Shown one piece after another: positions 1-64,000 of a stretch of 64,000 bases of DNA. This DNA comes from Escherichia phage muut. The position numbers and the translations under genes are program-made. How positions within the stretch are numbered: the first letter of the stretch is position 1; every line of letters begins with the position of its first letter. The notes under the pieces were generated by a model. It made no database searches and had not been told where the DNA came from. It was given only the letters and a program-made list of their open reading frames with translations. Location of the stretch: the sequence record NC_052657.1. One strand, written 5' to 3'.

Positions 1-8957: not shown

Positions 8958-9388
8958 ATAAATTACTTCAGTGTTACCACAAAGTGACGAACTGCTTTTC
9001 GTGCAGCAGAAGCCAGAGGCTTAGCATACTTAAGTTCATCTTTTTCCATTATAAATTCTCTTTTAAATGAAAATGCAGGACTTATTGGCATTGCCTGCGC
9101 AAGCCCTCAAGGGGAACATAGGTTTTTGTATATTTAACGACCAGGATAACCATAAACCCGTCATCATTCACATTCAAGAGGTACACCATAAAACTGCCGG
9201 GGTCTTAAAACTATAATGATTCGCAAATCATTAATCAGACAGTTCGATGGCTCCTCGATTTTAGCTCACACTAAGGCAGTGAATCTCCAATAAACTAAAA
9301 AATCACTTAAAAAGAACCGCTAGAGTTTGAAGGAGAAAACCATGAGCGAAAAGAGAAATTTTCTCTAGCGATTCCATTTAAATAATCT

Positions 9389-9463
9389 TGGAGCGAGTAA
9401 CAGGACTTGAACCTGCACCTGGAGGGTGGAAACCTCATATGCTACCATTAACACTATACCCGC
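9389..9463 (-). tRNA. tRNA-Gly (anticodon UCC)
   Basis: 75 nt; anticodon loop TTTCCAC, T arm GCAGG-TTCAAGT-CCTGT, acceptor GCGGGTA/TACTCGC with one G-U, CCA. Confidence 0.6.
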
Positions 9464-9518
9464 TTAACAATATTACTCTAACATATTATTAGCCCCTTTG
9501 TCAAGAGGCTTTTAATAT

Positions 9519-9842
9519 TTATTTTAAAATAGTAGATGCACCACGTCTGTTTAGATATGCAACCGTAAAGCTCAAATCACCTATTTCTTCAGGTTCCCAC
9601 TGACCTTCTAAGCCATAACAAGAACAATGATATGCGTGTACTTCATAAAACAAAGATGTTTTCATATCATAGAAATAAACGTGAGATTCGCCTTCATAAT
9701 ATGCACAATCATAAGTGGCAGAAAGAATTACAATGTTATCCTTATCTAACTCTACTTCATAATATCTTTCAACATCTTCAATATCATCAAAACCATCGAA
9801 AACATTGATATTAAAATATTTCTCTAACTCTTTTTCTGTCAC
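9519..9842 (-). CDS. hypothetical protein (about 107 aa) embedded in tRNA array
   Basis: ORF between tRNA-Gly and tRNA-Thr; probable GTG start with AGGGGG RBS. Confidence 0.45.
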   Translation of the reverse strand: MTEKELEKYFNINVFDGFDDIEDVERYYEVELDKDNIVILSATYDCAYYEGESHVYFYDMKTSLFYEVHAYHCSCYGLEGQWEPEEIGDLSFTVAYLNRRGASTILK

Positions 9843-9865
9843 ATACACCCCCTTTAGAGTTAAAT

Positions 9866-9940
9866 TGGTGCTCCCACAAGGACTCGAACCTTGATAAGTT
9901 GCTTACAAGGCAACCGTAATAGCCGTTATACGATAGGAGC
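9866..9940 (-). tRNA. tRNA-Thr (anticodon UGU)
   Basis: 75 nt; anticodon arm GTTGC-CTTGTAA-GCAAC, T arm CAAGG-TTCGAGT-CCTTG, acceptor 7 bp with one G-U, CCA. Confidence 0.65.
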
Positions 9941-10019
9941 AAAATATTTGCTTGGTAGGATTTGATACCTACAATTCTAGAAAATTCTAGAGGTTTCTAT
10001 TAACTCTACAAGCACTATT

Positions 10020-10104
10020 TGGCGATGGATCAAGGATTTGAACCTTGCTAGAACTTTCGTTCACGGATTAACAGTCCGTCGCCCAACCACTAGGCCAATC
10101 CATC
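10020..10104 (-). tRNA. tRNA-Asn (anticodon GUU) with unusually long variable arm
   Basis: Exact acceptor GATGGAT/ATCCATC, CCA, discriminator G; anticodon arm ACGGA-CTGTTAA-TCCGT; 15-nt variable hairpin GAAC-GAAA-GTTC. Confidence 0.5.
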
Positions 10105-10111
10105 TTTAATT

Positions 10112-10198
10112 TGGTGCAGGTAGTTGGACTCGAACCAACGAAGCCCCGAAGGGCAGGAGATTTACAGTCTCCAGCAATTGCCGCTATGCGATACCTAC
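10112..10198 (-). tRNA. tRNA-Tyr (anticodon GUA)
   Basis: 87 nt type II; anticodon arm GGAGA-CTGTAAA-TCTCC, variable hairpin GCCC-TTCG-GGGC, T arm GTTGG-TTCGAGT-CCAAC, CCA. Confidence 0.7.
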
Positions 10199-10203
10199 GT
10201 GTT

Positions 10204-10278
10204 TGGTACATCGTGAAGGATTCGAACCTTCGACCTTGGAGTTAAAAGCCCTTGCTCTACCAACTAAGCTAACGATGT
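10204..10278 (-). tRNA. tRNA-Lys (anticodon UUU)
   Basis: 75 nt; exact acceptor ACATCGT/ACGATGT, D arm GCTT-AGTTGGTA-GAGC, loop CTTTTAA, T arm GAAGG-TTCGAAT-CCTTC; anticodon stem only 3 bp. Confidence 0.6.
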
Positions 10279-10406
10279 ATAAATTATCTTTAAAATAGCC
10301 AGTGTTTGCGGCACTGACTATGAGGTATCGGTAAAATGGCTGCCACCATCTGCCGAAAGTTTACTCTGCTAAAGTAAGTAGCCTCAACGCTACATTAAAG
10401 ATAACT

Positions 10407-10492
10407 TGGCGGTAGATGTAGGACTTGAACCTACACGCCGTTTCCGACGACAGTTTAGCAAACTGTTGTGGCTACCATTTCACCAATCTACC
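10407..10492 (-). tRNA. tRNA-Ser (anticodon GCU)
   Basis: 86 nt type II; exact acceptor GGTAGAT/ATCTACC, anticodon arm ACAGT-TTGCTAA-ACTGT, long variable arm, CCA. Confidence 0.7.
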
Positions 10493-10500
10493 GTTTTTAA

Positions 10501-10653
10501 TTATTCAAAACAACCGGAATCTTTTTGTTCTGCTTTTACCATACGAATATTTTTACCATCTTCAGATTGTTGAAGATTAGAATACTCATAAACAACTTTA
10601 TTATTTACAATCTTAACTCCGGTAACAACCTGTCCAATAGTTTTATAATTCAT
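10501..10653 (-). CDS. hypothetical protein (50 aa)
   Basis: Start moved to internal ATG (AGGAG RBS) because longer track ORF overlaps tRNA-Ser(UGA). Confidence 0.4.
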   Translation of the reverse strand: MNYKTIGQVVTGVKIVNNKVVYEYSNLQQSEDGKNIRMVKAEQKDSGCFE

Positions 10654-10671
10654 AAAGCTCCTAGTTGAATT

Positions 10672-10761
10672 TGGAGGAAGATAATGGAGTCGAACCATCA
10701 CCGTATCACTACAATGGGCCAGGGTTCAAACCTGGTTGCGCACCGCTGCGCCCTACCTTCC
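10672..10761 (-). tRNA. tRNA-Ser (anticodon UGA)
   Basis: 90 nt type II; acceptor GGAAGGT/ATCTTCC with one G-U, anticodon arm CCAGG-TTTGAAC-CCTGG, T arm GATGG-TTCGACT-CCATT, CCA. Confidence 0.65.
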
Positions 10762-10824
10762 CGTTATCATACTTTAAATCTAACATAAAACTATCTTGCT
10801 TGTCAAGCAGTTTTTAAAACTTTT

Positions 10825-10906
10825 TGGCCGGGGTGACAGGATTCGAACCTGCATACTCCAATTACTCGGTTAACGCCTGATTAGAAGTCAGGTGAGATAC
10901 ACCCCG
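10825..10906 (-). tRNA. tRNA-Arg-like (anticodon UCU), non-canonical arm order
   Basis: Exact acceptor CGGGGTG/CACCCCG, CCA, T arm GCAGG-TTCGAAT-CCTGT; UCU hairpin sits right after U8-A9 and a D-loop-like segment follows it. Confidence 0.4.
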
Positions 10907-10978
10907 TTTTCACAGTAACTATAACAAAAAACTAAGTAAATGTCAAGATATTTTTACTAAAAATATTATTTAAATTGA

Positions 10979-11084
10979 AGCCTAGTTATGGAATCGAACC
11001 ATATTTCGTATTTAGTTAGACAAAGCGGTCTAACATATTTTTCAGGCTTTGATGGCCTCGGAATTACCAAATACCCTACTAGGC
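10979..11084 (-). ncRNA. tRNA-like element, about 105 nt, with large insertion
   Basis: Exact acceptor GCCTAGT/ACTAGGC and T arm TATGG-TTCGATT-CCATA, no CCA; inner hairpins AGGC-CATCAAA-GCCT and GTTAGAC-CGCTTT-GTCTAAC. Confidence 0.3.
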
Positions 11085-11086
11085 GT

Positions 11087-11171
11087 TGGTGCAAGTGGAG
11101 GGATTCGAACCCTCAAGCATTTAAGCGTTGCGTTTTAAGCACAATGTGTATCACCAATTCCACCACACTTG
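11087..11171 (-). tRNA. tRNA-Leu (anticodon UAA)
   Basis: 85 nt type II; exact acceptor GCAAGTG/CACTTGC, anticodon arm TTGTG-CTTAAAA-CGCAA, T arm GAGGG-TTCGAAT-CCCTC, CCA. Confidence 0.65.
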
Positions 11172-11286
11172 CATATAGGAGATGCATAGCACCTCCTTTT
11201 AAATGGTGGTTCCCCAGGGTTACAATCCCTGCCCTCGACACTTATGAGGTGTGCGCTCTCGTCAGTGAGCTATGGAACCTTGAATA

Positions 11287-11553
11287 TTAAGCATACTGGG
11301 TCATTTCACCAGCTTCGCGTTTCTCCAGAAGAACTGCAATCAAAGCAATAGCTGCTTCTTCTTCGTGAGGAAGCCCCATTTCATCCAGAAGAGCAAGGAA
11401 GTCAATTACCAAACTTTCTGTTTTAAGGCTAACGCTACCATTTTCGTTTTCAGTAAGAACTGATTCAGGATCAAAAATAAAGATTGCTCCACCTTTATTA
11501 TCAATCAATACGTGCTTCTCAATCAATTCTTTGCCATAAGTCTTTTCTGTCAT
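11287..11553 (-). CDS. hypothetical protein (88 aa)
   Basis: ORF with AGGAG RBS; first gene downstream of minus-strand promoter. Confidence 0.5.
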   Translation of the reverse strand: MTEKTYGKELIEKHVLIDNKGGAIFIFDPESVLTENENGSVSLKTESLVIDFLALLDEMGLPHEEEAAIALIAVLLEKREAGEMTQYA

Positions 11554-11582
11554 AGTTTTCTCCTTTTGTTTAACTTGTGCTT

Positions 11583-11612
11583 ATCTTAGCAAATAACTAG
11601 CTATGTTGTCAA
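11583..11612 (-). promoter_or_regulatory. sigma70-like promoter (TTGACA-18-TAAGAT) reading toward tRNA array
   Basis: Perfect -35 TTGACA and -10 TAAGAT on minus strand about 30 nt upstream of the RBS of gene 11287-11553. Confidence 0.5.
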
Positions 11613-11718
11613 CTAGTTTTTACAATATTTTTTCTTGATCTGTAACCCAGTGTATAACCGCATACAAAAGATACAATAGCAATAAAAACAGATAAGCCAA
11701 AAATAATTTCTGTAGACA
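11608..11718 (-). CDS. small hydrophobic peptide (36 aa)
   Basis: ORF below track cutoff; AAGGAAA RBS; predicted single TM helix. Confidence 0.3.
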
Positions 11719-11732
11719 TACTGTTTCCTTAA

Positions 11733-11954
11733 TTATGTGAAATCTAATTCCTCCTCTGGTGCTGTGTAATTTAGAAGAAGATCAGTTACACTTTGATGTT
11801 GATAAACCCTTTCGGGACTGTCGTCGAATGCCAAACTTGTACAAATCGAGCATAGATCCGACTCTTGAATATTACCATTCCTGTCTCTACGGGAGTGATT
11901 AGTCAAGTGTCTGTTACAGGCTCGGCAACGAAAATAAAAATTATGTTGTTTCAT
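11733..11954 (-). CDS. small Cys-rich protein (73 aa), possible zinc-binding
   Basis: CxxC ... CxxC spacing (CRACN ... CSIC); AAGGA RBS. Confidence 0.45.
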   Translation of the reverse strand: MKQHNFYFRCRACNRHLTNHSRRDRNGNIQESDLCSICTSLAFDDSPERVYQHQSVTDLLLNYTAPEEELDFT

Positions 11955-12025
11955 AAATCCTTCGTGAAGCCCATCCAGGGCAGTTGCAGGCTCTCCTTAC
12001 CTTAATCTTATCACGAAGTTTTTAT

Positions 12026-13759
12026 TTAGTCAACCTGGATGGTTCCCATAGTACGAAGAACCTCTACATCAACACGGTTGCGGATATCAGTAAATGTTTC
12101 ATCACGTCCTTCTACTTGTGGTGTAATAACCGTACCATCTCTGAAGATAACTTGTAACTCATTGTCTTCATCTTGGATATCTTTAAAAGAAAGATTATCC
12201 ACAAGAGAAAGTTTACCATTTGTATCCTTAACAACCTTAATAAAACCTTTTGCAGAGCGTTTACCAGGATCAGTTTTAGGCTCCTTACTTACCAAAATTT
12301 CGTGTTCACCGATGATACTACCTGTTGCTTTAACAGCAAAACCAAAAGTATCTCGTGTATTGAACTGATAAGTATAACTACCAACACCAAATACAATATT
12401 GGAAGCTGCAAAACCTTTCTTCTTCAGTCGGCGTAAGATCTCGTGTTCTCGTTCAACAGTAATAGAATCACCATAAATCATACCGATGTGCTGATCAAGA
12501 ACCTTGTAGCCTTTTCGGTTGATAGTACCACCAAACACTTCCCAAAGGATTTGAATAGAACCTACTGCTTCACAATAAGGAATCTCATAAGTTTCATCAA
12601 TACAATCAGCAACACTGCAATCCTGAAGAACATTGTAATACTTATTAACATCAGCCAAATGAACTACTTCAGTGGCTGTAGCAATACCATTATTTAAAAG
12701 GTCTTCATAGTTATCAAAAGATTCAACATTGTATCCTGCAACAACTTTAACCGGATCTCCTGAGTCTGGACGAATAACAAGACGACCATTTCGTGACATA
12801 ATGGACTCTTTCAATTCTACCAGAATGCGAGTCAAGACAGCCCAGTAATCATAAGAATCTGCTACATATGAACAAAAACCTTCTGGAACAATTTCTTCAA
12901 TATAGCGGCGAAGAAACTCTTTCTCTGCTACATAACGAAGCCCATCAACATCATCTTTAAGATGTGGGAAATGTTTCTTCAGATCTTCAACAATAGCTCC
13001 AATGTTAGTCGTTGCTACTGAATGTTCTGTTGCCGGAATAGAACCTGCAACAAACTGATCATAATCAATACCATAATAATCATGCACAGTTTCAATAGCC
13101 AGAATATTATCTGTTCCTGTGAAAGATGCCAAATGAGCGATACCACTCTTATAACCATCTTCGACATTACTTAAACCACGTAGGCTAAAATCATGACACT
13201 GGAAGTTAACGTGATCAATATTATCACACGTTGCCATCGCATATGCCATAGCAATACGCTTATACTGAAAAGCTGCTGTAGCATTAGTCATTGTCTTCCA
13301 AGTTTCATCTGACAATAGTGTTTCCACATAATTAGTTAACCAAAAGAATTTTTCTAAAGTATTATGCACAGTAAACACAGGAACACCAATAGGACACAAA
13401 ACACCTTCTGGCAGAGATCGAACTTCCAGCGGAAGATAACCTAAATCGTGCAATTCTCCCCAACATTCAGCAGAAGGAGCAGAAGCACCTAATGCATTTT
13501 TAGACATACGATAAAATTTATTTACTGCTGCACTACGAGACATTTTAAAGAAGCTGTCCCACATAGTTACAAGGGCATCGGTGACTGCTCGACGAATACC
13601 TAAAACAATCACACCACGTGCTTCACGATCTGCATAGTGTGCAAAGTTTTTATCATTACGAGGAGTTAAATTAGAGAAAATGAGTTTTGTATTTTGGTTG
13701 TACATCTGCTTGTGACCAGGCTTATACCAATCAGTAGCAAAAGGTGCAAAAATATTCAT
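12026..13759 (-). CDS. nadV: nicotinamide phosphoribosyltransferase-family enzyme (NadV/Nampt-like; possibly Namat of NARP1)
   Basis: 577 aa; resembles NadV/Nampt by eye and co-operonic with a Prs-like gene; family membership inferred, not searched. Confidence 0.65.
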   Translation of the reverse strand: MNIFAPFATDWYKPGHKQMYNQNTKLIFSNLTPRNDKNFAHYADREARGVIVLGIRRAVTDALVTMWDSFFKMSRSAAVNKFYRMSKNALGASAPSAECWGELHDLGYLPLEVRSLPEGVLCPIGVPVFTVHNTLEKFFWLTNYVETLLSDETWKTMTNATAAFQYKRIAMAYAMATCDNIDHVNFQCHDFSLRGLSNVEDGYKSGIAHLASFTGTDNILAIETVHDYYGIDYDQFVAGSIPATEHSVATTNIGAIVEDLKKHFPHLKDDVDGLRYVAEKEFLRRYIEEIVPEGFCSYVADSYDYWAVLTRILVELKESIMSRNGRLVIRPDSGDPVKVVAGYNVESFDNYEDLLNNGIATATEVVHLADVNKYYNVLQDCSVADCIDETYEIPYCEAVGSIQILWEVFGGTINRKGYKVLDQHIGMIYGDSITVEREHEILRRLKKKGFAASNIVFGVGSYTYQFNTRDTFGFAVKATGSIIGEHEILVSKEPKTDPGKRSAKGFIKVVKDTNGKLSLVDNLSFKDIQDEDNELQVIFRDGTVITPQVEGRDETFTDIRNRVDVEVLRTMGTIQVD

Positions 13760-13830
13760 AGTTATGTCTCCTTGTTTGTTAATGTGGGAGTATCTTACTA
13801 GGCATACTCCCTATTATCAACACTTATTAT

Positions 13831-14724
13831 TTAAAAATTCCACACGTATGGAGATACAATTTGTTGTTGCAAATCTGACTGATTCTTAACAAGAACACCG
13901 GAATCTTCTTGGATGTTATCTTCCCACACATTAAGAGAATGAATGCAGTCAAAGTGCTCACTTAACTCTTTAAGACCTTTAGAAAAGATACCGTGTGTAA
14001 CATATAACTCAATCTTACCTGCGTTACGAGCACGTAGCACTTTAGCCAATTCAATAAAAGTTCTACCGCCGTCACAGATATCATCTACGATCATCAGGTT
14101 ACGCTTATTGAAATCCTGTACAGAAATGTCTGTACGAACAATAGCACCTGTCGCAGTATCTCTAACCTTCTCTGCACAGAACACATCTAAAGACATTTTC
14201 TTAGATAATTTAAATATTTTCTTAAGAGCACCACCATCAGGACTAACAAGAGCAAAATTCTCCATACGTAACTTCCACTTTAAAGTTTCGTAAGCAATCT
14301 CTTCTTGAGGTATTACACAGAGTCTGTCAAACACCGCTGGAGTAACATCACTATGTGGATCAGCAACGATAACACGTGAGAAATTTAATGAATTAATTAT
14401 AGAAGCAAATGCTTTAACTCCGAATGCTTCCCCAGGTTCACACACTCTGTCTTGTCGTGCATATGGCACATACAACATGAGCAAATCAACACAATATGGT
14501 TTATGATATAGCATATTGTCCAATGCATTCTTAGTCATAACCAAAGTCATCAAGTCTTTAGCAGATCTTACTTCTAAAGAGAGTAAGATTCTGTCTGTAG
14601 CATGATTGAAACCTGATAGATTCGTATCTAGTTGAACATGTTGTTCTCCACCAGAGAATGTAAAGACTTTAACGTCTACATCAGTAACATAACAGTTAAC
14701 ACCATGTAGAATACTAACTTTCAT
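13831..14724 (-). CDS. ribose-phosphate pyrophosphokinase-family enzyme (Prs-like; possibly Adps of NARP1)
   Basis: 297 aa; PRPP-binding loop MIVDDICDGGRTF typical of Prs / type I phosphoribosyltransferases; directly upstream of nadV-like gene. Confidence 0.6.
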   Translation of the reverse strand: MKVSILHGVNCYVTDVDVKVFTFSGGEQHVQLDTNLSGFNHATDRILLSLEVRSAKDLMTLVMTKNALDNMLYHKPYCVDLLMLYVPYARQDRVCEPGEAFGVKAFASIINSLNFSRVIVADPHSDVTPAVFDRLCVIPQEEIAYETLKWKLRMENFALVSPDGGALKKIFKLSKKMSLDVFCAEKVRDTATGAIVRTDISVQDFNKRNLMIVDDICDGGRTFIELAKVLRARNAGKIELYVTHGIFSKGLKELSEHFDCIHSLNVWEDNIQEDSGVLVKNQSDLQQQIVSPYVWNF

Positions 14725-14763
14725 TGTTTATCTCCTTAGTTAAGTTAGGACTTTATGTTCTCT

Positions 14764-14792
14764 ACTCTACATACAGATAGATCTAAAGTCAA
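14764..14792 (-). promoter_or_regulatory. sigma70-like promoter for prs-nadV operon
   Basis: On minus strand TTGACT-17-TAGAGT about 40 nt upstream of prs-like start. Confidence 0.45.
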
Positions 14793-14970
14793 TAGATATT
14801 TATTATTTAATTAATAATAAAATTAATAAAGAATCTATTGTTAGTATAGAGCATGTATGTTAGTATTATAAACATAACATAGTGCTATATGTAGACTACT
14901 CAGTTGTCTGTTAGATCATGTATCACAGGATTAGATAACACCCCCTCGCTGCGCTCGGCGTTTTTCGGGG

Positions 14971-14994
14971 GTTAGGGTAGCATACTTTTTTGCG
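14971..14994 (+). promoter_or_regulatory. conserved upstream element TTAGGGTAGCAT-N2-TTTTTT-N-CG (copy 1)
   Basis: Near-identical 24-nt motif recurs in opposite orientation at 55907-55930; both precede the first gene of an operon. Confidence 0.35.
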
Positions 14995-15133
14995 TTTGTC
15001 AACACCTTTTTAGATTATTTTTAAGTACAACCTAAACCTCCTAAAAACGATTGTAACGAGTTTTACTGTGAGGTAAGGTGATTGCATATCTTAAAGGCCA
15101 TTAGCTCGTTACAGAGCCGTATAGGAGGGAATA

Positions 15134-15502
15134 ATGAGGGTCACACGCTACGTTAGAAGTGAAACAATAGATGGAAGCATAATGTATGCTTTCTACGATG
15201 ATAAAACTTTTTGTTCTGCATTCTATGAAGAAGACTTGTCTACGGAATGGCAACAAATCATCTTCTTACTTGACATTTTGAAAAGAAGAGATAACTTTGA
15301 AGGTATTGAGTGGACAGCGGAAAGCAAAGTTATCGTTGCAGGTTTAAGCAAACATGAATTGCTTGACTTAGACTGTAAACTTTGTAATTATCAATTCTCA
15401 AAACGTTTACCATTAGAAAGACAGTTAGGAGTTGAGATTCATGTTGACTTGGGCGATGGAGTATCCTATACTTTCAACAATCATAGTGCTGACATTAATT
15501 AG
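15134..15502 (+). CDS. hypothetical protein (122 aa)
   Basis: First ORF of plus-strand operon; RBS AGGAGGG; no motif recognised. Confidence 0.45.
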   Translation: MRVTRYVRSETIDGSIMYAFYDDKTFCSAFYEEDLSTEWQQIIFLLDILKRRDNFEGIEWTAESKVIVAGLSKHELLDLDCKLCNYQFSKRLPLERQLGVEIHVDLGDGVSYTFNNHSADIN

Positions 15503-15568
15503 TGGAATCACAAAATGCGTCACAAGCATTTGCGATTGTTTAACACATTTTAAACAAAGGAAAAATAA

Positions 15569-15766
15569 ATGAATCAAACTATGCAAACAATCTATAGAGT
15601 CATCCTTGGTGAGTTCCATGTTGTTAAGTCAACATTGAATTATGAAGAAGCTAAAGAGAATTTCTTGCTTTGGGTTGAAGAATTCTCTGAAGTTGAAAAG
15701 GTGAGTTACAATTGTGTAACTTTAACTGCTGATCACGTACCTGTATTGGAGTTTATTAAGAAATGA
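15569..15766 (+). CDS. hypothetical protein (65 aa)
   Basis: Track ORF, co-oriented and tightly packed. Confidence 0.4.
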   Translation: MNQTMQTIYRVILGEFHVVKSTLNYEEAKENFLLWVEEFSEVEKVSYNCVTLTADHVPVLEFIKK

Positions 15767-16002
15767 AAAAAGAAATTTTAACTGATGTAACATATTCTTG
15801 TATTAGCAAAGGCGGTTTATATCGTGTAGTTGGCTTTCCTAAACCAGCGGGTGTATCTAAAGTATTTGATCCTGTTGTGATCTACGAAGATGTAAGGACT
15901 GGTCAACAGTATTGGCGATTCCAGCAAGATTTCTTACACCGCATGGAGGTTGTTGATGGCGAAAACACCGAAGAAGCGATCCGTAACAAAGCGCGCATCT
16001 AA
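15763..16002 (+). CDS. hypothetical protein (79 aa)
   Basis: Track ORF; start overlaps upstream stop. Confidence 0.4.
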   Translation: MKKEILTDVTYSCISKGGLYRVVGFPKPAGVSKVFDPVVIYEDVRTGQQYWRFQQDFLHRMEVVDGENTEEAIRNKARI

Positions 16003-16291
16003 AGATGGGGCGGCAAAAGCCGCTCCTAAGAAACAAAAATTTGACACAGAGGCTTTTGTCTTTGATACTCCAATAGAAAAGATAGAAGAAGCTCTTGCTA
16101 AATTTGAAGCACGTGATGCAGATCCTATGGCAGATCCTTTCACAGAAGATGAATTGTACTGGTTTGGCTGGTGGGTTTTGAATCTACCAGAAGCTAAAAA
16201 ACGAGGAATGAAGTCAGTTCCTATTTGTGCAAAAGAATCGGCTGTGTTAGGTTTATACGAGAAACCTAAAAGAAGGAGCAAAAAGAAATGA
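15956..16291 (+). CDS. lysine-rich basic protein (111 aa)
   Basis: Start reset to ATG 15956 (GGAGG RBS); K/A-rich N- and C-termini suggest nucleic-acid binding. Confidence 0.4.
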   Translation: MAKTPKKRSVTKRASKDGAAKAAPKKQKFDTEAFVFDTPIEKIEEALAKFEARDADPMADPFTEDELYWFGWWVLNLPEAKKRGMKSVPICAKESAVLGLYEKPKRRSKKK

Positions 16292-16566
16292 GAAAAACTT
16301 ATCTGAAGTGTTTGTCTGTTGTGCAAAATGAATGGTATTCAGGTTTGCTGACAGCAGGTAAGAAATATGAAGTGCTCAATAAACCAGGGGCAAGATTTTC
16401 ATTAATTAAGAACGACGAAGGCACTGAAATGCTTATTTCAGTTGCAGATTCTGTGTATGGTACTTTTGAGTTTGTCTATGAACATGCACCAATTATTCTT
16501 GAATACAGCGGTACAAACAAACCTTACACAGCTTTAGATGTGATCAACAACAAAAGGAATAAGTAA
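16288..16566 (+). CDS. hypothetical protein (92 aa)
   Basis: Track ORF, start overlaps upstream stop. Confidence 0.45.
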   Translation: MRKTYLKCLSVVQNEWYSGLLTAGKKYEVLNKPGARFSLIKNDEGTEMLISVADSVYGTFEFVYEHAPIILEYSGTNKPYTALDVINNKRNK

Positions 16567-16760
16567 TGTTTCTTATTTATTCAGGTAAAGCCAAATACAT
16601 GCAAGGTGTAAAGCGTGTAGAAGTAGCAGATACTGTAACTATAGGAAAATCCTTTATTCTTTATTTGTTTTATATCAATGGAGAAAGATTTGCTGTTTCT
16701 AAGAAGTTGGTAGATAATGGTAAAACTTGGAAAGAAGAGAAACAGGAAGGGGGTAGATAG
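16566..16760 (+). CDS. hypothetical protein (64 aa)
   Basis: Track ORF, start overlaps upstream stop. Confidence 0.4.
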   Translation: MFLIYSGKAKYMQGVKRVEVADTVTIGKSFILYLFYINGERFAVSKKLVDNGKTWKEEKQEGGR

Positions 16761-17101
16761 TGGCTAAAATTCTTTGGTTAGACGATTTAAGAGATCCTAA
16801 AGATTATGGTTATGAGGATGCCATTTGGTTAAAATCTTTTGAGGATTGGTTATCTTTTGTTTCAGATGAAGATAATTTCAATAATATCTCAGAGATACAC
16901 TTCGATAATGATCTTGGAGAAGATCAAGAAGGATATCATGCGTTCTTAGACGTAGAATGTATGTTGTACGCGGGTGAATGGGATGCTCTTAAAACTATCT
17001 ATGTTCATACATCAAATCCTTCTGCTGCTGGTAAATATATGTTAGCTAAGGAAAATTTTATTTCATCCTATGGTGTTGAAATTAAACGTGTTAACTATTA
17101 A
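16760..17101 (+). CDS. hypothetical protein (113 aa)
   Basis: Track ORF, start overlaps upstream stop. Confidence 0.45.
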   Translation: MAKILWLDDLRDPKDYGYEDAIWLKSFEDWLSFVSDEDNFNNISEIHFDNDLGEDQEGYHAFLDVECMLYAGEWDALKTIYVHTSNPSAAGKYMLAKENFISSYGVEIKRVNY

Positions 17102-17109
17102 GTAGGTAT

Positions 17110-17259
17110 TATGCATTACTCAGTTTGGTCAGAGCAAGAAGAGGATGAAGGGCGTTTTATCTATAAAGAGGAAGAAAACTGTAACGATATGAGTAATGAT
17201 CTTTTACTTCCTGATTACAGTTTTTTCGCTGATAGACTAAAAGAGTATAGGGAAAATTG
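17110..17259 (+). CDS. hypothetical acidic protein (49 aa)
   Basis: Sub-cutoff ORF filling gap; its stop overlaps next start (TGATG). Confidence 0.3.
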
Positions 17260-17619
17260 ATGTGCGCTACTAATCAACATGATATTTGTTACCAACCTCT
17301 TACCTGGATTGGTGAGGATCACTATGCTCAACGTGTTATAGTCTGCGCTGCGAATAAGTATATTCTCAATAATGGCGAAGAGTTAATTATTCCTTGTGTT
17401 AGACATGCAAATCCTGTACTATCTGCACAACTTAATGTTTTAAAAGATGCAGGATTGATTGATAAACTGTTTTGCTTACCTGATAATCAAGGGTTTATTG
17501 ATCAGTATTATAATTGGTGGAGTCGAAAAGATGCTTATATCATTGCAGATAACGCCAAACAAATTAACTACGAAAGAAATGGTCACAACAGTGAACTATT
17601 CAGCGAGGGATTATACTAA
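17257..17619 (+). CDS. hypothetical protein (120 aa)
   Basis: Track ORF; no motif recognised. Confidence 0.45.
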   Translation: MMCATNQHDICYQPLTWIGEDHYAQRVIVCAANKYILNNGEELIIPCVRHANPVLSAQLNVLKDAGLIDKLFCLPDNQGFIDQYYNWWSRKDAYIIADNAKQINYERNGHNSELFSEGLY

Positions 17620-18170
17620 TGTTTATTACAAGTGATTTGCATTTTATGCACAAACGTATCCGAGAGTTTGCTCCTGAATATCGCCCGTGGGAAGATATGG
17701 AGCATATGACAGAAGCACTGATCGAAGCATGGAATAAATGTGCCACAACACCAGGAGTAAAGATGTACCATCTTGGGGACTTCTGTTTCGGGACTGAAGA
17801 AGATACCCGTAAGATTGCTTCCCGTCTCCAAGGAGATATTACTTACTGTGTTGGGAACCATGATTACAGCAAACACAGAAAAGTGCTTGCAGAGTATGGA
17901 GAAGTTGTGTATTATGACGAAGTGAAATATCAGAAGCTGTTCTTCGTCTTAAGTCATTACCCTATGGCTGCCTGGAATAAACAAGGGCATGGATCAATCA
18001 TGCTACACGGACACTCTCACGGATCATTCCCTGATCATTTATATGGGAAAATGTTGGATGTTGGTTGGGATGCACACGGGAAAATCTTGCATTTTGACGA
18101 AATCATCTCTATTATGGATAAGCGTGATATTATTGTTGTAGATCATCATAAGATAATCAAAGGAGATTAA
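17619..18170 (+). CDS. calcineurin-like metallophosphoesterase (candidate RNA 3-prime/2-prime,3-prime-phosphatase)
   Basis: Motifs SDLHF, LGDFCFG, VGNHD, LHGHSHG; first gene of phosphoesterase-ligase-kinase trio. Confidence 0.65.
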   Translation: MFITSDLHFMHKRIREFAPEYRPWEDMEHMTEALIEAWNKCATTPGVKMYHLGDFCFGTEEDTRKIASRLQGDITYCVGNHDYSKHRKVLAEYGEVVYYDEVKYQKLFFVLSHYPMAAWNKQGHGSIMLHGHSHGSFPDHLYGKMLDVGWDAHGKILHFDEIISIMDKRDIIVVDHHKIIKGD

Positions 18171-18171
18171 G

Positions 18172-19104
18172 GTGGCTAAGTTCAATTGTGATGACCTGAT
18201 TGCAAAAGGTTTAGTGCATAAAAAAGAAGTTAAATCTGGAGAGTATGCTGGTCTTGCTGTACTTAAATACAAAAACAATGTATTCTGGGATAACTTGTGG
18301 AACGTTGACAAACGACTTTTAGATTGTCGTGGGTTGGTTGTTGACTCAGAAGACAATGTTGTTATTTGGCCTTTTACTAAAATCTTTAATCGTTTTGAAA
18401 ATGGTACAGATCTTCCAGCAGACGAAATTGTAGATGCTGTCCGTAAAGTAAACGGTTTTATGGCATCTGTAGGTGTGTACAAAGGGAAACTTGTTGTATC
18501 AACAACAGGGAGCCTAGAATCAGATTTCGCAATTATGGCAAAGAACCGTATTGTTTCCGAGTGTGACGACATAGAGTATTTCATTAAGTGGACAGAAAGT
18601 GCAAAAGCAACTTTTCTTTTTGAAATCTGTGATCCTTCTGATCCACATATTGTCGAAGAAGAACCAGGCGCATACTTAATTGGAGCAAGAATTCAAAATC
18701 TTGATGGGACAAGTTTCATGTTACCTGAAGGTGTTCTTGATGGGATTGCATCTGTTACAAAATTTAAACGTCCTGAAGTTTATCCGATGATTAAATTTTC
18801 AGATGTTGTTGAAATGTCTAAACATTGTAAACACGAAGGGTTTGTTGTTCGTGAAACAAACTATCCGTTTAACTTACTGTTAAAGATTAAGTCACCATAC
18901 TATCTTGCTAAAAAATTCCTTATGCGTGGTGGCAATAAGAAGTGGGATATGATTTGGGACAACCCAAACAATGCTAAACAAATTGTTGACGAAGAATATT
19001 ATACTTTGCTAGAATGGCTTCGAAACAACTTTACTAAGACTCAATGGGCTGCTTTAGATCCACAAGAGCGACGTAAAGAAATAGAAAACTTCTTTGGAGG
19101 CTAA
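18172..19104 (+). CDS. RNA ligase-like nucleotidyltransferase
   Basis: Motif I KVNGF, III FLFEICD, IV EGFVVRE, V LLKIKS; GTG start with AAAGGAG RBS. Confidence 0.55.
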   Translation: MAKFNCDDLIAKGLVHKKEVKSGEYAGLAVLKYKNNVFWDNLWNVDKRLLDCRGLVVDSEDNVVIWPFTKIFNRFENGTDLPADEIVDAVRKVNGFMASVGVYKGKLVVSTTGSLESDFAIMAKNRIVSECDDIEYFIKWTESAKATFLFEICDPSDPHIVEEEPGAYLIGARIQNLDGTSFMLPEGVLDGIASVTKFKRPEVYPMIKFSDVVEMSKHCKHEGFVVRETNYPFNLLLKIKSPYYLAKKFLMRGGNKKWDMIWDNPNNAKQIVDEEYYTLLEWLRNNFTKTQWAALDPQERRKEIENFFGG

Positions 19105-19509
19105 ATGAAACAACTTATCATCTTACGTGGTGTTTCAGGTGCAGGTAAATCTACAGTAGCAGAAATTATTTCTGAAGGTTATTGGCCTATCTGTGAGGCA
19201 GATCAATATCATTACACAGAAAGTGGTGTTTACGATTGGAAGCCAGAGAATGTAGGTAAAGCACACGCATGGTGTCAGAGTATTGTTCGTGATGCTATGG
19301 CATCTAATATTAAAAAGATTATTGTCTCTAACACTTCAACCACAGAGAAAGAACTTAAACCTTATTTAACTCTTGCTGAAGAGTTTGGTTATCAAGTTAT
19401 CTCTTTAGTAGTTGAAAATAGGCACGGTAACGACTCAATTCATGAGGTTCCACAACATATTCGTGATCAGCAAGAGAAACGTCTTCGCAGTTCACTTAAA
19501 CTACAATAA
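19105..19509 (+). CDS. polynucleotide 5-prime-kinase-like P-loop kinase
   Basis: ILRGVSGAGKST P-loop and later segment resembling T4 Pnk kinase domain. Confidence 0.6.
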   Translation: MKQLIILRGVSGAGKSTVAEIISEGYWPICEADQYHYTESGVYDWKPENVGKAHAWCQSIVRDAMASNIKKIIVSNTSTTEKELKPYLTLAEEFGYQVISLVVENRHGNDSIHEVPQHIRDQQEKRLRSSLKLQ

Positions 19510-19518
19510 GGAGAGTGT

Positions 19519-19839
19519 ATGGAAATTTATTCTGGTGAAGGTAAGTATTTTACAGTAGTCGATAATGGTGAAATTATTATTTATCGCTACGGAAGTGAGT
19601 GGAGGAACGAGACAGGAGACGGCTATATCTTATCTTTGCTCCGTTTGATTAATGATCTTACGGAAGAACTTGAAGAAACAAAACGTTCATATGATGACCA
19701 AGTAGATTCATTAGAAAACATTATTTCAGATCTAAATGAAGAAGTTTGTTATTTGAGTGGACAAGTTTCAGAGTTAACACTGGAATGTGAAGATTTAGGT
19801 GATGTTATTGCAGATTTAAATGAACGTCTTAAGGATTAA
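19519..19839 (+). CDS. hypothetical coiled-coil protein (106 aa)
   Basis: Track ORF; heptad-like acidic C-terminal half. Confidence 0.4.
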   Translation: MEIYSGEGKYFTVVDNGEIIIYRYGSEWRNETGDGYILSLLRLINDLTEELEETKRSYDDQVDSLENIISDLNEEVCYLSGQVSELTLECEDLGDVIADLNERLKD

Positions 19840-19842
19840 TAT

Positions 19843-20067
19843 ATGAGTACAGCTATCTATGTTAAAGGTGTAAGCGAAGATCAACAAATGTTATTCTCAT
19901 TTGGTGAGAATACTGAAATGGAAGATATGTTTAATGATATCCTTGATGCCCTTTCTTCGGAAGGGTTCACAATGATTACATACTTTATGGCAACATCTTC
20001 TGAATATGTTGATACAGATCTTGAAGATTTGATGGAAGAAATTCAAACTCTTGTGTATAATTGGTAA
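19843..20067 (+). CDS. hypothetical acidic protein (74 aa)
   Basis: Track ORF. Confidence 0.4.
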   Translation: MSTAIYVKGVSEDQQMLFSFGENTEMEDMFNDILDALSSEGFTMITYFMATSSEYVDTDLEDLMEEIQTLVYNW

Positions 20068-20264
20068 GGTTAACTATGACATTTATTGAAGAACTAACGA
20101 GAATTGCAAACGCGCCTAACAGTAGTGAAGATCCTTACTTTATGGTGGATGATTACACTGGTGGTAATATTGATGATGCCTATGAACTAGGCAGACTACA
20201 CGGTGAAATTGAAATGGCTAAATGGGTTCTTTCGCAACTGGAGGTTAAAGATGAAACAAACTAA
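20061..20264 (+). CDS. hypothetical protein (67 aa)
   Basis: Track ORF; overlaps both neighbours by a few codons. Confidence 0.35.
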   Translation: MVRLTMTFIEELTRIANAPNSSEDPYFMVDDYTGGNIDDAYELGRLHGEIEMAKWVLSQLEVKDETN

Positions 20265-21366
20265 TCCTACATTGTATGGTAAAACTTCTACAGGTAAAAT
20301 TAAACAGTGGTCAGTCTATACCGAAGGTAGTGTTGTAACTGTTGCTCATGGTCAATTAGGTGGAAAGATTACTAGCAAATCTTATACAGCAGAACCTAAA
20401 AATATTGGTCGCTCAAATGAAACAACAGCAGAAGAACAAGCTGAAATAGAAGCTCTTGCCAAATGGACAAAACAACTTAAGAATGGGTATTATAAAACAA
20501 AAGAGGAAGCTGAAAACCATGTTCCTTCCACACCCATGAAATGTCAGGATTATAAAGATTATGCTGATCGTGTTTTGTTCCCAGGTTATGCACAATATAA
20601 ATTGAATGGTCTACGTTCAATGATTAACATGCAAGGTGAATGTTTATCTAAAGCTGGGGAAGTATATAAACTTCCACCTCACTGGAAAGAAATTCCAACC
20701 TTCATTAAAGAAGTAGTTGGTCATCCTCTTGATGGTGAAGTTTTTGCTGGTCTGGGTGTCCTTAGCCTTCAACAAATTAATAGTGCGTGGAAAAAGCACA
20801 ATGCTAACACACCGCTTCTTAAATATTATGTATACGATGTTCCTGTGGCATCTGTACCATTTGAGAAGAGGGTTCAAGTTTTGGCTGCTCTAAAAGAAGT
20901 TGTTGAAGATAAAGGTTTAGATGAACTTATTTGTGTAGTACATACAGAGTACATTGAAAACCAAGAACAGTTTGATGCTTTCTATGCAAAAGCTCTACAT
21001 GAGAAAGCGGAAGGTGTGGTGTATCGTAACGCACAAGGTGTTTACGAATTCGATAAACGTTCTTATGATGTTATTAAACGTAAACCACGTCAGACGCTTG
21101 AAGTTAAAGTGGTAAGTGCAAAGCGTGATAAAAATGGTGACGGGGTATTGACAGGCGAGATGGAAAATGGTAAAGTAGTCGAATTCCTGATGCGTAAGGA
21201 TTCAGATGAAACCATTAACTATCGTAAAGCAGAAAATGCCGAAATGTTAATTGGTAAATTTGTTGAGATTGAGTATGAAGAGTTTTCCGATGGTGGAATA
21301 CCTACGAAACCAACAGGTGTCCGTTTACGGGAAATGGTGGAGGGAACATGGGAGCCAAGAGAGTAG
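20251..21366 (+). CDS. ATP-dependent polynucleotide (DNA) ligase
   Basis: Start reset to ATG 20251 (GGAGG RBS); motifs KLNG, LDGEV, EGVVYRN, VIKRK and OB-like C-terminus. Confidence 0.5.
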   Translation: MKQTNPTLYGKTSTGKIKQWSVYTEGSVVTVAHGQLGGKITSKSYTAEPKNIGRSNETTAEEQAEIEALAKWTKQLKNGYYKTKEEAENHVPSTPMKCQDYKDYADRVLFPGYAQYKLNGLRSMINMQGECLSKAGEVYKLPPHWKEIPTFIKEVVGHPLDGEVFAGLGVLSLQQINSAWKKHNANTPLLKYYVYDVPVASVPFEKRVQVLAALKEVVEDKGLDELICVVHTEYIENQEQFDAFYAKALHEKAEGVVYRNAQGVYEFDKRSYDVIKRKPRQTLEVKVVSAKRDKNGDGVLTGEMENGKVVEFLMRKDSDETINYRKAENAEMLIGKFVEIEYEEFSDGGIPTKPTGVRLREMVEGTWEPRE

Positions 21367-21977
21367 ACTTTGTAGGTAAGAAATGCGGTTGTTATACTGT
21401 CTTAGAAGAGATTGAAAGGGACAAACATGGCAAAAGACGTTTTACTTGTTCTTGTGATTGTGGTAATATTTGCACGGTAACTATGGAAACACTTAGGAAG
21501 AATAGAAGTTCTTATTGTTCCAAGTGTAGACCGAAAACAACACAAACAGGAGCATACAAATCGTGGGAAGCTATGTTAGGGAGATGCTATAACAAAAACA
21601 ATACTCACTTTGAATACTACGGTGGTCGTGGTATTAAGGTTTGTGATGCTTGGAGAAATTCATTCTCTGCATTCTTTGAGGATATGGGAGATAGACCTAA
21701 AGGCTTATCTCTTGACAGAATAGACTCGGAAAAAGATTACAGTAAAGAAAATTGTCGCTGGGCTACAAGGTCTGTCCAGTCATACAATACACGAAAACAG
21801 AAAAATAACACTTCTGGTAAAACAGGTGTTGTGTGGAGCGAGAAAGAAAAAAGATGGATTGCTCGTATATCCTATCAAGGAAAAGATATCCGTCTTGGAG
21901 CATTTATTGATATTGAAGATGCTATATCAGCAAGACAGGAAGCTGAAGTATTGTATTTTGGCAAGATTAAAACATAA
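21348..21977 (+). CDS. HNH-family homing endonuclease-like protein
   Basis: Cys cluster (KCGCY...CSCDCG) and segment YGGRGIKVCDAW...SLDRID...NCRWAT seen in phage HNH annotations; overlaps ligase end. Confidence 0.45.
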   Translation: MGAKRVDFVGKKCGCYTVLEEIERDKHGKRRFTCSCDCGNICTVTMETLRKNRSSYCSKCRPKTTQTGAYKSWEAMLGRCYNKNNTHFEYYGGRGIKVCDAWRNSFSAFFEDMGDRPKGLSLDRIDSEKDYSKENCRWATRSVQSYNTRKQKNNTSGKTGVVWSEKEKRWIARISYQGKDIRLGAFIDIEDAISARQEAEVLYFGKIKT

Positions 21978-21988
21978 AGGAGGTTGCA

Positions 21989-22180
21989 ATGAGCATTGAA
22001 GTTATTTTGATTCTTGTGTTGCTTTCTATTGTTGCTTGTGGTATAATTGTCGCATCAACTTTCCCTCACCCAACATGGTGGCAGAAGGCTAGTCTGATGA
22101 TTGTCTACGGTGCAGCAGGTGTACAAATGGGTGCAGTTGTTGTATATCTGGTGGAATTTACAAAACAATATTTTAAATAA
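21989..22180 (+). CDS. small membrane protein (63 aa)
   Basis: Two predicted TM helices. Confidence 0.4.
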   Translation: MSIEVILILVLLSIVACGIIVASTFPHPTWWQKASLMIVYGAAGVQMGAVVVYLVEFTKQYFK

Positions 22181-22189
22181 GGAGAAACA

Positions 22190-22912
22190 ATGATCGAGAA
22201 TTTTTTCAAACAAGTAAAAGTGGACAATAGCTTCTTTATCAAAGCTGCCGATCAAATTGTTGCTTGGAATGCTAAGGCACGTGGTGGAGTAACTCCAGAG
22301 TTTACTCAAGAGATGTTTGAAGCTCAACTTTCTTTTGTACGAGAAGAACTTAAAGAGTTCCAAGCAGCAGCACAGGAAAATGATCACGTTGAATTACTTG
22401 ATGCAGCAGCAGATATTTTTGTGGTAGCATCCTATCTGGCATTTATGTTCTTTGGTAAAGAAGGTGTTGATAAAGCTCTGGAAATGCCGACAGGAGATGT
22501 TCTGGCAGAAAACATTTACGATGTTATCATTGAATTCGATAAAATGGTAGAAAATGACTTGCAATTTGCCTTAATGTCTCTTACACTTACCCGTATGGCA
22601 CGAGATACTTTGGTGCGTTCTGTTTATAACGAGAAGAAGGTTATGCGTGAAGTGTTGAATAGCAATGAATCCAAGTATCCTACCAAGAAGCAACTCCTGG
22701 CTATTTGGGAAACTAAGGATATTATTGAAGCTCTTGAAAAAGAGTGCGATGCTATCGAGATGCGAAGCAAAGATCGTGCAGAAGGTTCTTATACTGGGGT
22801 ACATGCTGTATATAACGAAGTTCAAAAGGTATACGTATTCTTTGATGACAAAGGTAAAATTATGAAACCATCTACCTTTGTTAAACCTAATATCGCAGCA
22901 ATCATTGCTTAA
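22190..22912 (+). CDS. MazG-like NTP pyrophosphohydrolase (tentative)
   Basis: REELKEF...DHVELLDAAADIFVVA resembles the MazG/HisE EExxE...DxxD metal-binding helix pair. Confidence 0.35.
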   Translation: MIENFFKQVKVDNSFFIKAADQIVAWNAKARGGVTPEFTQEMFEAQLSFVREELKEFQAAAQENDHVELLDAAADIFVVASYLAFMFFGKEGVDKALEMPTGDVLAENIYDVIIEFDKMVENDLQFALMSLTLTRMARDTLVRSVYNEKKVMREVLNSNESKYPTKKQLLAIWETKDIIEALEKECDAIEMRSKDRAEGSYTGVHAVYNEVQKVYVFFDDKGKIMKPSTFVKPNIAAIIA

Positions 22913-22919
22913 GAAATAA

Positions 22920-22939
22920 AGCCCCTTCGGGGGCTTATT
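22920..22939 (+). terminator. putative terminator hairpin (UUCG loop)
   Basis: AGCCCC-ttcg-GGGGCT then TATTGG; T-run weak. Confidence 0.35.
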
Positions 22940-22948
22940 GGAGGTATT

Positions 22949-23227
22949 ATGTTAACAGCAGAAGATATCTTTAAACACGGTTTGCGTCAGGTAATCAAAT
23001 CCTTGAAGAATGCAGGTATTGAAGATATCACACAGGAAATTGTTGGTTTAGAAAAAGAAGGTAAGAGAACAGAGTTTAAGTTTTACACAGAAGAACAGTG
23101 GCTGAGTAATCCGCAAAACAAAGCTAATGAGGCTGTTAGTCTGTTTGGTAAATCTTATAAAGGATTTAAATATCCTGATCATATTGTCGAATATGATGGT
23201 GTAAAATATTTTGTAGTTATTATTTGA
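22949..23227 (+). CDS. hypothetical protein (92 aa)
   Basis: Track ORF. Confidence 0.4.
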   Translation: MLTAEDIFKHGLRQVIKSLKNAGIEDITQEIVGLEKEGKRTEFKFYTEEQWLSNPQNKANEAVSLFGKSYKGFKYPDHIVEYDGVKYFVVII

Positions 23228-23237
23228 GGAGAAAACT

Positions 23238-24122
23238 ATGTTTGCTAAAAATTTCAAATCTTGCGTAACCCTGATTTCTGGTGATGGTCTGTCTATTTCC
23301 GCACTGAACACAGTAACAGACAAACCGCTGGATTTTGTTGTGGCACAGGGGCAACAAGCACATACCATTGGTCTTGTTCGTTTTGAAGATGATGGTTCCT
23401 ATGTAAAAGTGTTCTCTGGTTTAGAGGTTATTAAAGTAGGGCAATCTGTTAAGAAAGTTAACAAGAAAAAAGTTAAACGCATTCTTAATGAAAAACTCCA
23501 AGAGATGGAACAAGAGTTTATTGCTGCAAATCCTACTAAAGAATTCTTCTTGGATAAAGAAAGTAAAAAAGCAATTGAGGCTGATATCGTGTTTTCTCTG
23601 CTCCCAGAAACAGAGGCAGATGATTTCTATAACTATGTTGTTGTAGACACTGAGAACAGTATTACCTACGTTCTTAATGGTACTAAGAAAATTAGTGAAG
23701 ATATTGCTGTGTTTCTTCGTGAGGTGTTGGGTACTTTCCCAGTTCTGCCGTTTAGTGTACACGAAGAAGCCATTATTAAAGGTTTTGATACCATCTTAGA
23801 AGAACATGAGGCTGAACGACTGACCCTTGGTAATTATATTAAACTTGAAGATTCTGAAGGTGTGGTTGTATGGAGTAAAGAATCCCTTTATGAATCTCGT
23901 GCAGTAGAACTTATGGAAGATGGTAAGCACGTTGTTGCCATTGGCCTGGAATATGACGGTTTCGTTAACTTTATTGTTGATAAAGAATTTAAGTTGAGTG
24001 GTATTAAATTCCCTAAATACTTTAACGATGAAGAAGGATCTTTTGAAGCATCTGTCCTTCTGTGCTTTAATGAAATCCGTGGTATTATGCAAGACCTTAT
24101 TAAGTCAACTATTCAAAAATAA
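23238..24122 (+). CDS. hypothetical protein (294 aa)
   Basis: Track ORF; no motif recognised. Confidence 0.45.
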   Translation: MFAKNFKSCVTLISGDGLSISALNTVTDKPLDFVVAQGQQAHTIGLVRFEDDGSYVKVFSGLEVIKVGQSVKKVNKKKVKRILNEKLQEMEQEFIAANPTKEFFLDKESKKAIEADIVFSLLPETEADDFYNYVVVDTENSITYVLNGTKKISEDIAVFLREVLGTFPVLPFSVHEEAIIKGFDTILEEHEAERLTLGNYIKLEDSEGVVVWSKESLYESRAVELMEDGKHVVAIGLEYDGFVNFIVDKEFKLSGIKFPKYFNDEEGSFEASVLLCFNEIRGIMQDLIKSTIQK

Positions 24123-24125
24123 TAC

Positions 24126-24155
24126 TTGACTTACTAATTTAATATGTGTTAATAT
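24126..24155 (+). promoter_or_regulatory. sigma70-like promoter (TTGACT-18-TAATAT) followed by 5-prime-UTR hairpin
   Basis: -35 TTGACT at 24126; 7-bp hairpin 24156-24178; then AAGGAGA RBS and ATG 24197. Confidence 0.5.
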
Positions 24156-24196
24156 GCCTACCTACTTAGTTAGGTGGGCTTTTAAGGAGACACACC

Positions 24197-24409
24197 ATGA
24201 AAAAACTTCTTGTCGGTTTACTTTTAGTAATCAGTTCTTATTCTTATGCTGGTCAAATAACTTTAATTAATTCTGGAGAACAAGTTTCTGGAAGTACAAA
24301 ATACTGTTTTTACTCTAACGGTATGTACGACAAGGTTATAGAGGTTTCTGCAAGTCGTCAGTGTCCCTACACACGAACATTCTCAACAGAGAGTTCAGAT
24401 GATGAATAG
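24197..24409 (+). CDS. small secreted protein (70 aa)
   Basis: N-terminal signal peptide MKKLLVGLLLVISSYSYA. Confidence 0.4.
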   Translation: MKKLLVGLLLVISSYSYAGQITLINSGEQVSGSTKYCFYSNGMYDKVIEVSASRQCPYTRTFSTESSDDE

Positions 24410-24417
24410 GAGGTAAT

Positions 24418-25536
24418 ATTAGCGGTTACATTTTAATCCAACCGGAAGACCTGCACAAATATGTTGACGAGAACACAATTCTTGCAATAGACTACGATCA
24501 AGTGGCGTTCCAAGCATCTTCAGCTTTAGAGCAAAGAAAAATCCACGCTGTACACAAGGCTTCCGGTAATGTAAAAGAGTTTGAAACAAGAACAGATTTT
24601 TGGGGTAAATCTTCAAAAAATATTGGAGGATGGTTAGGAGCACTTAACGCGCAACGCGAAGCTGCTGGTAAGAAGTTGTTCTCCAAGGAAGATTTTGAAA
24701 TAAAAGATGTTCAAATAGTCCCAGAGAATATTTCTTTTACGTTTCAAGCTGCAAAGACAAAAATAACCCAGATGGTGGATCACCTAAAACTTCAAAAGTA
24801 TTGCGGTGTCATCGGGGTAGGAAAAACCTTCCGGCATTCTTTCAAAATGCCAAAAGAATATAAATCAGAACGATCAGATTTAAGACCAATCCAATTATCA
24901 GATACTAAAGATTATCTAGTTGAAAAACATAACGGTGACGTTGTTACTGGTATTGAGGCAGATGATGCTTTAGAAATCTATGGATATGCAGGGTATAAAG
25001 CCTACAAGGAAACTGGTAAGTTTTCTCATATTGTAGCATCTATCGACAAAGATAGCTTACACACACCAAGTTTACTCTTTAACTTTTATAAAGAGGATGG
25101 TGTTTATAAAAATCCTTGTGTTATTCTGATTGATGAATCTATCGGTGATATCTGGATCGTAGAAAAAGGTAAGAAAAAAGAAGTTAAGGGTTGGGGTAGT
25201 TACTGGTTAGCTTATCAAATGCTAATGGGCGATAAGACAGATAGTATTCGACCTTACCAAGATTTCGATGTTAAGTTTGGAGATATTACTTGCTTTAATC
25301 TTATTTCCAAATGTAAAACACAGGCTGAACTTTTTCAGACAGTTAAAGATCAGTATTATGAATGGTTCCCAGATGGCGTTAAATTTACTTCTTGGGATGG
25401 TGAAGAAGTAGAAATGACAACTGATGAATGGATAGAGACAATTTTTCAGTTGGTATATATGAAACGTTGGGCGAATGATGAAACAACTTTTGAAAGTATG
25501 CTACAAGCATATATTTCAGAGCAGGAGGAACATTGA
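24418..25536 (+). CDS. rnh: RNase H / 5-prime-3-prime flap exonuclease (T4 rnh-like); non-AUG start likely
   Basis: Motifs ILAIDYDQVAF, EADDALEIYG, SIDKDS, MGDKTDSIRP; conserved N-terminus lies upstream of first in-frame ATG/GTG. Confidence 0.65.
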   Translation: MSGYILIQPEDLHKYVDENTILAIDYDQVAFQASSALEQRKIHAVHKASGNVKEFETRTDFWGKSSKNIGGWLGALNAQREAAGKKLFSKEDFEIKDVQIVPENISFTFQAAKTKITQMVDHLKLQKYCGVIGVGKTFRHSFKMPKEYKSERSDLRPIQLSDTKDYLVEKHNGDVVTGIEADDALEIYGYAGYKAYKETGKFSHIVASIDKDSLHTPSLLFNFYKEDGVYKNPCVILIDESIGDIWIVEKGKKKEVKGWGSYWLAYQMLMGDKTDSIRPYQDFDVKFGDITCFNLISKCKTQAELFQTVKDQYYEWFPDGVKFTSWDGEEVEMTTDEWIETIFQLVYMKRWANDETTFESMLQAYISEQEEH

Positions 25537-26495
25537 GTAAATTAACAGACGAACAGAAAGCCTTGATTGTATCTATGAAAGCACAAGGTTATTCTTCGCG
25601 TAAGATTGCACAAGAGGTGTTGGGAAGTTCTACTAAGAAGAGCACAGTAAATGATTACTTAGCTCGTGTAAATTCACCACATCGCGGTGCTCCGCAAGAT
25701 AAAGGTGGGCCAGTAATTAAAATTATTGACGTAGAGACAGCACCGGAGATTGTGTATAGCTTCTCACGTTTCAAAGCCTTTATTGCACCTGAACAAGTTA
25801 TTCGTCGAGGTTACTTGCTTTCCTATTCATCTGCTGATTTAGAAACAGGGGAAGTAGAAGGTAAGAACCTTAGCAATTACCCTCTGTTTGACATAGATCA
25901 TACAGATGATTGGGAATTATGTCAAGATCTGTGGCACTTGCTTGACGATGCAGATATTGTGATCGCGCACAACGGTATTAAGTTTGATAAGGCTTATATT
26001 AACCAACGTTTTGCTTTTCACGGTATGGAGCCACCATCACACTATGTTGTAATTGATACACTCAAGGCAGCTAAGAAGCAGTTTGCACTACCTTCTAATG
26101 CGCTTAAAGAAATGTGTTTGTATTTTGATACAGAAAACTTTAAACTTGACAATGAAGGTTTTCCTTTGTGGAAAGCATGTTGTGAAGGAGACAGACACGC
26201 CTTCTTCCGTATGCAAACATACAACGATGGTGATGTTGTTTCTCTTAGAGATCTTTACATCAAACTTCGTGCGTGGATTCCACAACATCCTAACGTATCT
26301 GCATTCTATGACGATGAAAAACTTCGTTGTCCTCGTTGCGGTAAAGAGCACCTTGAAGTTGTTCCTGGTAAGGTTTACACAACAGCGGTTAGTACATTCC
26401 AAGTGCTAAGATGCACATCATGTAATAGCCTGTCTCGTGGACGTGTTAATTTGCGTAGCAAAGAGAAGCGTGTAAACACTGTTATTGGAATTTAA
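25533..26495 (+). CDS. DEDD-family 3-prime-5-prime exonuclease with N-terminal HTH and C-terminal zinc ribbon
   Basis: Exo motifs IIDVETAPE and AHNGIKFDKAYI; C-terminal CPRCG...CTSCN. Confidence 0.5.
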   Translation: MSKLTDEQKALIVSMKAQGYSSRKIAQEVLGSSTKKSTVNDYLARVNSPHRGAPQDKGGPVIKIIDVETAPEIVYSFSRFKAFIAPEQVIRRGYLLSYSSADLETGEVEGKNLSNYPLFDIDHTDDWELCQDLWHLLDDADIVIAHNGIKFDKAYINQRFAFHGMEPPSHYVVIDTLKAAKKQFALPSNALKEMCLYFDTENFKLDNEGFPLWKACCEGDRHAFFRMQTYNDGDVVSLRDLYIKLRAWIPQHPNVSAFYDDEKLRCPRCGKEHLEVVPGKVYTTAVSTFQVLRCTSCNSLSRGRVNLRSKEKRVNTVIGI

Positions 26496-26500
26496 TAAAA

Positions 26501-26524
26501 AGGGGCGAAAGCCCCTTTATTTTT
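26501..26524 (+). terminator. rho-independent terminator (GNRA loop)
   Basis: AGGGGC-gaaa-GCCCCT followed by TTATTTTT. Confidence 0.6.
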
Positions 26525-26533
26525 GGAGGATTT

Positions 26534-26935
26534 ATGACTACAGCACTGGATATTCAAATTGATGGTGATCACTACAAACGTATGCGTATGCAACCTTTGG
26601 AACTTGCATATCTAATTGGTGCAACTCCTTGTTTCACTAAGTTAGCTAAGTATGCTTGTCGAAACAAAGGTGATCGTGTGATCAACCTAAACAAAGCGAT
26701 TCACGTTATTCATATTGAAAAAGAATTGAGTGATAAATATTACAATATGTTGTATGAAGCCTACCCTAACTTAAAAAATCCTGTAAAAATTGAGTTAGCT
26801 AATCAGCTAATTGATTTATACACAGACGATGATCTTGTTCGTAAGGCTTTAAAAGCAATGTATAAAGGTAAGTATATTGAAGCAGCAGATGCTATTGAAC
26901 AATTGAAGGAGAGTGTAGATGGCTTCTCACGGTAA
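26534..26935 (+). CDS. hypothetical protein (133 aa)
   Basis: Track ORF with AGGA RBS. Confidence 0.45.
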   Translation: MTTALDIQIDGDHYKRMRMQPLELAYLIGATPCFTKLAKYACRNKGDRVINLNKAIHVIHIEKELSDKYYNMLYEAYPNLKNPVKIELANQLIDLYTDDDLVRKALKAMYKGKYIEAADAIEQLKESVDGFSR

Positions 26936-27113
26936 ACAATACGGAGAGGGTGAAGTATATAAAATATACAATAAACGTGGAGATAAACTCCTATATACAA
27001 TCACAATCCCAGAAAACATGTGTAAGGCTGGTTTAGACCGTATGCTTTTCTTTAAATATAACATTCCACCTGGAGATTATGTAGCTAAAAAGGTGAGCAC
27101 TATTGGAAAATAA
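26919..27113 (+). CDS. hypothetical protein (64 aa)
   Basis: Track ORF. Confidence 0.35.
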   Translation: MASHGKQYGEGEVYKIYNKRGDKLLYTITIPENMCKAGLDRMLFFKYNIPPGDYVAKKVSTIGK

Positions 27114-27678
27114 AGAACCTAAAGTTATTTGGGGAGATGGAACACCTTGGAAAACTCAAGCAGCCTTTTATACATATTTAAGGGGTTGCTTAAGGAAAGC
27201 ATGGGTGAGACACCCGAATAAGATAAAAAAGATCCAATCTGTACGATTTAAAGCCGATAGGTTGGATAAAGATGGCAATGTAGTTTTAGATAAGAAAACA
27301 GGCAAACCGAAACAGGTTTGGAATTGTCAATGTGAATTGTGTGGACATACAGGAGGTATGAAAGACTTTCAAGTAGACCATATTAATGCAGCAGGTACAT
27401 TAACCTGTTATGAAGATATCCCAAGTTTTGTTTTACGCCTATTATATGTAACAGAAGACGATCTGCGTGTAGTTTGTAAGCAGTGTAACGCTATCCTAGC
27501 TTATGCTGACAAGCACGATATGACATTCAGGGAAGCAAAAGCGGAGAAGGAAGCGATAGCTTTATGCCAGTCTAAAAAGGATAAAAATTGGCTAACGAAG
27601 CGCGGAATTTCACCAGAAAGTACAGTAAGTAAGCGAAGAAAACAAATAGTAAAAATTCTTCTTGACGAAGAGAAATAA
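27103..27678 (+). CDS. HNH endonuclease-like protein
   Basis: CQCELCGH...FQVDHINAAG...CKQCN fits HNH His-Me finger with zinc ligands. Confidence 0.5.
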   Translation: MENKEPKVIWGDGTPWKTQAAFYTYLRGCLRKAWVRHPNKIKKIQSVRFKADRLDKDGNVVLDKKTGKPKQVWNCQCELCGHTGGMKDFQVDHINAAGTLTCYEDIPSFVLRLLYVTEDDLRVVCKQCNAILAYADKHDMTFREAKAEKEAIALCQSKKDKNWLTKRGISPESTVSKRRKQIVKILLDEEK

Positions 27679-27723
27679 TAAAGTATTATCGCTCCCACAA
27701 ATGGGAGCGTTAGAGGAGAAAAT

Positions 27724-28287
27724 ATGGCTAAACTTTATTTCCGATATAGTCCAATGAACAGTGGTAAAAGCACACATCTTCTACAAACAGCTTGGAACTA
27801 TAAAGAAAGAAATATGAAAGTTCTTCTTTTAACTTCAGCTTTAGATACCAGATCTGGTTGTGCTATTGCTTCTAGGATAGGTATTAAAGAGGAAGCAAAA
27901 CCAGTTAAAACAAAAGAAGATATGCTGGAAATTTATACACAACTTAAAGAAAATCCAGTAGATGCAGTATTTGTGGACGAATCACAATTCCTAACTAAAG
28001 ATATGGTTGACATTCTTGGAGATGTGGTAGATAATTACGATATTCCTGTATTCTGTTATGGACTTAAAACAGATTTTGCTACAGAATTGTTTGAAGGTTC
28101 TGAACGGTTATTAGCCATAGCAGATTCAATTACAGAATTGAAAAGCATTTGTAAATGTGGAAGAAAAGCTATTTTCAATGCTAGACTTATCGACTCTAAA
28201 GAACAGATTGTTATTGGGGGAGAAGACATTTACGAAACAATGTGTAGAAAATGTTATAACAGGAGAAATAATGCGTCTAGTATGTGA
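27724..28287 (+). CDS. tdk: thymidine kinase
   Basis: Near-collinear with E. coli Tdk: P-loop MNSGKST, DESQFL, C-terminal zinc motif CKCGRKA...CRKCY. Confidence 0.9.
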   Translation: MAKLYFRYSPMNSGKSTHLLQTAWNYKERNMKVLLLTSALDTRSGCAIASRIGIKEEAKPVKTKEDMLEIYTQLKENPVDAVFVDESQFLTKDMVDILGDVVDNYDIPVFCYGLKTDFATELFEGSERLLAIADSITELKSICKCGRKAIFNARLIDSKEQIVIGGEDIYETMCRKCYNRRNNASSM

Positions 28288-28861
28288 TTGGGATTTAGTA
28301 ATAGCTCCTGCGGATATAGAATGGTTAAATTGGTTAAATGCGGTAAGTAGATCTAATATCAAATTTGATAAGGCACATAAGACTGTGCATTATGATATTA
28401 CGAAATATTTTCCTGATTTTAAAAAACAATTTGGTGTAGATCCTTACTCTTTTTGGGATAACCAACATCTATATGATACTATGGGAGTAGTACCTAATAG
28501 TACAGATGTTGTTCATCGTATAATTGCAAATGGAGCTAATATATCTATAGCAAGCCACACTAAGGGTGGACACCTTAGTTCTAAATATAGACACGTAACA
28601 CGATCTTTAGATAAAGTGGACTTTAGTAGAACATCTGGTAATGGCTTTTTCGCAACAAAAGAAAAATACTTATTACCTTGCGACGTAACTATTGACGATA
28701 GGGCTGAAAATCTTGTCCTATTTCCAGATGAAACGTTGAAAATATATTTCAACACTATTTACGAAGATCCATACTTGGAAGAGTTAAAGAAACTTCCTAA
28801 TGTAATTATCACTGGTTTAGATAATCAGTGGGAAGAAATTGAAAGTATTTTACTACCTTAA
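28271..28861 (+). CDS. HAD-family 5-prime(3-prime)-deoxyribonucleotidase-like protein (tentative)
   Basis: Start reset to ATG 28271 (AGGAG RBS); DxD motif (VCDWDLV) and DD motif (TIDDRAEN). Confidence 0.4.
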   Translation: MRLVCDWDLVIAPADIEWLNWLNAVSRSNIKFDKAHKTVHYDITKYFPDFKKQFGVDPYSFWDNQHLYDTMGVVPNSTDVVHRIIANGANISIASHTKGGHLSSKYRHVTRSLDKVDFSRTSGNGFFATKEKYLLPCDVTIDDRAENLVLFPDETLKIYFNTIYEDPYLEELKKLPNVIITGLDNQWEEIESILLP

Positions 28862-28870
28862 GGAGAAATA

Positions 28871-29842
28871 ATGACAAACTCTATTTCAGCAAAAATTATT
28901 GCACACTCTCAAACATCTGAAGGTAAGGATATTGTTACCTTTGAACTTGAATATCCTCGAATCATTCACTCTGAATTGATGACGCATCGTTTGTTTTCTC
29001 GTAATGCCGCATCAAGTCGAGCTATCCCTGTTAAAACTCTAATTGAAATGGTACGGCAATCTCCCGCACGTCCTTATCGTTTTGGTGCTAACCAACCAGG
29101 TATGCAAGATAAAGGCACAGATCACGATGCCCTGATTGATGCAGGTTACACTGCAAAAGAATGGTGGGACTTGGCTGCGCTAAGTGCTGCACGTTTTGCA
29201 GAAGAGTTTGCCCTTGCTGGTTATCATAAACAGGTTGCAAACCGCCTACTAGAACCATTCCAGCGTATGAAGACTGTAGTAACCACTACAGAGCTAGAAA
29301 ACTTCTTGTGGTTGCGCGTAGATGCTGATGCAGATCCTACTATTGAGGCTCTTGCTAAAGAAATTAAAAAACTGTATGAATCTTCTGAACCATATCTTCT
29401 TTTCCCAGGGGAATGGCATACACCTTACGTTAATCGTGATCGAGATCCAGAAACTGGTATGATCCGTTATTTCTTGGGTGAAACCTTCTCCAACGAGAAA
29501 ATGTTGACAGAAGAGGAAGCAAAAGCTATTTCAGCTTCTTGTTGCGCTCAGGTAAGTTATCGTAAATTGAATGATACTAAAGATAAAGCATTGGATATCT
29601 ATTCTCGTTTGCTGTCTGGACAAAAGGTACATGCATCTCCGTTTGAACACCAGGCAACACCAATGAAAGAAATGGATTTGTCAGGATTAAAACAACAGAA
29701 AGGTGGTATTAATATTCCTCCGTTCCCTACTTCTTGGGAAGAAGGTATTACACACATGGATCGTAAACATCGTTTGTGGAGTGGAAACTTCTGTGGTTGG
29801 ATTCAACATCGTCAACTTTTGACTAACCATACAAAATGGTGA
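28871..29842 (+). CDS. thyX: flavin-dependent thymidylate synthase
   Basis: ThyX signature RHRLFSRNAASSRAIP (RHRxxSxxxxSxR). Confidence 0.85.
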   Translation: MTNSISAKIIAHSQTSEGKDIVTFELEYPRIIHSELMTHRLFSRNAASSRAIPVKTLIEMVRQSPARPYRFGANQPGMQDKGTDHDALIDAGYTAKEWWDLAALSAARFAEEFALAGYHKQVANRLLEPFQRMKTVVTTTELENFLWLRVDADADPTIEALAKEIKKLYESSEPYLLFPGEWHTPYVNRDRDPETGMIRYFLGETFSNEKMLTEEEAKAISASCCAQVSYRKLNDTKDKALDIYSRLLSGQKVHASPFEHQATPMKEMDLSGLKQQKGGINIPPFPTSWEEGITHMDRKHRLWSGNFCGWIQHRQLLTNHTKW

Positions 29843-29859
29843 TCAACTTAAAATTATAG

Positions 29860-29888
29860 TTGACTTTTAATTGAGATTCGTGTAGTAT
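29860..29888 (+). promoter_or_regulatory. sigma70-like promoter (TTGACT-17-TAGTAT) followed by 8-bp hairpin
   Basis: Hairpin AGGAGAGC-tat-GCTCTCCT at 29900-29918, then RBS and ATG 29940. Confidence 0.5.
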
Positions 29889-29939
29889 AGGCTAACGTTA
29901 GGAGAGCTATGCTCTCCTTAAAAGAGAGAAGGAGAATTT

Positions 29940-30350
29940 ATGTCACTAATTAATACAACCATTTGGGCGACCGTAAGTATGTCTACCATTAAGGCTACAC
30001 CGATCTGGAAAGAAATGGCTAAAAAGCACGGAGGAAAAATTCCTCACGAGTATCATAACACTACATTGCGAGCAGCATTAGTAATGCTTGGTATGTCTAC
30101 CGATGGACATTATACAGTAGAACGTGGTGTTAATATTCGTAGTAACAACAATCGACGTGTGGTGTTTGCAAATACTACATTGTATACTTTCCCAGTTCGA
30201 CAAGACTATAAATATAAGCGAATCTATCAAGGTGTAGATATTTTGCACTTTGGAGAAGAAGATTTTACAGGTTGGGGTAGCTCTCATATCAAAATGGAAG
30301 ACTTCGGAAATGAACATGATCCATCACGAGATGATGATTCTGAATTCTAA
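29940..30350 (+). CDS. hypothetical protein (136 aa)
   Basis: Track ORF. Confidence 0.45.
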   Translation: MSLINTTIWATVSMSTIKATPIWKEMAKKHGGKIPHEYHNTTLRAALVMLGMSTDGHYTVERGVNIRSNNNRRVVFANTTLYTFPVRQDYKYKRIYQGVDILHFGEEDFTGWGSSHIKMEDFGNEHDPSRDDDSEF

Positions 30351-30611
30351 TTGAGAGGCCAAATGACAGAAAGTAATAAATATGAAGGCTGTGAAATTGA
30401 AGTCTATTTTGATGAAACATTAGGTTGCAATGTAACAGTTATCCTTGATACATCTAAAAGATTATCCCCAAAAAGACAAGAAGCAGACCGCAAAGCAAAG
30501 GCAAAAGGTTTTGAAGGTATAGATCATTTTGAAGGTTTTCTATACGCAAATGGCTTATATAATGAGATGCGTGGCGGTTATGATGTAGATGTTCTAAACA
30601 TGCACAATTAA
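30351..30611 (+). CDS. hypothetical protein (86 aa)
   Basis: Track ORF. Confidence 0.4.
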   Translation: MRGQMTESNKYEGCEIEVYFDETLGCNVTVILDTSKRLSPKRQEADRKAKAKGFEGIDHFEGFLYANGLYNEMRGGYDVDVLNMHN

Positions 30612-30622
30612 TAGGAGAGGAA

Positions 30623-32884
30623 GTGACTCAGTATCTAAGCAAATCTATCCGTTATGTAACAAAAACAAACGGCAAGAAAGAAGAATTTAATCCAGAAAAA
30701 CTTCGTAAATGGTCAGAGTTTGCTGCTGGTAAATTAAATTGGTCTGAAATTGAACTCGAAGCTGTTAAACGTTGTTACGACGGTGTGCCTACTCGTGATT
30801 TACATAAAGCTATGATAGCAGCATGTATTGATAAGAAAGATCAGGCATATAGTGATATGGCAGGTCGGTTACTTCTTGGTATGATTTATAAACAGGCTCA
30901 TGGGGGATATCACAATATCCCCTCCCTCCTGGATTTCTACAATATGTCTGTAAGTAAAGGCTATTGGGGAAAAATGGATTATACAGAAGAAGAAATTATT
31001 GAGATTGGTAAAATTGTCAATCACGATAAAAACCTAACTTATGGTTATTCCGTACTGCGCCAGATGGTTGATAAGTATCTTGTGAAAGATGCGATCAATG
31101 ATGTTGTTTTTGAATCACCACAGTTTTTATTCATTGGTGTAGCAATGAAGGTAATGGAAATTCAACCAAAAGATCGCAGAGTAGAAGACATTAAACGTCT
31201 ATATACCTACGTAAGTGATCTTAAGATTAATTTACCATCACCTTATTTAACAACGTTGCGTACTAAGATTAAAGGTAGTGCTTCTTGTTGTCTGTTTAGA
31301 GCAGATGATACAGCAGAATCTTTAGCAATTGCTAACTATCTTGCTCATGAATATACATTGAATAATGCAGGTATTGGTGTTAACCTCCAAACCCGTGCTA
31401 CAGGACAAGGTGTTAAGAACAACCGTATCGTTCACGGTGGTCTTTTACCATATCTGAAATGGATGGAAACAAGTGTTGGAGCATCAAAACAAGCAAGCCG
31501 TGGTGGAAGTGCAACAGTAACGTTTACAATATTAGAACCTGATTTTGAAGATCTGGTACGTTTGAAAAACCCAACTACTGTTAGTGAAAAACGAGTAGAT
31601 AAACTTGATTACTCTATTGTAGTAAACAATGCTTTCCTGCGCCGTGCAGCAAAAGGTAAAGATTGGATGCTAGTCAGTTATGACGAAGCACCAGAACTCT
31701 ATGATGCGCTTTATAAAAGCGAGGAAGAGTTTGAAGAAGTATATGAAAAAGTTAGTCGCAAACGAATTAAGAAAAAGTTTGTAAAAGCACGAGATCTTCT
31801 GGCAGAAATTATTACACAAAGAGCAGAGACAGGACGTATTTATATGTTCTTTGCGGATAATGCTAATAAGCATACTCCGTTTAAGGATGTTATTTATCAG
31901 TCAAACTTGTGCCAAGAAATTTTCTTACCTACGAAAGCATTTCACAGTATGACTGATCTTTTCACAGGTGAGAATACAGAAGATCAAGAATTGGCATTAT
32001 GCTTCCTGTCTTCTATTGTAGCTGGTCGTGTTACACCAGAAGAATATGAAGATGTTGCATATTATACCGTTCTAACTATTGATAATGTTATTGAAACAAT
32101 GCAGTATCCGTTTAAACATAACGAAATCACTGCTAAAGCACGTAGGTCTATCGGTGTAGGTATTACAAACCTGGCACATTATCTGGCAAGTAATTTTGTT
32201 ACTTATTCAGATCCTTACGGCAAAAAACTAATTCACGAATTAGCAGAAAGACATTATTACTGGTTAGCAAGAGCTTCTCTTCGTTTGGCAAAAGAGAAAG
32301 GTAATGCAGAATGGATGCATAAAACCAAATGGCCTGAAGGATGGTTGCCTATTGATACCTACGCTAAAGCTGTAGACGATATTGGCAATTTTAAACTTAA
32401 AATGGATTGGGAAGGTTTACGACAAGATATCATTGCACAAGGTGGTATCCGAAATAGCGTATTAGCAGCTATTGCTCCAAATGAGTCCAGTAGTCTTGTA
32501 AGTAATACGACTAACTCTGTGTATCCTGTACGTGATACTATAGTTTATAAACAAAGCCAAAAGGGTAATGTTCTGTTTATTGTGCCAGACTACGATAAAC
32601 TAAAAGATATTTACCAATCGGCTTGGGATACACCAGATAAAGATATGGCTGAAGCATATGGACTGTTGACTAAATTCTTAGATCAAGGTGCATCATGTGA
32701 TAAGTGGATTGACTATTCTAAGATGGAAGGTGGTCGTTTATCCATTAAATCAGAAATGCAATATATTCTTCAGTTTGCAAAACTTGGTGGTAAATCTTTG
32801 TACTATCTAAATAGCAGAACAAAATCGGCAACCTCACTCGCTCAAGAGGATGAAGAATCCGGTTGTGAGGCTTGTAAGATGTAA
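30623..32884 (+). CDS. nrdA: ribonucleotide reductase class Ia large subunit
   Basis: 753 aa; N-terminal ATP-cone-like region; active-site NLCQEI; GTG start with AGGAGAGG RBS. Confidence 0.85.
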   Translation: MTQYLSKSIRYVTKTNGKKEEFNPEKLRKWSEFAAGKLNWSEIELEAVKRCYDGVPTRDLHKAMIAACIDKKDQAYSDMAGRLLLGMIYKQAHGGYHNIPSLLDFYNMSVSKGYWGKMDYTEEEIIEIGKIVNHDKNLTYGYSVLRQMVDKYLVKDAINDVVFESPQFLFIGVAMKVMEIQPKDRRVEDIKRLYTYVSDLKINLPSPYLTTLRTKIKGSASCCLFRADDTAESLAIANYLAHEYTLNNAGIGVNLQTRATGQGVKNNRIVHGGLLPYLKWMETSVGASKQASRGGSATVTFTILEPDFEDLVRLKNPTTVSEKRVDKLDYSIVVNNAFLRRAAKGKDWMLVSYDEAPELYDALYKSEEEFEEVYEKVSRKRIKKKFVKARDLLAEIITQRAETGRIYMFFADNANKHTPFKDVIYQSNLCQEIFLPTKAFHSMTDLFTGENTEDQELALCFLSSIVAGRVTPEEYEDVAYYTVLTIDNVIETMQYPFKHNEITAKARRSIGVGITNLAHYLASNFVTYSDPYGKKLIHELAERHYYWLARASLRLAKEKGNAEWMHKTKWPEGWLPIDTYAKAVDDIGNFKLKMDWEGLRQDIIAQGGIRNSVLAAIAPNESSSLVSNTTNSVYPVRDTIVYKQSQKGNVLFIVPDYDKLKDIYQSAWDTPDKDMAEAYGLLTKFLDQGASCDKWIDYSKMEGGRLSIKSEMQYILQFAKLGGKSLYYLNSRTKSATSLAQEDEESGCEACKM

Positions 32885-32891
32885 TGAAACT

Positions 32892-32912
32892 AGGGGGCTT
32901 TGTCCCCCTTTC
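32892..32912 (+). terminator. putative terminator/attenuator hairpin between nrdA and next gene
   Basis: AGGGGG-ctttgt-CCCCCT followed by TTTCTT. Confidence 0.4.
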
Positions 32913-32924
32913 TTAAGGAGGAAT

Positions 32925-33260
32925 ATGCCTACATTAGTTGTATTACCTGGGGCAACACCACAAAGACGCTGGGGAAATTATACACTGGTAGATAGTAAAG
33001 ATTTTACATTCGATTGGTGTTGTCATTATATTGCAGGTTTTCAATTTTCCAGTGTTGAAATATGGGCTTCCAATGATCCCATAGCTACCTGGTATGCTTT
33101 AACCAGAGCAAGGTATGAGGGAGAGGTTACTATACTACTCACAAAGAGTGTATGGGACGCATTAGAGAAGGCTTACCTAGAGGATGGTATGGAGAGAGAA
33201 CACATTGATACAATAAAAGCAATGTGTGATATTGTGGAGGATTTAAATGGCAGCAATTAA
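32925..33260 (+). CDS. hypothetical protein (111 aa)
   Basis: Start reset to ATG 32925 (AAGGAGG RBS) so that terminator hairpin is not translated. Confidence 0.4.
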   Translation: MPTLVVLPGATPQRRWGNYTLVDSKDFTFDWCCHYIAGFQFSSVEIWASNDPIATWYALTRARYEGEVTILLTKSVWDALEKAYLEDGMEREHIDTIKAMCDIVEDLNGSN

Positions 33261-34332
33261 CTTATACAACGACACTTACAAAGAAGGTTTCTACCCTGTA
33301 TTTTTGGGAGAACAGTTAGGTATTTTTGATTCTATTAATGTAACATACCCAGAAATGCATCGTCTGTACAAACTACAAAAACAGCAAGATTGGGATGAAA
33401 ACGAAGTAAACTTAGATCAGACACGAAAAGATTTCGTAGCTTGTTCTAAAAGCAACTATGATGTTATGATCAAAAACCTATCCTTCCAATGGGAAAATGA
33501 TTCACTTGCTAAATCAATCATCACTTTGTTTGCACCATTTTTAAGCAACAACGAAGCATGTGCAATGATGATGAAGCAATCAGAAATGGAAGTTTTACAC
33601 GCTTTGACATATTCTGAAATTATTCGTCAGTGTATCCCTAATCCAAATGAAGTTATCGATCAGATTATGGAGAATGAAAGAATCTTCCAGAGGATGGGTA
33701 TAGTTGAAGAGATAATGAGTGATCTGGCAGAGGCAGGACATAAATATGCTCTAGGTCTGATTGAGAAGGATGATAACCTTCGTCTACTGATTCTGAAAGG
33801 AATGATTGCACTTATCGGTCTGGAAGGCATTCAATTCATATCATCTTTTGCTGCAACATTTGCCTTAGCAGAGCAGCAACTGTTTGTAGGTGCAGCTAAA
33901 CTCATTCAAAAAATTATGTTGGATGAACTATTGCACGTTAAAATGGATTATGCTATTATTGATGCACTGCTGAAAGATCCTGTCTGGAGAAAAGTATACG
34001 AAGATAATATCGACGTTCTGACAGAAATTCTTGACACAGTAGTTGGACAAGAGGAAGATTGGTGTGACTATCTGTTTAGTGAAGGAAGGATTATCGTTGG
34101 TGGTAACGCAGAGTTGTTCAAACTTTGGGTTTACTTCAATGCTGCGCCTATCTATCGCAGACTGAAAATGAAACACAAATTCCGTGCACCGAAGAAAAGT
34201 CCACTACCTTGGATGGATGTTTGGTTAAATCCAGATCAAATTCAAGCAGCAGCACAGGAGATCCAAATTACAGCTTACAAACTGAATTCAGCAAATAAAG
34301 ACGTAAGTGATGACGAGGAGTTAGACTTTTAA
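33247..34332 (+). CDS. nrdB: ribonucleotide reductase class Ia small subunit
   Basis: 361 aa with ExxH iron-ligand motifs (EVLHALTYSE, ELLHVKMDY); adjacent to nrdA. Confidence 0.8.
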   Translation: MAAINLYNDTYKEGFYPVFLGEQLGIFDSINVTYPEMHRLYKLQKQQDWDENEVNLDQTRKDFVACSKSNYDVMIKNLSFQWENDSLAKSIITLFAPFLSNNEACAMMMKQSEMEVLHALTYSEIIRQCIPNPNEVIDQIMENERIFQRMGIVEEIMSDLAEAGHKYALGLIEKDDNLRLLILKGMIALIGLEGIQFISSFAATFALAEQQLFVGAAKLIQKIMLDELLHVKMDYAIIDALLKDPVWRKVYEDNIDVLTEILDTVVGQEEDWCDYLFSEGRIIVGGNAELFKLWVYFNAAPIYRRLKMKHKFRAPKKSPLPWMDVWLNPDQIQAAAQEIQITAYKLNSANKDVSDDEELDF

Positions 34333-34550
34333 TGAAACTACTTTGTGTTGGATTAATTTCTGACTTCAAAGACGTTTTCGAAAAGGGAGCCTCTTATGAG
34401 GCTTCCGAATTACAGAATGGTTTCTGTGATGTTTACGGTAAACGTTTAAAAAAGAATGGTGATCATTGGCTAGGAGTTATGTCTTGCGGTCACATTATAG
34501 TTAATGGTGTAGCCAAGTTTGAAATTATCAAAGGAGAAAAAGATGATTGA
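34332..34550 (+). CDS. hypothetical protein (72 aa)
   Basis: Track ORF. Confidence 0.4.
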   Translation: MKLLCVGLISDFKDVFEKGASYEASELQNGFCDVYGKRLKKNGDHWLGVMSCGHIIVNGVAKFEIIKGEKDD

Positions 34551-34725
34551 TTTTGTTGATGTAGATATTAATTCTGACTTAACAGAAGATGAAGGTGGCG
34601 CTTTTGTGTGTTCAGATGGGGAAAAATGTTTTACTCTGATGGTAGAAACTTATGATGGTATCACAGAAATTCTGTTAACAGAGAATGAGTTAAAACAGAT
34701 GTTAGAAAAGATTGAGGAGCTTTAA
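34519..34725 (+). CDS. hypothetical protein (68 aa)
   Basis: Track ORF. Confidence 0.4.
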   Translation: MKLSKEKKMIDFVDVDINSDLTEDEGGAFVCSDGEKCFTLMVETYDGITEILLTENELKQMLEKIEEL

Positions 34726-34726
34726 T

Positions 34727-34867
34727 AATGGATGATGTAAGTATTTGTCCTATCTGCGGCGGCACTGGGAATTTTATTGTTAGTATGGAACAATTTATTC
34801 CTTGTTGGAATTGTAACGGCTTAGGTTTCGTTCATACAGAAGAAAAAGAAGAAGAGGAAGATAGTGG
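34727..34867 (+). CDS. small zinc-ribbon protein (46 aa)
   Basis: Sub-cutoff ORF with GAGGAG RBS; CPICGG...CWNCNG. Confidence 0.4.
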
Positions 34868-35190
34868 GAGTTGATATTGCATGGCGTATGTTACAGGGTG
34901 CACCTTTTAATAAATGGGAAGAGGCTGTAGGAGAAGATCCTAGAATTGAAGAAGAATTTGATGGAGATTTTAATTGGTTCTTACAAGAAGGTCTTGATTT
35001 AAGCCGTATCTCACCTTTCTATGACGCTGATGCATCTTATTGCATATATGGGATTTATTTAGAAGGTGGCGAAGGAAGTATAGCTGTAGATCTTGAGCAA
35101 CTAAATAAGAATGCAAAAGAAGCCTACGCACAACTTCTTGAAAAATATAACATTGAAACGGAAACTATTATTTCTCAACACGTTTGGTAA
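34864..35190 (+). CDS. hypothetical protein (108 aa)
   Basis: Track ORF. Confidence 0.4.
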   Translation: MGVDIAWRMLQGAPFNKWEEAVGEDPRIEEEFDGDFNWFLQEGLDLSRISPFYDADASYCIYGIYLEGGEGSIAVDLEQLNKNAKEAYAQLLEKYNIETETIISQHVW

Positions 35191-35203
35191 GGAGGATAGT
35201 AGA

Positions 35204-35401
35204 ATGATGCTAGATCAACTGATCAATGCTCCTCGCGTAACAGTAAGTCCAAAAACATTTGCATCACTTTTAGAAGATGCTAGAGAGGTTTATAACTTTA
35301 CTGAAGAAGAGCTTCCTGTTCCTGTTAAAAAAGGTTCCAGATGGTTGTTTTATGAAGGTATTATTTTTACTGAAGGGAATAATTGGAAGGAGACTAAATG
35401 A
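35204..35401 (+). CDS. hypothetical protein (65 aa)
   Basis: Start reset to ATG 35204 (AAGGAGG RBS). Confidence 0.4.
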   Translation: MMLDQLINAPRVTVSPKTFASLLEDAREVYNFTEEELPVPVKKGSRWLFYEGIIFTEGNNWKETK

Positions 35402-36387
35402 AATACTTAGTAACAGGTGGTTTAGGCTTTATTGGAAGTGCGGTAGTTCGTTTCCTGGCTAAAAACACTAAGAATGATATTTACGTTATAGATAAATGGG
35501 GTTACGCTTCAGACCCTAGAAATTTATCAGAAACACCTAATGTAAAGTTTTGTCGTGTTGACTTGACAAATGCTCAGTTAACTGCTAAGATTGTGGCAGA
35601 TGTTAATCCAGATTATATAATGCATCTTGCAGCAGAAAGTCACGTAGATAATTCAATAGCATCACCGAGTGTTTTTATAAATTCAAATATTGTTGGAACA
35701 TTTAATCTTCTAGAAGCTGTTCGTTTAATGGGAGATAAATCAAATCTTAAAATGTTTCATCATATTTCAACAGATGAAGTGTATGGTGATCTGGAAGAAG
35801 GGGATTATCCGTTTACAGAACAGAATCCTTATAAGCCAAGTAGTCCATATGCTGCATCTAAGGCAGCAAGCGATCATTTGGTAAGAGCGTGGCATCGTAC
35901 TTATGGTATTCCGACAGTTATAACAAATTGTTCAAATAATTTTGGAGCGTATCATCATCCAGAAAAACTAATACCTAAAACGATAACAAATATTTTGATG
36001 CATAAACCAATCCCTGTTTATGGCAATGGTCTTCAAGTAAGAGATTGGTTATACGTTGACGATCACGCAGAAGCATTACACCTAGTAGTAACTAAAGGCA
36101 AATCTGGAGAAACATATAATATTGGGAGCAGAAACCCTAGAACTAATATTGATGTAATCTATATGATTTGTGATTATATGGATGCGGTGTATCCATCTGA
36201 AACAGATGCTTGTAGCCTCATTGAGATGGTTACAGATAGGCCTGGGCATGATTTAAGATATGAAGTGAATCCTTATAAGATTGAAAAGGAATTAGGGTGG
36301 AAAGCTAAAGGCACATTTGAAGAAAAACTTTATTCAACCATTGATTGGTATGTAGATAACAAAGAGTGGTGGGAAAATAAAGTTTAA
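35398..36387 (+). CDS. rmlB: dTDP-glucose 4,6-dehydratase
   Basis: GGLGFIGS Rossmann motif, [10 protein letters not shown] (YxxxK), [22 protein letters not shown]; collinear with E. coli RffG/RmlB. Confidence 0.9.
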
Positions 36388-36395
36388 GGAGGAGT

Positions 36396-37265
36396 ATGAA
36401 AGGTATTATCTTAGCAGGTGGTAGTGGAACAAGACTTTACCCAGTTACTAAAGGGGTTAGTAAACAACTATTACCAATTTACGATAAACCTATGATTTAT
36501 TATCCACTCTCTGTCCTAATGCTTTCTGGAATTAGGGAAATACTAATAATTACGACACCAGAAGATCAAATTAATTTTGTAAATCTTCTAGGTGATGGTT
36601 CTTCTTTTGGTATTTCCCTACAGTATGCAATACAGGACAACCCAAAAGGTTTAGCAGAAGCGTTTATTATTGGTGAGAGCTTTATTGGTGAAGATTCTGT
36701 AGCACTTGTTCTAGGTGATAATTTGTTCTTTGGTCAGAGTTTTGGTAGCATTTTAGATTCTGCTAAAGAACATATTGAAAAGAATGGTGGAGCTAATATT
36801 TTTGGGTATCACGTAAATGATCCTGAAAGATTTGGTGTTGTTGAGTTTGATTCTGAAGGTACAGTGGTAAGTATTGAAGAAAAACCAAAAGCACCAAAAA
36901 GCAATTATGCAATTACAGGCTTGTACTTTTACGATAATTCTGTTATACAGAAAGCTAAAAGCGTTAAACCTTCTGCTAGAGGGGAATTAGAGATCACAGA
37001 TATAAATGAGATGTACTGGAAAGAAAAGACTTTACGTGTCTGTAAACTAGGAAGAGGTTTCACTTGGCTGGATACAGGAACACATGAAAGTCTTATGGAA
37101 GCATCTCAATTTGTTCATGCAATAGAAAAGCAACAAGGTATGAAGGTTGCATGCCTGGAAGAGATTGCTTTTAAAAATGAATGGATTACTTTAGACTCTG
37201 TAAAAAGTTCTGGAGAGGTTTTAAGTAAAACAGACTACGGTAAGTATTTACTTAAATTAAAATAA
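36396..37265 (+). CDS. rmlA: glucose-1-phosphate thymidylyltransferase
   Basis: [17 protein letters not shown]...[17 protein letters not shown] nearly identical to RmlA N-terminus. Confidence 0.9.
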
Positions 37266-37277
37266 AGGGGGAATTAA

Positions 37278-37832
37278 ATGATTCAAGCAACAAAAATCGA
37301 AGATTTGTTGATCATTCAACCTGACGTTTACGGAGATGAACGTGGTTTTTTCTTAGAAAGTTTTAATCAGGCTTTATATGATCAATACATAGGTAAACAA
37401 AACTTTGTCCAAGATAACCATTCACGTTCTATTCGAGGAGTTCTACGTGGGCTTCATTTTCAAAAGAAAAACCCACAAGGGAAGTTAGTACGTTGTGTTC
37501 GTGGTGAAGTTTATGATGTTGCTGTAGATATTAGGGTTGATAGTCCAACATTTGGAGAATGGGTAGGTGTTCTCTTATCTGAAAAGAATAAAACACAATT
37601 TTGGATTCCTCCTGGTTTCGCTCATGGCTTTGTTGTGATTAGTGACATTGCTGATTTTGAATATAAATGTACAGAATATTACGATCCGACTTCAGAGTGT
37701 AGTCTTGCGTGGAATGATCCAGATATCAATATTGATTGGGGTTTTGATTTAATCTTTAATGATATTAATTTTAAACCTATCTTGTCACAAAAAGATCAGG
37801 AAGCCAAAACACTAAAGGAGATCATATTTTGA
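37278..37832 (+). CDS. rmlC: dTDP-4-dehydrorhamnose 3,5-epimerase
   Basis: YGDERGFFLESF and RGLHFQ cupin motifs typical of RmlC. Confidence 0.85.
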   Translation: MIQATKIEDLLIIQPDVYGDERGFFLESFNQALYDQYIGKQNFVQDNHSRSIRGVLRGLHFQKKNPQGKLVRCVRGEVYDVAVDIRVDSPTFGEWVGVLLSEKNKTQFWIPPGFAHGFVVISDIADFEYKCTEYYDPTSECSLAWNDPDINIDWGFDLIFNDINFKPILSQKDQEAKTLKEIIF

Positions 37833-38659
37833 CAAAATTTTTAATCTTTGGTTCAAAAGGTCAATTAGGACAATCTTTGGCAAAAGTTGCACCAGAAGAT
37901 GTTATTTTGATTGAAGCAAGTGATATAGACATTACCAACTTTAAAGATGTTATGAATAGTCTTGTACAGCACGTGCCTGATGTTGTTGTGAATTGTGCGG
38001 CTTACACGGCAGTAGATAAAGCTGAAGAAGATGTTAACACCTGTATAAATGTTAATGCATACGGTGCAACAAACATTGCCAAAGCATGTAATGATTTACT
38101 GATACAGTTTGTACATATTTCAACAGACTATGTTTTTGATGGGCATGTTGCTGGCACAGAAGATAGTAAAACAAACCCCTTGAACACCTACGGTTACAGT
38201 AAACAATTAGGTGAAACTTTAGTACAAACAGTTTGTCCTACAGCACTTATTATCAGAACAGCTTCTGTTTATAGTGAATTTGGACATAACTTTTTGAAAA
38301 CTATGTTGGAACGCTACAACGGTGGTCAAAAAGAATTTAATGTAGTATGTGATCATTTATCATGTCCTACTTATGCACCTGATCTTGCAGAAACAATTTT
38401 TAAACTTGTAAAAGATGGTGTAAATAGTAAAATTGTACACTATGCAGGTGCAGATTATATTTCTTGGTATGATTTTGCACGAAAGATATTTCTTGTTATA
38501 GATTTATCTGTTACAGTTAATCCTGTATCTGCTTCAACCTATAATTCCAAAGCAGTCAGACCAGCAACATCTTATTTAAAAACAGATCCTACTTTAAATC
38601 CGCGAAGTGTTGATAGCGGTATTGTAAGAACTTTAACTATACTTTTAAACAAGGAGTGA
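37829..38659 (+). CDS. rmlD: dTDP-4-dehydrorhamnose reductase
   Basis: N-terminal IFGSKGQLG Rossmann motif, STDYVFDG; completes rmlBACD order. Confidence 0.8.
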   Translation: MTKFLIFGSKGQLGQSLAKVAPEDVILIEASDIDITNFKDVMNSLVQHVPDVVVNCAAYTAVDKAEEDVNTCINVNAYGATNIAKACNDLLIQFVHISTDYVFDGHVAGTEDSKTNPLNTYGYSKQLGETLVQTVCPTALIIRTASVYSEFGHNFLKTMLERYNGGQKEFNVVCDHLSCPTYAPDLAETIFKLVKDGVNSKIVHYAGADYISWYDFARKIFLVIDLSVTVNPVSASTYNSKAVRPATSYLKTDPTLNPRSVDSGIVRTLTILLNKE

Positions 38660-38922
38660 AAATGAATTTTATTATCTACGGTAAACCAAATTGTCCTTTC
38701 TGCACTAACGCTAAGATTCTACTAGAACAGCGTGAACAGGATTTTAAATACCTTACCTTAGATGAAGACTATTCTTTAGATCAGATTCAGACTCTGGTCT
38801 TAGAGAAAACAGGTGTTCTACCACGTACATTTCCTCAGATTTTTGTGGAAGATGGTGAACAGCTAACCCACGTAGGAGGTTTTTCTGAACTACGTGAATT
38901 CATGGCTCAGATTGCGGAGTAA
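38656..38922 (+). CDS. glutaredoxin / NrdH-like redoxin
   Basis: 88 aa with CPFC active site. Confidence 0.65.
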   Translation: MKMNFIIYGKPNCPFCTNAKILLEQREQDFKYLTLDEDYSLDQIQTLVLEKTGVLPRTFPQIFVEDGEQLTHVGGFSELREFMAQIAE

Positions 38923-38926
38923 CAAT

Positions 38927-39070
38927 ATGAAAGGTAAACAGAAACGTAAGATCTTTTCTCGTGCTTTGGCAACAGAGCTTAAGTCCCAAACTAAAAAGAC
39001 GAAGCCTAAACGTGAAATGTCTCCTGAACACCTACTGTTTCAAGAGCTAGATCATGGGGAGGGCGACTAA
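38927..39070 (+). CDS. small basic protein (47 aa)
   Basis: Sub-cutoff ORF filling gap before lysozyme; weak RBS. Confidence 0.3.
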   Translation: MKGKQKRKIFSRALATELKSQTKKTKPKREMSPEHLLFQELDHGEGD

Positions 39071-39082
39071 TATAAGGAAAAC

Positions 39083-39583
39083 ATGGCTAAAGTAGTTGAT
39101 GTGTTTGATATGTTACGTTTTGATGAAGGACTAAAGCTAACTGTATATCCTGATACCGAAGGGTATTGGACAGTTGGTATTGGACACCTTCTGACAAAAC
39201 TCAAAGATAAAGCAGAAGCTATACGTATTCTTGATAACTTAGTAGGTAGAAAAACCAATGGGGTTATTACTGAAGCGGAAGCTAGAAGAATCTTTGAGAG
39301 TGACGTAAAGAAAGCGATACAACAAATCCATTCAAGTGCCATATTATCTCCTATTTACGATAAAGTAAGTCCTAATCGTAAAATGGCTATTATTAATATG
39401 GTATTTCAAATGGGATTGAAAGGTGCAGAATCTTTCAAAAATAGCTTGACTTTAGTGAGTAATTCATATTATACTCAAGCCTCTATAAATTTACGTAAAA
39501 GTAAATGGTATCGCCAAACGCCTAATCGCGCAGAGCGTGTAATTCAGGTACTTAAAACTGGAACATTAGACGCTTATAACTAA
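39083..39583 (+). CDS. e: T4-type lysozyme (endolysin, GH24)
   Basis: Collinear with T4 lysozyme: DEGLKLTVYPDTEGYWTVGIGHLL with catalytic E/D/T. Confidence 0.9.
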   Translation: MAKVVDVFDMLRFDEGLKLTVYPDTEGYWTVGIGHLLTKLKDKAEAIRILDNLVGRKTNGVITEAEARRIFESDVKKAIQQIHSSAILSPIYDKVSPNRKMAIINMVFQMGLKGAESFKNSLTLVSNSYYTQASINLRKSKWYRQTPNRAERVIQVLKTGTLDAYN

Positions 39584-39587
39584 ACAA

Positions 39588-39608
39588 AGGGGCGAAAGCC
39601 CCTTTTAT
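39588..39608 (+). terminator. rho-independent terminator (GNRA loop)
   Basis: AGGGGC-gaaa-GCCCCT followed by TTTTAT; same hairpin as at 26501 and 51598. Confidence 0.6.
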
Positions 39609-39621
39609 AAGGAGTGCAAAC

Positions 39622-40374
39622 ATGGGAAATAAAACCGCAAAGGCTCGTCGTCAATCAGCAGCCAATGATGACAAACGTGCCAGTCGTTATGCGGCTAAAG
39701 CAGTAGGAAATGATGATTACCGTCTTGATGAATTTACCCCTGTTGGGAATCAAGAAGCTATTGTAAGAAGCATGGTTTGGAATGATTTAACCATTGTTAA
39801 TGCCCCAGCAGGAACAGGAAAAACGACAACAGCACTATGGAAAGCATTGCAAATGCTTAAAGCTGGTGATTTCAGAAAGTTGATTTTCCTTAAAAACCCG
39901 ACAGAAGTAGGTGATGATCAAATTGGTTTCTTATCTGGAGATAAGACTGATAAACTAGCAGCACATTACGAATCAACTAAAAGAATTTTCCAACAGTTTA
40001 TGACTGCAAATAAATTGGAAAACGATATTGCAAGTGGCAAAATTGAACTTAATATTCCAAACTATGCACTAGGTGCTACGTGGGATAACAGCATTATTCT
40101 TATTGATGAAGTTCAACTTATGTCACCAAATACAGTAAAACTTCTCCTTGAGCGAGCAGGTCTTAATACACGTATTGTCATTATGGGTGATGTTAATCAA
40201 ACATATGCAATTAAACGAAGAGCTAATGGGTTAGGTGATTTGTTAGATCGTGTTGTTCCTATTAACGAAGAAGGAGAAAGGGAAGCTATTGTAGATTTTA
40301 TTGGTTATGTTGAAATGACAACTGCTGATAACCAACGTTCCCGTTTGTCTCAGTTCATCACGGAAGTATATTAA
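39622..40374 (+). CDS. phoH: PhoH-like ATPase
   Basis: Walker A NAPAGTGKTT and Walker B-like IILIDEVQ. Confidence 0.8.
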   Translation: MGNKTAKARRQSAANDDKRASRYAAKAVGNDDYRLDEFTPVGNQEAIVRSMVWNDLTIVNAPAGTGKTTTALWKALQMLKAGDFRKLIFLKNPTEVGDDQIGFLSGDKTDKLAAHYESTKRIFQQFMTANKLENDIASGKIELNIPNYALGATWDNSIILIDEVQLMSPNTVKLLLERAGLNTRIVIMGDVNQTYAIKRRANGLGDLLDRVVPINEEGEREAIVDFIGYVEMTTADNQRSRLSQFITEVY

Positions 40375-40410
40375 TAATTACAAGGCAAGGATGCCTGTTA
40401 TGGAGGTTAA

Positions 40411-40902
40411 ATGACGCTAATTGAGATTGATCGCAATGGTATTGATGAATGCTATCAAGCTGGCTTAGTTAAGCCGAATGAGTTTAGACAGATTTATATT
40501 GACAAGATTGAAAAAGAAATATCTCTTCGTTTAGAGAACATGGCAACTTTGCAAAAAGTTCAGATGTTTTTTAGTTGGTTGAAAGGAGAGGATTGGCTAA
40601 CTAAATATTACCAGGAATTATCTGATAGTCAAGAAGGCTTGTTTGAGTGTATAATAAATGTAGCTGGGTCTAATTCAGAGTTACTCCTGATTGATGAAGA
40701 AGATTCTAAACTTCTTTTTCTTAGCAGTATTTTTCACAAGAAATCTATGTTAGTAAGAAATTGCAGTGATTTACTAAATCATCCACTAACAAGAACTAAT
40801 AAAATTCTTGTGGATAAAGAAACACTAAGAGCTATTGATTACCTCCGTAAATATGTAAGCGGTGGTAAAGCAGTCCTTAAAACACTACAGGAGGAAGTAT
40901 AA
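40411..40902 (+). CDS. hypothetical protein (163 aa)
   Basis: Track ORF. Confidence 0.45.
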   Translation: MTLIEIDRNGIDECYQAGLVKPNEFRQIYIDKIEKEISLRLENMATLQKVQMFFSWLKGEDWLTKYYQELSDSQEGLFECIINVAGSNSELLLIDEEDSKLLFLSSIFHKKSMLVRNCSDLLNHPLTRTNKILVDKETLRAIDYLRKYVSGGKAVLKTLQEEV

Positions 40903-41555
40903 TGACAACAATTATTGCAACACGTAACAAAATTTTGTCTGACGGTAAGGTAACAGTAGGTAGTCGTGTAGACACTTTAAACTTCAAGAAAGTGCGTAAA
41001 ATTGGGGACTACCTTGTTGGTGGTGCAGGACGTCTGTCTTCTATCCTGACTTTCTTTTCTTGGTTTGAACAAAACTTACAATGCCAGGCAGCACAAGAGA
41101 CAATCCCAGGTTTGGTGATCCAGTCAGATCCCGATAAAGAAGATGAAGAGTTTGTGGCATTGGTTGTTCATCCAGACGGTAAAATTTATATGCACGAGGG
41201 TAATAATCCAACGCGAGCATATCCTTTAACTGAAGATTATTATGCTGTTGGTAGTGGGGCAGATTTTGCTTTAGCAGCTTTAGATGCAGGGGCAACTCCA
41301 GAAGAAGCGATGGAAGTTGCAAAACTGCGAGATGCTTTTTCCGGCGGTGAAACTTTTATCGAAGAGATCGAAGAACAACTGGAGTTAACAGCGGAAGATA
41401 TTCTGAACTTCAGCAAGGAGCAACTAATTAGTATGCTGTTGACTGGTGATCCTGATAGCGATGAAGCTGAAAGTATTTTAGCAGAAATGAAAGAATCACA
41501 AGAAAAAGTATTGACAGTCTCTGAAAAACTTGATAAAGTGTCCTCTGATAATTAA
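40902..41555 (+). CDS. HslV-like Ntn-hydrolase peptidase with acidic C-terminal extension
   Basis: N-terminus MTTIIATR (Thr2 nucleophile), KKVRKIGDYLVGGAGR and YAVGSGADFALAALDAG parallel E. coli HslV. Confidence 0.5.
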   Translation: MTTIIATRNKILSDGKVTVGSRVDTLNFKKVRKIGDYLVGGAGRLSSILTFFSWFEQNLQCQAAQETIPGLVIQSDPDKEDEEFVALVVHPDGKIYMHEGNNPTRAYPLTEDYYAVGSGADFALAALDAGATPEEAMEVAKLRDAFSGGETFIEEIEEQLELTAEDILNFSKEQLISMLLTGDPDSDEAESILAEMKESQEKVLTVSEKLDKVSSDN

Positions 41556-41564
41556 TCTAGTATA

Positions 41565-41585
41565 AACCCCCTCAAGGGGGTTATT
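41565..41585 (+). terminator. putative terminator hairpin
   Basis: AACCCCC-tcaa-GGGGGTT followed by ATTAGG; T-run weak. Confidence 0.4.
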
Positions 41586-41595
41586 AGGAGGAGAT

Positions 41596-42024
41596 ATGTT
41601 ACCAGTACCTGTAACCTTTGTAGAAAAAGCCTACTACTCTTTAGAACAAAACTGTAAAAGAGCTAAAAATTTTATTGAAAGTTTAGCAGAACAGCGTTAC
41701 ACTGTATCTAAAAAGGGATGGTTCAGAACTTCACAATATTCAGTCAACCCTTTCGGAGAAGTTCGTGTGTTGTACGGCAACACAGAAAATATCTTAGAAA
41801 GAATGTTAGAACTAGATAGGATCTCCTCCTGTGATTATCAACTGTTGAAATTTTACGATGTGTCAGAAAACATTAAAAACTTTCTTGACGATTTATGTAA
41901 ACGAAAAACAGAAGAAGATACAATACCAGTATCTATGGAAGAATTAACGTTCTTAAGAGATATTATGGTTTTTGAAGAAAACCCTGAAATCACAAAAGAG
42001 GAGATTTTAAGTAGTGGCAAATAA
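41596..42024 (+). CDS. hypothetical protein (142 aa)
   Basis: Track ORF. Confidence 0.45.
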   Translation: MLPVPVTFVEKAYYSLEQNCKRAKNFIESLAEQRYTVSKKGWFRTSQYSVNPFGEVRVLYGNTENILERMLELDRISSCDYQLLKFYDVSENIKNFLDDLCKRKTEEDTIPVSMEELTFLRDIMVFEENPEITKEEILSSGK

Positions 42025-42523
42025 GTATGATCGTCCACCAACTGATTACTATCCTACTCCACAAAAATGTATAAATGCATTATTTAGTGTAATAGATTTT
42101 AATAACCTTAAAGAAGAAGGTTTTATTTTTGCAGAACCGTGTAAAGGCGCTGCTGCTGCAATTTATCAACATTTTCCAGAAGGATCAGAATATTGTGAGT
42201 TAGAAGAAGGGAAGGATTATTTTAACCACGAATGGCATACTAAGCCGGATATTATAATCACAAATCCACCATTCAGACTTGCACTTGAGTTCTTGCAAAA
42301 GAGCTTAAAAGAAGCAGACGTTTGCATATACTTGTTGCGTCTTGGGTTCCTAGAGTCTATTAAACGAAGGGAATTCCATAAACAGAACCCACCAACAAAT
42401 TTGATTGTTCTTTCTGAACGACCATCTTTTGTTGCAGGTGGTACTGATAAGACAGCATATGCTTGGTACGTCTACGACCCAAAAAACAGGCTGGGTTTAA
42501 CTCAACCTTTCTATTTTGTTTAA
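42014..42523 (+). CDS. small phage-type N6-adenine DNA methyltransferase (tentative)
   Basis: YYPTP near N-terminus and catalytic IITNPPF motif; GTG start. Confidence 0.5.
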   Translation: MANKYDRPPTDYYPTPQKCINALFSVIDFNNLKEEGFIFAEPCKGAAAAIYQHFPEGSEYCELEEGKDYFNHEWHTKPDIIITNPPFRLALEFLQKSLKEADVCIYLLRLGFLESIKRREFHKQNPPTNLIVLSERPSFVAGGTDKTAYAWYVYDPKNRLGLTQPFYFV

Positions 42524-42767
42524 GAGGAGCATTTTTATGACCGAGAAATTTATTGTTACTATGGAACTCACCTTTGATGAAGAAGATTTTGATCTTCACG
42601 TATCAACTAAAGCAGATAACATTCACACGACACAGAGTGTTGCAATCGCTATGTTCTTTAAGCAAGCAATTGCAAAACAAGCTGAAGTGTGTGCTGGTTT
42701 AGCTGTAGAGTACGCAGAAGTTGTCAAGGTTCTTGAAAGTGCTCGCAACAACGATTGGGATGAATAA
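42516..42767 (+). CDS. hypothetical protein (83 aa)
   Basis: Track ORF. Confidence 0.4.
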   Translation: MFKRSIFMTEKFIVTMELTFDEEDFDLHVSTKADNIHTTQSVAIAMFFKQAIAKQAEVCAGLAVEYAEVVKVLESARNNDWDE

Positions 42768-42970
42768 TGGCATACAATTACTATCTGGTATATTTTAACG
42801 AAACTAAGAAAAAAGACACAGGAACTAATGTTTATGCGGAATCGGAAGAACACGCAAAAGCTATTGGTTCAGTGCTTCTTTCTAGAATAGCAGGTGAAGA
42901 AATTCCTGTAGAGGCTATCTTTGCAGAAGTTGACCCTGGTATTCAAGAAGATGATATTACCACTACTTAA
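42767..42970 (+). CDS. hypothetical protein (67 aa)
   Basis: Track ORF. Confidence 0.4.
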   Translation: MAYNYYLVYFNETKKKDTGTNVYAESEEHAKAIGSVLLSRIAGEEIPVEAIFAEVDPGIQEDDITTT

Positions 42971-42973
42971 CTG

Positions 42974-43002
42974 TTGACTTTAACATTGAGGTAGTGCATA
43001 CT
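42974..43002 (+). promoter_or_regulatory. sigma70-like promoter (TTGACT-17-CATACT) followed by hairpin
   Basis: Hairpin TCCTGT-aacaga-ACAGGA at 43003-43020, then GGAGGG RBS and ATG 43028. Confidence 0.5.
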
Positions 43003-43027
43003 TCCTGTAACAGAACAGGAGGGTATT

Positions 43028-43690
43028 ATGAAGTTTGTACTGTATCATCGACTTTCTAAGAAGAAACAACAAGGCAACCAGTATGGTATAGAATCACAGG
43101 AAGCAGATATCCAACGCTTCCTGGATTCACAAGAAAATTATACTATTGTAGGTAGCTTTGCAGAGTTTTATTCTGGTAAAGGCGATTGGAAGCAACGTAG
43201 AGAGCTTGTAAAAGCTGTTAATCTTTGCAAAGAAACAGGTGCTACACTTGTTGTTGCTAAGGTTGACCGTCTTGGACGTAACACAGCTTCTGTTGCAACC
43301 TTGTTAGAGATGATTAATGTACGGATAGCCACTATGCCCTCCGCTGAAAATATGATAATAAATATTTTAGCAGTTCTGGCAGAAGAAGAGGCTCGTGCAA
43401 TATCTGATCGTGTTAAGAAGAGCCTTAAGGTAGCAAAAGCGAAGGGAACGCTTCTTGGTGCAGCAAACCCTAAATACAAAAGAACAGATTATACGAAAAC
43501 GGAAGAAGCAAAACGCTCAAAAGAGTTTGCACTTTCTTTAAAAGATTCTTTAGTTGCATACAGAGCTTGTAAAACGCCATATATGACGATTGCAAAGCAT
43601 CTGAATGAATCAGGAAAGAGAACTATTCGTGGGAGTTTGTTCGATGCCAAAGCGGTACAACGTCTTTGTGCAAAATTGAATATTAAATAA
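43028..43690 (+). CDS. serine recombinase (resolvase/invertase family)
   Basis: N-terminal YHRLSKKKQ (catalytic Ser), VVAKVDRLGRN, C-terminal HTH-like region. Confidence 0.7.
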   Translation: MKFVLYHRLSKKKQQGNQYGIESQEADIQRFLDSQENYTIVGSFAEFYSGKGDWKQRRELVKAVNLCKETGATLVVAKVDRLGRNTASVATLLEMINVRIATMPSAENMIINILAVLAEEEARAISDRVKKSLKVAKAKGTLLGAANPKYKRTDYTKTEEAKRSKEFALSLKDSLVAYRACKTPYMTIAKHLNESGKRTIRGSLFDAKAVQRLCAKLNIK

Positions 43691-43699
43691 GGAGGAAAC

Positions 43700-43903
43700 A
43701 TGGCAGTTCAATCTTTTGAGGAGACTGTTAAAAAACAATTCCTATCGAAGCGAGCGATGGTTGAATTTTTGCATTTTCTCGAAGTAGATAGGGTACTTAT
43801 TGAGACTACACCAGATGGTAACTGGCAAGTCTCGTATATTGCCACCAGGCATATCGTAGACAGTACGAAAGAAGAAAATTCGGAAGTTACGGTTGCTAGT
43901 TAA
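43700..43903 (+). CDS. hypothetical protein (67 aa)
   Basis: Track ORF. Confidence 0.4.
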   Translation: MAVQSFEETVKKQFLSKRAMVEFLHFLEVDRVLIETTPDGNWQVSYIATRHIVDSTKEENSEVTVAS

Positions 43904-43914
43904 AGGAGTTAAAT

Positions 43915-44487
43915 ATGCGTTTAGCTTTTAACGGGAAGATAAGCACAGCAAACATATTGTCAGCAGTAGGATTATTAGGTAAAAAATTCACACCTTTCAG
44001 TTTACCAGTTTGTGTAGATTTTGATCATGTGTTTGATATTAATAATCCTTCACGTTGTATCGCCAGAAGTAATATTGATAACCCAAGTGAAAATCTGTTT
44101 TATATTACTAAACCATCCCAAGCAATTTTGAATCAATGGGAAGCAGGTCTGATTAAACCAGGTAAATATTTTGCATTACTACCTTGTAAATCATTGGCTA
44201 TAGAGGACAGTCTAAACTATGCAAACAATCTTGTTGTTACAGCATTCATTGTCTCAGAAAAAGAAGAAACTGCGGCACTTGCAAATACTGTTAAATCTTT
44301 GTATGATGCTTTGGGTGTTACTTACACTACCTTCGTTTGTGAAGATATTCCACATTGCGTTGAATTTGTGGTGAATGGTGTAACTGTATGTCGTGTAGAA
44401 ACAACTCAAGACGAAGACGTTTTTATTACTGTAGCCGATGTAATATCTGAACCTGTGTTTAGCTACGCAGTTTCATTAACACATTAA
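43915..44487 (+). CDS. hypothetical protein (190 aa)
   Basis: Track ORF. Confidence 0.45.
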   Translation: MRLAFNGKISTANILSAVGLLGKKFTPFSLPVCVDFDHVFDINNPSRCIARSNIDNPSENLFYITKPSQAILNQWEAGLIKPGKYFALLPCKSLAIEDSLNYANNLVVTAFIVSEKEETAALANTVKSLYDALGVTYTTFVCEDIPHCVEFVVNGVTVCRVETTQDEDVFITVADVISEPVFSYAVSLTH

Positions 44488-44497
44488 GGAGAAGGGG

Positions 44498-44824
44498 ATG
44501 AAAATAACGACAGAACAGGCTTTAATAGACAAAGGAAGGGAAATCTTAGAAAGTCATTTGGAGGATATTCAAAGGACTCCAGGGTATCTCGGCTGGCGTA
44601 TACAAGAAGCCGTCGATTTTCTACCCCGTAAAAATAAAGAGATTGAAGTAAGATCTCTATTCCTCCTTGTTAAAGTAGATGGTGACGCTATATACAAAGA
44701 TGTAGCGTCTCACATTGAACAAATAGAAGAAAAAGCCTACAAAGAATTTGCAGATCTTGTTGTAGAACATAATATAGAAGGTAAAGTTAATATCTTTATA
44801 CTTATGGATTTTGAGGAGAGTTGA
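44498..44824 (+). CDS. hypothetical protein (108 aa)
   Basis: Track ORF. Confidence 0.4.
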   Translation: MKITTEQALIDKGREILESHLEDIQRTPGYLGWRIQEAVDFLPRKNKEIEVRSLFLLVKVDGDAIYKDVASHIEQIEEKAYKEFADLVVEHNIEGKVNIFILMDFEES

Positions 44825-45567
44825 TGCTAGTATATCAAGAAATTAGTGTAAAAGATGATCAAGACCTGTTTATTATTGGTGATTTACATGGTTGCTTTGA
44901 TTTGTACCAGAAAGGTGTTAATACTTTAGGTATCCGAGATCAAGATGTTGTTGTATCTTTAGGAGATCTTACAGATCGCGGCAAGCAGAATTTTCGTTGT
45001 GTTGTTGAATTCACCAGAAAGCTAAATCGTTATGGTATTCGTGGAAACCATGAAGATATGATGATTAAAGGGTTGCTAGAAGGTGATAGACGATATTACG
45101 AATGTTGGTTTCAGAACGGAGGCCATACAGTTCTAGACGAGTGTGGAGAAGAGGGTGCAACTGCTCTTGCTTTGATGCTAGAAGATTTACCTGTTGTACT
45201 TGTTGTCAATTATCGTAATATGAAACTAGGCTTTATTCACGGTGGTTATCCTTCAGTTTTGGAACATTTACCAGTGACAGAAGTTTTGCCATTTTGTTTG
45301 AATATGAATAAAGAGCAAGTTTCTCGATTCACAGAATCTTTAATGTGGGATCGTGATATGATAGATTGCGCCCTTGAAGGGATTCTTCTTCCTAGAGTTT
45401 CAGGAGTAGATTATGTATTTCACGGGCATTCTTATGTTCCTAAACCTGTAATTAGCAGTAATAGGGTATATATGGATACAGGATCTTGCTTCAATGGTAA
45501 TTTAACCTTTGCATATTTTGATGATACAAATACGTTACAATTTTATTCTACTTTAGAGGAGGACTAA
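44821..45567 (+). CDS. Ser/Thr protein phosphatase (PPP-family metallophosphatase)
   Basis: GDLHG, GDLTDRG, RGNHE motifs. Confidence 0.75.
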   Translation: MMLVYQEISVKDDQDLFIIGDLHGCFDLYQKGVNTLGIRDQDVVVSLGDLTDRGKQNFRCVVEFTRKLNRYGIRGNHEDMMIKGLLEGDRRYYECWFQNGGHTVLDECGEEGATALALMLEDLPVVLVVNYRNMKLGFIHGGYPSVLEHLPVTEVLPFCLNMNKEQVSRFTESLMWDRDMIDCALEGILLPRVSGVDYVFHGHSYVPKPVISSNRVYMDTGSCFNGNLTFAYFDDTNTLQFYSTLEED

Positions 45568-45887
45568 TGTATAAAGTCACAATTAAAGAGACGGTAGGGA
45601 ATATTACGAAAGAAACTACTATTGAAACGGAAGACGTTGAGTTAGTCAAAGAGCTTTTATTTCCAAAATCAGAAATAAAAGATAATGACGAACAGTTGGA
45701 TGAAGATAACGATACAGCAAGGGATAAATGGAAGAAACAACTAGCGGAGATTTGGAAAAAGCCTCAAGTAACGCCTCCATTTGATCCTCGTACACCTTAT
45801 AGTCCTTGGGAAATTGGAAGCCCTTGGTTTACGTACCCTATTACTCCAATTGTTACTCCCAGTATTATTCCCAATATTACTTGTTAA
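45567..45887 (+). CDS. hypothetical protein (106 aa)
   Basis: Track ORF. Confidence 0.4.
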   Translation: MYKVTIKETVGNITKETTIETEDVELVKELLFPKSEIKDNDEQLDEDNDTARDKWKKQLAEIWKKPQVTPPFDPRTPYSPWEIGSPWFTYPITPIVTPSIIPNITC

Positions 45888-45897
45888 GGAGAAAACC

Positions 45898-46476
45898 ATG
45901 AGCGATTTATTCTACACAGGTGTTGGTAGTAGAGATATTACAGACGAAGAATGGGACACTATGGTAGCTGTTGCAAAATGGTTATCTACATGGTTCATTT
46001 TGCGATCTGGTAAAGCAGAAGGTGCAGATTCCGCATTTGAATGCGGGGTATATGATAGTGGAAACAATACAAAGAAAGAAATATACATTCCTTGGCCTTC
46101 GTTTAAAGGTAATGAGATAGATGGAGAGGTTATTGTTCTTGACAGACCAGATAGTGTAAACTATGCTCTAACCTTGCAATATGCAAAAGAATTGCATCCA
46201 GCTTGGGACAGATTATCTCAAGGTGCTAAAAAATTACATCAAAGAAATATCCACCAAGTTCTTGGAAGAGATCTTGAGAATCCAAAACCATCTTGTTTTC
46301 TTTTAGCTTGTGCAAATACAGATAAAAATGGAGATCCTTTAGGTGGTACAAGAACAGCTTGGATGTTGGCTAAAAAGTTTAATGTTCCTTGTTTTAATAT
46401 TCGAGGTAAAAGTAAAAAACAAATTTTCGAATTTATTAAGCCTATTTTAGAGGAGAATGGTCTTGTCCAGAAATAA
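45898..46476 (+). CDS. hypothetical protein, possible DprA/SLOG-like Rossmann domain
   Basis: Start reset to ATG 45898 (AAGGAG RBS); TGVGSRDI...SGKAEGADSAFECG loosely resembles DprA nucleotide-binding motif. Confidence 0.3.
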   Translation: MSDLFYTGVGSRDITDEEWDTMVAVAKWLSTWFILRSGKAEGADSAFECGVYDSGNNTKKEIYIPWPSFKGNEIDGEVIVLDRPDSVNYALTLQYAKELHPAWDRLSQGAKKLHQRNIHQVLGRDLENPKPSCFLLACANTDKNGDPLGGTRTAWMLAKKFNVPCFNIRGKSKKQIFEFIKPILEENGLVQK

Positions 46477-46981
46477 TATAAGCATCATTAAAGATAGCTT
46501 TATTGATGTAACAAACGATATTGTACCTACAATACAATATATAGTTGAGGCACAAGGTTTAAACTTTATACGTGATAAAGTTAAGATTGTTTTTCATAAC
46601 ACTCCAGGTTTTGTAACAGTAGGTTCAACAAAAACGCCGTGCTCTACAGATCTGATTACTTTAGACAAAAACTTAACACAAGAAGAAGTAGAAATTCTTA
46701 ACCTCTATTGGCTAGGTTTTAAAAGATATGAGGATACAGCTTTATCCCGAATGTCAACTATTTTAGCTAACATTCTAGTTCGGAAAATTTCTAAACTATG
46801 GGATGAAGAAAACCCAGATGAAATAGTTTTACACTTTGCTAAACCGGAAGACGGGGCATATGATATAGACACATCTGAAATGGCTTATGGGTTTATTATT
46901 TCTGGTAATGTATTACAGATGGAATCTTTATTGTATGTTGAGACAGTAAAACACAATAACAACTACGAGGAGGTTGTATGA
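46457..46981 (+). CDS. hypothetical protein (174 aa)
   Basis: Track ORF with GAGGAG RBS. Confidence 0.45.
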   Translation: MVLSRNNISIIKDSFIDVTNDIVPTIQYIVEAQGLNFIRDKVKIVFHNTPGFVTVGSTKTPCSTDLITLDKNLTQEEVEILNLYWLGFKRYEDTALSRMSTILANILVRKISKLWDEENPDEIVLHFAKPEDGAYDIDTSEMAYGFIISGNVLQMESLLYVETVKHNNNYEEVV

Positions 46982-47235
46982 AAGGTTTAGAGTTTAACTT
47001 TGTAGATGCGTGGGAAGGATGGGATGAACTAGGAGTAGGGGATTTATGTTTTTATGATGTTACCTTGAAGGAAGAATACAAACATCTAGCCCCTAGTGAA
47101 GATTGCGATGTGATTCTATCTATTCTATTAAGTCAGTCTATAGTGCAATTTGATTTTCTAAAAGGTAGTGAGTGTATTGAAAGTAAAGCATTCCGTTTAG
47201 AAGTTTCTCTTGGTGAAGAAGTTCCTGTAGAATAA
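46978..47235 (+). CDS. hypothetical protein (85 aa)
   Basis: Track ORF. Confidence 0.4.
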   Translation: MKGLEFNFVDAWEGWDELGVGDLCFYDVTLKEEYKHLAPSEDCDVILSILLSQSIVQFDFLKGSECIESKAFRLEVSLGEEVPVE

Positions 47236-47239
47236 TATA

Positions 47240-47263
47240 AACCCGCTTCAGCGGGTTTTTTGT
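47240..47263 (+). terminator. rho-independent terminator
   Basis: AACCCGC-ttca-GCGGGTT followed by TTTTTT. Confidence 0.7.
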
Positions 47264-47291
47264 TGACAACACCAGTTTTTTCGAATAAACT
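47263..47291 (+). promoter_or_regulatory. sigma70-like promoter (TTGACA-17-TAAACT)
   Basis: Immediately after terminator; precedes RBS and ATG 47321. Confidence 0.45.
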
Positions 47292-47320
47292 ACAGAAAAA
47301 CAGAAGAGGAGAAGATTAGC

Positions 47321-47731
47321 ATGTACTATAGTGACTATTTTGTAAACCCAACAAAAGAACAACTTCAATCAGCAGCGGATAAGATGCAGATTGTAGTTAA
47401 AGAATGTGAGAAAATAAGAAAACAACTACAAGAAGAGATTGTTGTTGTTAATAAATGGTTTGGTCTTAAGAAGAAAATTGTTAGTAAACACAATATCATC
47501 CTTGAAAAAGCAAAAACGACAGGAACTAGTTACGCCTTACAAGCCTTGTTACTAAATTACATTGATATAGAACAACATTCTCTTCTGCACTGTTGGCTTA
47601 ACAGCCCTAGTATTGAGAATCTCTTGTTCTGGTTATCGTGTGAATCTGTACTTTTAAATGAGAATGAGGCTTACCGTTTAAACTTCTGCCTCAAGGCAGA
47701 ATTACCAGCTAGTGTTAAGGAGAAGAAGTAA
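47321..47731 (+). CDS. hypothetical protein (136 aa)
   Basis: Track ORF. Confidence 0.45.
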   Translation: MYYSDYFVNPTKEQLQSAADKMQIVVKECEKIRKQLQEEIVVVNKWFGLKKKIVSKHNIILEKAKTTGTSYALQALLLNYIDIEQHSLLHCWLNSPSIENLLFWLSCESVLLNENEAYRLNFCLKAELPASVKEKK

Positions 47732-47733
47732 TA

Positions 47734-48723
47734 ATGAAAGTTTTAAGTCTTTTTGATGGTATGTCAGGAGGAATGCTTGCGCTAAAAAGTGCAGGTATTG
47801 AAGTAGATACATATTACGCTTCAGAATTAGACAAATTTGCCGTAGCTGAAAGCCAAGCAAATTTTCCAGATATTATTCAGTTAGGTGATGTTACAAAATG
47901 GAGAGAATGGGATATCCCGTGGGGAGAAATTGATCTTTTGTTAGGTGGTAGTCCGTGTCAAGGCTTCTCTTCTTCTGGTAAGGGTTTGAACTTTCAAGAT
48001 CCGCGATCTAAGTTATTCTTCGAATATGTTGAAATTCTTGAACATATTAAAAAGTTTAATCCTAATGTTAAGTTCATGCTTGAAAACGTTAAGATGAAAG
48101 TGGAGTGGGAAAACGTGATCACAAGTTACTTAGGTGTTGATCCCGTATTCATTAACTCCGCAGATTTCACGGCACAGAATAGACAACGTTTATACTGGTG
48201 CAACTGGGAAATAAAACCCTGGGAGATTACCAATGAAGTGTTGCAAGATATCATTGAAGATGATAGTATTGTAGACAGAGATAAGGCTTATTGCATAGAT
48301 GCAAATTATGCCAAAGGTGGTAATATAGAACAGTATTTTGAAAAGAGTCGCAGACAACTGGTTTTTTATCCGGCAGCAATATATGGGCGTAGAATTAATG
48401 AAAATGGCAAACGTAGTACATCTAAAACTGATCGTTTGGTACATTGTTTGGAAGTTCAGGACAGTGAAAAAACTCGTTGCCTCACGACTGTGCCTAAAGA
48501 CGTACTATTAGCCTACATTCCACCTGGAAGATATCTAGATGCTTTTGAAAAATTGAGTGAAGGCGTACATTATAGAAAGTTAACGGTTAAAGAGTGTTGC
48601 CGCTTGCAAGGTGTGCCAGATGATTACTTTAAAGTGAGTAGTAACACACAAGCATATAAGATGTTAGGTAACGGTTGGACTATACCTGTCATTGCACATA
48701 TTCTTAAATGTATGGAGGAATAG
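47734..48723 (+). CDS. dcm: DNA (cytosine-5)-methyltransferase
   Basis: Motif I LFDGMSGG, PC motif GGSPCQGFS, ENV motif (FMLENV). Confidence 0.8.
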   Translation: MKVLSLFDGMSGGMLALKSAGIEVDTYYASELDKFAVAESQANFPDIIQLGDVTKWREWDIPWGEIDLLLGGSPCQGFSSSGKGLNFQDPRSKLFFEYVEILEHIKKFNPNVKFMLENVKMKVEWENVITSYLGVDPVFINSADFTAQNRQRLYWCNWEIKPWEITNEVLQDIIEDDSIVDRDKAYCIDANYAKGGNIEQYFEKSRRQLVFYPAAIYGRRINENGKRSTSKTDRLVHCLEVQDSEKTRCLTTVPKDVLLAYIPPGRYLDAFEKLSEGVHYRKLTVKECCRLQGVPDDYFKVSSNTQAYKMLGNGWTIPVIAHILKCMEE

Positions 48724-48848
48724 TGGAAACATTGTGGAAAGGCTGGAAGACTGCTCTGATAGCCTTTATAATTCCATTAACTTTTCTTGGTTGGTGTTTT
48801 TGGGAATTTATCTTTTGGTTAATTTCCCATATACATTGGGGGTAATAT
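48723..48848 (+). CDS. small hydrophobic protein (41 aa)
   Basis: Sub-cutoff ORF, GTG start after GGAGG RBS; one TM helix. Confidence 0.3.
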
Positions 48849-49458
48849 GACTCAAAAAGTTGCATATCAAGTAGATCGTGAAGACGGTGAAGGTAGTGTT
48901 GTAGTTTTTGATACACATGGTCTTGCAGCAAGACGCAAAGGTGCTTGTCTACTGGACATTGGTGGTGAAGATGAATACTGCACTGTACGTAGAGTAAAAG
49001 AATTTGATCAATATGCTGAAAAAGGTTTTGTACCTGCAAAAGCACTATTAGAAGCTGGATGGTGGATACCTAGTGCACATGATTATGATATTTTGGAATC
49101 AGATACAGACGATTTTAACAGTGAAGATTTTGTTTTTTCTCTGGATGAAAAATGCGTTTGGAAAGATTGGGATGAAATGGAACGCCATGCTTATTTTATA
49201 AACGAAGCATTAGATCGTAAAACTTGGTTTGAGAATACAGTTAAAGCAGCGTATCCTCAATTTACTTTTACAGAATTTTGGGGTGGCCCACACCATATTA
49301 CTCATGTGGCATACTTCGAGTTCCCAGGCTCACGCTATAAAGGTACTGTCTATTGGGATTGGGACGAGGACAAAGAACCTTCTGCTCAAGACTTCCGTTG
49401 CTATGTTTGTCAAGGTGATCAAGAAGCCCTTGACAAGTACCTTAAAAGTCTGGTATAA
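48847..49458 (+). CDS. hypothetical protein (203 aa)
   Basis: Track ORF. Confidence 0.45.
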   Translation: MTQKVAYQVDREDGEGSVVVFDTHGLAARRKGACLLDIGGEDEYCTVRRVKEFDQYAEKGFVPAKALLEAGWWIPSAHDYDILESDTDDFNSEDFVFSLDEKCVWKDWDEMERHAYFINEALDRKTWFENTVKAAYPQFTFTEFWGGPHHITHVAYFEFPGSRYKGTVYWDWDEDKEPSAQDFRCYVCQGDQEALDKYLKSLV

Positions 49459-49459
49459 T
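49430..49459 (+). promoter_or_regulatory. consensus sigma70 promoter (TTGACA-18-TATAAT) overlapping stop of upstream gene
   Basis: Perfect hexamers; followed by hairpin 49477-49495, GGAGGA RBS and ATG 49513. Confidence 0.55.
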
Positions 49460-49476
49460 CCGTAAAACTTAACCAA

Positions 49477-49499
49477 AGCCCCAAGCAGGGGCTTTATTT
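49477..49499 (+). terminator. hairpin with T-run (terminator and/or 5-prime-UTR stem-loop)
   Basis: AAGCCCC-aagca-GGGGCTT followed by TATTTG. Confidence 0.45.
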
Positions 49500-49512
49500 G
49501 TCTGGAGGATAT

Positions 49513-50046
49513 ATGGGTTTTGATGACATGTTATTATATGAGGAGGCTTGTGTGAAAGAAGCTATGGCTTTACCAGTTTTATCTATTGATATTACAACAG
49601 TAGACACTTTTTCAGATTGTGAAACGTGTGGATCGTATTCGTCTATTGTACATGAAGTTAGTGGGGATTTAGGCACTTACGAAGATGGAGATTATGCAAG
49701 TTGTTTAGGTGATAATCGAGATGGTGAAGTGGCGAATGTTGCAAACTGGATTGCTTCTAAGTTAAAAGAAAGAAATCGTCCGTTCCCTAATCTTCTTACA
49801 CCAGAAGCTATGCTTAAAGCTGAACAAGAGATGTATGATTATGGTTATAAAGTAGATTATGACTATAATGATCCTAAATATAAAAAATTGAGTGACAAGT
49901 ATTGGGAACTAGCTAATGCTTATGATAAATACTACTCTACAGAAAACATTGTTAAATTGTTTTTAGATTTTGGAGTAGAAATTAATTGGGATTTCGAAGA
50001 GGAAGAGCGTTACGACGCATCTTCTTGGGAGGACGAGGGTGAATGA
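49513..50046 (+). CDS. hypothetical acidic protein
   Basis: Start reset to ATG 49513 (GGAGGA RBS). Confidence 0.4.
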   Translation: MGFDDMLLYEEACVKEAMALPVLSIDITTVDTFSDCETCGSYSSIVHEVSGDLGTYEDGDYASCLGDNRDGEVANVANWIASKLKERNRPFPNLLTPEAMLKAEQEMYDYGYKVDYDYNDPKYKKLSDKYWELANAYDKYYSTENIVKLFLDFGVEINWDFEEEERYDASSWEDEGE

Positions 50047-50783
50047 TAGAACGAAAACCCTTACCAGATAGAGATTACTTGTTATCAAGGTTTAGTGTGG
50101 AGAATGGTCGTCTTGTTTGGAAACCTAAACCTTCTACAACAAAAGAGAACAAAAGGTGGAATAGCAGATACGCAGGGAAGATTGCAGGGACTATTGATAA
50201 AGCTGGTTACTCTCATGTCAAAATAGATGGTATTGTATACTTGGAGCACAGAGTTTGTTTTAAAATGTATCATAATTACTGTCCAGATGTTATAGACCAT
50301 GATGACGGCAATAAACTTAATAATGCGGAAAGTAATTTATTGGATAGTAACTATTTATTAAATAATAACAATAGACACGTGGATGGGTTAGAAGGTATTT
50401 ATGAAAAGGATGGTGTTTTTCTTTGGGTTATAAACTACAACCAAGAAACTTTCTCTGTTTCAGGTTTCAAAACTAAAGAGGAAGCTATTGTAGCTAGAGC
50501 TTTAGCAAAACAAGAAATTTTGAAAGGATCTTATATCAAAAAAGAAAAGAAGCGTATAGATAACACTTCAGGATTAAGCTGTGTGTTTGTGGCAACAAGA
50601 GAGAGAACATTCTTTTTCAAGTTTGTGTTTGACAAGATCACGTATTGCAAATATGGTTTCAACGATCCAGAGAGATGTGCTATAGCTCTGGAGAAACTAA
50701 GATTGAAGGTGATGAAAGAAAAATATAAACCTGCAAATAAAAGCATTTGCGAAAAATATAAGGAGGAGATTTATGCCGCGTAG
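50043..50783 (+). CDS. HNH homing endonuclease with AP2-like DNA-binding domain
   Basis: HNH motif VIDHDDGNKLNNAESNL; downstream SGFKTKEEAIVARALA AP2-like segment. Confidence 0.65.
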   Translation: MIERKPLPDRDYLLSRFSVENGRLVWKPKPSTTKENKRWNSRYAGKIAGTIDKAGYSHVKIDGIVYLEHRVCFKMYHNYCPDVIDHDDGNKLNNAESNLLDSNYLLNNNNRHVDGLEGIYEKDGVFLWVINYNQETFSVSGFKTKEEAIVARALAKQEILKGSYIKKEKKRIDNTSGLSCVFVATRERTFFFKFVFDKITYCKYGFNDPERCAIALEKLRLKVMKEKYKPANKSICEKYKEEIYAA

Positions 50784-51588
50784 AGTCATATTCATAACTG
50801 GTGCAGGACTATCTGTGGATAGCGGTATCCCAGCTTTTAGAACAGATACTTCTTCAGGGAAGGCGTTATGGTCTTCTTATGATCTTTTTGAGGTCTGTGA
50901 CATTTTCAACTTCCGTGACGGTTATCAGCAAGAACAAGGTGTTCTTGATGCTATGGGTGGTTTAGATGCAGAAGGATATAACCTCTACCGTAAAACTCAC
51001 GACTTTTACAATAAACGTCGCGTGGAATTAGAGAAAGTTGACCCGAATCCAGCACATCTTCAGATTGGAGAATGGTTCAAAAAATATGGCCCAGAACGAA
51101 TTATTAACATTACTACTAACGTGGATGACCTCCTTGAACGAGCAGGAGTAGATAGGGAAGAAGTGCTACATGTGCACGGTTTTCTTCCTGAAATTACTTT
51201 TCAAAGAAAAGCTGGACAACCTACAATTGTAAAAGATGTTGGTTATCAAGCCATAGATGTAGATGACTACCATTATGTAAAACCTAATGTAATTTTCTTT
51301 GGGGAAGCTGCTCCACTTTACACGGATATGTATCATATTTTTGATACTTTGACCATGCAAGATTTGGTTGTTGTAGTAGGATGTTCAAACCAAGTTATCA
51401 ATTTTAATTGGGAATTATTCCCTGCACTTAATATGGGTACAAAAATGATCGTTGTTAACCCAGGAATTAATTACGAAGAAACTCTTCTTTACGAAGACAG
51501 AGGAGTTTTTGTTTATCGAGAAAAGGCCGCAGATGCTTTTAGCAATCCTGCTTTCATAAAAATGATAGAAGATCATTTGACTAAGTAA
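50773..51588 (+). CDS. Sir2-family NAD-dependent deacylase / ADP-ribosyltransferase
   Basis: NAD-binding signature GAGLSVDSGIPAFR near N-terminus; 271 aa. Confidence 0.7.
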   Translation: MPRRVIFITGAGLSVDSGIPAFRTDTSSGKALWSSYDLFEVCDIFNFRDGYQQEQGVLDAMGGLDAEGYNLYRKTHDFYNKRRVELEKVDPNPAHLQIGEWFKKYGPERIINITTNVDDLLERAGVDREEVLHVHGFLPEITFQRKAGQPTIVKDVGYQAIDVDDYHYVKPNVIFFGEAAPLYTDMYHIFDTLTMQDLVVVVGCSNQVINFNWELFPALNMGTKMIVVNPGINYEETLLYEDRGVFVYREKAADAFSNPAFIKMIEDHLTK

Positions 51589-51597
51589 CTTGACCAA

Positions 51598-51621
51598 GGG
51601 GCGAAAGCCCCTTTTCTTATA
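51598..51621 (+). terminator. rho-independent terminator (GNRA loop)
   Basis: AGGGGC-gaaa-GCCCCT followed by TTTTCTTAT. Confidence 0.55.
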
Positions 51622-51631
51622 GGAGAATATT

Positions 51632-51889
51632 ATGACCACAGAACAAATCGTTAAAGACCATTTTATGATGCACTACGTTTATTACTTCAATAATAATCAA
51701 CAGAAAGGTGAGGGATTTTGTTATCTATCCGCACAACAAGGTTTTGGTATCCGTCAAGCAGATATTAACGGAGCAGTGGCTGGAATTACAAAAGGCTTGG
51801 TTGCAAACCTTAAAGATAATGTTGTTGTTGTCCCAACGTGCATCTCTTATCTCTCAACCTGCCCTGAAGAAGATTTTATGCATTCCTAA
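51632..51889 (+). CDS. hypothetical protein (85 aa)
   Basis: Last plus-strand ORF before convergent junction. Confidence 0.4.
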   Translation: MTTEQIVKDHFMMHYVYYFNNNQQKGEGFCYLSAQQGFGIRQADINGAVAGITKGLVANLKDNVVVVPTCISYLSTCPEEDFMHS

Positions 51890-51960
51890 AACCTCCTGTA
51901 ACGCATTCTAACGCACTTTTTATTTTAGTAATACGTTTCCCTATCTAATGCAAACAAAAG

Positions 51961-51992
51961 CCCCTAGAATCACTTCTAGGGGTTTTATTTTA
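51961..51992. terminator. bidirectional terminator at convergent junction
   Basis: 9-bp hairpin CCCCTAGAA-tcact-TTCTAGGGG flanked by A-run upstream and TTTTATTTT downstream. Confidence 0.65.
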
Positions 51993-52064
51993 GTCTTCTG
52001 TAAAATATCCTATGACAACAATGATAAAGATGATTAACACTACGATACTCTCTAGTAAAGTCAT

Positions 52065-52286
52065 CTATAGATCTCGTTCATATAATTCAATTATCAATTC
52101 ATCCTCTGCTGTTATCGTACCAATTTGCCAAGTATGAAGATAAACCTCTGTATAAGAGTGTATCTTACTATCTAACAAGCACAACCACGTATTGTTGCTT
52201 ACCTTTTCTTGAATATGAACCTTAACCACGAAAGGGTGAGGGTTATCTACTAAGAAACCAATACTACCTTCTACAACTACAGACAT
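52065..52286 (-). CDS. hypothetical protein (73 aa)
   Basis: Track ORF. Confidence 0.4.
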   Translation of the reverse strand: MSVVVEGSIGFLVDNPHPFVVKVHIQEKVSNNTWLCLLDSKIHSYTEVYLHTWQIGTITAEDELIIELYERDL

Positions 52287-52324
52287 AATACCTCCTATTG
52301 TTTATGCTAAGACAAATAAAAACA

Positions 52325-52353
52325 CACATACAAGAAAACCCGCCGAAGCGGGT
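52325..52353 (-). terminator. rho-independent terminator
   Basis: On minus strand ACCCGC-ttcg-GCGGGT followed by TTTCTTG, just downstream of gene 52361-52684. Confidence 0.55.
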
Positions 52354-52360
52354 TTATGTG

Positions 52361-52684
52361 TTATACAATGTGTTTTGTTTTAACGTGCGAAGATTTAAAA
52401 ATCTTATTATGTAATGAAATACAACTATCACGGAACACATAGTAGTTAACAACATCTGGTTTATCAACACAGAGTGTAGCCACAACTTTCATAGGTATAG
52501 ATACATTCTCACGAAGAGTAACACTACCTTTCAAACGTTCAGATGAAATGTGAATCAAACCTTCTTTTTCATCAATGATAACTTCTTTAACATTTTTGAA
52601 ATTATAACAAGAGTTGTCAACATAAGATACCCTTGCTTTTGTTTGCTTCTGTTTAGGACGAGAACCAGTGTTTATTTTTTGCAT
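52361..52684 (-). CDS. hypothetical protein (107 aa)
   Basis: Track ORF. Confidence 0.45.
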   Translation of the reverse strand: MQKINTGSRPKQKQTKARVSYVDNSCYNFKNVKEVIIDEKEGLIHISSERLKGSVTLRENVSIPMKVVATLCVDKPDVVNYYVFRDSCISLHNKIFKSSHVKTKHIV

Positions 52685-52692
52685 AGTTTTCC

Positions 52693-52980
52693 TTATTTGC
52701 TTTCACGAGCAAAATAATAATTTTCATATTCATTACGTGTAACGATTTCTGGATGATCAGGTTCACCGTAACTAAGTTTAATTTCAGGATACACTTTGGT
52801 GTTGAATAGACACGTAACACCTCTCATATAATATCCTGTAGGACTTAAAACAACATCATCTTCACTTACACTTGAGAATTTTATTTCACCATTAGTATCT
52901 TTGACGACAATAAGAGCATGTTCAGGCCAATCAAGATTCTCTTCTTTCAGTTTTTCATAAACTTCTTGCACTAGTTCCAT
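52693..52980 (-). CDS. hypothetical protein (95 aa)
   Basis: Track ORF with GGAGG RBS. Confidence 0.45.
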   Translation of the reverse strand: MELVQEVYEKLKEENLDWPEHALIVVKDTNGEIKFSSVSEDDVVLSPTGYYMRGVTCLFNTKVYPEIKLSYGEPDHPEIVTRNEYENYYFARESK

Positions 52981-52989
52981 ATTGCCTCC

Positions 52990-53163
52990 TCAGATTACAA
53001 ATTTTTCTTCTTCTGGTTTCTCGTAGTTGGGAGAATAAACGTGGGATGGATTAAAACCTTTAAAGCTACCTCGCCCTTTTCGTGGACAATTGAATGTTTT
53101 AGCTTTGTGATCACCAAAAGATTTACCACAATGTACACATTTATAATTGGTATCTTTGAACAT
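52990..53163 (-). CDS. small zinc-ribbon protein (about 57 aa)
   Basis: Alternative frame to track ORF 52995-53192; AGGAGAG RBS; CVHCGK...CPRKG. Confidence 0.4.
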   Translation of the reverse strand: MFKDTNYKCVHCGKSFGDHKAKTFNCPRKGRGSFKGFNPSHVYSPNYEKPEEEKFVI

Positions 53164-53214
53164 TTTACTCTCCTTTGAAAGATAGGCTGCACAGCAGTAC
53201 AGCCTTTTAAAAAA

Positions 53215-53319
53215 TTAGTGTTTAAATTTTTCGATTACTTCGTCAACTTTAGCGATGATAACATCTTGGTACTTGTGACCAAAATAACCAACAACAACAC
53301 CAACAATAAACGTCATCAT
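53215..53319 (-). CDS. small protein (34 aa)
   Basis: Sub-cutoff ORF with AAGGAG RBS. Confidence 0.3.
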   Translation of the reverse strand: MMTFIVGVVVGYFGHKYQDVIIAKVDEVIEKFKH

Positions 53320-53919
53320 TTACTTCTCCTTTTTAACTATAATGGCTTCTTCATTCAGAGTAAACAGCAAGGAAGATGTATCACCAACACACCTTGCACC
53401 TGGAATGAGTTCTAAAATTTTAGAGGATATAGCAATAGTATCTTCATCCAGTACATATTCTCCAGGTAACAATCTTAATGTTATTGGAAAATCTACGGAT
53501 GCCAAACCAGAGAACATCCCATCATTAAGAAGAACAACTTCTAAACCGTTACCTTCTTGTTGAGCATTATGCACTTTTTCCGGTAAGAAGTCAATACATT
53601 GATTTAAAATTTCCACATTTAATTCTACACCAGTACGAGCTTTATAAACTCTAGCCAAATCTATGATCCGAGGATCAATACTGGCGTAAGGGGATTCTAG
53701 GTGTTTTGGATCAATAGGAGCAACGCGCAATTTACCATCGAGAGATATCCACGTTACAATCCACATTTCACCAATCCCAGGTTGATCTCGCGCAGTAAGG
53801 AATTCTACTAATGCTCCAGGATTAGGCATTATGTAATCTTGTGTGATCAACATGTTCTTTACTCGCAAAAGCATTCCTGGCTTTAGTAAGCCCTTCTCAC
53901 CACTCCAATATTCTTTCAT
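53320..53919 (-). CDS. hypothetical protein (about 199 aa)
   Basis: Start reset to internal ATG 53919 preceded by AGGAG. Confidence 0.45.
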   Translation of the reverse strand: MKEYWSGEKGLLKPGMLLRVKNMLITQDYIMPNPGALVEFLTARDQPGIGEMWIVTWISLDGKLRVAPIDPKHLESPYASIDPRIIDLARVYKARTGVELNVEILNQCIDFLPEKVHNAQQEGNGLEVVLLNDGMFSGLASVDFPITLRLLPGEYVLDEDTIAISSKILELIPGARCVGDTSSLLFTLNEEAIIVKKEK

Positions 53920-53932
53920 TTTTACTCCTGCT

Positions 53933-54205
53933 TTAATGTCGTAGTTCACTAAACTTACAAACAAAGTGAACGTTAAGAAAAGTTAGTTTTCGATCTGGTG
54001 TAAACTCTGTTACTGTTTTATACACCTGTGCAATACCGAACCTGTTGACAGCAGGTACTGACAATTGGCTTATACATTTCATAGCTGACAGTTTTGCCTC
54101 TTCTTCAGATGCAAAATAAGTAAACATACCTTCTTCGTCAACTATAATTTCTTGTGTAACACAATCTACAAAACAAAAGAAAACATTAGGTAATTTTTCC
54201 GACAT
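53933..54205 (-). CDS. hypothetical protein (90 aa)
   Basis: Track ORF. Confidence 0.4.
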   Translation of the reverse strand: MSEKLPNVFFCFVDCVTQEIIVDEEGMFTYFASEEEAKLSAMKCISQLSVPAVNRFGIAQVYKTVTEFTPDRKLTFLNVHFVCKFSELRH

Positions 54206-54206
54206 A

Positions 54207-54419
54207 TTAGTTGTTCCTGTACTTAGAGAACAAAGTATTGACTAACCAGTCAGCAAACAGTAATCCGAGTGTACCAATACCGTAACCGATAAGCATAATG
54301 TAAGGCACTGCCTTATTTTCATTACCTGTCATTACTTCAGGAAAAATCAAAAACACAATACCGTTACCAACGATAATCCAGAACATAAGAAACACAAACA
54401 TACGAAGCAACATTGTCAT
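54207..54419 (-). CDS. small membrane protein (70 aa)
   Basis: Two predicted TM helices. Confidence 0.4.
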   Translation of the reverse strand: MTMLLRMFVFLMFWIIVGNGIVFLIFPEVMTGNENKAVPYIMLIGYGIGTLGLLFADWLVNTLFSKYRNN

Positions 54420-54420
54420 A

Positions 54421-54603
54421 TTATTCTTCCTCCTTCACTTCTTCAACTTTACGAAGCATACGTTTATCAAATGTAGCTTTCTGTAGTTGTTCATTAACAT
54501 CAAACCACACCACTTCGCAAGTATCGTAGGTAGATACCATTACAGTCATTAACATTTCTTCACTAGCAAGACGTACAATATCACCTGTTTTAATATTTAC
54601 CAT
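54421..54603 (-). CDS. hypothetical protein (60 aa)
   Basis: Track ORF. Confidence 0.35.
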   Translation of the reverse strand: MVNIKTGDIVRLASEEMLMTVMVSTYDTCEVVWFDVNEQLQKATFDKRMLRKVEEVKEEE

Positions 54604-55007
54604 AACTCCTCCAGAAGTTTACCAAGTTTAGTTTTAAATTCATTATCCCACGCTATACGAACTATGTCAAGATCACCTTGTGCATTACGTTTTGTATCTA
54701 AGTAGTAACCACCATGCTCATAGCGGTGTTTTATATGCTCGATCAGACGTTCTTTACCACTCTTGGATAAATAGTCATCAAATTCCCCATTGAAAAGGTC
54801 TAAGATTGTTTGTCTATTATCTCCTAATTGAGTGATTCTAAAACTAATCAAAGATCCCTGTAAACCTATATCTGTTTGTTTAAGAGAAAACCCATGACCA
54901 AAGCCGCCTGTAACTATAACAAGCGGTTTTCCTGTGATAGAGCTTTTAATAACATCTTGCTTAGGTTCTGCCAAAGATGTTAGAAACTCTTTTAACCATT
55001 TGAACAT
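54597..55007 (-). CDS. hypothetical protein (136 aa)
   Basis: Track ORF with AGGAGAG RBS. Confidence 0.45.
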   Translation of the reverse strand: MFKWLKEFLTSLAEPKQDVIKSSITGKPLVIVTGGFGHGFSLKQTDIGLQGSLISFRITQLGDNRQTILDLFNGEFDDYLSKSGKERLIEHIKHRYEHGGYYLDTKRNAQGDLDIVRIAWDNEFKTKLGKLLEELW

Positions 55008-55112
55008 AAACTCTCCTGTGTGGCGTGGCTTTGCCTAAGCGCCGAAGGCGCGGATCAAATATAAGCTGAATTTATTACGCCCAGGTAGCCAGGGCGCATA
55101 AATATCAGAAAT

Positions 55113-55361
55113 TTACCATCGAATAACTATTCGAGTAAAGTTTTCATCGTAATGAGATGTTTCTGTATCAATAAAAGTTGAAAAACCTTCAGCATCCAAG
55201 CTAACTTTTACGAAAGTTGGATAGAGCGTGTATATAGCAGCTTCTCTGTCTCCATCTTTAGCTGCTCTTTCAATATACGCGTAGACGTTTTGTAAACTCT
55301 CTTTTGCTTTGTTAAGTTCTGCGTTTTCTGCCAGTTCTCTCATTTTATCTGCTACAGTCAT
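55113..55361 (-). CDS. hypothetical protein (82 aa)
   Basis: Track ORF. Confidence 0.4.
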   Translation of the reverse strand: MTVADKMRELAENAELNKAKESLQNVYAYIERAAKDGDREAAIYTLYPTFVKVSLDAEGFSTFIDTETSHYDENFTRIVIRW

Positions 55362-55630
55362 TTGTCAGTATCCTTTTCAATAAATCCTGTGGTTTTACAA
55401 GGCACACATTCATACATTTGTCCAACATCTGCAACTACCCAACCCATTCCACTGCAATAAGGGCAGATTGTTTTGTTCTCTTTAGCATACACAGCCAGAA
55501 GTCTTTCTTCTAGCTTATTGTAATCAGCAAGAAGAACATAATCCCCTTCTGGATCTGGTACAATATCACATTGACCAGCAGCACCTTGGCTGTACACCTC
55601 TAAGTCATATCGTGTAACCATTATTCCCAC
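55358..55630 (-). CDS. hypothetical Cys-containing protein (90 aa), paralog of 60765-60989
   Basis: Shares CDIV-DP-G-Y...DY..L block with ORF 60765-60989. Confidence 0.45.
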   Translation of the reverse strand: MGIMVTRYDLEVYSQGAAGQCDIVPDPEGDYVLLADYNKLEERLLAVYAKENKTICPYCSGMGWVVADVGQMYECVPCKTTGFIEKDTDK

Positions 55631-55839
55631 TCCGCAATCAGTTTTGGATTTTCTGCACGAGAATAGAATGTTGTAATGTCACCGTAAGTGTACTCTTGTT
55701 CCGACAGTTTTACAAGAGAGATCATTTCACGATCTGGAGTACCGGAGATCCAATCGAACACAGCAACACCCCGAGGTGTTACATAGAAACCAGATGTATT
55801 ACCCGTAAACTTATCTTTTGCTTTATATAATTTGTACAC
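55621..55839 (-). CDS. hypothetical protein (72 aa)
   Basis: GTG start with GAGGAG RBS; first gene after conserved upstream element. Confidence 0.4.
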   Translation of the reverse strand: MYKLYKAKDKFTGNTSGFYVTPRGVAVFDWISGTPDREMISLVKLSEQEYTYGDITTFYSRAENPKLIAEWE

Positions 55840-55906
55840 TTTCTACTCCTCATAGATAAAATCTATTAAAAACCTGCTATCAATCGGTACAAACAGTTTT
55901 ACTTTT

Positions 55907-55930
55907 CGTAAAAAACATGCTACCCTAATC
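55907..55930 (-). promoter_or_regulatory. conserved upstream element TTAGGGTAGCAT-N2-TTTTTT-N-CG (copy 2)
   Basis: Reverse-complement match to motif at 14971-14994, with further downstream similarity. Confidence 0.35.
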
Positions 55931-56046
55931 TTATATACCGAGCGATAGCGAGGTAGAGAATATTCCATGTTATACATGGAAAGAGTATATGTAATGTTAC
56001 TAACTCTATAACTAACTATATACTCTTTATACCTTACTTACTACTC

Positions 56047-56310
56047 TTATTGAAGTTCAAAGATATCCCCATCTCCATCATATCCATACTCTAACTCTCC
56101 TGTATCATATAATACAATAAAGTCTGTATCATCTTCAATAAAAGATTTAGCATAATCTACTAACTCTTCATTATCTTCATACCCTTCCAGGTACTCAATA
56201 CGACCATTGATACATTTAGCTGCAACAACTCCTGGGCCATTGCTTGGAGTCCACTCACTGTATACTCGCATACCTAATTCTTTAATCATTGTTTGTCTCC
56301 TCATAATCAA
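56047..56310 (-). CDS. hypothetical protein (87 aa)
   Basis: Track ORF. Confidence 0.4.
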   Translation of the reverse strand: MIMRRQTMIKELGMRVYSEWTPSNGPGVVAAKCINGRIEYLEGYEDNEELVDYAKSFIEDDTDFIVLYDTGELEYGYDGDGDIFELQ

Positions 56311-56506
56311 TGTAGTTGTAACACTTATTCTTTAAGAAATCTTCTGCTTGTTTCTTGTGTTTTAGAATGATGCACTTCTCTTTATTCTGTTCTACATCAT
56401 TATGTAGATTGTATAAGTTAGATGCACCATACAGAATACCAATTAACAAAAGCAAAAAGATTGCTGTTGATAACAAAAATTGTTGCAACTTGTTTACAGA
56501 CTTCAT
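56282..56506 (-). CDS. small membrane protein (74 aa), paralog of 61294-61503
   Basis: N-terminal TM helix; shared C-terminal block KE-C-I-LKH...AE-FL...C..Y..Y. Confidence 0.45.
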   Translation of the reverse strand: MKSVNKLQQFLLSTAIFLLLLIGILYGASNLYNLHNDVEQNKEKCIILKHKKQAEDFLKNKCYNYIDYEETNND

Positions 56507-56556
56507 AAACCCTCCTTATCGTTAGTACACATTGATACTAACAAGAAGTTAAGATC

Positions 56557-56733
56557 GTGTCAACATCTTTGTGTTAATTTTATCCACTGTTCACATTCTT
56601 CTTTTGTGTCGTACTCTACAGGCTTCCCTGTATCATTTCCACAACCATCTCCGAACGTAGCCCACCAGGAGAATAGAAAACAAGTTTCTCTTACTCTCCA
56701 CTTATTGGCATAGGGTACAACATAATAACTCAT
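56557..56733 (-). CDS. hypothetical protein (58 aa)
   Basis: Sub-cutoff ORF with AAGGA RBS; start overlaps upstream stop. Confidence 0.35.
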
Positions 56734-56981
56734 AAGATTGTGATCCTTAGCTCATTTTCTAAGGTATGTCTCACACACTCTTTGAAATTGTTATCAATAT
56801 ACACCACACGTACTCCATGAGGTGTGTCTTTACATTCAAACACATTATATACAGTATCAGATAAGACATGTTGTACGTTTACTTGTCCAATGCCATTTTT
56901 AACCACAACCATTACTTTCAGTAAACTTGTATGGTTTTTAACTTCATCTTCTACATATGCTACAACATCTTTGATATTCAT
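56730..56981 (-). CDS. hypothetical protein (83 aa)
   Basis: Track ORF. Confidence 0.4.
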   Translation of the reverse strand: MNIKDVVAYVEDEVKNHTSLLKVMVVVKNGIGQVNVQHVLSDTVYNVFECKDTPHGVRVVYIDNNFKECVRHTLENELRITIL

Positions 56982-57277
56982 GGTTTCTCCTGTTTAAGTA
57001 CGATATAAGATTGACGAGATTTCCATCGCCCTATCTTAACAAGGCAAATAATGCCTCTCTTTAACAGATATTTCATATCTTCGTCATAAGCTGTTTGCAA
57101 TTGCCACTTACTGTTAACAGGAAGAGAACCATGTACCCTTAAATGAGCTAACAGATACTTTCTTCGCTCCTTCCCATAAGGCAGATATTGCCATTCTTTC
57201 TTTGATACAGGTTCATGTACTTTACGATGCCAGTAAGTAAGGTGTCTTCTTTTATGTAAACCCCTATTCCTTACCAT
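56978..57277 (-). CDS. hypothetical basic protein (99 aa)
   Basis: Track ORF; Arg/Lys/His-rich. Confidence 0.4.
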   Translation of the reverse strand: MVRNRGLHKRRHLTYWHRKVHEPVSKKEWQYLPYGKERRKYLLAHLRVHGSLPVNSKWQLQTAYDEDMKYLLKRGIICLVKIGRWKSRQSYIVLKQEKP

Positions 57278-57516
57278 TATACCTCTACCTCCGTTACCCC
57301 AGGATCTCTAGTCCAGGTATAGTAGAGCATACCATCTTCTTTCAGTGCAATGCGATCACTTTCGTCTCGAAGATATAGGTCACATACTACGCGCAGTTGC
57401 GGATCTGATCCGAGTAGTTCTGAAACAATAAGGTCATCACCGCTCATACGAGCAACAATCACTGCATATTGACCAGTATCTGCATCAAAAATTGGTTGTC
57501 CGATGTTTAATTGCAT
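57277..57516 (-). CDS. hypothetical protein (79 aa)
   Basis: Track ORF. Confidence 0.4.
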   Translation of the reverse strand: MQLNIGQPIFDADTGQYAVIVARMSGDDLIVSELLGSDPQLRVVCDLYLRDESDRIALKEDGMLYYTWTRDPGVTEVEV

Positions 57517-57701
57517 TGTGTTGTCTCCTTATTCAGTACGTTGTTTTGTGCTGCGCACCAGCACTCATAAAAACCTTGGGTTAATGGCATAGTGTAGTTT
57601 CCAGAAGGATCTCTTTCGAGATCCCCATCTGCATAACAACCACTACCTAAGAACCATTTTTCAAAATCGGATAAATCATCCCAATCTACACTATTTTTCA
57701 T
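57507..57701 (-). CDS. hypothetical protein (about 64 aa)
   Basis: Start reset to internal ATG to remove 86-nt overlap with upstream gene. Confidence 0.35.
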   Translation of the reverse strand: MKNSVDWDDLSDFEKWFLGSGCYADGDLERDPSGNYTMPLTQGFYECWCAAQNNVLNKETTQCN

Positions 57702-57702
57702 A

Positions 57703-58161
57703 TTATACTGTCTTATACCCGACAATAGCAACCTGATTCGTAGGCTTCCAACGACCAATAATCTCACCAGAAATCTCTGTGCTACCATTTATGTATTGGT
57801 AATGGGTATCATCATGATTAACCCACGCCATAACGTCAAGAGTAGGGGTTTTGACGTGTACCAGTAGTGTAGCCCATTCTGGGGCTTCTTTAATATCCAC
57901 AGAATCTTGCCAATCTTCTTCGATGTGCCAAGTAGGTTCACCATCAACATCTGTAACGAAGAAACGAGCTTTCATACGTTTAAAGAACATTGGTGTATAC
58001 CCATGATCGCACTCTGGGATAAAATCATCCATCGTCTCGTCATAGGTGAAATATTGTCCATCTTTGTAATGAAAAGATGCACAAAATAGTTCATTACGAG
58101 CAGGAACATGCCATACAGCTACAAAACTACGACCATGTGGATAATGTTTAACCTCTTTCAT
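57703..58161 (-). CDS. hypothetical protein (152 aa)
   Basis: Track ORF. Confidence 0.45.
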   Translation of the reverse strand: MKEVKHYPHGRSFVAVWHVPARNELFCASFHYKDGQYFTYDETMDDFIPECDHGYTPMFFKRMKARFFVTDVDGEPTWHIEEDWQDSVDIKEAPEWATLLVHVKTPTLDVMAWVNHDDTHYQYINGSTEISGEIIGRWKPTNQVAIVGYKTV

Positions 58162-58176
58162 AGTTTTCTCCTTATT

Positions 58177-58521
58177 TTATTCAAAAGAATCAATTCGATT
58201 TTGTTCTATGTCAATTGCAGCATCTAAGATAAGTTTTAATGCTTCGAATTGCAAGTCTTCCTCTAAAGAGAAGACATATAAAACAACAGATTCCAAGTAA
58301 GACAGCACCCCAAGACTAAGAGTTGCAATTTCTACTCCTGCATCGGAGAAGCCTGTTTGCAAAATTTCTTTGAAGAAACGTTGTTTATCAACAATAGCAG
58401 ATAAAATAAGCGTTTTACGCTCGTCTGCTGATCGTACTGTGCAGTATATGTTGCTAAAAGAATCTAACCACATTTTGATCATACCTTGTCGGTACATAAG
58501 GATTTCAATATCAGCCAACAT
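58177..58521 (-). CDS. hypothetical protein (about 114 aa)
   Basis: Start reset to internal ATG 58521 preceded by AGGAGA. Confidence 0.4.
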   Translation of the reverse strand: MLADIEILMYRQGMIKMWLDSFSNIYCTVRSADERKTLILSAIVDKQRFFKEILQTGFSDAGVEIATLSLGVLSYLESVVLYVFSLEEDLQFEALKLILDAAIDIEQNRIDSFE

Positions 58522-58522
58522 A

Positions 58523-58711
58523 TTATTTCTCCTCTGGAGAAAGGTTTGCATTAACTTGATAGTAAAAATCAAAATCCTTGTGTTGATCGCACCATTCTTG
58601 AGCTTCTTTAAATGACGCAAATTGCATAGTGAATGTTGCCATCCACGTGTTCATACTTTTATTGAACTTGTCGATAAAAAATGTTTGCATTATTCCTCCC
58701 ATTTTATCCAA
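58523..58711 (-). CDS. hypothetical protein (62 aa)
   Basis: Track ORF. Confidence 0.4.
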   Translation of the reverse strand: MDKMGGIMQTFFIDKFNKSMNTWMATFTMQFASFKEAQEWCDQHKDFDFYYQVNANLSPEEK

Positions 58712-58908
58712 AGGCAGTATTCTGGAACATAAACCTCCTTCCCTTTGTTATTTACAAAGGTGTACTCCACAAATTCTGCTTTATATGTTTTGTTATATTC
58801 CTGTGCTGCTGGCACAGGACATTTTGTAATGCGCGTTTCAGTCCAACGGCGGTGTATAACCGCCTTGTTCTTTGGATCAAACGGATGTATAAAGTGTGTT
58901 TTACTCAT
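58690..58908 (-). CDS. hypothetical protein (about 72 aa)
   Basis: Track ORF, start trimmed to internal ATG. Confidence 0.35.
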   Translation of the reverse strand: MSKTHFIHPFDPKNKAVIHRRWTETRITKCPVPAAQEYNKTYKAEFVEYTFVNNKGKEVYVPEYCLWIKWEE

Positions 58909-59305
58909 GCGCCATTTCCACAAGATTTTTAATCATAGTTTCTCGACAGAGATTCCACATATCTGAAGCAACCATAGAAGCATATTCATCGGGGTTGGAT
59001 TCTGGTAAAACCTCTTTAACTGCTTCTGGCGTTGGGCTGCACATAGCAGGTAGTGCTTTAAGTGCATCTTCAATAGAGAGCTTCTTACCTTCACTGTAAA
59101 TAACTTCGTAAGCATAGTCATTTACATCTTCTGGAATATCTTGATCCAGGTAACGCACAGTCGAGTTATGCATTTTGTTCATAGCTTCACTAACACCAGC
59201 GCCACAAAGCTGTGCAACTTCTTTAGAGATACAGTCACAAATAACAACTTCGTAAGGCTTTCCACCATAATACTGCGCATTATATTTGATTTTAACAGAC
59301 CACAT
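58901..59305 (-). CDS. hypothetical protein (134 aa)
   Basis: Track ORF. Confidence 0.45.
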   Translation of the reverse strand: MWSVKIKYNAQYYGGKPYEVVICDCISKEVAQLCGAGVSEAMNKMHNSTVRYLDQDIPEDVNDYAYEVIYSEGKKLSIEDALKALPAMCSPTPEAVKEVLPESNPDEYASMVASDMWNLCRETMIKNLVEMAHE

Positions 59306-59315
59306 ATTACTCTCC

Positions 59316-60002
59316 TTATTTAACGTGTTTTAGCAATTCAATGTTAGCAGAATAATTTTCACCACAATTGGTAACGCTCAACAGTGACCATTTACAAGAG
59401 AATACACCTTTTAGATGATCTGGAACACACATTAGCGGAACATAAACTGTTTCTGAATCTTGTGTTTGCTCTGTTTTGTTAACATTGCAACAAAATGGCA
59501 ATACATCATCATGAATCATTTTACATTCACTCAAATTATCTAACATATGTGAAACTTGTTCTGAAGTTTCAAACATTTGTGCTTCACAAGCCAGCGCACC
59601 AACCACTTGATAAGCCTCTCCACACAAATCTTCTAGCTCTAAGATACGTTCAGACATAGCTTCAATGATGGCTGATCGTGCTTTCACCTTAGTTTCTGCT
59701 TCTTTAATTTTCTTCTCAAGTTCTGCAATGTACTTCAGTAGTGCACTAACAACATCTGGAGTATTTTCTTGATCATCTTGGGAAATTTTTACCAAAGAAG
59801 AAGCTGCTTTGCAGCGCACTTTAGGCTCTACGTAGCCAAAAGTCATATTTTCCGAAGAAGATTGTTGTGAAAACCAGTGTTTGTTCGAAGAAAACACAGG
59901 TTCATCTTCAAACCAGAACACATCTCCAGTGATATCACGAGCCATGAAATTTGCATTGTCTGGAACTTCGTAACGATGCCCTTCAAACATAATCTCTTTC
60001 AT
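59316..60002 (-). CDS. hypothetical protein (228 aa)
   Basis: Track ORF. Confidence 0.45.
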   Translation of the reverse strand: MKEIMFEGHRYEVPDNANFMARDITGDVFWFEDEPVFSSNKHWFSQQSSSENMTFGYVEPKVRCKAASSLVKISQDDQENTPDVVSALLKYIAELEKKIKEAETKVKARSAIIEAMSERILELEDLCGEAYQVVGALACEAQMFETSEQVSHMLDNLSECKMIHDDVLPFCCNVNKTEQTQDSETVYVPLMCVPDHLKGVFSCKWSLLSVTNCGENYSANIELLKHVK

Positions 60003-60586
60003 TACACATCCTCCATTTGGAACATCTCTTTGTGGTTAGAATAGATCTGTTTGAAAATCTTGTCAAGGCGTTCATATGATTCTTTATGCTCTTGTTTCCA
60101 TCCGTGATTTCGGATTTTATCTGCCAGATCATAAACCTCGCATAAAACTTTGGCAAAGTTGGTATTACCTATAGCACAAGCCTCAAAACCTTGAACTAAA
60201 CCCTCTACATCATACCACGTATAGTCAGAGTCACTAGGAGGATTCCCTGCATCGGCTAAACGTTGCCTCACCCATTCGATACGTTTTTCATTTAAATGGC
60301 ACTTACCTTCTCTACACTCTTGTTCTAATTCTTCTTTAGATTCGTTGAATGGGTGAAGGACAGGAAGTTCTGCTTTTTGCAATTGCTCCAGGTATTCACC
60401 TACAATGCGCATAGCTTCACTGTGTGTACACTTTCTGCCTGTGTGCCAATAACGGAAGATACTTTCTGTTAAACAGATGTTTTTACTAAACATCGCATTG
60501 TCTTTAACATTCGATCTATTAACCCAGTCTAAGTAATATACATAAAACTGCAATAATTCATAACTGCTTGGTATAATTTTACTCAT
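60002..60586 (-). CDS. hypothetical protein (194 aa), member of LLQFY/PFN paralog family
   Basis: Shares LLQFY...LHPFN...QWV-RI blocks with ORFs 61496-61864 and 63647-63997. Confidence 0.45.
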   Translation of the reverse strand: MSKIIPSSYELLQFYVYYLDWVNRSNVKDNAMFSKNICLTESIFRYWHTGRKCTHSEAMRIVGEYLEQLQKAELPVLHPFNESKEELEQECREGKCHLNEKRIEWVRQRLADAGNPPSDSDYTWYDVEGLVQGFEACAIGNTNFAKVLCEVYDLADKIRNHGWKQEHKESYERLDKIFKQIYSNHKEMFQMEDV

Positions 60587-60589
60587 AAC

Positions 60590-60763
60590 CTCTCCTTAAT
60601 TGTGAAAAATGTTATCAATCAATATGACTAATAATACAAGGATAGAAGGGAGTAGGAACAGAAATCTTAACATTATGTGATGCGTGTGAGAAGCGGCTTT
60701 AGCGCCAGCCGCCAATAAGCCTACTAATCCTACAATAAAGAGCAGTTGTTCAGGGACACCCAT
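60590..60763 (-). CDS. small membrane protein (57 aa)
   Basis: Sub-cutoff ORF filling gap; weak RBS. Confidence 0.25.
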
Positions 60764-60764
60764 A

Positions 60765-60989
60765 TTATGGAACACTTGGATACTCCGTAAGTTCGGCTAA
60801 TAGTTGGATATGTGGACACGTGAATTGTTGTCCTGGATAGCGTGAGCTAATATCATCCAGTAAAGCAATCACAGCATTGTGCAATGCTTCGTAATCCTCA
60901 TAATACACCATCTCTCCATTAGGATCTTCAACAATATCACAGTGACAAGCGTGAGCAGTACACGCATCCCATTCCAGACGTTTTACCAT
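60765..60989 (-). CDS. hypothetical Cys-containing protein (74 aa), paralog of 55358-55630
   Basis: Shared CDIVEDPNGEMVYYEDYEAL block. Confidence 0.45.
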   Translation of the reverse strand: MVKRLEWDACTAHACHCDIVEDPNGEMVYYEDYEALHNAVIALLDDISSRYPGQQFTCPHIQLLAELTEYPSVP

Positions 60990-61035
60990 AAACCCTCCTA
61001 TTTATATATCAAGAAACACAAAAGAATAACATCTA

Positions 61036-61284
61036 TCACCAAACCGTTACTACTCCGGTACGTAGCGTCTCTTCATGTCCCCAAATATCCGCTTCAATTG
61101 TAATTACAACCCACTCCGTGTTCCACTGAATACCAGTGATCTCTGTGAGATGTGCAGCTTCACGTTGTAGTGAGGCTGTGTCTGTAAGAGACGCACGTAA
61201 AGCATCCAATTCTTGTTCAATTTTGGTACGTTCTTCTTCGGTAATCGGTGTACCAACACGATCAAAGGTAAAAATATCTAACAT
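61036..61284 (-). CDS. hypothetical protein (82 aa)
   Basis: Track ORF. Confidence 0.4.
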   Translation of the reverse strand: MLDIFTFDRVGTPITEEERTKIEQELDALRASLTDTASLQREAAHLTEITGIQWNTEWVVITIEADIWGHEETLRTGVVTVW

Positions 61285-61293
61285 ACTTCCCTC

Positions 61294-61503
61294 CTAATTA
61301 TAATTCACATAGCGCCCACAATCCTGTTCAAGAAATTTTTCAGCATCCCTTTGGTGCTTTAACACGATGCACTGTTCTTTTTTAGCTTCACTTTCACGAG
61401 CTTCTCTTGCCATATACTCACCTAAACGAATGATACTAGAGAATAACACGTATGCAAGAATAAGACAAACAGTGATTGCACAGAAAGTTTTAAACTTAAC
61501 CAT
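61294..61503 (-). CDS. small membrane protein (about 69 aa), paralog of 56282-56506
   Basis: Start reset to ATG 61503 (GGAGGA RBS); TM helix plus shared C-terminal block. Confidence 0.45.
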   Translation of the reverse strand: MVKFKTFCAITVCLILAYVLFSSIIRLGEYMAREARESEAKKEQCIVLKHQRDAEKFLEQDCGRYVNYN

Positions 61504-61864
61504 TGTATTCCTCCATATCACGAATACGATCAATCACCCATTGTACACGTTCTTTATTAAGGTGTGCAATGCCTAGTTCTGTTTCCGTAAAGTAGTGCGA
61601 GAAATCCGTATTAAACGGATGTAAATGGTTCAAACCCGCTTTCTTAAATTGTTCCTTCATTTCCTCTCGTACAGAGGATTGGAGCTTTGATACATTCTCA
61701 ACATCTTTTATCCAAGCAATATTGTACAAGAAGTCTACAAGACACGTGCAAAGACCATAATGCTTTTTGCTAAAGTTTGTATCTTCTTGTTCTAACCACC
61801 ACTCATAAAATTGTAGCAAATAGGGGCTGCTTTTCATGCTACACACTTTACTATTCTCTTGCAT
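61496..61864 (-). CDS. hypothetical protein (122 aa), LLQFY/PFN paralog family
   Basis: Shares blocks with 60002-60586 and 63647-63997. Confidence 0.45.
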   Translation of the reverse strand: MQENSKVCSMKSSPYLLQFYEWWLEQEDTNFSKKHYGLCTCLVDFLYNIAWIKDVENVSKLQSSVREEMKEQFKKAGLNHLHPFNTDFSHYFTETELGIAHLNKERVQWVIDRIRDMEEYNG

Positions 61865-61873
61865 GACTTCTCC

Positions 61874-62173
61874 TTAATACCAGTCTACGATCACTGAATC
61901 TACAAAGCCCTCTTTGGTGTTTAAAGCATACACCTTACTAAGCCCATGCTCTCGTAGTGCTTCCATAGCAAGATCAATCAAATCAACTTGTCGTTTCTTT
62001 GCTTGTTCATTTTTTGGATAGTCATCCAAACCGAAAACAGATGGTTTAAATGCTTTGGAGTATTTGCCAGTCTTAGCCTGATCATAACAGTCCTGAATAA
62101 TTTCCTCAATAGGAAACCATAAACCTTCTCCACTTTGCTTTGCAATACAGCGCAGTTTTTCTGTAATAGTCAT
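61874..62173 (-). CDS. hypothetical protein (99 aa)
   Basis: Track ORF. Confidence 0.4.
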   Translation of the reverse strand: MTITEKLRCIAKQSGEGLWFPIEEIIQDCYDQAKTGKYSKAFKPSVFGLDDYPKNEQAKKRQVDLIDLAMEALREHGLSKVYALNTKEGFVDSVIVDWY

Positions 62174-62382
62174 TCTTCCTCTCCTTTCAATTTACACTCA
62201 AAGATACCATTCTTAATGTTATCTGTCAAATAAAGGCTATCTTCTATCTCTTCTTTTGTATACACATAAGCCTCCTTTTCCACGTCTGTCAGACCTTGCA
62301 TCGGAGCTAGTAGCCACCAACCCCGCCAGTCAAACATAGGAGACTTATCAGATACACGAAGAATGTATCTGTCATTACACAT
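62170..62382 (-). CDS. hypothetical protein (70 aa)
   Basis: Track ORF. Confidence 0.4.
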   Translation of the reverse strand: MCNDRYILRVSDKSPMFDWRGWWLLAPMQGLTDVEKEAYVYTKEEIEDSLYLTDNIKNGIFECKLKGEEE

Positions 62383-62385
62383 ATA

Positions 62386-62838
62386 TTATACGATGTTCAC
62401 ACTAATATCTGCAACACCAACAAGAGAATAGACTTCAACTACACTCTGTGTACGATCCAGCTTGTAACGTTTCGCCTCTTTTTCAACTTCCTCACGGGAG
62501 ATGGTTTCCATGATCGGAACTCCATCAACTACAAGCAGGTATTTTTCTTCGTGTTTACTTTTTGGTGCTTCCTCTAAGACTTCTACAAAATACTCAAACT
62601 CACTTTTTACGAGCAACGTGTAACACTGAAGAAAGTCTCCTTCATTTTGAGCGATAATTTCTTGTTCTCCTGCTAAGGATTGCAAAGCAGTGACACCATA
62701 CCAATCATCCACATCTAATACACGAAAATAGGAATCACCTAAAAAAGAAGCAATCCTGCTATTGCACTCAGACATATTAGCAAACTTACGGATATAAGAT
62801 GGGTTTTTAAAACGATACACTTTACCAATTTCAAACAT
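62386..62838 (-). CDS. hypothetical protein (150 aa)
   Basis: Track ORF with AAGGAG RBS. Confidence 0.45.
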   Translation of the reverse strand: MFEIGKVYRFKNPSYIRKFANMSECNSRIASFLGDSYFRVLDVDDWYGVTALQSLAGEQEIIAQNEGDFLQCYTLLVKSEFEYFVEVLEEAPKSKHEEKYLLVVDGVPIMETISREEVEKEAKRYKLDRTQSVVEVYSLVGVADISVNIV

Positions 62839-62859
62839 TACACAACTCCTTATTGTTCA

Positions 62860-63027
62860 AGAGTAAAAGGAATGATTTCACCATAGCTGTATTGCATGGC
62901 ATTCACTTCTGCTTCTGCACGTTGTGCTAGTTCTAATGTTGCACAGATTTTATAAGGTACAGTGCTGCATTGGCTCCAGCCTGGGGGTATTCTTTGTTAC
63001 TAAGTACACAGTAGTTTGTTTATCCAT
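62860..63027 (-). pseudogene. small gene interrupted by +1 frame change at a C5 homopolymer
   Basis: ATG 63027 with AGAGGA RBS opens a 25-codon frame; a 44-codon frame continues in +1 register; junction at CCCCC 62984-62988. Confidence 0.35.
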
Positions 63028-63041
63028 CTTCTTTTCCTCTT

Positions 63042-63257
63042 TTAAACAGTATATTCGTGTGGAAGGAAAACATAGTCTTCTCCTTCAACAACATCAACTA
63101 CTTCCCACTTCCAGCCAGGTACTTGGCTCATTGTCTTGAATGACACATAAGCAACTCCGCTGTAAGCGATATCGGCATCTAACATAAGAGGGAAAGCAAC
63201 GTGTGTCAACCCCAGATAACCACAATTATTTTCAATACACACCTGAATGCTTTTCAT
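63042..63257 (-). CDS. hypothetical protein (about 71 aa)
   Basis: Start reset to internal ATG 63257 (GGAG RBS) to remove overlap. Confidence 0.4.
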   Translation of the reverse strand: MKSIQVCIENNCGYLGLTHVAFPLMLDADIAYSGVAYVSFKTMSQVPGWKWEVVDVVEGEDYVFLPHEYTV

Positions 63258-63258
63258 G

Positions 63259-63576
63259 TTATGCTCCATTAAAGACGGGGCGCGTAGCGTTACGTTCATC
63301 ATCAACTGTAATAAGGTTTTTCATAACCATAACACCCTGAATATAGCCTAGCCAACGATGGCGTTTGGTTTCAGACATACCATTACACCCATCCTGAATT
63401 TCATTCAACATCCACAGTAAGTGGGAAACACCTGTTTCACTAGTATCTGGATCTTCTACAGAACTAAGCATAGTTTCATAGCGTTCACAAATTTCTGGGT
63501 AGAATTCATAGTCCTGTTGTACATCTCGCATTTCTCGAATGGAGTGAGGATCAATATACAAAGCTAAGGTTCTCAT
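63259..63576 (-). CDS. hypothetical protein (105 aa)
   Basis: Track ORF. Confidence 0.4.
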   Translation of the reverse strand: MRTLALYIDPHSIREMRDVQQDYEFYPEICERYETMLSSVEDPDTSETGVSHLLWMLNEIQDGCNGMSETKRHRWLGYIQGVMVMKNLITVDDERNATRPVFNGA

Positions 63577-63646
63577 TTACACCTCTCATTAGTAGTTTGT
63601 TATGCGCGATATTGCATATCTTATGGAACACAGTGTACAGACATTT

Positions 63647-63997
63647 CTATTCAATGCAAGCATTATTTGCATCTTCGATTCTGTCTTTCACCCATTGAAG
63701 ACGTAACGTGTTGGTATGACACGCCAAGTCTATACACTCTGAAAGGTAATCCATGCAATCTACATTGAACGGAAGATTGTAGTCCAGTCCTGCACATGTA
63801 AATTGTTTCCTCATTTCGTATTTCAAACTATCCAACAAACGATCACGCCATCTTTTATCTTCTTCTCTAGTTGTCTCACCAACAAAATCATCTACATAAT
63901 CTACCAGACAACCACATAAGCCACTCGTTGTGCGATTCATTGCAGGATAGTTGGCAATCCATGCTTTATAGAAGCGAAGCAATGTTGCACTACTCAA
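63647..63997 (-). CDS. hypothetical protein (116 aa), LLQFY/PFN paralog family
   Basis: Shares LLRFY...GLCGCLVD...LPFN...LQWVKDRI blocks with 61496-61864. Confidence 0.45.
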   Translation of the reverse strand: MSSATLLRFYKAWIANYPAMNRTTSGLCGCLVDYVDDFVGETTREEDKRWRDRLLDSLKYEMRKQFTCAGLDYNLPFNVDCMDYLSECIDLACHTNTLRLQWVKDRIEDANNACIE

Positions 63998-64000
63998 CGG

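Follow-up and report, generated by a model that had tools for sequence, protein, structure and literature searches.

In phage T4, SegG near gene 32 and MobE between nrdA and nrdB home without an intron, and their flanking markers are co-converted. HNH(HNN)-AP2 homing endonucleases were reportedly treated by Magnani et al. in 2004. Free-standing phage enzymes of this type fall into the I-HmuI / HNH_3 group (His-Me finger group 2) and include the Xanthomonas HNN-AP2 genes (PMC2248197; PMC5714182). Single-copy CX2C-HNH nucleases at a fixed genome position form group IV of the same survey (PMC2248197), with the Gme HNH nicking endonuclease (4H9D) and the HK97 gp74-type packaging HNH as further examples. 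ICP1 gp59, gp115 and gp209 are IPA-HNH putative homing endonucleases (Barth, Dunham & Seed 2023, PMC10448857). The CasPR anti-CRISPR repressors, which combine CapR and AP2 domains, reside in prophage acr loci of Bacillota (bioRxiv 10.64898/2026.02.23.707548).

Layout of the three genes

We analyzed a 64,000-nucleotide stretch (hereafter, the window) of Escherichia phage muut (NC_052657.1), a phi92-like myovirus of the genus Justusliebigvirus with 98–99% identity to VEcB, phi92, and others. An initial annotation had placed three HNH-type genes (here ORF1, ORF2, and ORF3) beside conserved metabolic genes and read all of them as free-standing homing endonuclease genes (HEGs). Their positions and + strand proved exact, and the neighbors are as described: ORF1 shares 19 nt with the 3' end of the ligase gene up to its stop, ORF2 ends 45 nt before the thymidine kinase start, and ORF3 overlaps the Sir2 start by 11 nt (Table 1). 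All three are annotated as CDSs in related GenBank phages. The backing for the HNH label differs among them, consisting of an HNH_3 motif in ORF3, a sub-cut-off Pfam HNH match plus structure in ORF2, and phrog_374 plus a profile alignment to the ORF3 family, with no Pfam HNH match, in ORF1. The gene-order comparison that the initial annotation had proposed revealed relatives without ORF1 and relatives without ORF3, and none without ORF2 among 54 close records. The homing interpretation holds up for ORF3 (sporadic, same site, co-converted flank, empty sites, decayed copy), is plausible for ORF1, and fails for ORF2, which is present in all relatives. We give a probability of roughly 0.75 to the reading that ORF3 and, less certainly, ORF1 are selfish genes of the free-standing homing-endonuclease type and that ORF2 is a core, vertically inherited nuclease. 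Two selfish insertions and one housekeeping nuclease would be ordinary phage biology, and Xanthomonas phages are split likewise between dispersed HNN-AP2 genes and single-copy CX2C-HNH genes (PMC2248197).

Table 1 Features of the window discussed in the text (nucleotide positions; domain limits are in residues).
Feature	Position	Strand	Basis or details
ATP-dependent DNA ligase	20251..21366	+	Pfam DNA_ligase_A_M E=2.5e-11; phrog_114
ORF1-linked block, ~0.9 kb in place of ~0.2–0.3 kb phi92-type sequence	21250..22163	.	blastn gap, sliding identity, and census
ORF1, putative free-standing homing endonuclease, IPA-HNH class	21348..21977	+	209 aa, ATG start
ORF1 domains			CapR-type zinc finger ~1–62; HNH-derived beta-beta-alpha ~63–150; AP2 ~155–205
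gp090-like small membrane-protein gene, divergent allele	21989..22180	+	strictly linked to ORF1
ORF2, predicted zinc-ribbon HNH (HNN) nuclease, phi92 gp081 orthologue	27103..27678	+	191 aa, TTG start
Thymidine kinase	27724..28287		Pfam TK E=1e-54
Candidate sigma-70 promoter	49430..49459	+	consensus 12/12 + TG; heads gp039-like / ORF3 / Sir2 unit; pattern match only
ORF3 cassette	50030..50800	+	set by alignment to empty sites of UAB_1, phi92, and nieznany
ORF3, predicted HNH_3 + AP2 free-standing homing endonuclease gene	50043..50783	+	246 aa, ATG start
ORF3 domains			HNH_3 motif D85-H86...N98...N107/110; AP2 ~113–160
Sir2-family gene, chimeric	50773..51588	+	Pfam SIR2 E=3e-20
Sir2 5' tract, apparently co-converted, HEG-linked allele	50801..51370	+	

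The ORF3 cassette and Sir2

The ORF3 cassette stands in for about 50 bp of the overlap between the 3' end of gp039 and the 5' end of Sir2, and the empty site of UAB_1 has 20 bp where the window has 741 bp. With the cassette come a new C-terminus for gp039 (...WEDEGE before the stop), a new Shine-Dalgarno sequence for Sir2 (AAGGAGG), and recoding of the first nine Sir2 codons. The Sir2 5' tract is 91–100% identical to the allele of nepoznato, a phage of another genus, and 45–77% identical to the phi92-type allele. When the window is compared to nepoznato, the gp039-like protein shows 41% amino-acid identity (pS 0.63), ORF3 is about 98% identical across the genera (pS 0.056), and Sir2 changes from pS 0.11 in codons 1–190 to 0.86 in codons 191–272. 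Against phi92 the pattern is reversed (pS 0.10 / 0.78 / 0.08), with Sir2 at 0.78 and then 0.08. Some 570 bp from the 5' end of Sir2 move together with ORF3, and the Sir2 gene of the window is therefore a chimera of an HEG-linked allele (codons 1–190) and the resident Justusliebigvirus allele (codons 191–271). Eight phages have the HEG-linked allele (≥95% identity), five with ORF3 and three without it (UAB_1, PD114, and cardinal), whereas the sixth ORF3 carrier, DIJ07P2, has a shorter tract. The tracts end in three ways (~51370, ~51310–51370, and ~51070). Phages that lack the HEG and have just the converted flank suggest that the cut site is displaced from the insertion site.

ORF3 was found in 7 of 50,697 phage records, corresponding to six phages in two genera, Justusliebigvirus (BME3, KKP_3264, and KKE7M) and Phapecoctavirus (nepoznato, DIJ07P2, and ECML-183-2, the last with a frameshifted copy), and every carrier has it between the gp039-like gene and Sir2. 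Its family amounts to four clusters in 5.8 billion proteins, and homologues on metagenomic contigs (70% identity) are also located directly upstream of Sir2. The match to Pfam HNH_3 (E=1e-4, 22.2 bits) is just short of the 24.8 cut-off; however, D85-H86, N98, and N107/N110 are invariant in this small family, and PF13392 is matched in three relatives. The AP2-like domain named by the initial annotation is real, and a second, degenerate AP2-like repeat that may follow at the ORF3 C-terminus is not significant. In its D-H...N...N motif followed by AP2, its intergenic position beside a conserved gene, its sporadic distribution, and its frameshift decay, ORF3 resembles the HNH(HNN)-AP2 group, from which it differs by the very small, Sir2-upstream-specific family and the marginal Pfam score. 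Like SegG and MobE of T4, it lies between conserved genes, the donor flank moves along, and HEG-less recombinants with a converted flank exist, although it belongs to other nuclease and DNA-binding families and the evidence is comparative, spanning two phage genera. ORF3 fits well as a predicted free-standing homing endonuclease gene. Promoter-like sites in the region are, in total, not above chance.

ORF1 and its linked block

The last ~120 bp of the ligase gene (from ~21250) belong to the replaced block linked to ORF1. Sliding identity to phi92 drops from 98% to 86% (21200–21299) and 52% (21300–21399), the ligase C-terminus reads ...LREMVEGTWEPRE before the stop in the window vs ...LRKMIPGTWEPAE in phi92, and in the blastn alignment positions 21330–22163 face 208 bp of phi92. 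Besides the window, ORF1 is carried only by VEcB, PaulScherrer, and ESCO8 (three of about 50 close relatives) in a block that is 98–100% identical. The divergent gp090 allele is confined to the same phages and has ~78% identity to Phapecoctavirus alleles, not being of the phi92 type. The 19-nt overlap recurs in the arrangement of an ORF1 homologue at 82% identity. Because all four carriers have one identical block, ORF1 may have been acquired just once and then spread by ordinary recombination. One type of ORF1 block is known.

ORF1 matches phrog_374 'HNH endonuclease' (E=4e-71), whereas Pfam HNH models matched neither ORF1 nor any of 33 homologues. In the profile-profile alignment of the ORF1 and ORF3 families (94%, E=1e-7), R124 of ORF1, invariant in 34/34 homologues, falls on the catalytic His (H86 of ORF3). 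The central domain has 14 invariant residues, including D123 and N135, which together with the nearly invariant N147 occupy metal-site positions. The initial annotation had missed an AP2 domain in ORF1 (Foldseek probability 1.0 to the AP2 of AtERF1 and TEM1), which was all that a PDB fold search returned; PF00847 (AP2) is matched by 21 of 34 homologues. The N-terminal 62 aa align to the CasPR zinc finger (hhalign 99.3%, E=4e-20), and ORF1 is also homologous to the IPA-HNH protein gp59 of ICP1 (97.4%, E=1e-11). ORF1 resembles the IPA-HNH proteins in aligning to gp59, being unseen by Pfam HNH_3, having a C-terminal AP2, and adjoining a replication gene, but has an extra N-terminal CapR-type zinc finger. 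In our alignment, ORF1 has Arg at the catalytic-His position, where gp59 and phi92 gp074 have Lys; because the canonical His is Arg or Lys in this class, the chemistry of ORF1 is uncertain. At least 7,838 proteins belong to the ORF1 family, which was seen in 1,766 phage records.

The invariant Arg, a family without a Pfam HNH match, and the two DNA-binding domains held in common with CasPRs (a homologous zinc finger and an AP2 with the same C-terminal motif, ...EDAIxAR.EAE..YF) would also suit a CapR/CasPR-like regulator or silencer that descended from a homing endonuclease and lost nuclease function, its patchiness reflecting ordinary accessory-gene exchange. We regard this as unlikely. CasPRs have a ~45-residue linker in place of the conserved, HNH-derived domain of ~90 residues that is kept, with its 14 invariant residues, in ORF1 and thousands of relatives. 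ORF1 lies beside the ligase gene of a lytic coliphage, not in a prophage acr locus, and nothing in its E. coli phage context signals an acr locus. Like homing genes, it adjoins an essential gene and lies in a replaced block whose flanks are divergent, and members of its family are concentrated around polymerase, RNR, and terminase genes, with one Staphylococcus phage match overlapping an annotated group I intron. ORF1 as a homing gene of the IPA-HNH class is plausible given its sporadic occurrence, replaced block, and divergent flanking alleles, and the case is less well made than for ORF3.

ORF1 and ORF3 could both be passive cargo, their sporadic occurrence and mosaic flanks arising from general homologous or illegitimate recombination among co-infecting Stephanstirmvirinae without initiation by an endonuclease. 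These phages are generally mosaic, the window has indels without nuclease genes (32852–33229 and 61000–61330), HEG-less nieznany matches the HEG-linked Sir2 allele over a patch of 180 bp, and the ORF3 tract could in principle spread at a hotspot by ordinary homologous recombination. This explanation is quite unlikely, considering that the sharpest identity breaks between 47.5 and 52 kb are exactly the edges of the ORF3 cassette in two genera, that cassette and tract are ~98% identical across genera next to a gene at 41%, that the carrier Sir2 is recoded across a conserved motif beside the insertion point, and that the ORF3-Sir2 site association is old enough for 30% protein divergence.

ORF2, a conserved putative nuclease gene

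ORF2 matches phrog_1985 (E=3e-66) and, under the cut-off, Pfam HNH (16 bits). In its family motif CxxC...DH...CxxCN, C77/C80, D92-H93, and N129 are invariant and C125/C128 nearly so. The AF2 model (pLDDT 95) aligns to 4H9D with a probability of 0.98, and fold searches returned just this generic small HNH and unnamed family members. Two Cys dyads flanking D-H, no AP2, a single copy at a fixed position, and 4H9D as best PDB match are shared with the CX2C-HNH group. Unlike that group, ORF2 is not beside terminase but in a replication and nucleotide-metabolism module of exonuclease, tdk, and ThyX genes, has conserved helical extensions at both termini that matched no structure, and ends its catalytic motif in Asn (HNN).

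The gene occupies one and the same locus in 54/54 close records (≥95% identity at the amino-acid level) and in ~78 records of neighboring genera (60–80%), and synteny beside exonuclease genes is kept in nepoznato, KPP10, and ICP1 (gp179). Between genera, it is as diverged as its neighbors (75% vs 74–76% identity), with equally saturated synonymous sites (pS 0.70) and dN/dS of ~0.09. The initial annotation had named presence at one locus in all relatives, along with a lack of nuclease activity, as an argument against homing, and such universal presence, with divergence in step with neighbors under purifying selection, is what we found, which speaks against ORF2 as a homing gene. That ORF2 is nevertheless a third homing gene, swept to fixation or domesticated across the phage group, is very unlikely: it has a nuclease domain with extra N- and C-terminal domains beside conserved metabolic genes, many records label its relatives 'homing endonuclease HNH', and its ICP1 homologue gp179 is listed among putative homing genes by domain architecture in Barth et al. 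2023 (PMC10448857), but the uniform presence of ORF2 in close records and sister genera and its low dN/dS are against it, and the relatives compared showed neither empty sites nor copies that were decayed or discordantly similar. By distribution and divergence, ORF2 is a core, non-mobile gene. Our guess is that, together with the neighboring exonucleases, it most likely serves replication, recombination, or DNA processing by nicking or cleaving DNA.

Proposed route of homing

Homing of ORF3 (or ORF1) would take place when a carrier phage and a relative without the gene infect the same cell. The AP2 domain, together with the CapR zinc finger in ORF1, may recognize a sequence in or beside the conserved neighbor gene, which could be the ligase 3' end or gp090 for ORF1 and, for ORF3, the start of Sir2, encoding the GAGxSxxSGIP NAD-binding motif. 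The target would be nicked or cut, and repair off the endonuclease-carrying genome would copy in the gene with donor flank. In ORF3 carriers, the allele is recoded across this presumed target next to the insertion point, and the ~0.77-kb cassette with its Sir2 5' sequence is near-identical in two genera between which substitutions in the genes around it have reached saturation.

HNH-type genes of the early region

The regions 20000-29000 and 47500-52000 of the window are 98-99% identical to VEcB, ESCO8, PaulScherrer, phi92, and some 50 further records of Justusliebigvirus (megablast against 50,697 phage records), and Phapecoctavirus records match them at 60-90%. The initial annotation placed three HNH-type genes, typical of free-standing homing endonucleases, in the early part of this genome. 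Their coordinates and neighbours are accurate, and the name 'early region' is reasonable because DNA-metabolism genes are present there. The homing interpretation holds for ORF3, which has spread sporadically and site-specifically, is plausible for ORF1, which lies in a sporadic replaced block, and fails for ORF2, which occurs in 54/54 close records. None of the three ORFs is a new kind of system; large coliphages are well known to be infested by homing endonucleases, with gene conversion accompanying them (PMC8594841, PMC10448857).

In GC and GC3 the three ORFs do not stand out from the window, and thus give no compositional sign of foreign origin. Paralogues of these ORFs, or of gene gp074 of phi92, were not found elsewhere in the window (phmmer). 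Sequence searches of the PDB with the three proteins and with profiles of the ORF1 and ORF2 families returned no nuclease match, only AP2 and L31 zinc ribbon noise, nothing useful was obtained from NCBIfam, and scans for promoters and terminators near ORF1 and ORF2 stayed at chance level.

Features of the window, with the divergence of the ORF3/Sir2 locus from one phage of each genus (pS, synonymous-site measure)
Feature	Coordinates	Strand	Boundaries or content	Window vs nepoznato (other genus)	Window vs phi92 (same genus)
ORF1	21348-21977	+	19-nt overlap with the end of ligase
ORF2	27103-27678	+	stops 45 nt short of tdk
gp039-like gene				41% aa, pS 0.63	pS 0.10
ORF3	50043-50783	+	overlaps gp039-like gene stop (ATGA) and, by 11 nt, Sir2 start	pS 0.056	absent
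Sir2 codons 1-190				pS 0.11	pS 0.78
Sir2 codons 191-end				pS 0.86	pS 0.08
82-aa ORF, phrog_17168	61036-61284	-	within segment 61000-61330

ORF3 and a chimeric Sir2 gene

ORF3 DNA is restricted to seven of the 50,697 phage records, representing six phages of two genera: BME3, KKP_3264, and KKE7M in Justusliebigvirus, and nepoznato, DIJ07P2, and ECML-183-2 in Phapecoctavirus. It is thus sporadic among close relatives, as is characteristic of homing endonuclease genes (HEGs). All copies are 98-99% identical, including a frameshifted one in ECML-183-2, and every one lies between a gp039-like gene and Sir2. The site is empty in phi92 and some 50 further relatives, with a direct overlap of gp039 and Sir2; UAB_1 has 20 bp where the window has 741 bp (50037-50777). 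When occupied and empty sites from the two genera are aligned, the left junction falls at ~50030 (...TGGGA|GGACGAGGGTGAATG), and the right junction lies at ~50800, within the first 9 Sir2 codons, which are recoded in carriers. The cassette provides gp039 with a new stop and Sir2 with a new Shine-Dalgarno sequence. Homologues with ~70% amino acid identity, likewise directly upstream of Sir2, are present in two metagenomic phage contigs, and the whole family is tiny (4 clusters). Residues D85-H86, N98, and N107/N110 are invariant and conform to the HNH_3 / I-HmuI-type motif; the Pfam HNH_3 score is 22.2 bits (cut-off: 24.8), and relatives carry PF13392. A second AP2-like repeat at the C-terminus aligns in register and is not significant (probability 6%). 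ORF3 behaves as a homing-endonuclease-type element.

Synonymous divergence changes abruptly along this locus. At identical junctions, ORF3 is far closer between the genera than its flank (pS 0.056 vs 0.63), and the two parts of Sir2 show mirrored pS patterns in the nepoznato and phi92 comparisons (see table), demonstrating that the Sir2 of the window is a chimera, the 5' 570 bp of which evidently travel with ORF3. An identical switch point separates nepoznato from its HEG-less relative nieznany. The HEG-linked Sir2 allele (>=95% identity) was found in eight phages, five with ORF3 and three in which it is missing (UAB_1, PD114, and cardinal); the sixth carrier, DIJ07P2, has a shorter converted tract. 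The remaining Justusliebigvirus records are ~67% identical in this segment, and the remaining Phapecoctavirus 71-79%. The tract ends at ~51370 in Justusliebigvirus, at ~51310-51370 in nepoznato and ECML-183-2, and at ~51070 in DIJ07P2, and these differing endpoints indicate at least three conversion events. Co-conversion of the flank (a ~570-bp tract with three endpoints) is accompanied in carriers by an altered presumed target, in which the first codons and GAGxS are recoded. In addition, a 180-bp patch (window-equivalent 50893-51072) in nieznany (2973-3773) is 93-100% identical to the HEG-linked allele.

The insertion point precedes the codons of the sirtuin NAD-binding motif GAGxSxxSGIP by ~25 nt. 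These codons are heavily recoded in the carrier allele, and the probable target of ORF3, based on these alignments, is the start of Sir2 near these codons. Because HEG-less genomes hold the downstream tract alone, the comparison suggests a cut site inside Sir2. The T4 seg and mob genes, with cut sites displaced from the insertion site, offer a parallel. The ORF3/Sir2 locus is a clean natural case of HEG-associated gene conversion across a genus boundary, resulting in a chimeric sirtuin gene. Given that the empty, converted-only, and decayed states all exist in sequenced, culturable E. coli phages, homing is directly testable here.

The unit of gp039-like gene, ORF3, and Sir2 is headed by a perfect match to the sigma-70 promoter consensus (49430-49459; TTGACA-18-TATAAT + TG; pattern match only), after which a GC-rich hairpin (within 49430-49495) immediately precedes the gp039-like gene. 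Another hairpin, terminator-like, comes after Sir2 (51596-51613), and 10 terminator-like sites were counted in 47.5-52.5 kb (2.2 expected). At a distance of a few kb upstream from the ORF3 site at Sir2, one metagenomic contig (L013, 1906-2175) has an 89-aa PF01844 HNH gene, and nepoznato (locus L003, 404-736; record 42637-43284) has an ORF1-like frame of 36% amino acid identity annotated as an HNH endonuclease, suggesting local clustering of nuclease-like genes upstream of this site in related phages.

A replaced block containing ORF1

ORF1 DNA likewise has a sporadic distribution, being limited to VEcB, PaulScherrer, and ESCO8 (3 phages of ~50 close relatives). Compared to phi92, the entire block 21250-22163 is replaced, comprising the last ~40 ligase codons, ORF1, and gp090, a gene for a small membrane protein that is present here as a strongly divergent allele, so that the ligase 3' end and gp090 were both exchanged along with ORF1. 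This gp090 allele is found only alongside ORF1 and is ~78% identical to Phapecoctavirus alleles. The carriers are unlike the window at other polymorphic loci, showing that the block assorts independently. A single block type is known, plus a metagenomic homologue (82%) in the same arrangement (protein level only), with the same 19-nt overlap with the upstream gene followed by a 65-aa ORF. We favour reading ORF1 as a putative homing gene whose chemistry is uncertain. For phylogenetics and phage engineering, we advise masking 21250-22163 and 50030-51370, as horizontally exchanged sequence.

The ORF1 family is large (at least 7,838 proteins; 1,766 phage records), and one match, in a Staphylococcus phage, overlaps an annotated group I intron. 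AP2 was matched by 21/34 family members and any Pfam HNH model by 0/34. In the AF2 model of ORF1 (pLDDT 90), the C-terminus adopts an AP2 fold (Foldseek probability 1.0 to both 1GCC and 7ET4), and a beta-beta-alpha element is predicted at residues 121-146 (AF2 model and predicted secondary structure). Searching with the whole model returned the AP2 domain only, the central domain being unmatched to I-HmuI. Profile-profile comparison with the ORF3 family (94%, E=1e-7) places L-D123-R124-I-D on I-D85-H86-D-D. R124, at the position of the catalytic His, is invariant in the family; ORF1 thus departs from the canonical HNH_3/I-HmuI motif by Arg for His, and Lys takes this position in ICP1 gp59 and phi92 gp074. 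The ORF1 family is homologous to gp59 (hhalign 97.4%, E=1.2e-11), the type member of the putative 'IPA-HNH' homing genes described by Barth et al. (PMC10448857). In its gp59 homology, invisibility to Pfam HNH_3, and C-terminal AP2, ORF1 agrees with this class.

A His general base is near-universal in His-Me finger nucleases. If IPA-HNH proteins, with Arg or Lys instead, still drive gene conversion, they would need a non-canonical catalytic mechanism; if they do not cleave, tight CapR and AP2 binding may trigger recombination or shut down a gene of a competitor, a possible step towards CasPR-type repressors (CapR + AP2 anti-CRISPR repressors). We consider this account of the class a long shot. 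ORF1 would offer a coliphage case for testing it at a defined site, the ligase/gp090 junction. The main rival to the homing reading of ORF1 itself, a nuclease-dead DNA-binding role, is improbable as well.

Residues 1-62 of ORF1 (21348-21533) are a Cys-rich zinc finger of the CapR type that shares homology with the domain by which CasPR binds DNA (99.3%, E=4e-20; CasPR sequence decoded from the gene blocks in Table S1 of the preprint, bioRxiv 10.64898/2026.02.23.707548). ORF1 itself was rejected as a CasPR: CapR and AP2 are shared, but CasPR joins them by a short helical linker, lacks a nuclease-like domain, and is encoded in acr loci, whereas ORF1 retains a conserved central domain of ~90 aa, missing in CasPR homologues, and is situated in a ligase/NTP-pyrophosphohydrolase region with no acr locus. 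CasPRs resemble ORF1-type proteins after loss of the central HNH-like domain. The His-to-Arg/Lys change of IPA-HNH and the CapR link to CasPRs are side results of modest interest. Annotations of ORF1-type genes should read CapR + HNH-like + AP2 protein lacking the canonical His.

Between nrdA (30623-32884) and nrdB (33247-34332) lies a third site of intergenic polymorphism (32850-33260). A 136-aa ORF (phrog_17458) occupies it in the window and 46/54 related records, the IPA-HNH-like gene gp074 (motif VLDKDL) in phi92 and VivaForever, and different content in VEcB, ESCO9, UAB_1, and PD114.

ORF2 is a conserved core gene

Using tblastn, we found ORF2 as a single copy in each of the close records (>=95% amino acid identity), at 60-80% in 78 further records, and more remotely in Pseudomonas (Pakpunavirus, Nankokuvirus), ICP1, and Rheinheimera phages. 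In nepoznato its left neighbours are unchanged, and ORF2 (75% identical, pS 0.70, dN/dS 0.09) is as diverged as the DnaQ-like exonuclease (74%), gp082 (75%), and ThyX (76%) genes around it; the gene is neither sporadic nor closer than its flanks. It lies between gp082 and tdk, in an exonuclease/nucleotide-metabolism cluster, in all genera examined, and again among exonuclease genes in KPP10 and ICP1 (gp179). By this distribution, ORF2 is a core gene, and phi92 gp081-type genes, to which it belongs, should not bear a homing endonuclease label. Nuclease genes of Xanthomonas phages have been divided in the same way, into dispersed HNN-AP2 genes and fixed-position single-copy CX2C-HNH genes (PMC2248197).

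Residues C77, C80, D92, H93, and N129 of ORF2 are invariant (C125 and C128 nearly so), and its AF2 model (pLDDT 95) aligns over 59 columns with the small Gme HNH nicking endonuclease (4H9D; probability 0.98); the other fold matches are unnamed phage family members only. ORF2 might tentatively be assigned to DNA nicking or processing with the adjoining exonucleases. A T4 endonuclease VII-type resolvase, which has a similar motif (CxxC..DH..CxxCN), was rejected: Pfam Endonuclease_7 gave E=0.068 and 13.5 bits (cut-off: 23.6), and endonuclease VII was absent from the best 50 listed PDB/BFVD fold matches and from the PDB profile search. A terminase-associated HNH of the HK97 gp74 type was rejected on gene context.

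Other polymorphic segments

The tract 19200-19400, inside the gene for a phi92 gp095 ATPase homologue (19105-19509), is 70-85% identical to phi92 between flanks of 94-100%, and is another short mosaic patch, one that lacks a neighbouring nuclease gene. Segment 63041-63635 gave no megablast alignment to phi92 and measures 595 bp vs 514 bp, near the left genome end of phi92. The 331-bp segment 61000-61330 is missing from phi92, which has 45 bp instead.

Follow-up and report, generated by a model that had tools for sequence, protein, structure and literature searches.

The closest described systems are the promoter-early stem-loops (PeSLs) of the T4-type phages RB49/phi1, PST and nt-1 (Arbiol et al. 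2010, PMC2839356; Comeau et al. 2014, PMC4122927). In these a sigma70-like promoter is combined with a stem-loop at one of five relative positions, one of them just downstream of the -10 element and ahead of the start site, and both promoter and terminator activity have been shown by lacZ fusions (PMC2839356). Other arrangements are also known. The T4 genes e, soc, 49 and I-TevI have an inhibitory hairpin at the ribosome-binding site, with a promoter lying within the DNA for its 5' strand (PMC3014915). In E. coli, 5'-terminal stem-loops are known stabilisers, as in the ompA and papA leaders (Emory, Bouvet and Belasco, among the references listed in PMC3997798). Finally, at a classical junction a terminator is followed by a re-initiation promoter.

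The DNA considered here is a stretch of 64,000 nucleotides of Escherichia phage muut (NC_052657.1; "the window"), to which Justusliebigvirus (phi92-like) phages are 99% identical by sequence comparison. It contains a 37-kb cluster of co-directional plus-strand genes (15.1-51.9 kb), among them genes of nucleotide and DNA metabolism, which is likely to be expressed early or middle. An earlier note had reported one recurrent architecture at four gene starts, 24126, 29860, 42974 and 49430 (here S1 to S4), in which a near-consensus sigma70 promoter is followed by a hairpin and then by a ribosome-binding site. All four arrangements are present in the sequence, and three that the note had missed can be added, at 27662, at 41511 and, at longer range, from 39446 to 39586. 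"Near-consensus" is accurate for S4 only, which matches the hexamers at 12/12 positions plus the TG of an extended -10, whereas S1, S2 and S3 each match at 9/12. As to a single architecture, promoter and hairpin are associated non-randomly, but their geometry differs among the sites.

In our view the sites are probably compact junction cassettes, composites of a promoter and a stem-loop, analogous to the PeSLs of T4-type phages. The layout is real and conserved, and it is a mixture of promoter- and terminator-type elements known in kind rather than a single new device. A cassette would comprise five parts within 40-100 nt: the upstream stop codon, a sigma70-type promoter, a GC-rich stem-loop, a short tail, and a Shine-Dalgarno sequence (SD) with its ATG. 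The promoter, of the form TTGAC[A/T], 16-18 nt and often TGn-TAnnAT, would be read by the host sigma70-type machinery. The stem-loop would act chiefly on RNA arriving from upstream, attenuating or terminating it and leaving a protective 3' hairpin, while the promoter would re-initiate for the next gene or genes. The likeness to PeSLs lies in the pairing of a sigma70-like promoter (here predicted) with a stable stem-loop, often made of a G-run and a C-run; in the bounding of the cassette by an upstream stop codon and a downstream SD and start codon; in the reading as terminator or attenuator of upstream transcription with re-initiation; and in the association with variable genes. The relative positions vary as well, with overlap of the -35 element at 9504 and of the -10 element at 2942 and at S3 of the Klebsiella relatives. 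The differences are that the present phage comes from an unrelated family (Stephanstirmvirinae and not T4-like), that PeSLs occur in many copies with about 100 bp of conserved sequence in ORFan-rich hyperplastic regions whereas S1-S4 form no repeat family, and that the present cassettes stand in a conserved metabolic cluster, mostly ahead of conserved genes. Furthermore, the S2 and S4 stem-loops are placed wholly after the predicted start, and several stem-loops here have no U-tract. With the classical junction the flagged sites share components and presumed purpose, and the window has the classical order at 47239/47263 and 8128/8086; at the flagged sites, however, the order is reversed or overlapping, with the promoter first and the hairpin between the -10 element and the SD.

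Transcription generally starts 7 +/- 2 nt after the -10 element, at a pyrimidine-purine step, and this rule was used throughout; start sites in all cassettes are thus predictions from -10 spacing, and termination efficiency and effects on translation are likewise inferred, whereas the sequence elements, their non-random association and their conservation are shown directly. Termination was judged by a discriminant, which is an approximate, sequence-based score. An Rfam scan of the whole window returned tRNAs only, with no match at the four flagged sites, and a literature search yielded no usable start-site or transcriptome data for Justusliebigvirus, Phapecoctavirus or Stephanstirmvirinae. The rV5 paper gives sigma70-like promoters and terminators by prediction only, and the phi92 and EmilieFrey annotations mark neither. 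In the independently made annotation of phage ASO2A, the orthologues of the S1, S2 and S4 hairpins are given as rho-independent terminators.

S2 precedes the array gp077-gp076-nrdA-nrdB. Its promoter (29860-29888, plus strand; TTGACT at 29860-65, a 17-nt spacer and TAGTAT at 29883-88; 12.0 bits by weight matrix) is kept in 10 lineages including PVP-SE1, reaching Vequintavirinae. It is followed by an 8-bp stem-loop at 29900-29918 (AGGAGAGC-TAT-GCTCTCCT, plus strand, -11.9 kcal/mol), the SD AAGGAG (29929-34) and an ATG at 29940, 21 nt past the stem-loop. The predicted start, A29894/5, lies about 3-5 nt 5' of the stem-loop, which has no U-tract and, with a discriminant of -11, is not terminator-like. 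Across the 10 lineages at least 7 different complementary stems are found, with energies between -8.3 and -14.1 kcal/mol, compared with a background of 3%, and the distance from stem to ATG is nearly constant at 19-21 nt. The 3% is the genomic background frequency, which replaces within-sequence shuffle z-scores; the latter give little signal at S2 and S4 (-1.5), shuffled sequences being able to refold through their G-runs and C-runs. Since MAFFT and RNAalifold mis-registered the 3' arms of these leaders and under-reported covariation, stems were listed per lineage instead. As our type C, S2 would thus have a non-terminator stem-loop, kept by covariation, in the gp077-nrdAB leader at 3-5 nt from where that leader is predicted to begin. 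A role as 5' stabiliser is plausible, and given the sequence and the predicted start site the stem-loop is most simply taken as a 5'-proximal stabiliser or insulator. Like those of ompA and papA, it would stand, going by the predicted start, a few nucleotides into a long mRNA leader and lacks a terminator tail; unlike them, its spacing from the -10 element varies in distant relatives, from 1 nt in KP13-16 to 14 nt in PVP-SE1. An NrdR-box operator was considered at S2 and rejected, as no such palindrome was seen by eye.

One may ask whether each hairpin belongs to the 5' UTR of the transcript that its neighbouring promoter produces, protecting that transcript against 5'-end-dependent decay, directing its processing or tuning its translation, much as the earlier note had proposed. 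The S2 geometry, with its covarying stem at a nearly constant distance from the ATG and no U-tract, fits this, and the hairpins of S4 and 41511 also lie inside the predicted transcript. At S1, S3 and 27662, however, the 5' arm adjoins the -10 element or overlaps it (0 to -2 nt), and a start 7-9 nt past that element would fall on the last base of the arm or the first base of the loop, so that the promoter's own RNA should be unable to form the hairpin. By prediction only, this is the outcome that the earlier note had named as refuting its reading, and the placement of the hairpin within its own transcript fails at these sites. At S4, 9 nt separate the predicted 5' end from the hairpin, which carries a full U-tract, the varying offset of S2-type hairpins means that a 5'-terminal position is not fixed, and the same kind of hairpin occurs at junctions that have no promoter. 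For these reasons we regard the reading as unlikely for the sites as a whole, and of the proposed functions transcript stabilisation is reasonable for S2, whereas the promoters' own RNAs at S1 and S3 are predicted to lack the hairpin. Three to five unpaired 5' nucleotides are at the limit for stem-loop protection. Processing by RNase III was rejected because a typical RNase III site has a longer stem than the 8-9 bp seen here, which tells against the 5'-UTR reading too. A further pair of readings, which we hold jointly to be doubtful, would make S2 an undescribed conserved cis-regulatory RNA (a 5' stabiliser or protein-binding operator, and no mere side effect of tightly packed junctions) in the gp077-nrdAB leader of Stephanstirmvirinae and Vequintavirinae, and S4-type sites either regulated promoter-proximal terminators or sources of a 30-40-nt small RNA.

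In what we call type A of the composite cassettes (S1, 27662 and S3), the 5' arm would occupy the region between the -10 element and the predicted start, and the promoter's own RNA would escape the hairpin's effect; RNAs folded from the predicted start sites do lose the hairpin structure. At S1 the promoter (24126-24155, plus strand; TTGACT at 24126-31, an 18-nt spacer and the extended -10 TGt-TAATAT at 24150-55; 11.8 bits) begins 4 nt past the RdgC stop codon. The -35 element is invariant and TGn-TAnnAT is retained in five other sequences, namely four diverged lineages and phi92. The 9-bp hairpin (GCCTACCTA-CTTAGT-TAGGTGGGC, 24156-24179, plus strand; about -13.5 to -14.7 kcal/mol, shuffle z -2.5) abuts the -10 element, as does a hairpin in all S1 relatives, and the predicted start (24162-24164) falls within its 5' arm. 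Most substitutions in relatives keep the pairing (G.U to A-U or G-C), and both Klebsiella lineages have one T.T mismatch. The TTTT that follows is a marginal U-tract, and with a discriminant of +4 the hairpin would be a marginal terminator. Downstream on the same strand are the SD AAGGAG (24184-89) and the ATG (24197) of a 70-aa signal-peptide protein (phi92 gp086). The promoter at 27662-27689 (plus strand; TTGACG, a 16-nt spacer, TATTAT; 11.8 bits) overlaps the stop codon of an upstream HNH-type gene and has TTGCAT-16-TAATAT as its counterpart at the same junction of Klebsiella relatives. Its 8-bp hairpin (CGCTCCCA-CAAA-TGGGAGCG, 27690-27709, plus strand; z -5.2, discriminant -4, no U-tract) abuts the -10 element, and transcription is predicted to start at A27697, where the 5' arm ends. 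Thymidine kinase begins with the ATG at 27724; at this junction relatives carry a covarying stem, AAGCCCC/GGGGCTT, and in Klebsiella phages the abutting position is kept.

S3 stands before a serine recombinase gene, with its promoter at 42974-43002 (plus strand; TTGACT at 42974-79, a 17-nt spacer, CATACT at 42997-43002; 11.2 bits); Klebsiella relatives that have the recombinase gene show TTGACA-17-CATACT. The hairpin (CTTCCTGT-AACAGA-ACAGGAGG, 43001-43022, plus strand; 6-8 bp, about -9.9 to -11.2 kcal/mol, z -3.1) contains the whole SD AGGAGG (43017-22) in its 3' arm, ahead of the ATG at 43028. It has no U-tract and a discriminant of -32, and it is not conserved, the relatives carrying a different 10-bp hairpin that overlaps the -10 element. 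Since the hairpins of S2, S3 and 27662 have no U-tract and discriminants below zero, "terminator" is unsupported for them. Transcription is predicted to begin with the first base of the loop, A43009, and RNA from there is unstructured (0.0 kcal/mol). Translation would therefore be poor from read-through RNA, with its SD occluded, and good from RNA made at the promoter, so that modulation of translation, also suggested in the earlier note, is reasonable at S3 as an effect on read-through RNA but not on the promoter's own. This resembles T4 e and I-TevI in that, with the SD wholly in the 3' arm and the predicted start in the loop, only read-through RNA could hide the SD, and as with I-TevI the gene encodes a non-essential DNA enzyme. 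Unlike those cases, the internal promoter is sigma70-type and not T4 late, and no temporal switch can be derived from it; the stem is also shorter (8 bp) and not conserved in the Klebsiella relatives. The hairpins of S1, S2 and S4 differ from T4 e and I-TevI in leaving the SD uncovered.

Two genes that come immediately after a cassette, those for thymidine kinase and the serine recombinase, occur in only some of the relatives, and nucleotide homology with Phapecoctavirus ASO2A stops within the S4 hairpin, the proteins downstream being 37.5% identical. This could indicate that the cassettes are chiefly DNA-level recombination linkers for gene shuffling, as has been proposed for PeSLs. We think this quite unlikely, because the cassettes have no extended sequence in common beyond the promoter hexamers (a search for a shared repeat family linking them found none), and because the indel genes have a cassette on one side only; moreover, the examples are three, with no control. 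Nor was a common function found among the genes downstream of the cassettes, which encode two unknown proteins, a small secreted protein, a recombinase and a thymidine kinase.

In type B (S4, 39446/39586 and perhaps 41511), the composite cassette would have its promoter upstream of a complete terminator-like hairpin, and its output would be attenuated. The S4 promoter (49430-49459, plus strand; TTGACA at 49430-35, an 18-nt spacer, TGg-TATAAT at 49454-59; 16.5 bits) lies within the 3' end of the preceding gene, whose stop codon its -10 element overlaps. Its -35 element is invariant in relatives despite overlapping amino-acid changes (L to F, K to N). The 8-bp hairpin (AAAGCCCC-AAGCA-GGGGCTTT, 49475-49495, plus strand; -12.5 kcal/mol, followed by ATTTGT) begins about 9 nt past the predicted start (49465-7), and the SD GGAGG (49504-08) and the ATG (49513) follow on the same strand. 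With its GC-rich stem, a loop within 3-8 nt and a U-rich tract (TTTATTTGT), the S4 hairpin is, as predicted from a discriminant of +17, a canonical intrinsic terminator. Promoter, terminator and the 15-nt spacing between them are kept in all five lineages. The promoter at 39446-39475 (plus strand; TTGACT, an 18-nt spacer, TATACT) is intragenic, within the endolysin gene, and is conserved at 12.8-14.1 bits in all four relatives. It stands 110 nt upstream of a terminator-like hairpin with a U-tract (AAAGGGGC-GAAA-GCCCCTTT, 39586-39605, plus strand; discriminant +24), which its RNA would cross before reaching phoH; the hairpins at 26499, 39586 and 51596 are three near-identical copies (family D6). 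At 41511-39 (plus strand; TTGACA, a 17-nt spacer, TGa-TAAAGT; 15.5 bits) the hairpin AACCCCC-TCAA-GGGGGTT (41565-82, plus strand) comes 25 nt after the promoter and is followed by an SD and an ATG at 41596; the hairpin is conserved in relatives, where the promoter could not be aligned, a point against the composite-cassette reading. For the genes downstream of type B cassettes to be expressed, these terminators would have to be leaky. A promoter that fires into a full terminator does look wasteful, which leakiness only partly explains, and this counts against the composite-cassette reading.

In phage lambda the promoter PR' is followed by the terminator tR', which is relieved by Q antitermination. 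S4 is similar in its strong, constitutive-looking promoter and in an intrinsic terminator close by, upstream of the genes served, and differs in a much shorter distance to the terminator. S4, and 39446/39586 with it, might accordingly be a regulated promoter-proximal terminator released by a phage factor, or the terminated RNA of 30-40 nt might be a small regulatory RNA. The conserved combination of a 12/12 extended -10 promoter with a canonical terminator 15 nt later, and the many terminator-like hairpins that interrupt one long co-directional cluster, are in its favour. We nevertheless judge it very unlikely, as leaky termination fits the same data and the 5' single-stranded part of the putative S4 short RNA is only about 9 nt long and only partly conserved.

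As for the promoters themselves, 9/12 matches are no commoner in the window than in shuffled sequence (63 vs 68 and 70 vs 61, window vs shuffled). The credibility of S1-S3 comes from weight-matrix scores of 11.2-12.0 bits, where the 99.9th percentile is 9.6, and, at S1, S2 and S4, from conservation of the -35 and -10 elements: in four relatives that are about 70% identical, TTGAC is invariant and TAnnAT maintained while the spacers diverge. The promoters at 39446 and 47263 are conserved as well. Adjacencies in which a promoter is followed by a hairpin number five in the plus-strand cluster (six with S3) against 0.43 expected (P ~2e-4), with the hairpin 0, 0, -2, 11, 15 and 25 nt from the -10 element. 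A hairpin of -9.9 kcal/mol or stronger follows the gene-proximal promoter in 6/7 cases in the plus-strand cluster and in 0/11 in the minus-strand clusters. Coincidence, i.e. ordinary terminators and junction hairpins beside chance 9/12 "promoters" in AT-rich DNA at S1-S3, would agree with the shuffled counts, with the 41511 promoter not being confirmed in relatives and with the lack of conservation of a candidate at 40345, but is extremely improbable given the hexamers kept amid diverging spacers, the persistence of the S2 promoter into Vequintavirinae, the 12/12 plus TG of S4 and the adjacency statistics. The 40345 candidate (TTGTCT-16-TATATT) was dropped, its -10 element not being conserved and its -35 element being explained by conserved codons.

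Of the strong plus-strand hairpins in the cluster, 12/26 fall within about 0.85 kb of intergenic DNA, an enrichment of about 36-fold. Similar GC-rich hairpins stand, each before an SD, at promoter-less junctions of the plus strand (22919-22936, 26499-26518, 32892-32909 and 51596-51613), which indicates that the hairpins belong to junctions and not to promoters. A plus-strand comparator at 47239-47291 has the classical order, a terminator (AAACCCGC-TTCA-GCGGGTTT with TTTTTT; discriminant +26) and then a promoter (47263-91; TTGACA, a 17-nt spacer, TAAACT) with no hairpin after it, and this too is conserved in relatives.

If the composite-cassette reading is true, it provides a first transcription-unit map of the likely early/middle cluster of phi92-like phages, which are therapeutic candidates, marking the points where host RNA polymerase would re-initiate and where read-through would be damped. 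Composite promoter/stem-loop cassettes, so far T4-type, would then extend to an unrelated myovirus lineage, which would suggest convergent compaction of regulatory signals; current understanding is not overturned by them. Three cases lend themselves to testing: translation of the recombinase according to promoter source, the nrd leader hairpin, and the consensus promoter that reads into a terminator.

The internal promoters of the minus strand have no hairpins of the kind seen in the cluster, and insulation is thus no general need in this genome, an observation that weighs against the composite-cassette reading. Two minus-strand hairpins do overlap promoters. One, at 9491-9510 (AGCCTC-TTGACAAA-GGGGCT), has in its loop the -35 element of promoter 9504, upstream of tRNA-Gly, and the other, an 18-bp hairpin at 2892-2933, covers the spacer, the -10 element and the early transcribed region of promoter 2942. 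Apart from the three copies of the terminator hairpin, the repeat search found only one duplicated minus-strand promoter.

The sigma70-type promoter, hairpin, ribosome-binding site and start codon previously described at four plus-strand gene starts are all found, at S1 (promoter 24126, hairpin 24156-24179, ATG 24197), S2 (29860, hairpin 29900-29918, ATG 29940), S3 (42974, hairpin 43001-43022, ATG 43028) and S4 (49430, hairpin 49475-49495, ATG 49513). The observation is real, and the hairpin sites fall into three geometries (types A, B and C) rather than one architecture. The simplest account covering all of them, which we consider moderately probable, is that they are composite junction cassettes, with an upstream stop codon, promoter, GC-rich stem-loop, SD and ATG packed together between genes. 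The stem-loops would belong to the gene junctions and act on RNA arriving from upstream, by attenuation or termination and as protective 3' hairpins, and at S3 also by occluding the SD in that RNA. Host-type promoters squeezed immediately 5' of the stem-loops, often in the final codons of the gene before them, would re-initiate transcription. Type A promoters would make RNA that starts inside the hairpin and so escapes it; RNA from type B promoters would not escape, and the terminators there would therefore have to be leaky or regulated. Such cassettes would add a new case to a kind of phage regulatory packing that is already known.

An 8-kb stretch around the flagged position shares 99% identity with the Escherichia phages ZYD, inny, alia and EmilieFrey (Justusliebigvirus, phi92 group, Stephanstirmvirinae). 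The window comprises a minus-strand block carrying 15 tRNAs, a 37-kb plus-strand cluster (~15.1-51.9 kb) devoted to nucleotide and DNA metabolism, and another minus-strand block made up of small ORFs. The plus-strand cluster, in which all four sites lie, includes genes for RNA ligase, DNA ligase, RdgC, exonucleases, thymidine kinase, ThyX and NrdAB, and also encodes dTDP-sugar enzymes, an endolysin, PhoH and methylases. S1 precedes the gene for phi92 gp086, a 70-aa secreted protein; S2 that for gp077 (unknown), which heads a gp077-gp076-nrdA-nrdB array; S3 a serine recombinase gene; and S4 the gene for an unknown protein of phrog_9509. Between the divergent minus and plus clusters is a 407-nt non-coding, partly AT-rich gap (14725-15133) with a terminator-like hairpin (14947-14960) and divergent promoter-like sites. 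One tRNA with an Rfam match (10828-10906, minus strand) is absent from the ARAGORN list, and the ARAGORN tRNA-Ser (10672-10761) and tRNA-Met (11204-11279), both on the minus strand, fall below the Rfam gathering score. A 209-aa ORF after the DNA ligase gene (21348-21977, plus strand), possibly a mobile insertion, has no Pfam match and is missing from the closely related, annotated phage EmilieFrey. Searches with 23800-24500 and further segments matched several public records labelled "Campylobacter phage" (MG065645, MG065656, MG065639 and MG065650), which either share 97.5-99.4% identity with the E. coli phage of the window or are members of the Phapecoctavirus group; their host label looks doubtful.

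All gaps between genes in the plus-strand cluster were catalogued; almost every one of at least 36 nt contains a GC-rich stem-loop immediately 5' of the SD, and 12 of the cluster's 26 strongest plus-strand hairpins fall in ~0.85 kb of intergenic DNA. Taking as gene-proximal those promoters that score at least 11 bits and lie no more than 60 nt from a start codon, and counting hairpins between the -10 and the ATG at a cut-off of -9.9 kcal/mol, a hairpin follows 6 of 7 promoters in the plus-strand cluster versus 0 of 11 in the minus-strand clusters. Were the 26 plus-strand promoter matches placed at random, 0.43 promoter-then-hairpin adjacencies would be expected, against five counted here (six if S3 is included; P ~2e-4). 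The pattern extends beyond the four sites, with three further plus-strand cases: 27662 (TTGACG-16-TATTAT, hairpin 27690-27709), preceding thymidine kinase; 41511 (TTGACA-17-TGaTAAAGT, hairpin 41565-82), for whose promoter no alignment was obtained in relatives; and 39446, a conserved intragenic promoter whose RNA must cross the hairpin at 39586-39605. At 47239/47263, 16026/16041 and 8128/8086 the terminator precedes the promoter, which is the classical order. On the minus strand, the loop of a hairpin at 9491-9510 contains the -35 TTGACA of a tRNA-Gly promoter (9504), and an 18-bp hairpin at 2892-2933 covers the spacer, -10 and start region of promoter 2942. A hairpin with a GAAA tetraloop, AAAGGGGC-GAAA-GCCCCTTT, is present in three near-identical copies (repeat family D6; 26499-26518, 39586-39605 and 51596-51613) at three different gene junctions with partly similar flanks.

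The description of the promoters as near-consensus holds for S4 only (TTGACA-18-TGgTATAAT, 12/12); S1-S3 match at 9/12 hexamer positions, a level no commoner in the window than in shuffled sequence in a promoter scan. A weight matrix with spacer and TG terms gives 16.5 bits for S4, 12.0 for S2, 11.8 for S1 and 11.2 for S3, the 99.9th percentile of the window being 9.6. In four lineages of ~70% identity to the window (phAPEC8_ev052, Klebsiella phages phi1_175008 and FKP3, and PsgM04F), S1, S2 and S4 retain TTGAC without change and keep TGn-TAnnAT or TAnnAT, while spacers drift. These scores, together with the conservation of S1 and S2, make the S1-S3 promoters credible despite their 9/12 matches. 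The S4 -35 lies within coding sequence, and its TTGACA is unchanged although the overlapping codons vary (L to F, K to N). High-scoring sigma70-type sites also occur on the plus strand inside the genes for DNA ligase (21148-21176), RNA ligase (18986-19015) and endolysin (39446-39475), and their retention in the ~70% identical relatives suggests real internal promoters. An inverted repeat, TCAACT-N9-AGTTGA (29843-29863, plus strand), overlaps the S2 -35, and other inverted repeats surround the same -35 in some relatives.

In type A (S1, 27662 and S3) the distance between the -10 hexamer and the 5' arm is 0, 0 and -2 nt, respectively. Transcription in E. coli generally starts 7-9 nt downstream of the -10, usually at a pyrimidine-purine step, and this rule predicts starts at A24164, A27697 and A43009, i.e. 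the terminal 5'-arm base at S1 and 27662 and the first loop base at S3. RNA folded from these predicted starts would lack the hairpin (S3 0.0, 27662 -0.8 and S1 -6.2 kcal/mol, the last through other pairings), and read-through RNA folds to -14 to -18 kcal/mol. The 3' arm of the S3 hairpin, ACAGGAGG, includes the entire SD. By an approximate, d'Aubenton-Carafa-style terminator discriminant S1 is marginal (+4), and S3 (-32) and 27690 (-4) are not terminator-like. The S1 hairpin directly adjoins the -10 in each of the six sequences; its stem substitutions are mostly one-sided and pair-preserving (G.U to A-U or G-C), with a single T.T mismatch in both Klebsiella lineages. At the 27662 junction Klebsiella phages lack thymidine kinase, yet have TTGCAT-16-TAATAT abutted by a covarying stem, AAGCCCC/GGGGCTT. 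The window's S3 hairpin is not conserved in the recombinase-carrying Klebsiella relatives, which have TTGACA-17-CATACT and a different 10-bp hairpin, ATGAAGAGTA/TACTCTTCAT, overlapping the -10 and finishing just 5' of the predicted start.

In type B the hairpin lies further downstream. At S4 it begins 15 nt past the -10 and is followed by TTTATTTGT; the order is the same, with longer spacing, at 39446/39586 and 41511/41565. With a discriminant of +17 (undisputed terminators at 47239, 26499 and 51596 score +26, +31 and +30), the S4 hairpin appears to be a standard terminator. Hairpin and U-tract are kept in all five lineages, including a G.U variant. In the annotation of ASO2A (Phapecoctavirus), the S1, S2 and S4 orthologues are marked as rho-independent terminators by TransTermHP and/or WebGeSTer, that of S2 by WebGeSTer only. 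The region 49130-49515 is a mosaic boundary. Over the gene upstream of S4, Phapecoctavirus ECML-183-2 and ASO2A share 93% identity with the window, versus ~76% for other members; the alignment stops within the hairpin (~49480), and the proteins downstream are only 37.5% identical between the window and ASO2A.

The reading of all hairpins by a single mechanism holds only in part: half of those flagged are predicted to lie outside the promoter's own transcript, and S2 (type C) is a good candidate for the proposed 5'-UTR role. The S2 stem begins 11 nt past the -10 and ~5 nt after an invariant AA (29894/5); lacking a U-tract and with a discriminant of -11, it cannot be explained as a terminator. 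In all ten lineages collected, among them Citrobacter Tr1, phiWec188, Klebsiella 05F01 and KP13-16, and Salmonella PVP-SE1 (Vequintavirinae), TTGAC[AT], 17-18 nt and TAnnnT are followed by a perfect 6-9 bp stem (-8.3 to -14.1 kcal/mol), of at least seven different sequences (AGGAGAGC, GGGAGGA, GGGGGA, GGGGAGG, GAGAGG, AGGGACT, CGGGGAG); such a hairpin occurs in 3% of random 45-nt windows. The stem follows the -10 by 10-12 nt in eight lineages (KP13-16, 1 nt; PVP-SE1, 14 nt), and it ends 19-21 nt before the ATG in eight of the ten. Such deep conservation of structure, with the distance to the ATG held fixed, suggests a role in the leader of the nrd-containing transcript, for which a 5'-proximal stabiliser (a concept referenced in PMC3997798) or insulator is the most economical candidate.

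Rfam matched nothing at S1-S4, and a literature search found no start-site or transcriptome data for the phi92-like group. The closest described system is the PeSLs of T4-type phages, sigma70-like promoter and stem-loop cassettes running from stop codon to SD/ATG (PMC2839356; PMC4122927), whose promoter and terminator activity was demonstrated by lacZ fusions (PMC2839356). The window's stem-loops span the same range of positions, over the -35 (9504), over the -10 (2942) or abutting it (S1, 27662, S3). Unlike PeSLs, the cassettes are not a repeated sequence family, the one tested point of the definition on which they differ; their setting is also different, a conserved cluster of metabolic genes in a phage lineage that is unrelated. 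The hairpins of T4 genes e, soc, 49 and I-TevI hide the RBS, and the DNA encoding their 5' strand contains a promoter (PMC3014915); S3 resembles these in its predicted working, but its promoter is sigma70-type and its hairpin is not conserved. Two genes directly behind cassettes vary in presence among relatives that are otherwise collinear: thymidine kinase (27724-28287, plus strand) and, in this virulent myovirus, a serine recombinase/invertase (43028-43690, plus strand; Pfam Resolvase, E 8e-22). These two indels and the homology break at the S4 hairpin are anecdotal signs that the cassettes may, like PeSLs, take part in gene shuffling.

Follow-up and report, generated by a model that had tools for sequence, protein, structure and literature searches.

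The DNA analysed here comes from a phi92-like myovirus (Stephanstirmvirinae, Justusliebigvirus), and the window refers to the whole stretch of 64,000 nucleotides (64 kb). The locus consists of a short upstream ORF, a nuclease gene, and a DnaQ-like gene, with the following features.

24126–24155, plus strand: promoter-like element (TTGACT, 18 nt, TAATAT, with TG before the −10), a consensus match only
24197–24409, plus strand: upstream ORF, homologue of phi92 gp086, 70 aa, with an N-terminal signal peptide, PHROG 4641
24403–24405, plus strand: TGA closing the nuclease frame on the upstream side, from sequence reading
24408–24414, plus strand: SD AGGAGG(T), with AGGAGG at 24408–24413 and AGGAGGT extending to 24414
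24418–24420, plus strand: ATT, the proposed initiation codon, 4 nt 3′ of AGGAGG
24418–25536, plus strand: proposed full CDS of a FEN-family 5′-3′ exonuclease/flap endonuclease, 372 codons plus TGA
24490–24498, plus strand: codons for D25-Y26-D27, at the end of core strand β1
24502–24504, plus strand: GTG, codon 29, the start in GenBank annotations, without an SD
25523–25535, plus strand: beginning of the next gene, a DnaQ-like 3′-5′ exonuclease, with SD AGGAGG at 25523–25528 and a TTG start at 25533

The upstream ORF ends with the TAG at 24407–24409, which overlaps the SD of the nuclease gene. An earlier sequence-only reading had placed AGGAGG at 24408–24413 and an in-frame ATT at 24418, and both coordinates are exact on the sequence. 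The spacer between the two elements is TAAT (4 nt). From ATT 24418, the nuclease frame is open until the TGA at 25534–25536, and the first ATG, GTG, or TTG in that frame is GTG 24502 (codon 29 when ATT is codon 1). The TTG start of the DnaQ-like gene overlaps the nuclease stop as TTGA and forms the downstream end of the unit. Such tight packing, with stops near the next starts, is found throughout the phage. The promoter-like element at 24126–24155 sits 5′ of the two-gene unit, and the gp086-nuclease-DnaQ unit may be driven from it. RNA folding of 24360–24480 revealed no structure beyond that of shuffled controls (z = −0.41), and a hairpin-gated SD was therefore dropped as a candidate.

The nuclease and its N-terminal residues

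The gene encodes a 372-residue FEN-family 5′ nuclease, a homologue of phi92 gp085. Searches with the window protein gave no match in Pfam at E < 0.01, no match in NCBIfam, and negative results against the PDB by sequence and by profile. PHROG 107 ("exonuclease") matches the nuclease at 2.3e-60, PF02739 is matched by 9 of 31 homologues on their own (best E 1.6e-5), and profile comparison with a PF02739+PF01367 exonuclease using hhalign gave a probability of 99.6 and an E value of 1.3e-23. The predicted structure displays the PIN-like α/β core fold common to solved 5′ nucleases. The structures listed in the comparison are the plastid 5′-3′ exonuclease 9l55 (16.8), the M. smegmatis flap endonuclease 6c33 (15.1), E. 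coli ExoIX (14.8), the T5 5′-exonuclease (14.4), and T4 RNase H 1tfr (13.8), followed in the same listing by FEN1, EXO1, XPG, and GEN1. Foldseek is in agreement with this FEN-family listing. The label of RNase H or flap endonuclease, assigned earlier from the letters alone, is thus right at the superfamily level on the structural, hhalign, and PF02739 results.

Alignment of the 31 homologues revealed that D25, D27, E180, D182, D183, D210, D212, D272, and D275 are invariant, and hhalign aligned the acidic blocks of the nuclease to VDGD, IEADD, IDKD, and GDKTD of the PF02739+PF01367 protein. Judged from these alignments, the nuclease appears to carry the metal-binding carboxylate set of the FEN superfamily, with the first carboxylate directly after β1. 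Its identity to T4 RNase H, T5 D15, ExoIX, and the Pol I 5′ nuclease domain is only 12–22%, but it has in common with FEN-family 5′ nucleases the first catalytic Asp after β1 near the N-terminus, as well as the acidic motifs IEADD, DKD, and GDxxD. T4 rnh and T5 D15 start with ATG.

In the predicted model, β1 spans residues 21–25 and is followed by a helix at residues 26–37, while residues 5–14 are also structured, with pLDDT of 85 or more. The block LAIDYDQVAF aligns in hhalign to ALVDGDIIVY, residues 3–12 of the PF02739+PF01367 exonuclease, and constitutes the first acidic motif of 5′ nucleases. The 344-aa product from GTG 24502 lacks D25 and D27 because GTG is codon 29, and a product starting at V29 would lose β1 together with both Asp residues. 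On the predicted model, residues 1–28 prove to be needed for an intact fold and active site. According to the sequence-only reading, the first ATG, GTG, or TTG comes only after a conserved N-terminal block, and the invariance of D25 and D27 in the 31 homologues, ahead of GTG 24502, bears this out.

The start signal in the window and in relatives

Analysis of the window showed that SD-like hexamers are abundant, with 40 AGGAGG in 64 kb compared with 16.4 ± 3.6 in shuffles. Of the 78 GGAGG sites, 42 have a canonical start 3–10 nt downstream with an ORF of 40 aa or more behind it. Among these 42, an SD-start spacing of 4 nt is the most frequent (19 sites) and equals the spacing at the nuclease ATT 24418. 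When long ORFs that are merely inside another gene are left out, the nuclease site is the sole GGAGG of the window that has no canonical start but has a near-cognate codon, at 3–9 nt, opening a long ORF. A second ATT-start candidate, in which GGAGG at 30030 precedes an ATT, lies inside the ATG-started ORF 29940–30350 and was rejected. Within the 64-kb window, an AUH start (H = U, C, or A) is shown by the nuclease gene only. The arrangement of SD and ATT at 24408–24420 exceeds chance.

We gathered loci from GenBank phages, IMG/VR, metagenomes, and one Logan contig. The region 24100–25700 has at least 95% identity to 54 GenBank phage genomes, and the relatives at 62–100% protein identity represent 16 distinct start contexts. 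All 16 contain AGGRGG, a spacer of 4–5 nt that varies in sequence, and then ATT, ATC, or ATA, with the AGGRGG hexamer itself invariant; ATG, GTG, or TTG occurs at the start position in none of the 16. The codons are distributed as follows.

ATT, 5 contexts: window type, phAPEC8/ESCO5, L022, L024, L028
ATC, 9 contexts: FKP3, L018, L020, L021, L102, L103, L104, L106, L108
ATA, 2 contexts: L105, L109

Read from the AUH codon, all 16 contexts give an unbroken ORF of 370–383 aa, and every clade member has the upstream ORF ending inside the SD or immediately 5′ of it. In L020, L102, L104, and L108, an in-frame TAA stands directly 5′ of the ATC, and a start further upstream is therefore impossible there. 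The codons that follow the AUH vary in the manner of translated sequence. Ser2 is encoded by AGC or TCA, Gly3 uses GGT, GGC, GGG, and GGA, and the one indel among the clade N-termini is exactly 3 nt. Across codons 2–15, the variable sites number 6, 6, and 12 at codon positions 1, 2, and 3, and a crude count of pairwise codon differences gives 195 synonymous versus 103 non-synonymous. These patterns show coding constraint from codon 2 onward, and the crude count fits purifying selection.

Comparison with distant homologues (≤45% identity; Vequintavirinae, Mydovirus, and Aeromonas and Vibrio phages) revealed TTG, GTG, or ATG at the homologous position, with a comparable SD before it and with Gly-Tyr-Pro or similar residues after it. 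Since a canonical start followed by Gly-Tyr occupies the aligned position in these homologues, codon 1 of the clade is the homologue of a bona fide start. The argument for the ATT start also depends on the upstream stops and on the SD. Taken across the clade, the AUH start appears from these alignments to have been inherited and kept throughout the Stephanstirmvirinae-like group.

Three points of the sequence-only reading can be judged on this comparison. Its view that the real start lies earlier than 24502 agrees with the SD and AUH codon in 16 of 16 contexts and with the loss of D25 and D27 otherwise. Its suggestion to compare homologue start sites proved informative, with ATT in 5, ATC in 9, and ATA in 2 contexts and canonical codons at the homologous position in distant homologues. 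Its interpretation as a non-AUG start gains support from the SD and AUH retained in all 16 contexts ahead of intact ORFs of 370–383 aa. We conclude, with high though not complete confidence and on comparative sequence grounds, that translation of the nuclease very probably starts at ATT 24418.

Proposed mechanism and competing readings

In the proposed mechanism, the strong SD AGGAGGU (24408–24414) with its 4-nt spacing would recruit 30S subunits and select AUU 24418, which initiator tRNA presumably decodes despite a mismatch at the third position. The N-terminal residue of the nuclease would then be (f)Met rather than Ile, and the predicted N-terminal peptide from the ATT start is (M)SGYILIQPEDLHK. 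The AUU codon would keep the yield low, at a few percent of what AUG would give, while the strong SD and the upstream ORF stopping inside it would set an expression floor, supplied by de novo initiation and possibly by termination-reinitiation. Translational coupling to the upstream ORF is possible because TAG 24407–24409 overlaps the SD; given that the start is free of RNA structure, coupling is not required to open the site. We infer that the start may be both coupled to the upstream ORF and sensitive to IF3.

The purpose of the near-cognate start is probably, with considerable room for doubt, to limit the dose of a potentially harmful DNA nuclease. FEN-family enzymes are potentially toxic, and the harmfulness of this nuclease is assumed from such general knowledge. 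Across the family, about 58 distinct contexts comprise about 20 ATG, about 13 TTG, 9 GTG, and 16 AUH starts, counts that are approximate, with hand-corrected picks in the distant clades and a raw tally that carries no weighting for kinship or genome codon usage. The mis-picks of the automated classifier that were corrected by eye are L054, L055, L058, L139, and probably L136, whose start is uncertain. In a crude gene model of the window, ATG opens 75 of 85 genes. In the clade, at least 5 changes at the third position of the start codon exchanged T, C, and A, and none led to G; the absence of change to G is weakly informative, as (2/3)^5 is ~0.13 and the changes are too few for significance alone. 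Together, the start-codon counts and the third-base changes are suggestive of a weak-start theme. The use of ATG in about a third of the family contexts suggests that phages hold the 5′ nuclease to a low dose.

A possible, though rather doubtful, alternative is that the AUH start is real and that its main role is regulatory, acting through IF3 availability and initiation fidelity or through obligatory translation of the upstream ORF. The stop of that ORF within or just before the SD in every clade member speaks for such a role, as does the layout of infC, which likewise has a stop codon, a short gap, and AUU (PMC3592434). Over-expression of IF3 lowers re-initiation and blocks M13 growth (PMC2268962), and a study on Streptomyces reports that a non-canonical GTC start of sigR is repressed via IF3 (PMC5472188). 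Against this, closely spaced stops and starts occur throughout the phage, and obligatory coupling sits poorly with an SD that is unsequestered by structure, where de novo initiation should be possible. The regulatory reading refines dose limitation as the main explanation and does not replace it.

Initiation at another in-frame near-cognate codon, such as CTG 24451 (Leu12), ATT 24430, or ATC 24436, is improbable. A start at any of the three would keep D25 and D27 in the product, and L021 has TTG at the Leu12 position, which a gene caller took as the start (P0006). However, AGGAGG lies 16, 22, and 37 nt 5′ of ATT 24430, ATC 24436, and CTG 24451, respectively, which are not workable SD distances, and the Leu12 codon varies as CTG, CTT, CTA, TTA, and TTG, as expected of an internal Leu. 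Residues 2–11 are conserved with synonymous changes, including all four codons for Gly3, and are therefore translated. The canonical start of the distant homologues also falls at the codon 1 position and not at these internal sites.

A regulatory variant in which the AUH start works as a sensor, with nuclease synthesis gated by the host IF3-to-ribosome ratio during infection, is a long shot. The same must be said of the extension that a phage initiator-like tRNA-Met may take part by reprogramming start selection for genes with near-cognate starts. This tRNA-Met, encoded at 8464–8542, has a C1xC72 mismatch and A11:U24 and is without the three anticodon-stem G:C pairs, the feature that underlies IF3 proofreading of initiator tRNA. 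Initiator-like tRNA-Met is widespread in phages whose homologous nuclease gene has a canonical start.

Translation from GTG 24502, with a functional 344-aa product and an untranslated upstream open frame, deserves very little credence. GTG 24502 is the first canonical in-frame codon and is annotated in all Justusliebigvirus records inspected, but the phi92 record itself remarks on the GTG start "No RBS identified; weak Prodigal statistics", and no SD lies 5′ of the codon. The codon is also unconserved, being ATT, ATA, ATC, or GTT in relatives, and in relatives without GTG at codon 29 the next canonical start is ~143 codons downstream. A GTG-started product would be without the invariant D25 and D27 and the core strand β1, and codons 2–28 are conserved in a codon-like manner.

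Another reading is that a canonical start was lost, or the upstream stop created, by an error in sequencing or assembly or by a recent mutation that inactivated the gene, which would then normally start with ATG or be a pseudogene here. This is the usual explanation for a conserved N-terminus located 5′ of the first start codon, but it can hardly be maintained here. The same sequence recurs at ≥95% identity in 54 phage genomes that were sequenced independently, as well as in contigs from IMG/VR and metagenomes. Relatives as distant as 62% identity retain the SD, the AUH codon, and an unbroken ORF of 370–383 aa, and the crude N-terminal synonymous/non-synonymous count fits purifying selection. 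The sequencing error that the earlier reading had offered as the alternative source of the upstream stop is thereby excluded. It is practically untenable that readthrough, recoding, or a frameshift joins the nuclease to the upstream signal-peptide ORF, which would free it from needing its own start. A metagenome gene call (P0002, 444 aa, in a cluster of 48 sequences) does join the two ORFs, placing Q where the stop lies, and in FKP3-like phages the two ORFs share a frame with TAG between them. The DNA of P0002, however, has a plain TAG and does not translate to the called protein; the apparent fusion arose because the gene-calling model read TAG as Gln. There is no slippery site between TGA 24403 and TAG 24409, and a secretion signal fused to a DNA nuclease would be biologically senseless. 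A frameshift or readthrough fusion is rejected because the frame relation is unconserved, differing among this window, L021, and L109, and because several relatives have two successive in-frame stops.

Annotation and comparison with known near-cognate starts

The nuclease CDS is truncated in 9 of the 9 Stephanstirmvirinae GenBank records that we opened, by 28 to ~143 codons. Public annotations with the later start almost certainly cut off part of the nuclease active site, and catalytic residues are absent from the annotated protein because the CDS start is placed that many codons late. Cloning, structural studies, and phage engineering would gain the true 372-aa enzyme from a corrected start. 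At the same locus, metagenome gene callers invent TAG-recoded fusion proteins. A literature search on this start and on near-cognate (ATT/AUU-type) phage starts returned no paper on this gene. The mechanism is already known from infC and pcnB; what stands out here is a near-cognate start conserved across a phage subfamily, the use of all three AUH codons, and the systematic misannotation.

In E. coli, AUA, AUC, and AUU initiate at ~1–2% of AUG, and other reporters give 0.02–3% of AUG for the same three codons (bioRxiv 10.1101/063800). The sequence-only reading had called ATT starts rare, and infC and pcnB are indeed the only confirmed AUU cases in E. coli (bioRxiv 10.1101/063800). A third natural AUU case would be provided by an AUH start shared across a subfamily of phages of E. 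coli, Klebsiella, and Salmonella, and the nuclease would also be a natural example of AUC and AUA start use.

Comparison of the nuclease gene with infC revealed that both have a conserved AUU a few nucleotides after the stop of the preceding gene (PMC3592434), arranged as thrS UAA-GGU-AUU in infC and as UAG-GAGGUAAU-AUU in the phage. In infC, AUU lowers initiation relative to AUG (PMC3592434; 10.1101/063800). The infC layout of a stop, 3 nt, and AUU yields twice the level of a single-cistron AUU and a quarter of the AUG level (PMC3592434). Initiator tRNA is required for re-initiation, which an excess of IF3 depresses (PMC2268962). The product of infC regulates its own synthesis, a loop that is impossible for the phage nuclease. 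The viral nuclease gene differs further from infC in having a complete AGGAGG as its SD and a start codon that alternates between AUU, AUC, and AUA among relatives.

Two other systems share a conserved or functionally limiting non-canonical start. In Streptomyces sigR, a conserved GTC start, comparable to the nuclease ATT, is reported to serve as a translational control point (PMC5472188). sigR differs in codon class, organism, and protein, and the role of IF3, demonstrated for sigR, is conjectured for the nuclease. In pcnB, which encodes poly(A) polymerase I, AUU limits translation of an enzyme that is harmful in excess (Binns & Masters 2002, as cited in PMC3592434 and 10.1101/063800). pcnB is a chromosomal host gene for a different enzyme, and harm in excess is only assumed for the nuclease; among the known systems, it provides the closest functional analogy to dose limitation of the phage nuclease.

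Gene neighbourhood of the nuclease gene

The FEN-family nuclease gene (24418-25536, + strand, with a proposed ATT start at 24418) is surrounded in the window by the following features:

23238-24122, RdgC-like gene (PF04381)
24126-24155, + strand, promoter-like TTGACT-18-TAATAT with extended TG
approximately 24158-24187, + strand, 8-bp hairpin (CCTACCTA...TAGGTGGG) followed by TTTT, directly 3' of the promoter-like element
25523-26495, + strand, DnaQ-like 3'-5' exonuclease gene (PF13482, RNase_H_2), next after the nuclease gene
28871-29842, + strand, candidate ThyX-like ORF (translation; motif ...THRLFSRNAASSRAIP...)
30623-32884, + strand, candidate ribonucleotide reductase large-subunit-like ORF (translation; 753 aa, GTG start)

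In translation the two candidate ORFs look like ThyX and the ribonucleotide reductase large subunit; alongside the RdgC-like gene, they would put the nuclease gene within a nucleotide-metabolism/replication module. The promoter-like element and the hairpin are flanked by the RdgC-like gene and the signal-peptide ORF (a homologue of phi92 gp086, 24197-24409), and the stretch 24126-24185 may serve as a terminator, as a promoter, or as structure in a 5'-UTR. The DnaQ-like gene, annotated as 'DNA polymerase exonuclease subunit', starts with the TTG at 25533, which shares a TTGA overlap with the nuclease stop codon and is preceded by AGGAGG and a 4-nt spacer. It is a further DNA-metabolism nuclease with a weak start codon.

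Annotation of the nuclease locus in relatives

The nuclease CDS begins 68 to approximately 143 codons late in the GenBank records of ESCO5, FKP3, phAPEC8_ev052, and Klebsiella phage DP. In FKP3, the 5' stretch that the CDS leaves out carries two small spurious ORF annotations on the opposite strand, and in Klebsiella phage DP the annotation overlooked a good GTG start preceded by GAGAGGG. A metagenome protein of 444 aa (P0002, standing for 48 member sequences) is encoded as follows:

L096 1501-2835, P0002 locus on Logan contig SRR30397360_28145

This apparent fusion of the signal-peptide ORF and the nuclease is an artefact, in which the metagenome gene caller read the intervening TAG as Gln; false stop-codon recoding calls can therefore arise here because the locus lacks a canonical start.

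An initiator-like tRNA-Met

The window contains 15 tRNAs, including one of the initiator-like type:

8242-11279, tRNA cluster
8464-8542, - strand, initiator-like tRNA-Met(CAU), inside the cluster

This tRNA-Met carries a C1xC72 mismatch (marked non-standard in the Rfam alignment), an A11:U24 pair, and CGCGGG at the acceptor 5' end, sequence traits typical of initiator tRNAs. It is found throughout the Stephanstirmvirinae, the subfamily of the window phage, at no less than 90% identity, with more distant matches in other phages. Any connection to initiation at AUH (the near-cognate codons AUU, AUC, or AUA proposed for the nuclease gene) would be speculative. Three consecutive G:C pairs in the anticodon stem are typical of bacterial initiator tRNAs; the stem of the phage tRNA, CCAGU/GCUGG, is without them.

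Follow-up and report, generated by a model that had tools for sequence, protein, structure and literature searches.

A dTDP-L-rhamnose pathway carried by phi92-like coliphages and its possible use on phage virions

Introduction

Why would a virulent coliphage carry, between nrdAB and a glutaredoxin gene, enzymes predicted to turn glucose-1-phosphate and dTTP into dTDP-L-rhamnose, and onto what acceptor might the sugar be placed? We addressed this question in a 64,000-nucleotide stretch of DNA (hereafter, the window) from Escherichia phage muut (NC_052657.1), a phi92-like Justusliebigvirus; isolates of this phage group come from studies of lytic coliphages (PMC7552041; PMC8594841).

The cassette is already known, annotated and discussed in print, and the window contributes one more member: over 130 phage records already carry an annotation of the pathway, at least 80% of a 4.8 kb query is covered in 52 records, and over those 4.8 kb the cassette region is 99.6% identical to that of phages ESCO9 and VEcB. 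In phi92, phAPEC8 and other Stephanstirmvirinae the cassette occupies the same locus in the same rml gene order, with no cassette difference from the window. Its ‘peculiar’ location in a DNA-metabolism region is also in print (PMC7552041; PMC8594841), and Olsen et al. 2020 (PMC7552041) had reported this pathway at this very locus and proposed rhamnosylated DNA bases, so that DNA glycosylation, suggested by a sequence-only reading of the window, is not a new idea. Here, we add the insertion of the cassette between nrdB and grx, a Klebsiella relative with rmlC and rmlD only, a survey of E. coli genomes, the co-occurrence of the cassette with a glycosyltransferase (GT) module and the neighbourhoods of distant copies of that module.

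Results

Identity of the four rml genes

Enzymes were assigned where the whole-protein score exceeded the curated NCBIfam equivalog cut-off, as it did for all four consecutive genes (Table 1), bearing out their sequence-only identification as RmlB, RmlA, RmlC and RmlD. Pfam agreed (RmlB, PF16363 and PF01370; RmlA, PF00483; RmlC, PF00908; RmlD, PF04321). For RmlD, the margin over the TIGR01214 cut-off was narrow and the final ~23 residues fell outside the profile match.

All four proteins aligned over nearly their full length with solved Rml enzymes and kept the catalytic motifs, in agreement with the earlier description of the pathway as complete. RmlB residues 1–327 aligned with S. enterica RmlB 1g1a (E 7e-117), keeping the Rossmann GxxGxxG, the Thr-Asp-Glu dehydratase triad and YxxxK (YAASK), while residues 2–288 of RmlA, a full-length short-form enzyme, aligned with S. 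enterica RmlA 1iim (E 1.3e-124) and kept the GGSGTRLYP signature. RmlC aligned with 1dzr (E 1.9e-64), with three catalytic residues kept there, His in GLHFQ, Lys in QGKLVRC and Tyr in EYK; its catalytic Asp is presumably that of SQKD, assigned from sequence outside the 1dzr aligned block. The nearest relatives of RmlC were phage RmlCs, followed by those of Enterobacterales and Orbales at 63–69% identity. RmlD, in which the Thr/Tyr/Lys triad is present and STDYVFDG and YGYSK are kept, found its best solved match in Bacillus anthracis 3sc6 (E 3.5e-44), ahead of S. enterica 1kbz (E 3e-35). Together, the four genes are predicted to be a working phage-borne RmlA/RmlB/RmlC/RmlD pathway.

Table 1. 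Coordinates of the rml genes and neighbouring features in the window.
Feature	Coordinates	Strand	Length	Basis
tdk	27724-28287
ThyX-like gene	28871-29842
nrdA	30623-32884
nrdB	33247-34332
Small ORFs between nrdB and rmlB	34332-35401	+	~48-108 aa	ORF list; VEcB vecB_063-067; phAPEC8 gp162-165
rmlB, dTDP-D-glucose 4,6-dehydratase	35398-36387	+	329 aa	TIGR01181, 442.5 bits (cut-off 365.1)
rmlA, glucose-1-phosphate thymidylyltransferase	36396-37265	+	289 aa	TIGR01207, 471 bits (cut-off 360.65)
rmlC, dTDP-4-dehydrorhamnose 3,5-epimerase	37278-37832	+	184 aa	TIGR01221, 260.1 bits (cut-off 155.75)
rmlD, dTDP-4-dehydrorhamnose reductase	37829-38659	+	276 aa	TIGR01214, 253.6 bits (cut-off 224.05)
Glutaredoxin (grx)	38662-38922	+		PF00462, E 1.7e-11; TIGR02181, 52.6 bits, below cut-off
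Lysozyme	39083-39583
C5-cytosine methyltransferase	47734-48723

Operon structure and insertion site

The rml genes form one tightly coupled operon (35398–38659) between nrdAB and glutaredoxin. The span of 35398–38922 previously given to the pathway had the right start, but its end at 38922 takes in grx, which belongs to the backbone of the nrd module and not to the sugar pathway. Start and stop codons overlap or abut, with Shine-Dalgarno sites, at three places. The last small ORF overlaps the rmlB start (ATGA), with GGAG upstream of the rmlB ATG; the rmlD TTG start, annotated identically in VEcB, overlaps the rmlC stop and has AAGGAG 8 nt on its 5′ side; and at the rmlD–grx junction AAGGAG is followed by the rmlD TGA stop and then the grx ATG, an arrangement of translational coupling. 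From this junction and the VEcB annotation, the real start of grx is probably ATG 38662 and not GTG 38656. No terminator-like sites were found on the + strand from 32907 to the end of the lysozyme gene, and the small ORFs at 34864–35190 and 35111–35401 had no Pfam matches. The G+C content of the cassette (~35%) is like that of the remaining phage DNA. The surrounding tdk, nrdA/nrdB, glutaredoxin and lysozyme genes lay where the sequence-only reading had located them, as did its thyX, which belongs to the ThyX family but is divergent (35.5 bits against an equivalog cut-off of 87.9). A PhoH gene is also present in the neighbourhood.

In Vequintavirus (AlexBoehm), grx lies directly 3′ of nrdB and there is no rml; the ~4.3 kb between nrdB and grx in Stephanstirmvirinae (small ORFs plus rml) is missing. 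On gene order, the rml cassette is thus an insertion between nrdB and grx relative to Vequintavirus. Because it is an insertion into the nrdB–grx module, its position beside dNTP-supply genes, from which the sequence-only reading had drawn a hint of function, carries little functional weight.

Conservation and host supply of rhamnose precursors

The pathway was conserved across every Stephanstirmvirinae genome examined, with Rml amino-acid identities of 54–72% between genera and, where dS was computable, dN/dS of 0.09–0.29. At this position the Klebsiella relative KP13-26 encodes RmlC (77%) and RmlD (60%), with no RmlA or RmlB anywhere in its complete genome.

DNA resembling rmlB/A was found in all of 5,426 E. 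coli genomes (5,426/5,426), whereas rmlC-like DNA was detectable in 2,213 of them (41%); the best nucleotide identity of the cassette to any of these genomes was ~65%, and the matches were split in two pieces. The product of RmlA and RmlB, dTDP-4-keto-6-deoxyglucose, is a precursor of enterobacterial common antigen (ECA) in every E. coli, via RffH/RffG–WecE–WecD, and gives rise to its Fuc4NAc residue. Since rmlB/A-like DNA is present in all of these genomes and detectable rmlC in 41% only, the phage pathway likely frees rhamnose supply from host serotype. That RmlC and RmlD, unlike the RmlA/RmlB product, are confined to a subset of E. coli strains would likewise explain why KP13-26 has kept just rmlC–rmlD.

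A glycosyltransferase module outside the window

No glycosyltransferase was found among the window ORFs scanned, as had been noted before, but the same genome type does carry such genes elsewhere: EmilieFrey, ESCO9 and VEcB each have four beyond the window region. From 99.6% identical relatives, we infer that the genome of the window phage has this module too. It comprises two kinds of GT-A, a mini form of 187 aa and one of 228 aa, plus one or two GT-B proteins (three families in total), and all four genes are PHROG glycosyltransferases. AF2 models of the two small proteins have GT-A folds (pLDDT 88 and 93), and both small families have conserved acidic DxD-type motifs. In phi92-type phages, the module adjoins primase/helicase and DNA polymerase genes, outside the structural module, and a conserved 89-aa protein (phrog_4240) is always encoded directly after the GT-B genes. 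We link the module to rml because the Stephanstirmvirinae clades that have it are also those with RmlC, and the Vequintavirus match lists do not contain it; one event in an ancestor may account for the shared presence of the two within a single subfamily.

A GT-A fold alone says little about the acceptor. Outside its own clade, the nearest relatives of the GT-A were Cheoctovirus glycosyltransferases (E ~1e-7; phrog_1579, 1e-10), a weak homology of ~26% identity over ~160 residues. It also had sub-threshold local similarity to TAGT (PF20691, E 6.8e-5, 23.3 bits against a cut-off of 27.5; phrog_842, 5e-5 over ~40 residues only) and a conserved R...DDD...ED pattern similar to a motif described for DNA GT-A enzymes.

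In two distant relatives (loci L005 and L026), an NDP-hexose 4,6-dehydratase-like SDR is inserted inside the module, and distant homologues of the 187-aa protein cluster with genes for SDR, DegT, methyltransferase, deacetylase and UDP-galactopyranose mutase. Small distant phages have the module either within the tail module or 0.2–4 kb upstream of their terminase and portal genes. The GTs are associated with late or structural modules at loci L027, L030, L031, L033 and L035–L038, the last with the module between terminase and the portal and capsid genes. Around the distant copies there was no enrichment of ThyA, TET or methyltransferase genes.

Discussion

We suggest that dTDP-rhamnose likely feeds the conserved GT module outside the window and, tentatively, that the module assembles an oligosaccharide containing rhamnose on phage virion proteins and not on DNA, much as mycobacteriophages and giant viruses glycosylate their particles. 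Taken as a whole—Rml pathway and GT module together yielding rhamnose-containing glycans on virion proteins—this is our best explanation, to which we give a probability of roughly 0.4. The earlier suggestion that the sugar is meant for a product of the phage itself is plausible and is strengthened by the co-occurrence of the module with rml, although the hypermodified base is the least supported of the three acceptors that it named. For a virion acceptor, the Cheoctovirus relatives of the GT-A and the distant module copies near structural genes offer tentative support; Che8, a Cheoctovirus, glycosylates its capsid and tail tube, according to Freeman 2023 as cited in PMC12363180. Against a virion acceptor, neither rml (in the nucleotide-metabolism operon) nor the module (among replication genes) lies in the structural module. 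The serine-rich C-terminal tail of the sheath protein does not track presence of the system and is missing in phAPEC8.

The placement of rml in a nucleotide-metabolism operon, and of the GTs beside primase and DNA polymerase, would suit a scheme in which phage GTs move dTDP-rhamnose onto a hydroxylated DNA base, perhaps at sparse or sequence-specific sites. The weak TAGT similarity and the R...DDD...ED pattern of the GT-A point the same way, as does the C5-cytosine methyltransferase of the window, and known DNA glycans can be oligosaccharides built with phage-encoded sugar-nucleotide pathways (PMC13326640). However, no base-hydroxylating enzyme was found among the proteins scanned: Pfam searches of the larger unknown proteins in the window and in EmilieFrey 1–100 kb returned no ThyA-type hydroxymethylase, 5hoC synthase or TET/JBP, extending what the sequence-only reading had said of the window. 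The sole thymidylate-synthase-like gene found, the divergent ThyX, is common to Vequintavirus, which is without rml and the GTs; the C5 methyltransferase is missing in KP13-26, though that phage keeps the system; a published catalogue of viruses whose genomes encode GT-A homologues of TAGT/JGT type includes no Stephanstirmvirinae; and the distant module neighbourhoods show no pattern of base-modifying genes. Moreover, Maffei et al. 2021 (PMC8594841) found phi92-like BASEL phages, near-identical relatives of the window phage, to be ‘exceptionally susceptible’ to restriction-modification. Bulk DNA glycosylation is therefore disfavoured, and we regard rhamnose transfer to DNA as quite unlikely. 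A purely metabolic role, with the pathway as a buffer or sink for dTTP and glucose-1-phosphate beside the dNTP-supply genes and with no dedicated acceptor, would likewise draw on the co-location and predicted co-transcription of rml with tdk, the ThyX-like gene, nrdAB and grx, and on an effect of RmlA perturbation on the mycobacterial dNTP pool described in PMC8870461. It is hardly credible, given that insertion at the nrdB–grx junction explains the position, that KP13-26 keeps only RmlC and RmlD, neither of which touches dTTP, that continuation through these two enzymes points to demand for the end product, and that rml co-occurs with glycosyltransferases.

Remodelling of the host envelope would see dTDP-4-keto-6-deoxyglucose diverted from ECA into dTDP-rhamnose and the GTs modifying LPS or undecaprenyl-linked acceptors, so that the surface glycans bound by these phages would be altered or shut off, which could exclude superinfection or prevent loss of progeny on debris. 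ECA is indeed among the surface glycans that these phages recognise (PMC8594841); a phage with just RmlC and RmlD, such as KP13-26, would use up the ECA precursor; the PHROGs category of the GTs is ‘moron, auxiliary metabolic gene and host takeover’; in deposited records the GT-B genes bear names such as RfaG-like or ‘disaccharide synthase’; and the genes sit among early and middle functions. We nevertheless judge such remodelling unlikely. RmlA and RmlB in the E. coli phages would increase, not drain, the shared precursor; distant modules in late structural regions would leave little time for surface remodelling; and neither annotations nor Pfam scans of the proteins tested revealed O-antigen conversion genes (flippase/bactoprenol GT, polymerase, acetyltransferase), a ligase or a Gtr-type membrane component. 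Surface conversion of the Gtr/Wzy/Oac type is usually the work of temperate phages, and we know of no precedent for envelope remodelling of this kind in virulent phages. The early and middle neighbours of the GTs, with host-directed functions (Sir2, NAD salvage, a macrodomain protein), and the constant phrog_4240 companion of the GT-B genes would also fit a non-virion target, either a host or phage protein modified in the manner of EarP and EF-P or a small molecule, in host takeover or counter-defence. In other bacteria, the rhamnosylation of arginine in proteins draws its sugar from dTDP-L-rhamnose (PMC4471567). Yet no GT matched an EarP-like family at E <0.1, three GT families together suggest an oligosaccharide over a single regulatory sugar, and no particular target has positive support; we consider this very unlikely.

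Comparison with known systems places the phage pathway in context. It uses the same four enzyme families as bacterial RmlABCD/RfbBDAC (S. enterica; E. coli rfb), but in a virulent phage and in the order B-A-C-D, whereas the order in E. coli rfb is B-D-A-C. Its RmlD resembles the Firmicutes enzyme more than it does enteric RfbD, and, unlike rfb, the cassette is not flanked by genes for an O-antigen glycosyltransferase, wzx or wzy. With the virion-glycosylating mycobacteriophages Che8, Corndog and Myrna (Freeman et al. 2023, as cited in PMC12363180) this phage type shares phage-encoded GT-A enzymes. Distant copies of the module occur with methyltransferases and a deacetylase between terminase and portal/capsid genes; the window-type module lies beside replication genes, and the homology is weak. 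For those mycobacteriophages, no phage-encoded sugar-nucleotide pathway is known to have been described. DNA glycosylation of the T-even/RB69 type (alpha/beta-GT, TAGT, arabinosyl-5hoC; PMC13326640; 10.1101/2023.12.21.572611) likewise combines phage GTs, sometimes with their own sugar-nucleotide pathway, and a location among nucleotide and replication functions. It needs a ThyA-homologue hydroxymethylase/hydroxylase or a methyltransferase plus TET-type dioxygenase, neither route being found among the proteins scanned here, and gives restriction-resistant DNA, in contrast to the restriction-sensitive phi92-like phages. Giant viruses (chlorovirus, mimivirus), according to PMC9614988 and PMC7019647, encode both an activated 6-deoxyhexose pathway and GTs using its product, with rhamnose synthesis serving capsid or fibril glycans. 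These viruses are unrelated to the window phage. Their rhamnose routes are of eukaryote type, not the bacterial dTDP RmlABCD.

Conclusions

That a coliphage lineage with its own dTDP-L-rhamnose and a three-family GT module decorates its own virion proteins with an oligosaccharide that contains rhamnose is a tentative proposal, which we hold at somewhat under even odds. We know of no earlier self-sufficient virion glycosylation system in a tailed phage of Gram-negative bacteria; if the proposal is true, this would be the first, and the glycan might affect particle stability, immune recognition and self-adsorption in these multivalent glycan-binding phages.

Identification of the rhamnose genes

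The sequence-only reading had placed four consecutive genes of the dTDP-L-rhamnose pathway (rmlB, rmlA, rmlC and rmlD; together rml) in this phage, and profile searches bore this out at the same positions, with each ORF assigned to the expected Rml family in NCBIfam and consistently in Pfam. The top NCBIfam match of each was an equivalog model for one step of the pathway, above its curated cut-off (see table). Near-full-length alignments were obtained for RmlA with Salmonella enterica 1iim (E = 1.3e-124), RmlB with 1g1a (7e-117), RmlC with 1dzr (1.9e-64) and RmlD with Bacillus anthracis 3sc6 (3.5e-44). Motifs that we take to be catalytic are retained: GGSGTRLYP in RmlA, YAASK and a further motif in RmlB, His, Lys and Tyr within the block of RmlC aligned to 1dzr, and STDYVFDG and YGYSK in RmlD. 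The Asp of SQKD in RmlC, which by our own assignment is the catalytic Asp, sits outside the aligned block. At the level of sequence, identification of the predicted pathway is secure.

The genes are tightly packed: the rmlB ATG overlaps the stop codon of a preceding small ORF, rmlD starts with a TTG that overlaps the rmlC stop (AAGGAG lying 8 nt before it), and the glutaredoxin (grx) ATG at 38662 comes right after the rmlD stop. No terminator-like sites were detected on the plus strand from 32907 to the end of the lysozyme gene, in a promoter and terminator scan that gave no enrichment over shuffled sequences. The flanks are as first read: upstream come tdk, nrdA and nrdB, the ‘thyX’ there being a divergent ThyX-like gene, and downstream come glutaredoxin, lysozyme and PhoH. 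The PhoH-like ATPase and an HslV/proteasome-like peptidase, directly downstream of the lysozyme gene, are both also kept in phAPEC8 (Phapecoctavirus) and the Klebsiella phage KP13-26.

A 4.8 kb query around rml matched 130 phage records, 52 of which cover at least 80% of it, and was 99.6% identical to ESCO9 and VEcB (Stephanstirmvirinae, Justusliebigvirus, phi92-like); the genes already bear their names in annotations of matched records. Olsen et al. called the occurrence of the cassette in the DNA-metabolism region ‘peculiar’ and proposed rhamnosylation of hydroxymethylated nucleotides (PMC7552041), while Maffei et al. (2021) described these phages as ‘exceptionally susceptible’ to restriction-modification systems ‘despite... 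a putative dTDP glycosylation machinery’ (PMC8594841). Because these two papers already describe them, neither the finding nor its main interpretation, a DNA acceptor, is new; our literature search found no published functional test of a phage rml cassette. Among the matches, MG065639, MG065645, MG065656, MG065689 and others carry the name ‘Campylobacter phage’ and give C. jejuni as host; several such records share 98.6% identity with E. coli Justusliebigvirus across the rml region and others match Phapecoctavirus or Vequintavirus. Their names or hosts appear wrong, and they are perhaps coliphages carried along.

Features of the window and of related phages discussed in the text
Feature	Source	Location	Strand	Details
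tRNA gene cluster	window	8242-11279	-	15 genes, including two tRNA-Met, two Leu, two Ser
NAPRTase-family phosphoribosyltransferase	window	12026-13759	-	577 aa
PRPP-synthetase-like protein	window	13831-14724	-	
ThyX-like gene	window	28871-29842	+	323 aa; divergent ThyX family
RmlB	window	35398-36387	+	TIGR01181, 442.5 bits (cut-off 365.1)
RmlA	window	36396-37265	+	TIGR01207, 471 bits (cut-off 360.65)
RmlC	window	37278-37832	+	TIGR01221, 260.1 bits (cut-off 155.75)
RmlD	window	37829-38659	+	TIGR01214, 253.6 bits (cut-off 224.05)
PhoH-like ATPase	window	39622-40374	+	
HslV/proteasome-like peptidase	window	40902-41555	+	
ORF	window	42014-42523	+	
ORF	window	43028-43690	+	
C5-cytosine DNA methyltransferase	window	47734-48723	+	PF00145, 1.7e-43
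ORF	window	50043-50783	+	
Sir2-family protein	window	50773-51588	+	
bas61_0046	EmilieFrey			314 aa; GT-B type; Pfam Glyco_trans_1_2 26.8 bits (threshold 25); PHROG glycosyltransferase
bas61_0047	EmilieFrey			337 aa; paralogue of bas61_0046 (40% identity); PHROG glycosyltransferase
bas61_0048	EmilieFrey			228 aa; PHROG glycosyltransferase; no Pfam match above threshold; invariant Arg, DDD and ED motifs
bas61_0049	EmilieFrey			187 aa; PHROG glycosyltransferase; no Pfam match; invariant D-x-D
phrog_4240 protein	EmilieFrey L002	44283-44552	-	homologues in L005, L006, KP13-26 and IMG/VR loci
Tail sheath	EmilieFrey L002	10170-11576		
Tail sheath	KP13-26 L012	37121-38527		
Tellurite-type genes	EmilieFrey L003	418-6318		outside the window
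Tellurite-type genes	L006	1201-8331		
Tellurite-type genes	L026	1362-2138		
Tellurite-type genes	KP13-26 L013	21460-22440		

Insertion site and origin of the cassette

In the Vequintavirus AlexBoehm the gene order is ThyX-like, nrdA, nrdB, grx, with grx beginning 4 nt past nrdB; in Stephanstirmvirinae a few small ORFs and the rml genes separate the last two. Judged from gene order, the position of rml is an insertion site between nrdB and grx, so operon position would guarantee co-expression and tells little of function; the functional inference that the sequence-only reading drew from the nucleotide-metabolism location thus carries little weight.

KP13-26, of the same subfamily, encodes RmlC and RmlD (77% and 60% identity, respectively) at this position, and RmlA and RmlB occur nowhere in its complete genome. 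Every one of the 5,426 complete E. coli genomes had DNA resembling rmlB and rmlA, at a median of two places each, which fits rfb and rffG/rffH (synthesis of enterobacterial common antigen, ECA); rmlC-like DNA was found in 2,213 (41%), a lower bound at blastn sensitivity. On these figures every host can supply dTDP-4-keto-6-deoxyglucose and many cannot complete the pathway; the phage genes would give rhamnose regardless of host serotype. Together with rmlC-rmlD, a defined module of glycosyltransferases located beyond the window makes up the non-redundant core.

Recent capture of the cassette from a host was ruled out: the closest E. coli genome matches it at only ~65% identity, and its G+C content is phage-like (~35%, as in the rest of the window). 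Rml proteins of Justusliebigvirus and phAPEC8 share 54–72% identity, with dN/dS of 0.09–0.29 where dS was computable, several pairs being saturated; within the genus, dN/dS was unusable with only 3 nt differences. By these sequence measures the cassette is long established and selectively maintained. Phage RmlCs are closest to one another and then to those of Enterobacterales and Orbales (63–69%). Separate acquisition in the two genera was not supported, as phAPEC8 RmlC is nearer to phage RmlCs (61–65%) than to bacterial ones (54–56%) in the set examined.

The glycosyltransferase module

The scan for glycosyltransferases beyond the window that the sequence-only reading had suggested yielded four genes, read in the relatives EmilieFrey (rml region 99.1% identical), ESCO9 and VEcB. 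In EmilieFrey they adjoin primase/helicase and DNA polymerase genes and are labelled by the depositors as putative glycosyltransferases or ‘disaccharide synthases’; ESCO9 and VEcB, the closest relatives of the window, carry them at 98–100% identity. AlphaFold2 models gave a GT-A fold for bas61_0048 (pLDDT 88, pTM 0.87) and a minimal GT-A fold for bas61_0049 (pLDDT 93). A tblastn search placed the module in Justusliebigvirus, Phapecoctavirus and the Klebsiella lineage, the clades that also have RmlC, and gave no match in Vequintavirus. Of the module, KP13-26 retains the 187-aa protein at 74% identity, one of the GT-B enzymes at 66% and, relocated, the GT-A at 35%. A PDB sequence search returned no match, and fold searches retrieved GT-A folds at TM-scores of only 0.4–0.55, ranking the Listeria dTDP-rhamnose transferase RmlT no higher than other GT-A enzymes, so donor and acceptor are not inferable from fold.

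In the large phages a conserved protein of ~89 aa (phrog_4240, SDWDYYGG-like motif) invariably lies between the GT-B and primase/helicase genes. Tellurite-resistance-type genes (TerC, TelA, a vWA TerF-like gene and TerD) stand immediately upstream of a cell-wall hydrolase and the module, a set also kept in distant relatives.

Scanning IMG/VR with the GT-A alignment recovered 24 loci, in 21 of which GT-A adjoins GT-B, often accompanied by the gene for the 187-aa protein. In two lineages (L005 and L026) the 187-aa gene and GT-A are separated by an inserted SDR gene, whose product matches dTDP-glucose 4,6-dehydratase best (171 bits, below cut-off) and keeps TDE and YxxxK; this dehydratase-like gene therefore physically links the module to 6-deoxyhexose synthesis. 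In smaller, lambdoid-like phages the module lies away from replication genes, 0.2–4 kb upstream of terminase and portal genes (L027, L031, L033, L035–L037) or within the tail module (L030). The commonest neighbouring families there were portal, small and large terminase, DUF2213 and Mu F, with NinG and antiterminator Q recurring; these neighbourhoods showed no rml genes and no enrichment of ThyA, TET or methyltransferases. Distant homologues of the 187-aa protein were found in larger glycan clusters: in L038, genes for GT2, a polysaccharide deacetylase and two methyltransferases separate terminase from the portal/capsid genes, and a UDP-galactopyranose mutase gene lies upstream of terminase; in L039 the cluster holds GT-D-like, DegT aminotransferase, SDR and methyltransferase genes.

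Candidate acceptors of rhamnose

Rhamnosylation of DNA would require a hydroxylated base, and a Pfam scan of the larger unknown proteins of the window and EmilieFrey found no ThyA-type hydroxymethylase, 5-hydroxycytosine synthase, TET/JBP enzyme or any dioxygenase, giving one weak cupin_3 match (E = 0.0024). The divergent ThyX-like protein, which has no PDB sequence match, covers only part of PF02511 (36.9 bits), scores 35.5 against a cut-off of 87.9 for TIGR02170 and carries the motif THR...S.RA, the canonical form being RHR...S.RY; its gene is common to Vequintavirus and PVP-SE1-like phages, and so also occurs in phages lacking the rml and glycosyltransferase system. A route through C5 methylation and oxidation was dropped from the system, since the methyltransferase is not conserved (missing from KP13-26). 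Similarity of the GT-A to the TAGT family of DNA glycosyltransferases is only sub-threshold and local, and a published list of TAGT/JGT-type viral genomes includes no member of Stephanstirmvirinae. Together with the published restriction sensitivity (PMC8594841), the missing base-hydroxylating enzyme disfavours the DNA-base reading offered from the sequence alone, and bulk modification, as distinct from sparse, is unlikely. The host envelope is an attractive acceptor, in that ECA and other glycans are bound by these phages and RmlC and RmlD use up an ECA precursor. However, neither a flippase nor any other membrane component turned up, the presence of phage RmlA and RmlB speaks for demand rather than diversion, and the late, structural setting of the distant module copies is a poor fit.

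Among the acceptors weighed, that structural-module placement fits virion proteins best. Beyond its own clade, the closest relatives of the phi92-type GT-A are glycosyltransferases of Cheoctovirus, the genus of Che8, a phage that glycosylates its tail tube and its capsid (Freeman 2023, as cited in PMC12363180). These pointers to a virion acceptor are weak and contextual. One candidate virion acceptor, the Ser/Asn-rich C-terminus of the tail sheath in EmilieFrey and KP13-26 (NSQNSNSSTVSS or SSSTTSNSSTTSS), was dropped: the phAPEC8 sheath lacks it, so it does not track the glycosyltransferase system, and the Vequintavirus sheath ends differently. We tentatively propose that rml would provide a serotype-independent supply of dTDP-L-rhamnose feeding the conserved glycosyltransferase module, which would most probably decorate virion proteins. 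For this explanation as a whole we estimate a probability of about 0.4; confidence in its enzymology is much higher.

Other genes of the window

The three further ORFs noted alongside the C5 methyltransferase (42014-42523, 50043-50783 and 43028-43690) comprise one for a small protein that faintly matches adenine methyltransferases, one of HNH type situated between Sir2 and the methyltransferase region, and one for a serine recombinase/resolvase-family protein, the last in a phage that is virulent. Taken with macrodomain, phosphoribosyltransferase and HAD-like genes in EmilieFrey and with NadR and PnuC in KP13-26, the NAPRTase, PRPP-synthetase-like and Sir2 proteins resemble a phage set for NAD+ salvage or counter-defence. 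The tRNA cluster separates the lysis/terminase end from the NAD-salvage genes.

Biological significance

The rml genes are themselves ordinary, and the question of interest is what use a virulent, broad-host-range coliphage makes of its own activated rhamnose. Phages phi92, phAPEC8 and BASEL Bas60-62 serve as models and therapy candidates. A glycan coat on the virion, if true, would matter for particle stability, pharmacokinetics and recognition by antibodies, and a sparse DNA glycan, if true, for evasion of host defence.
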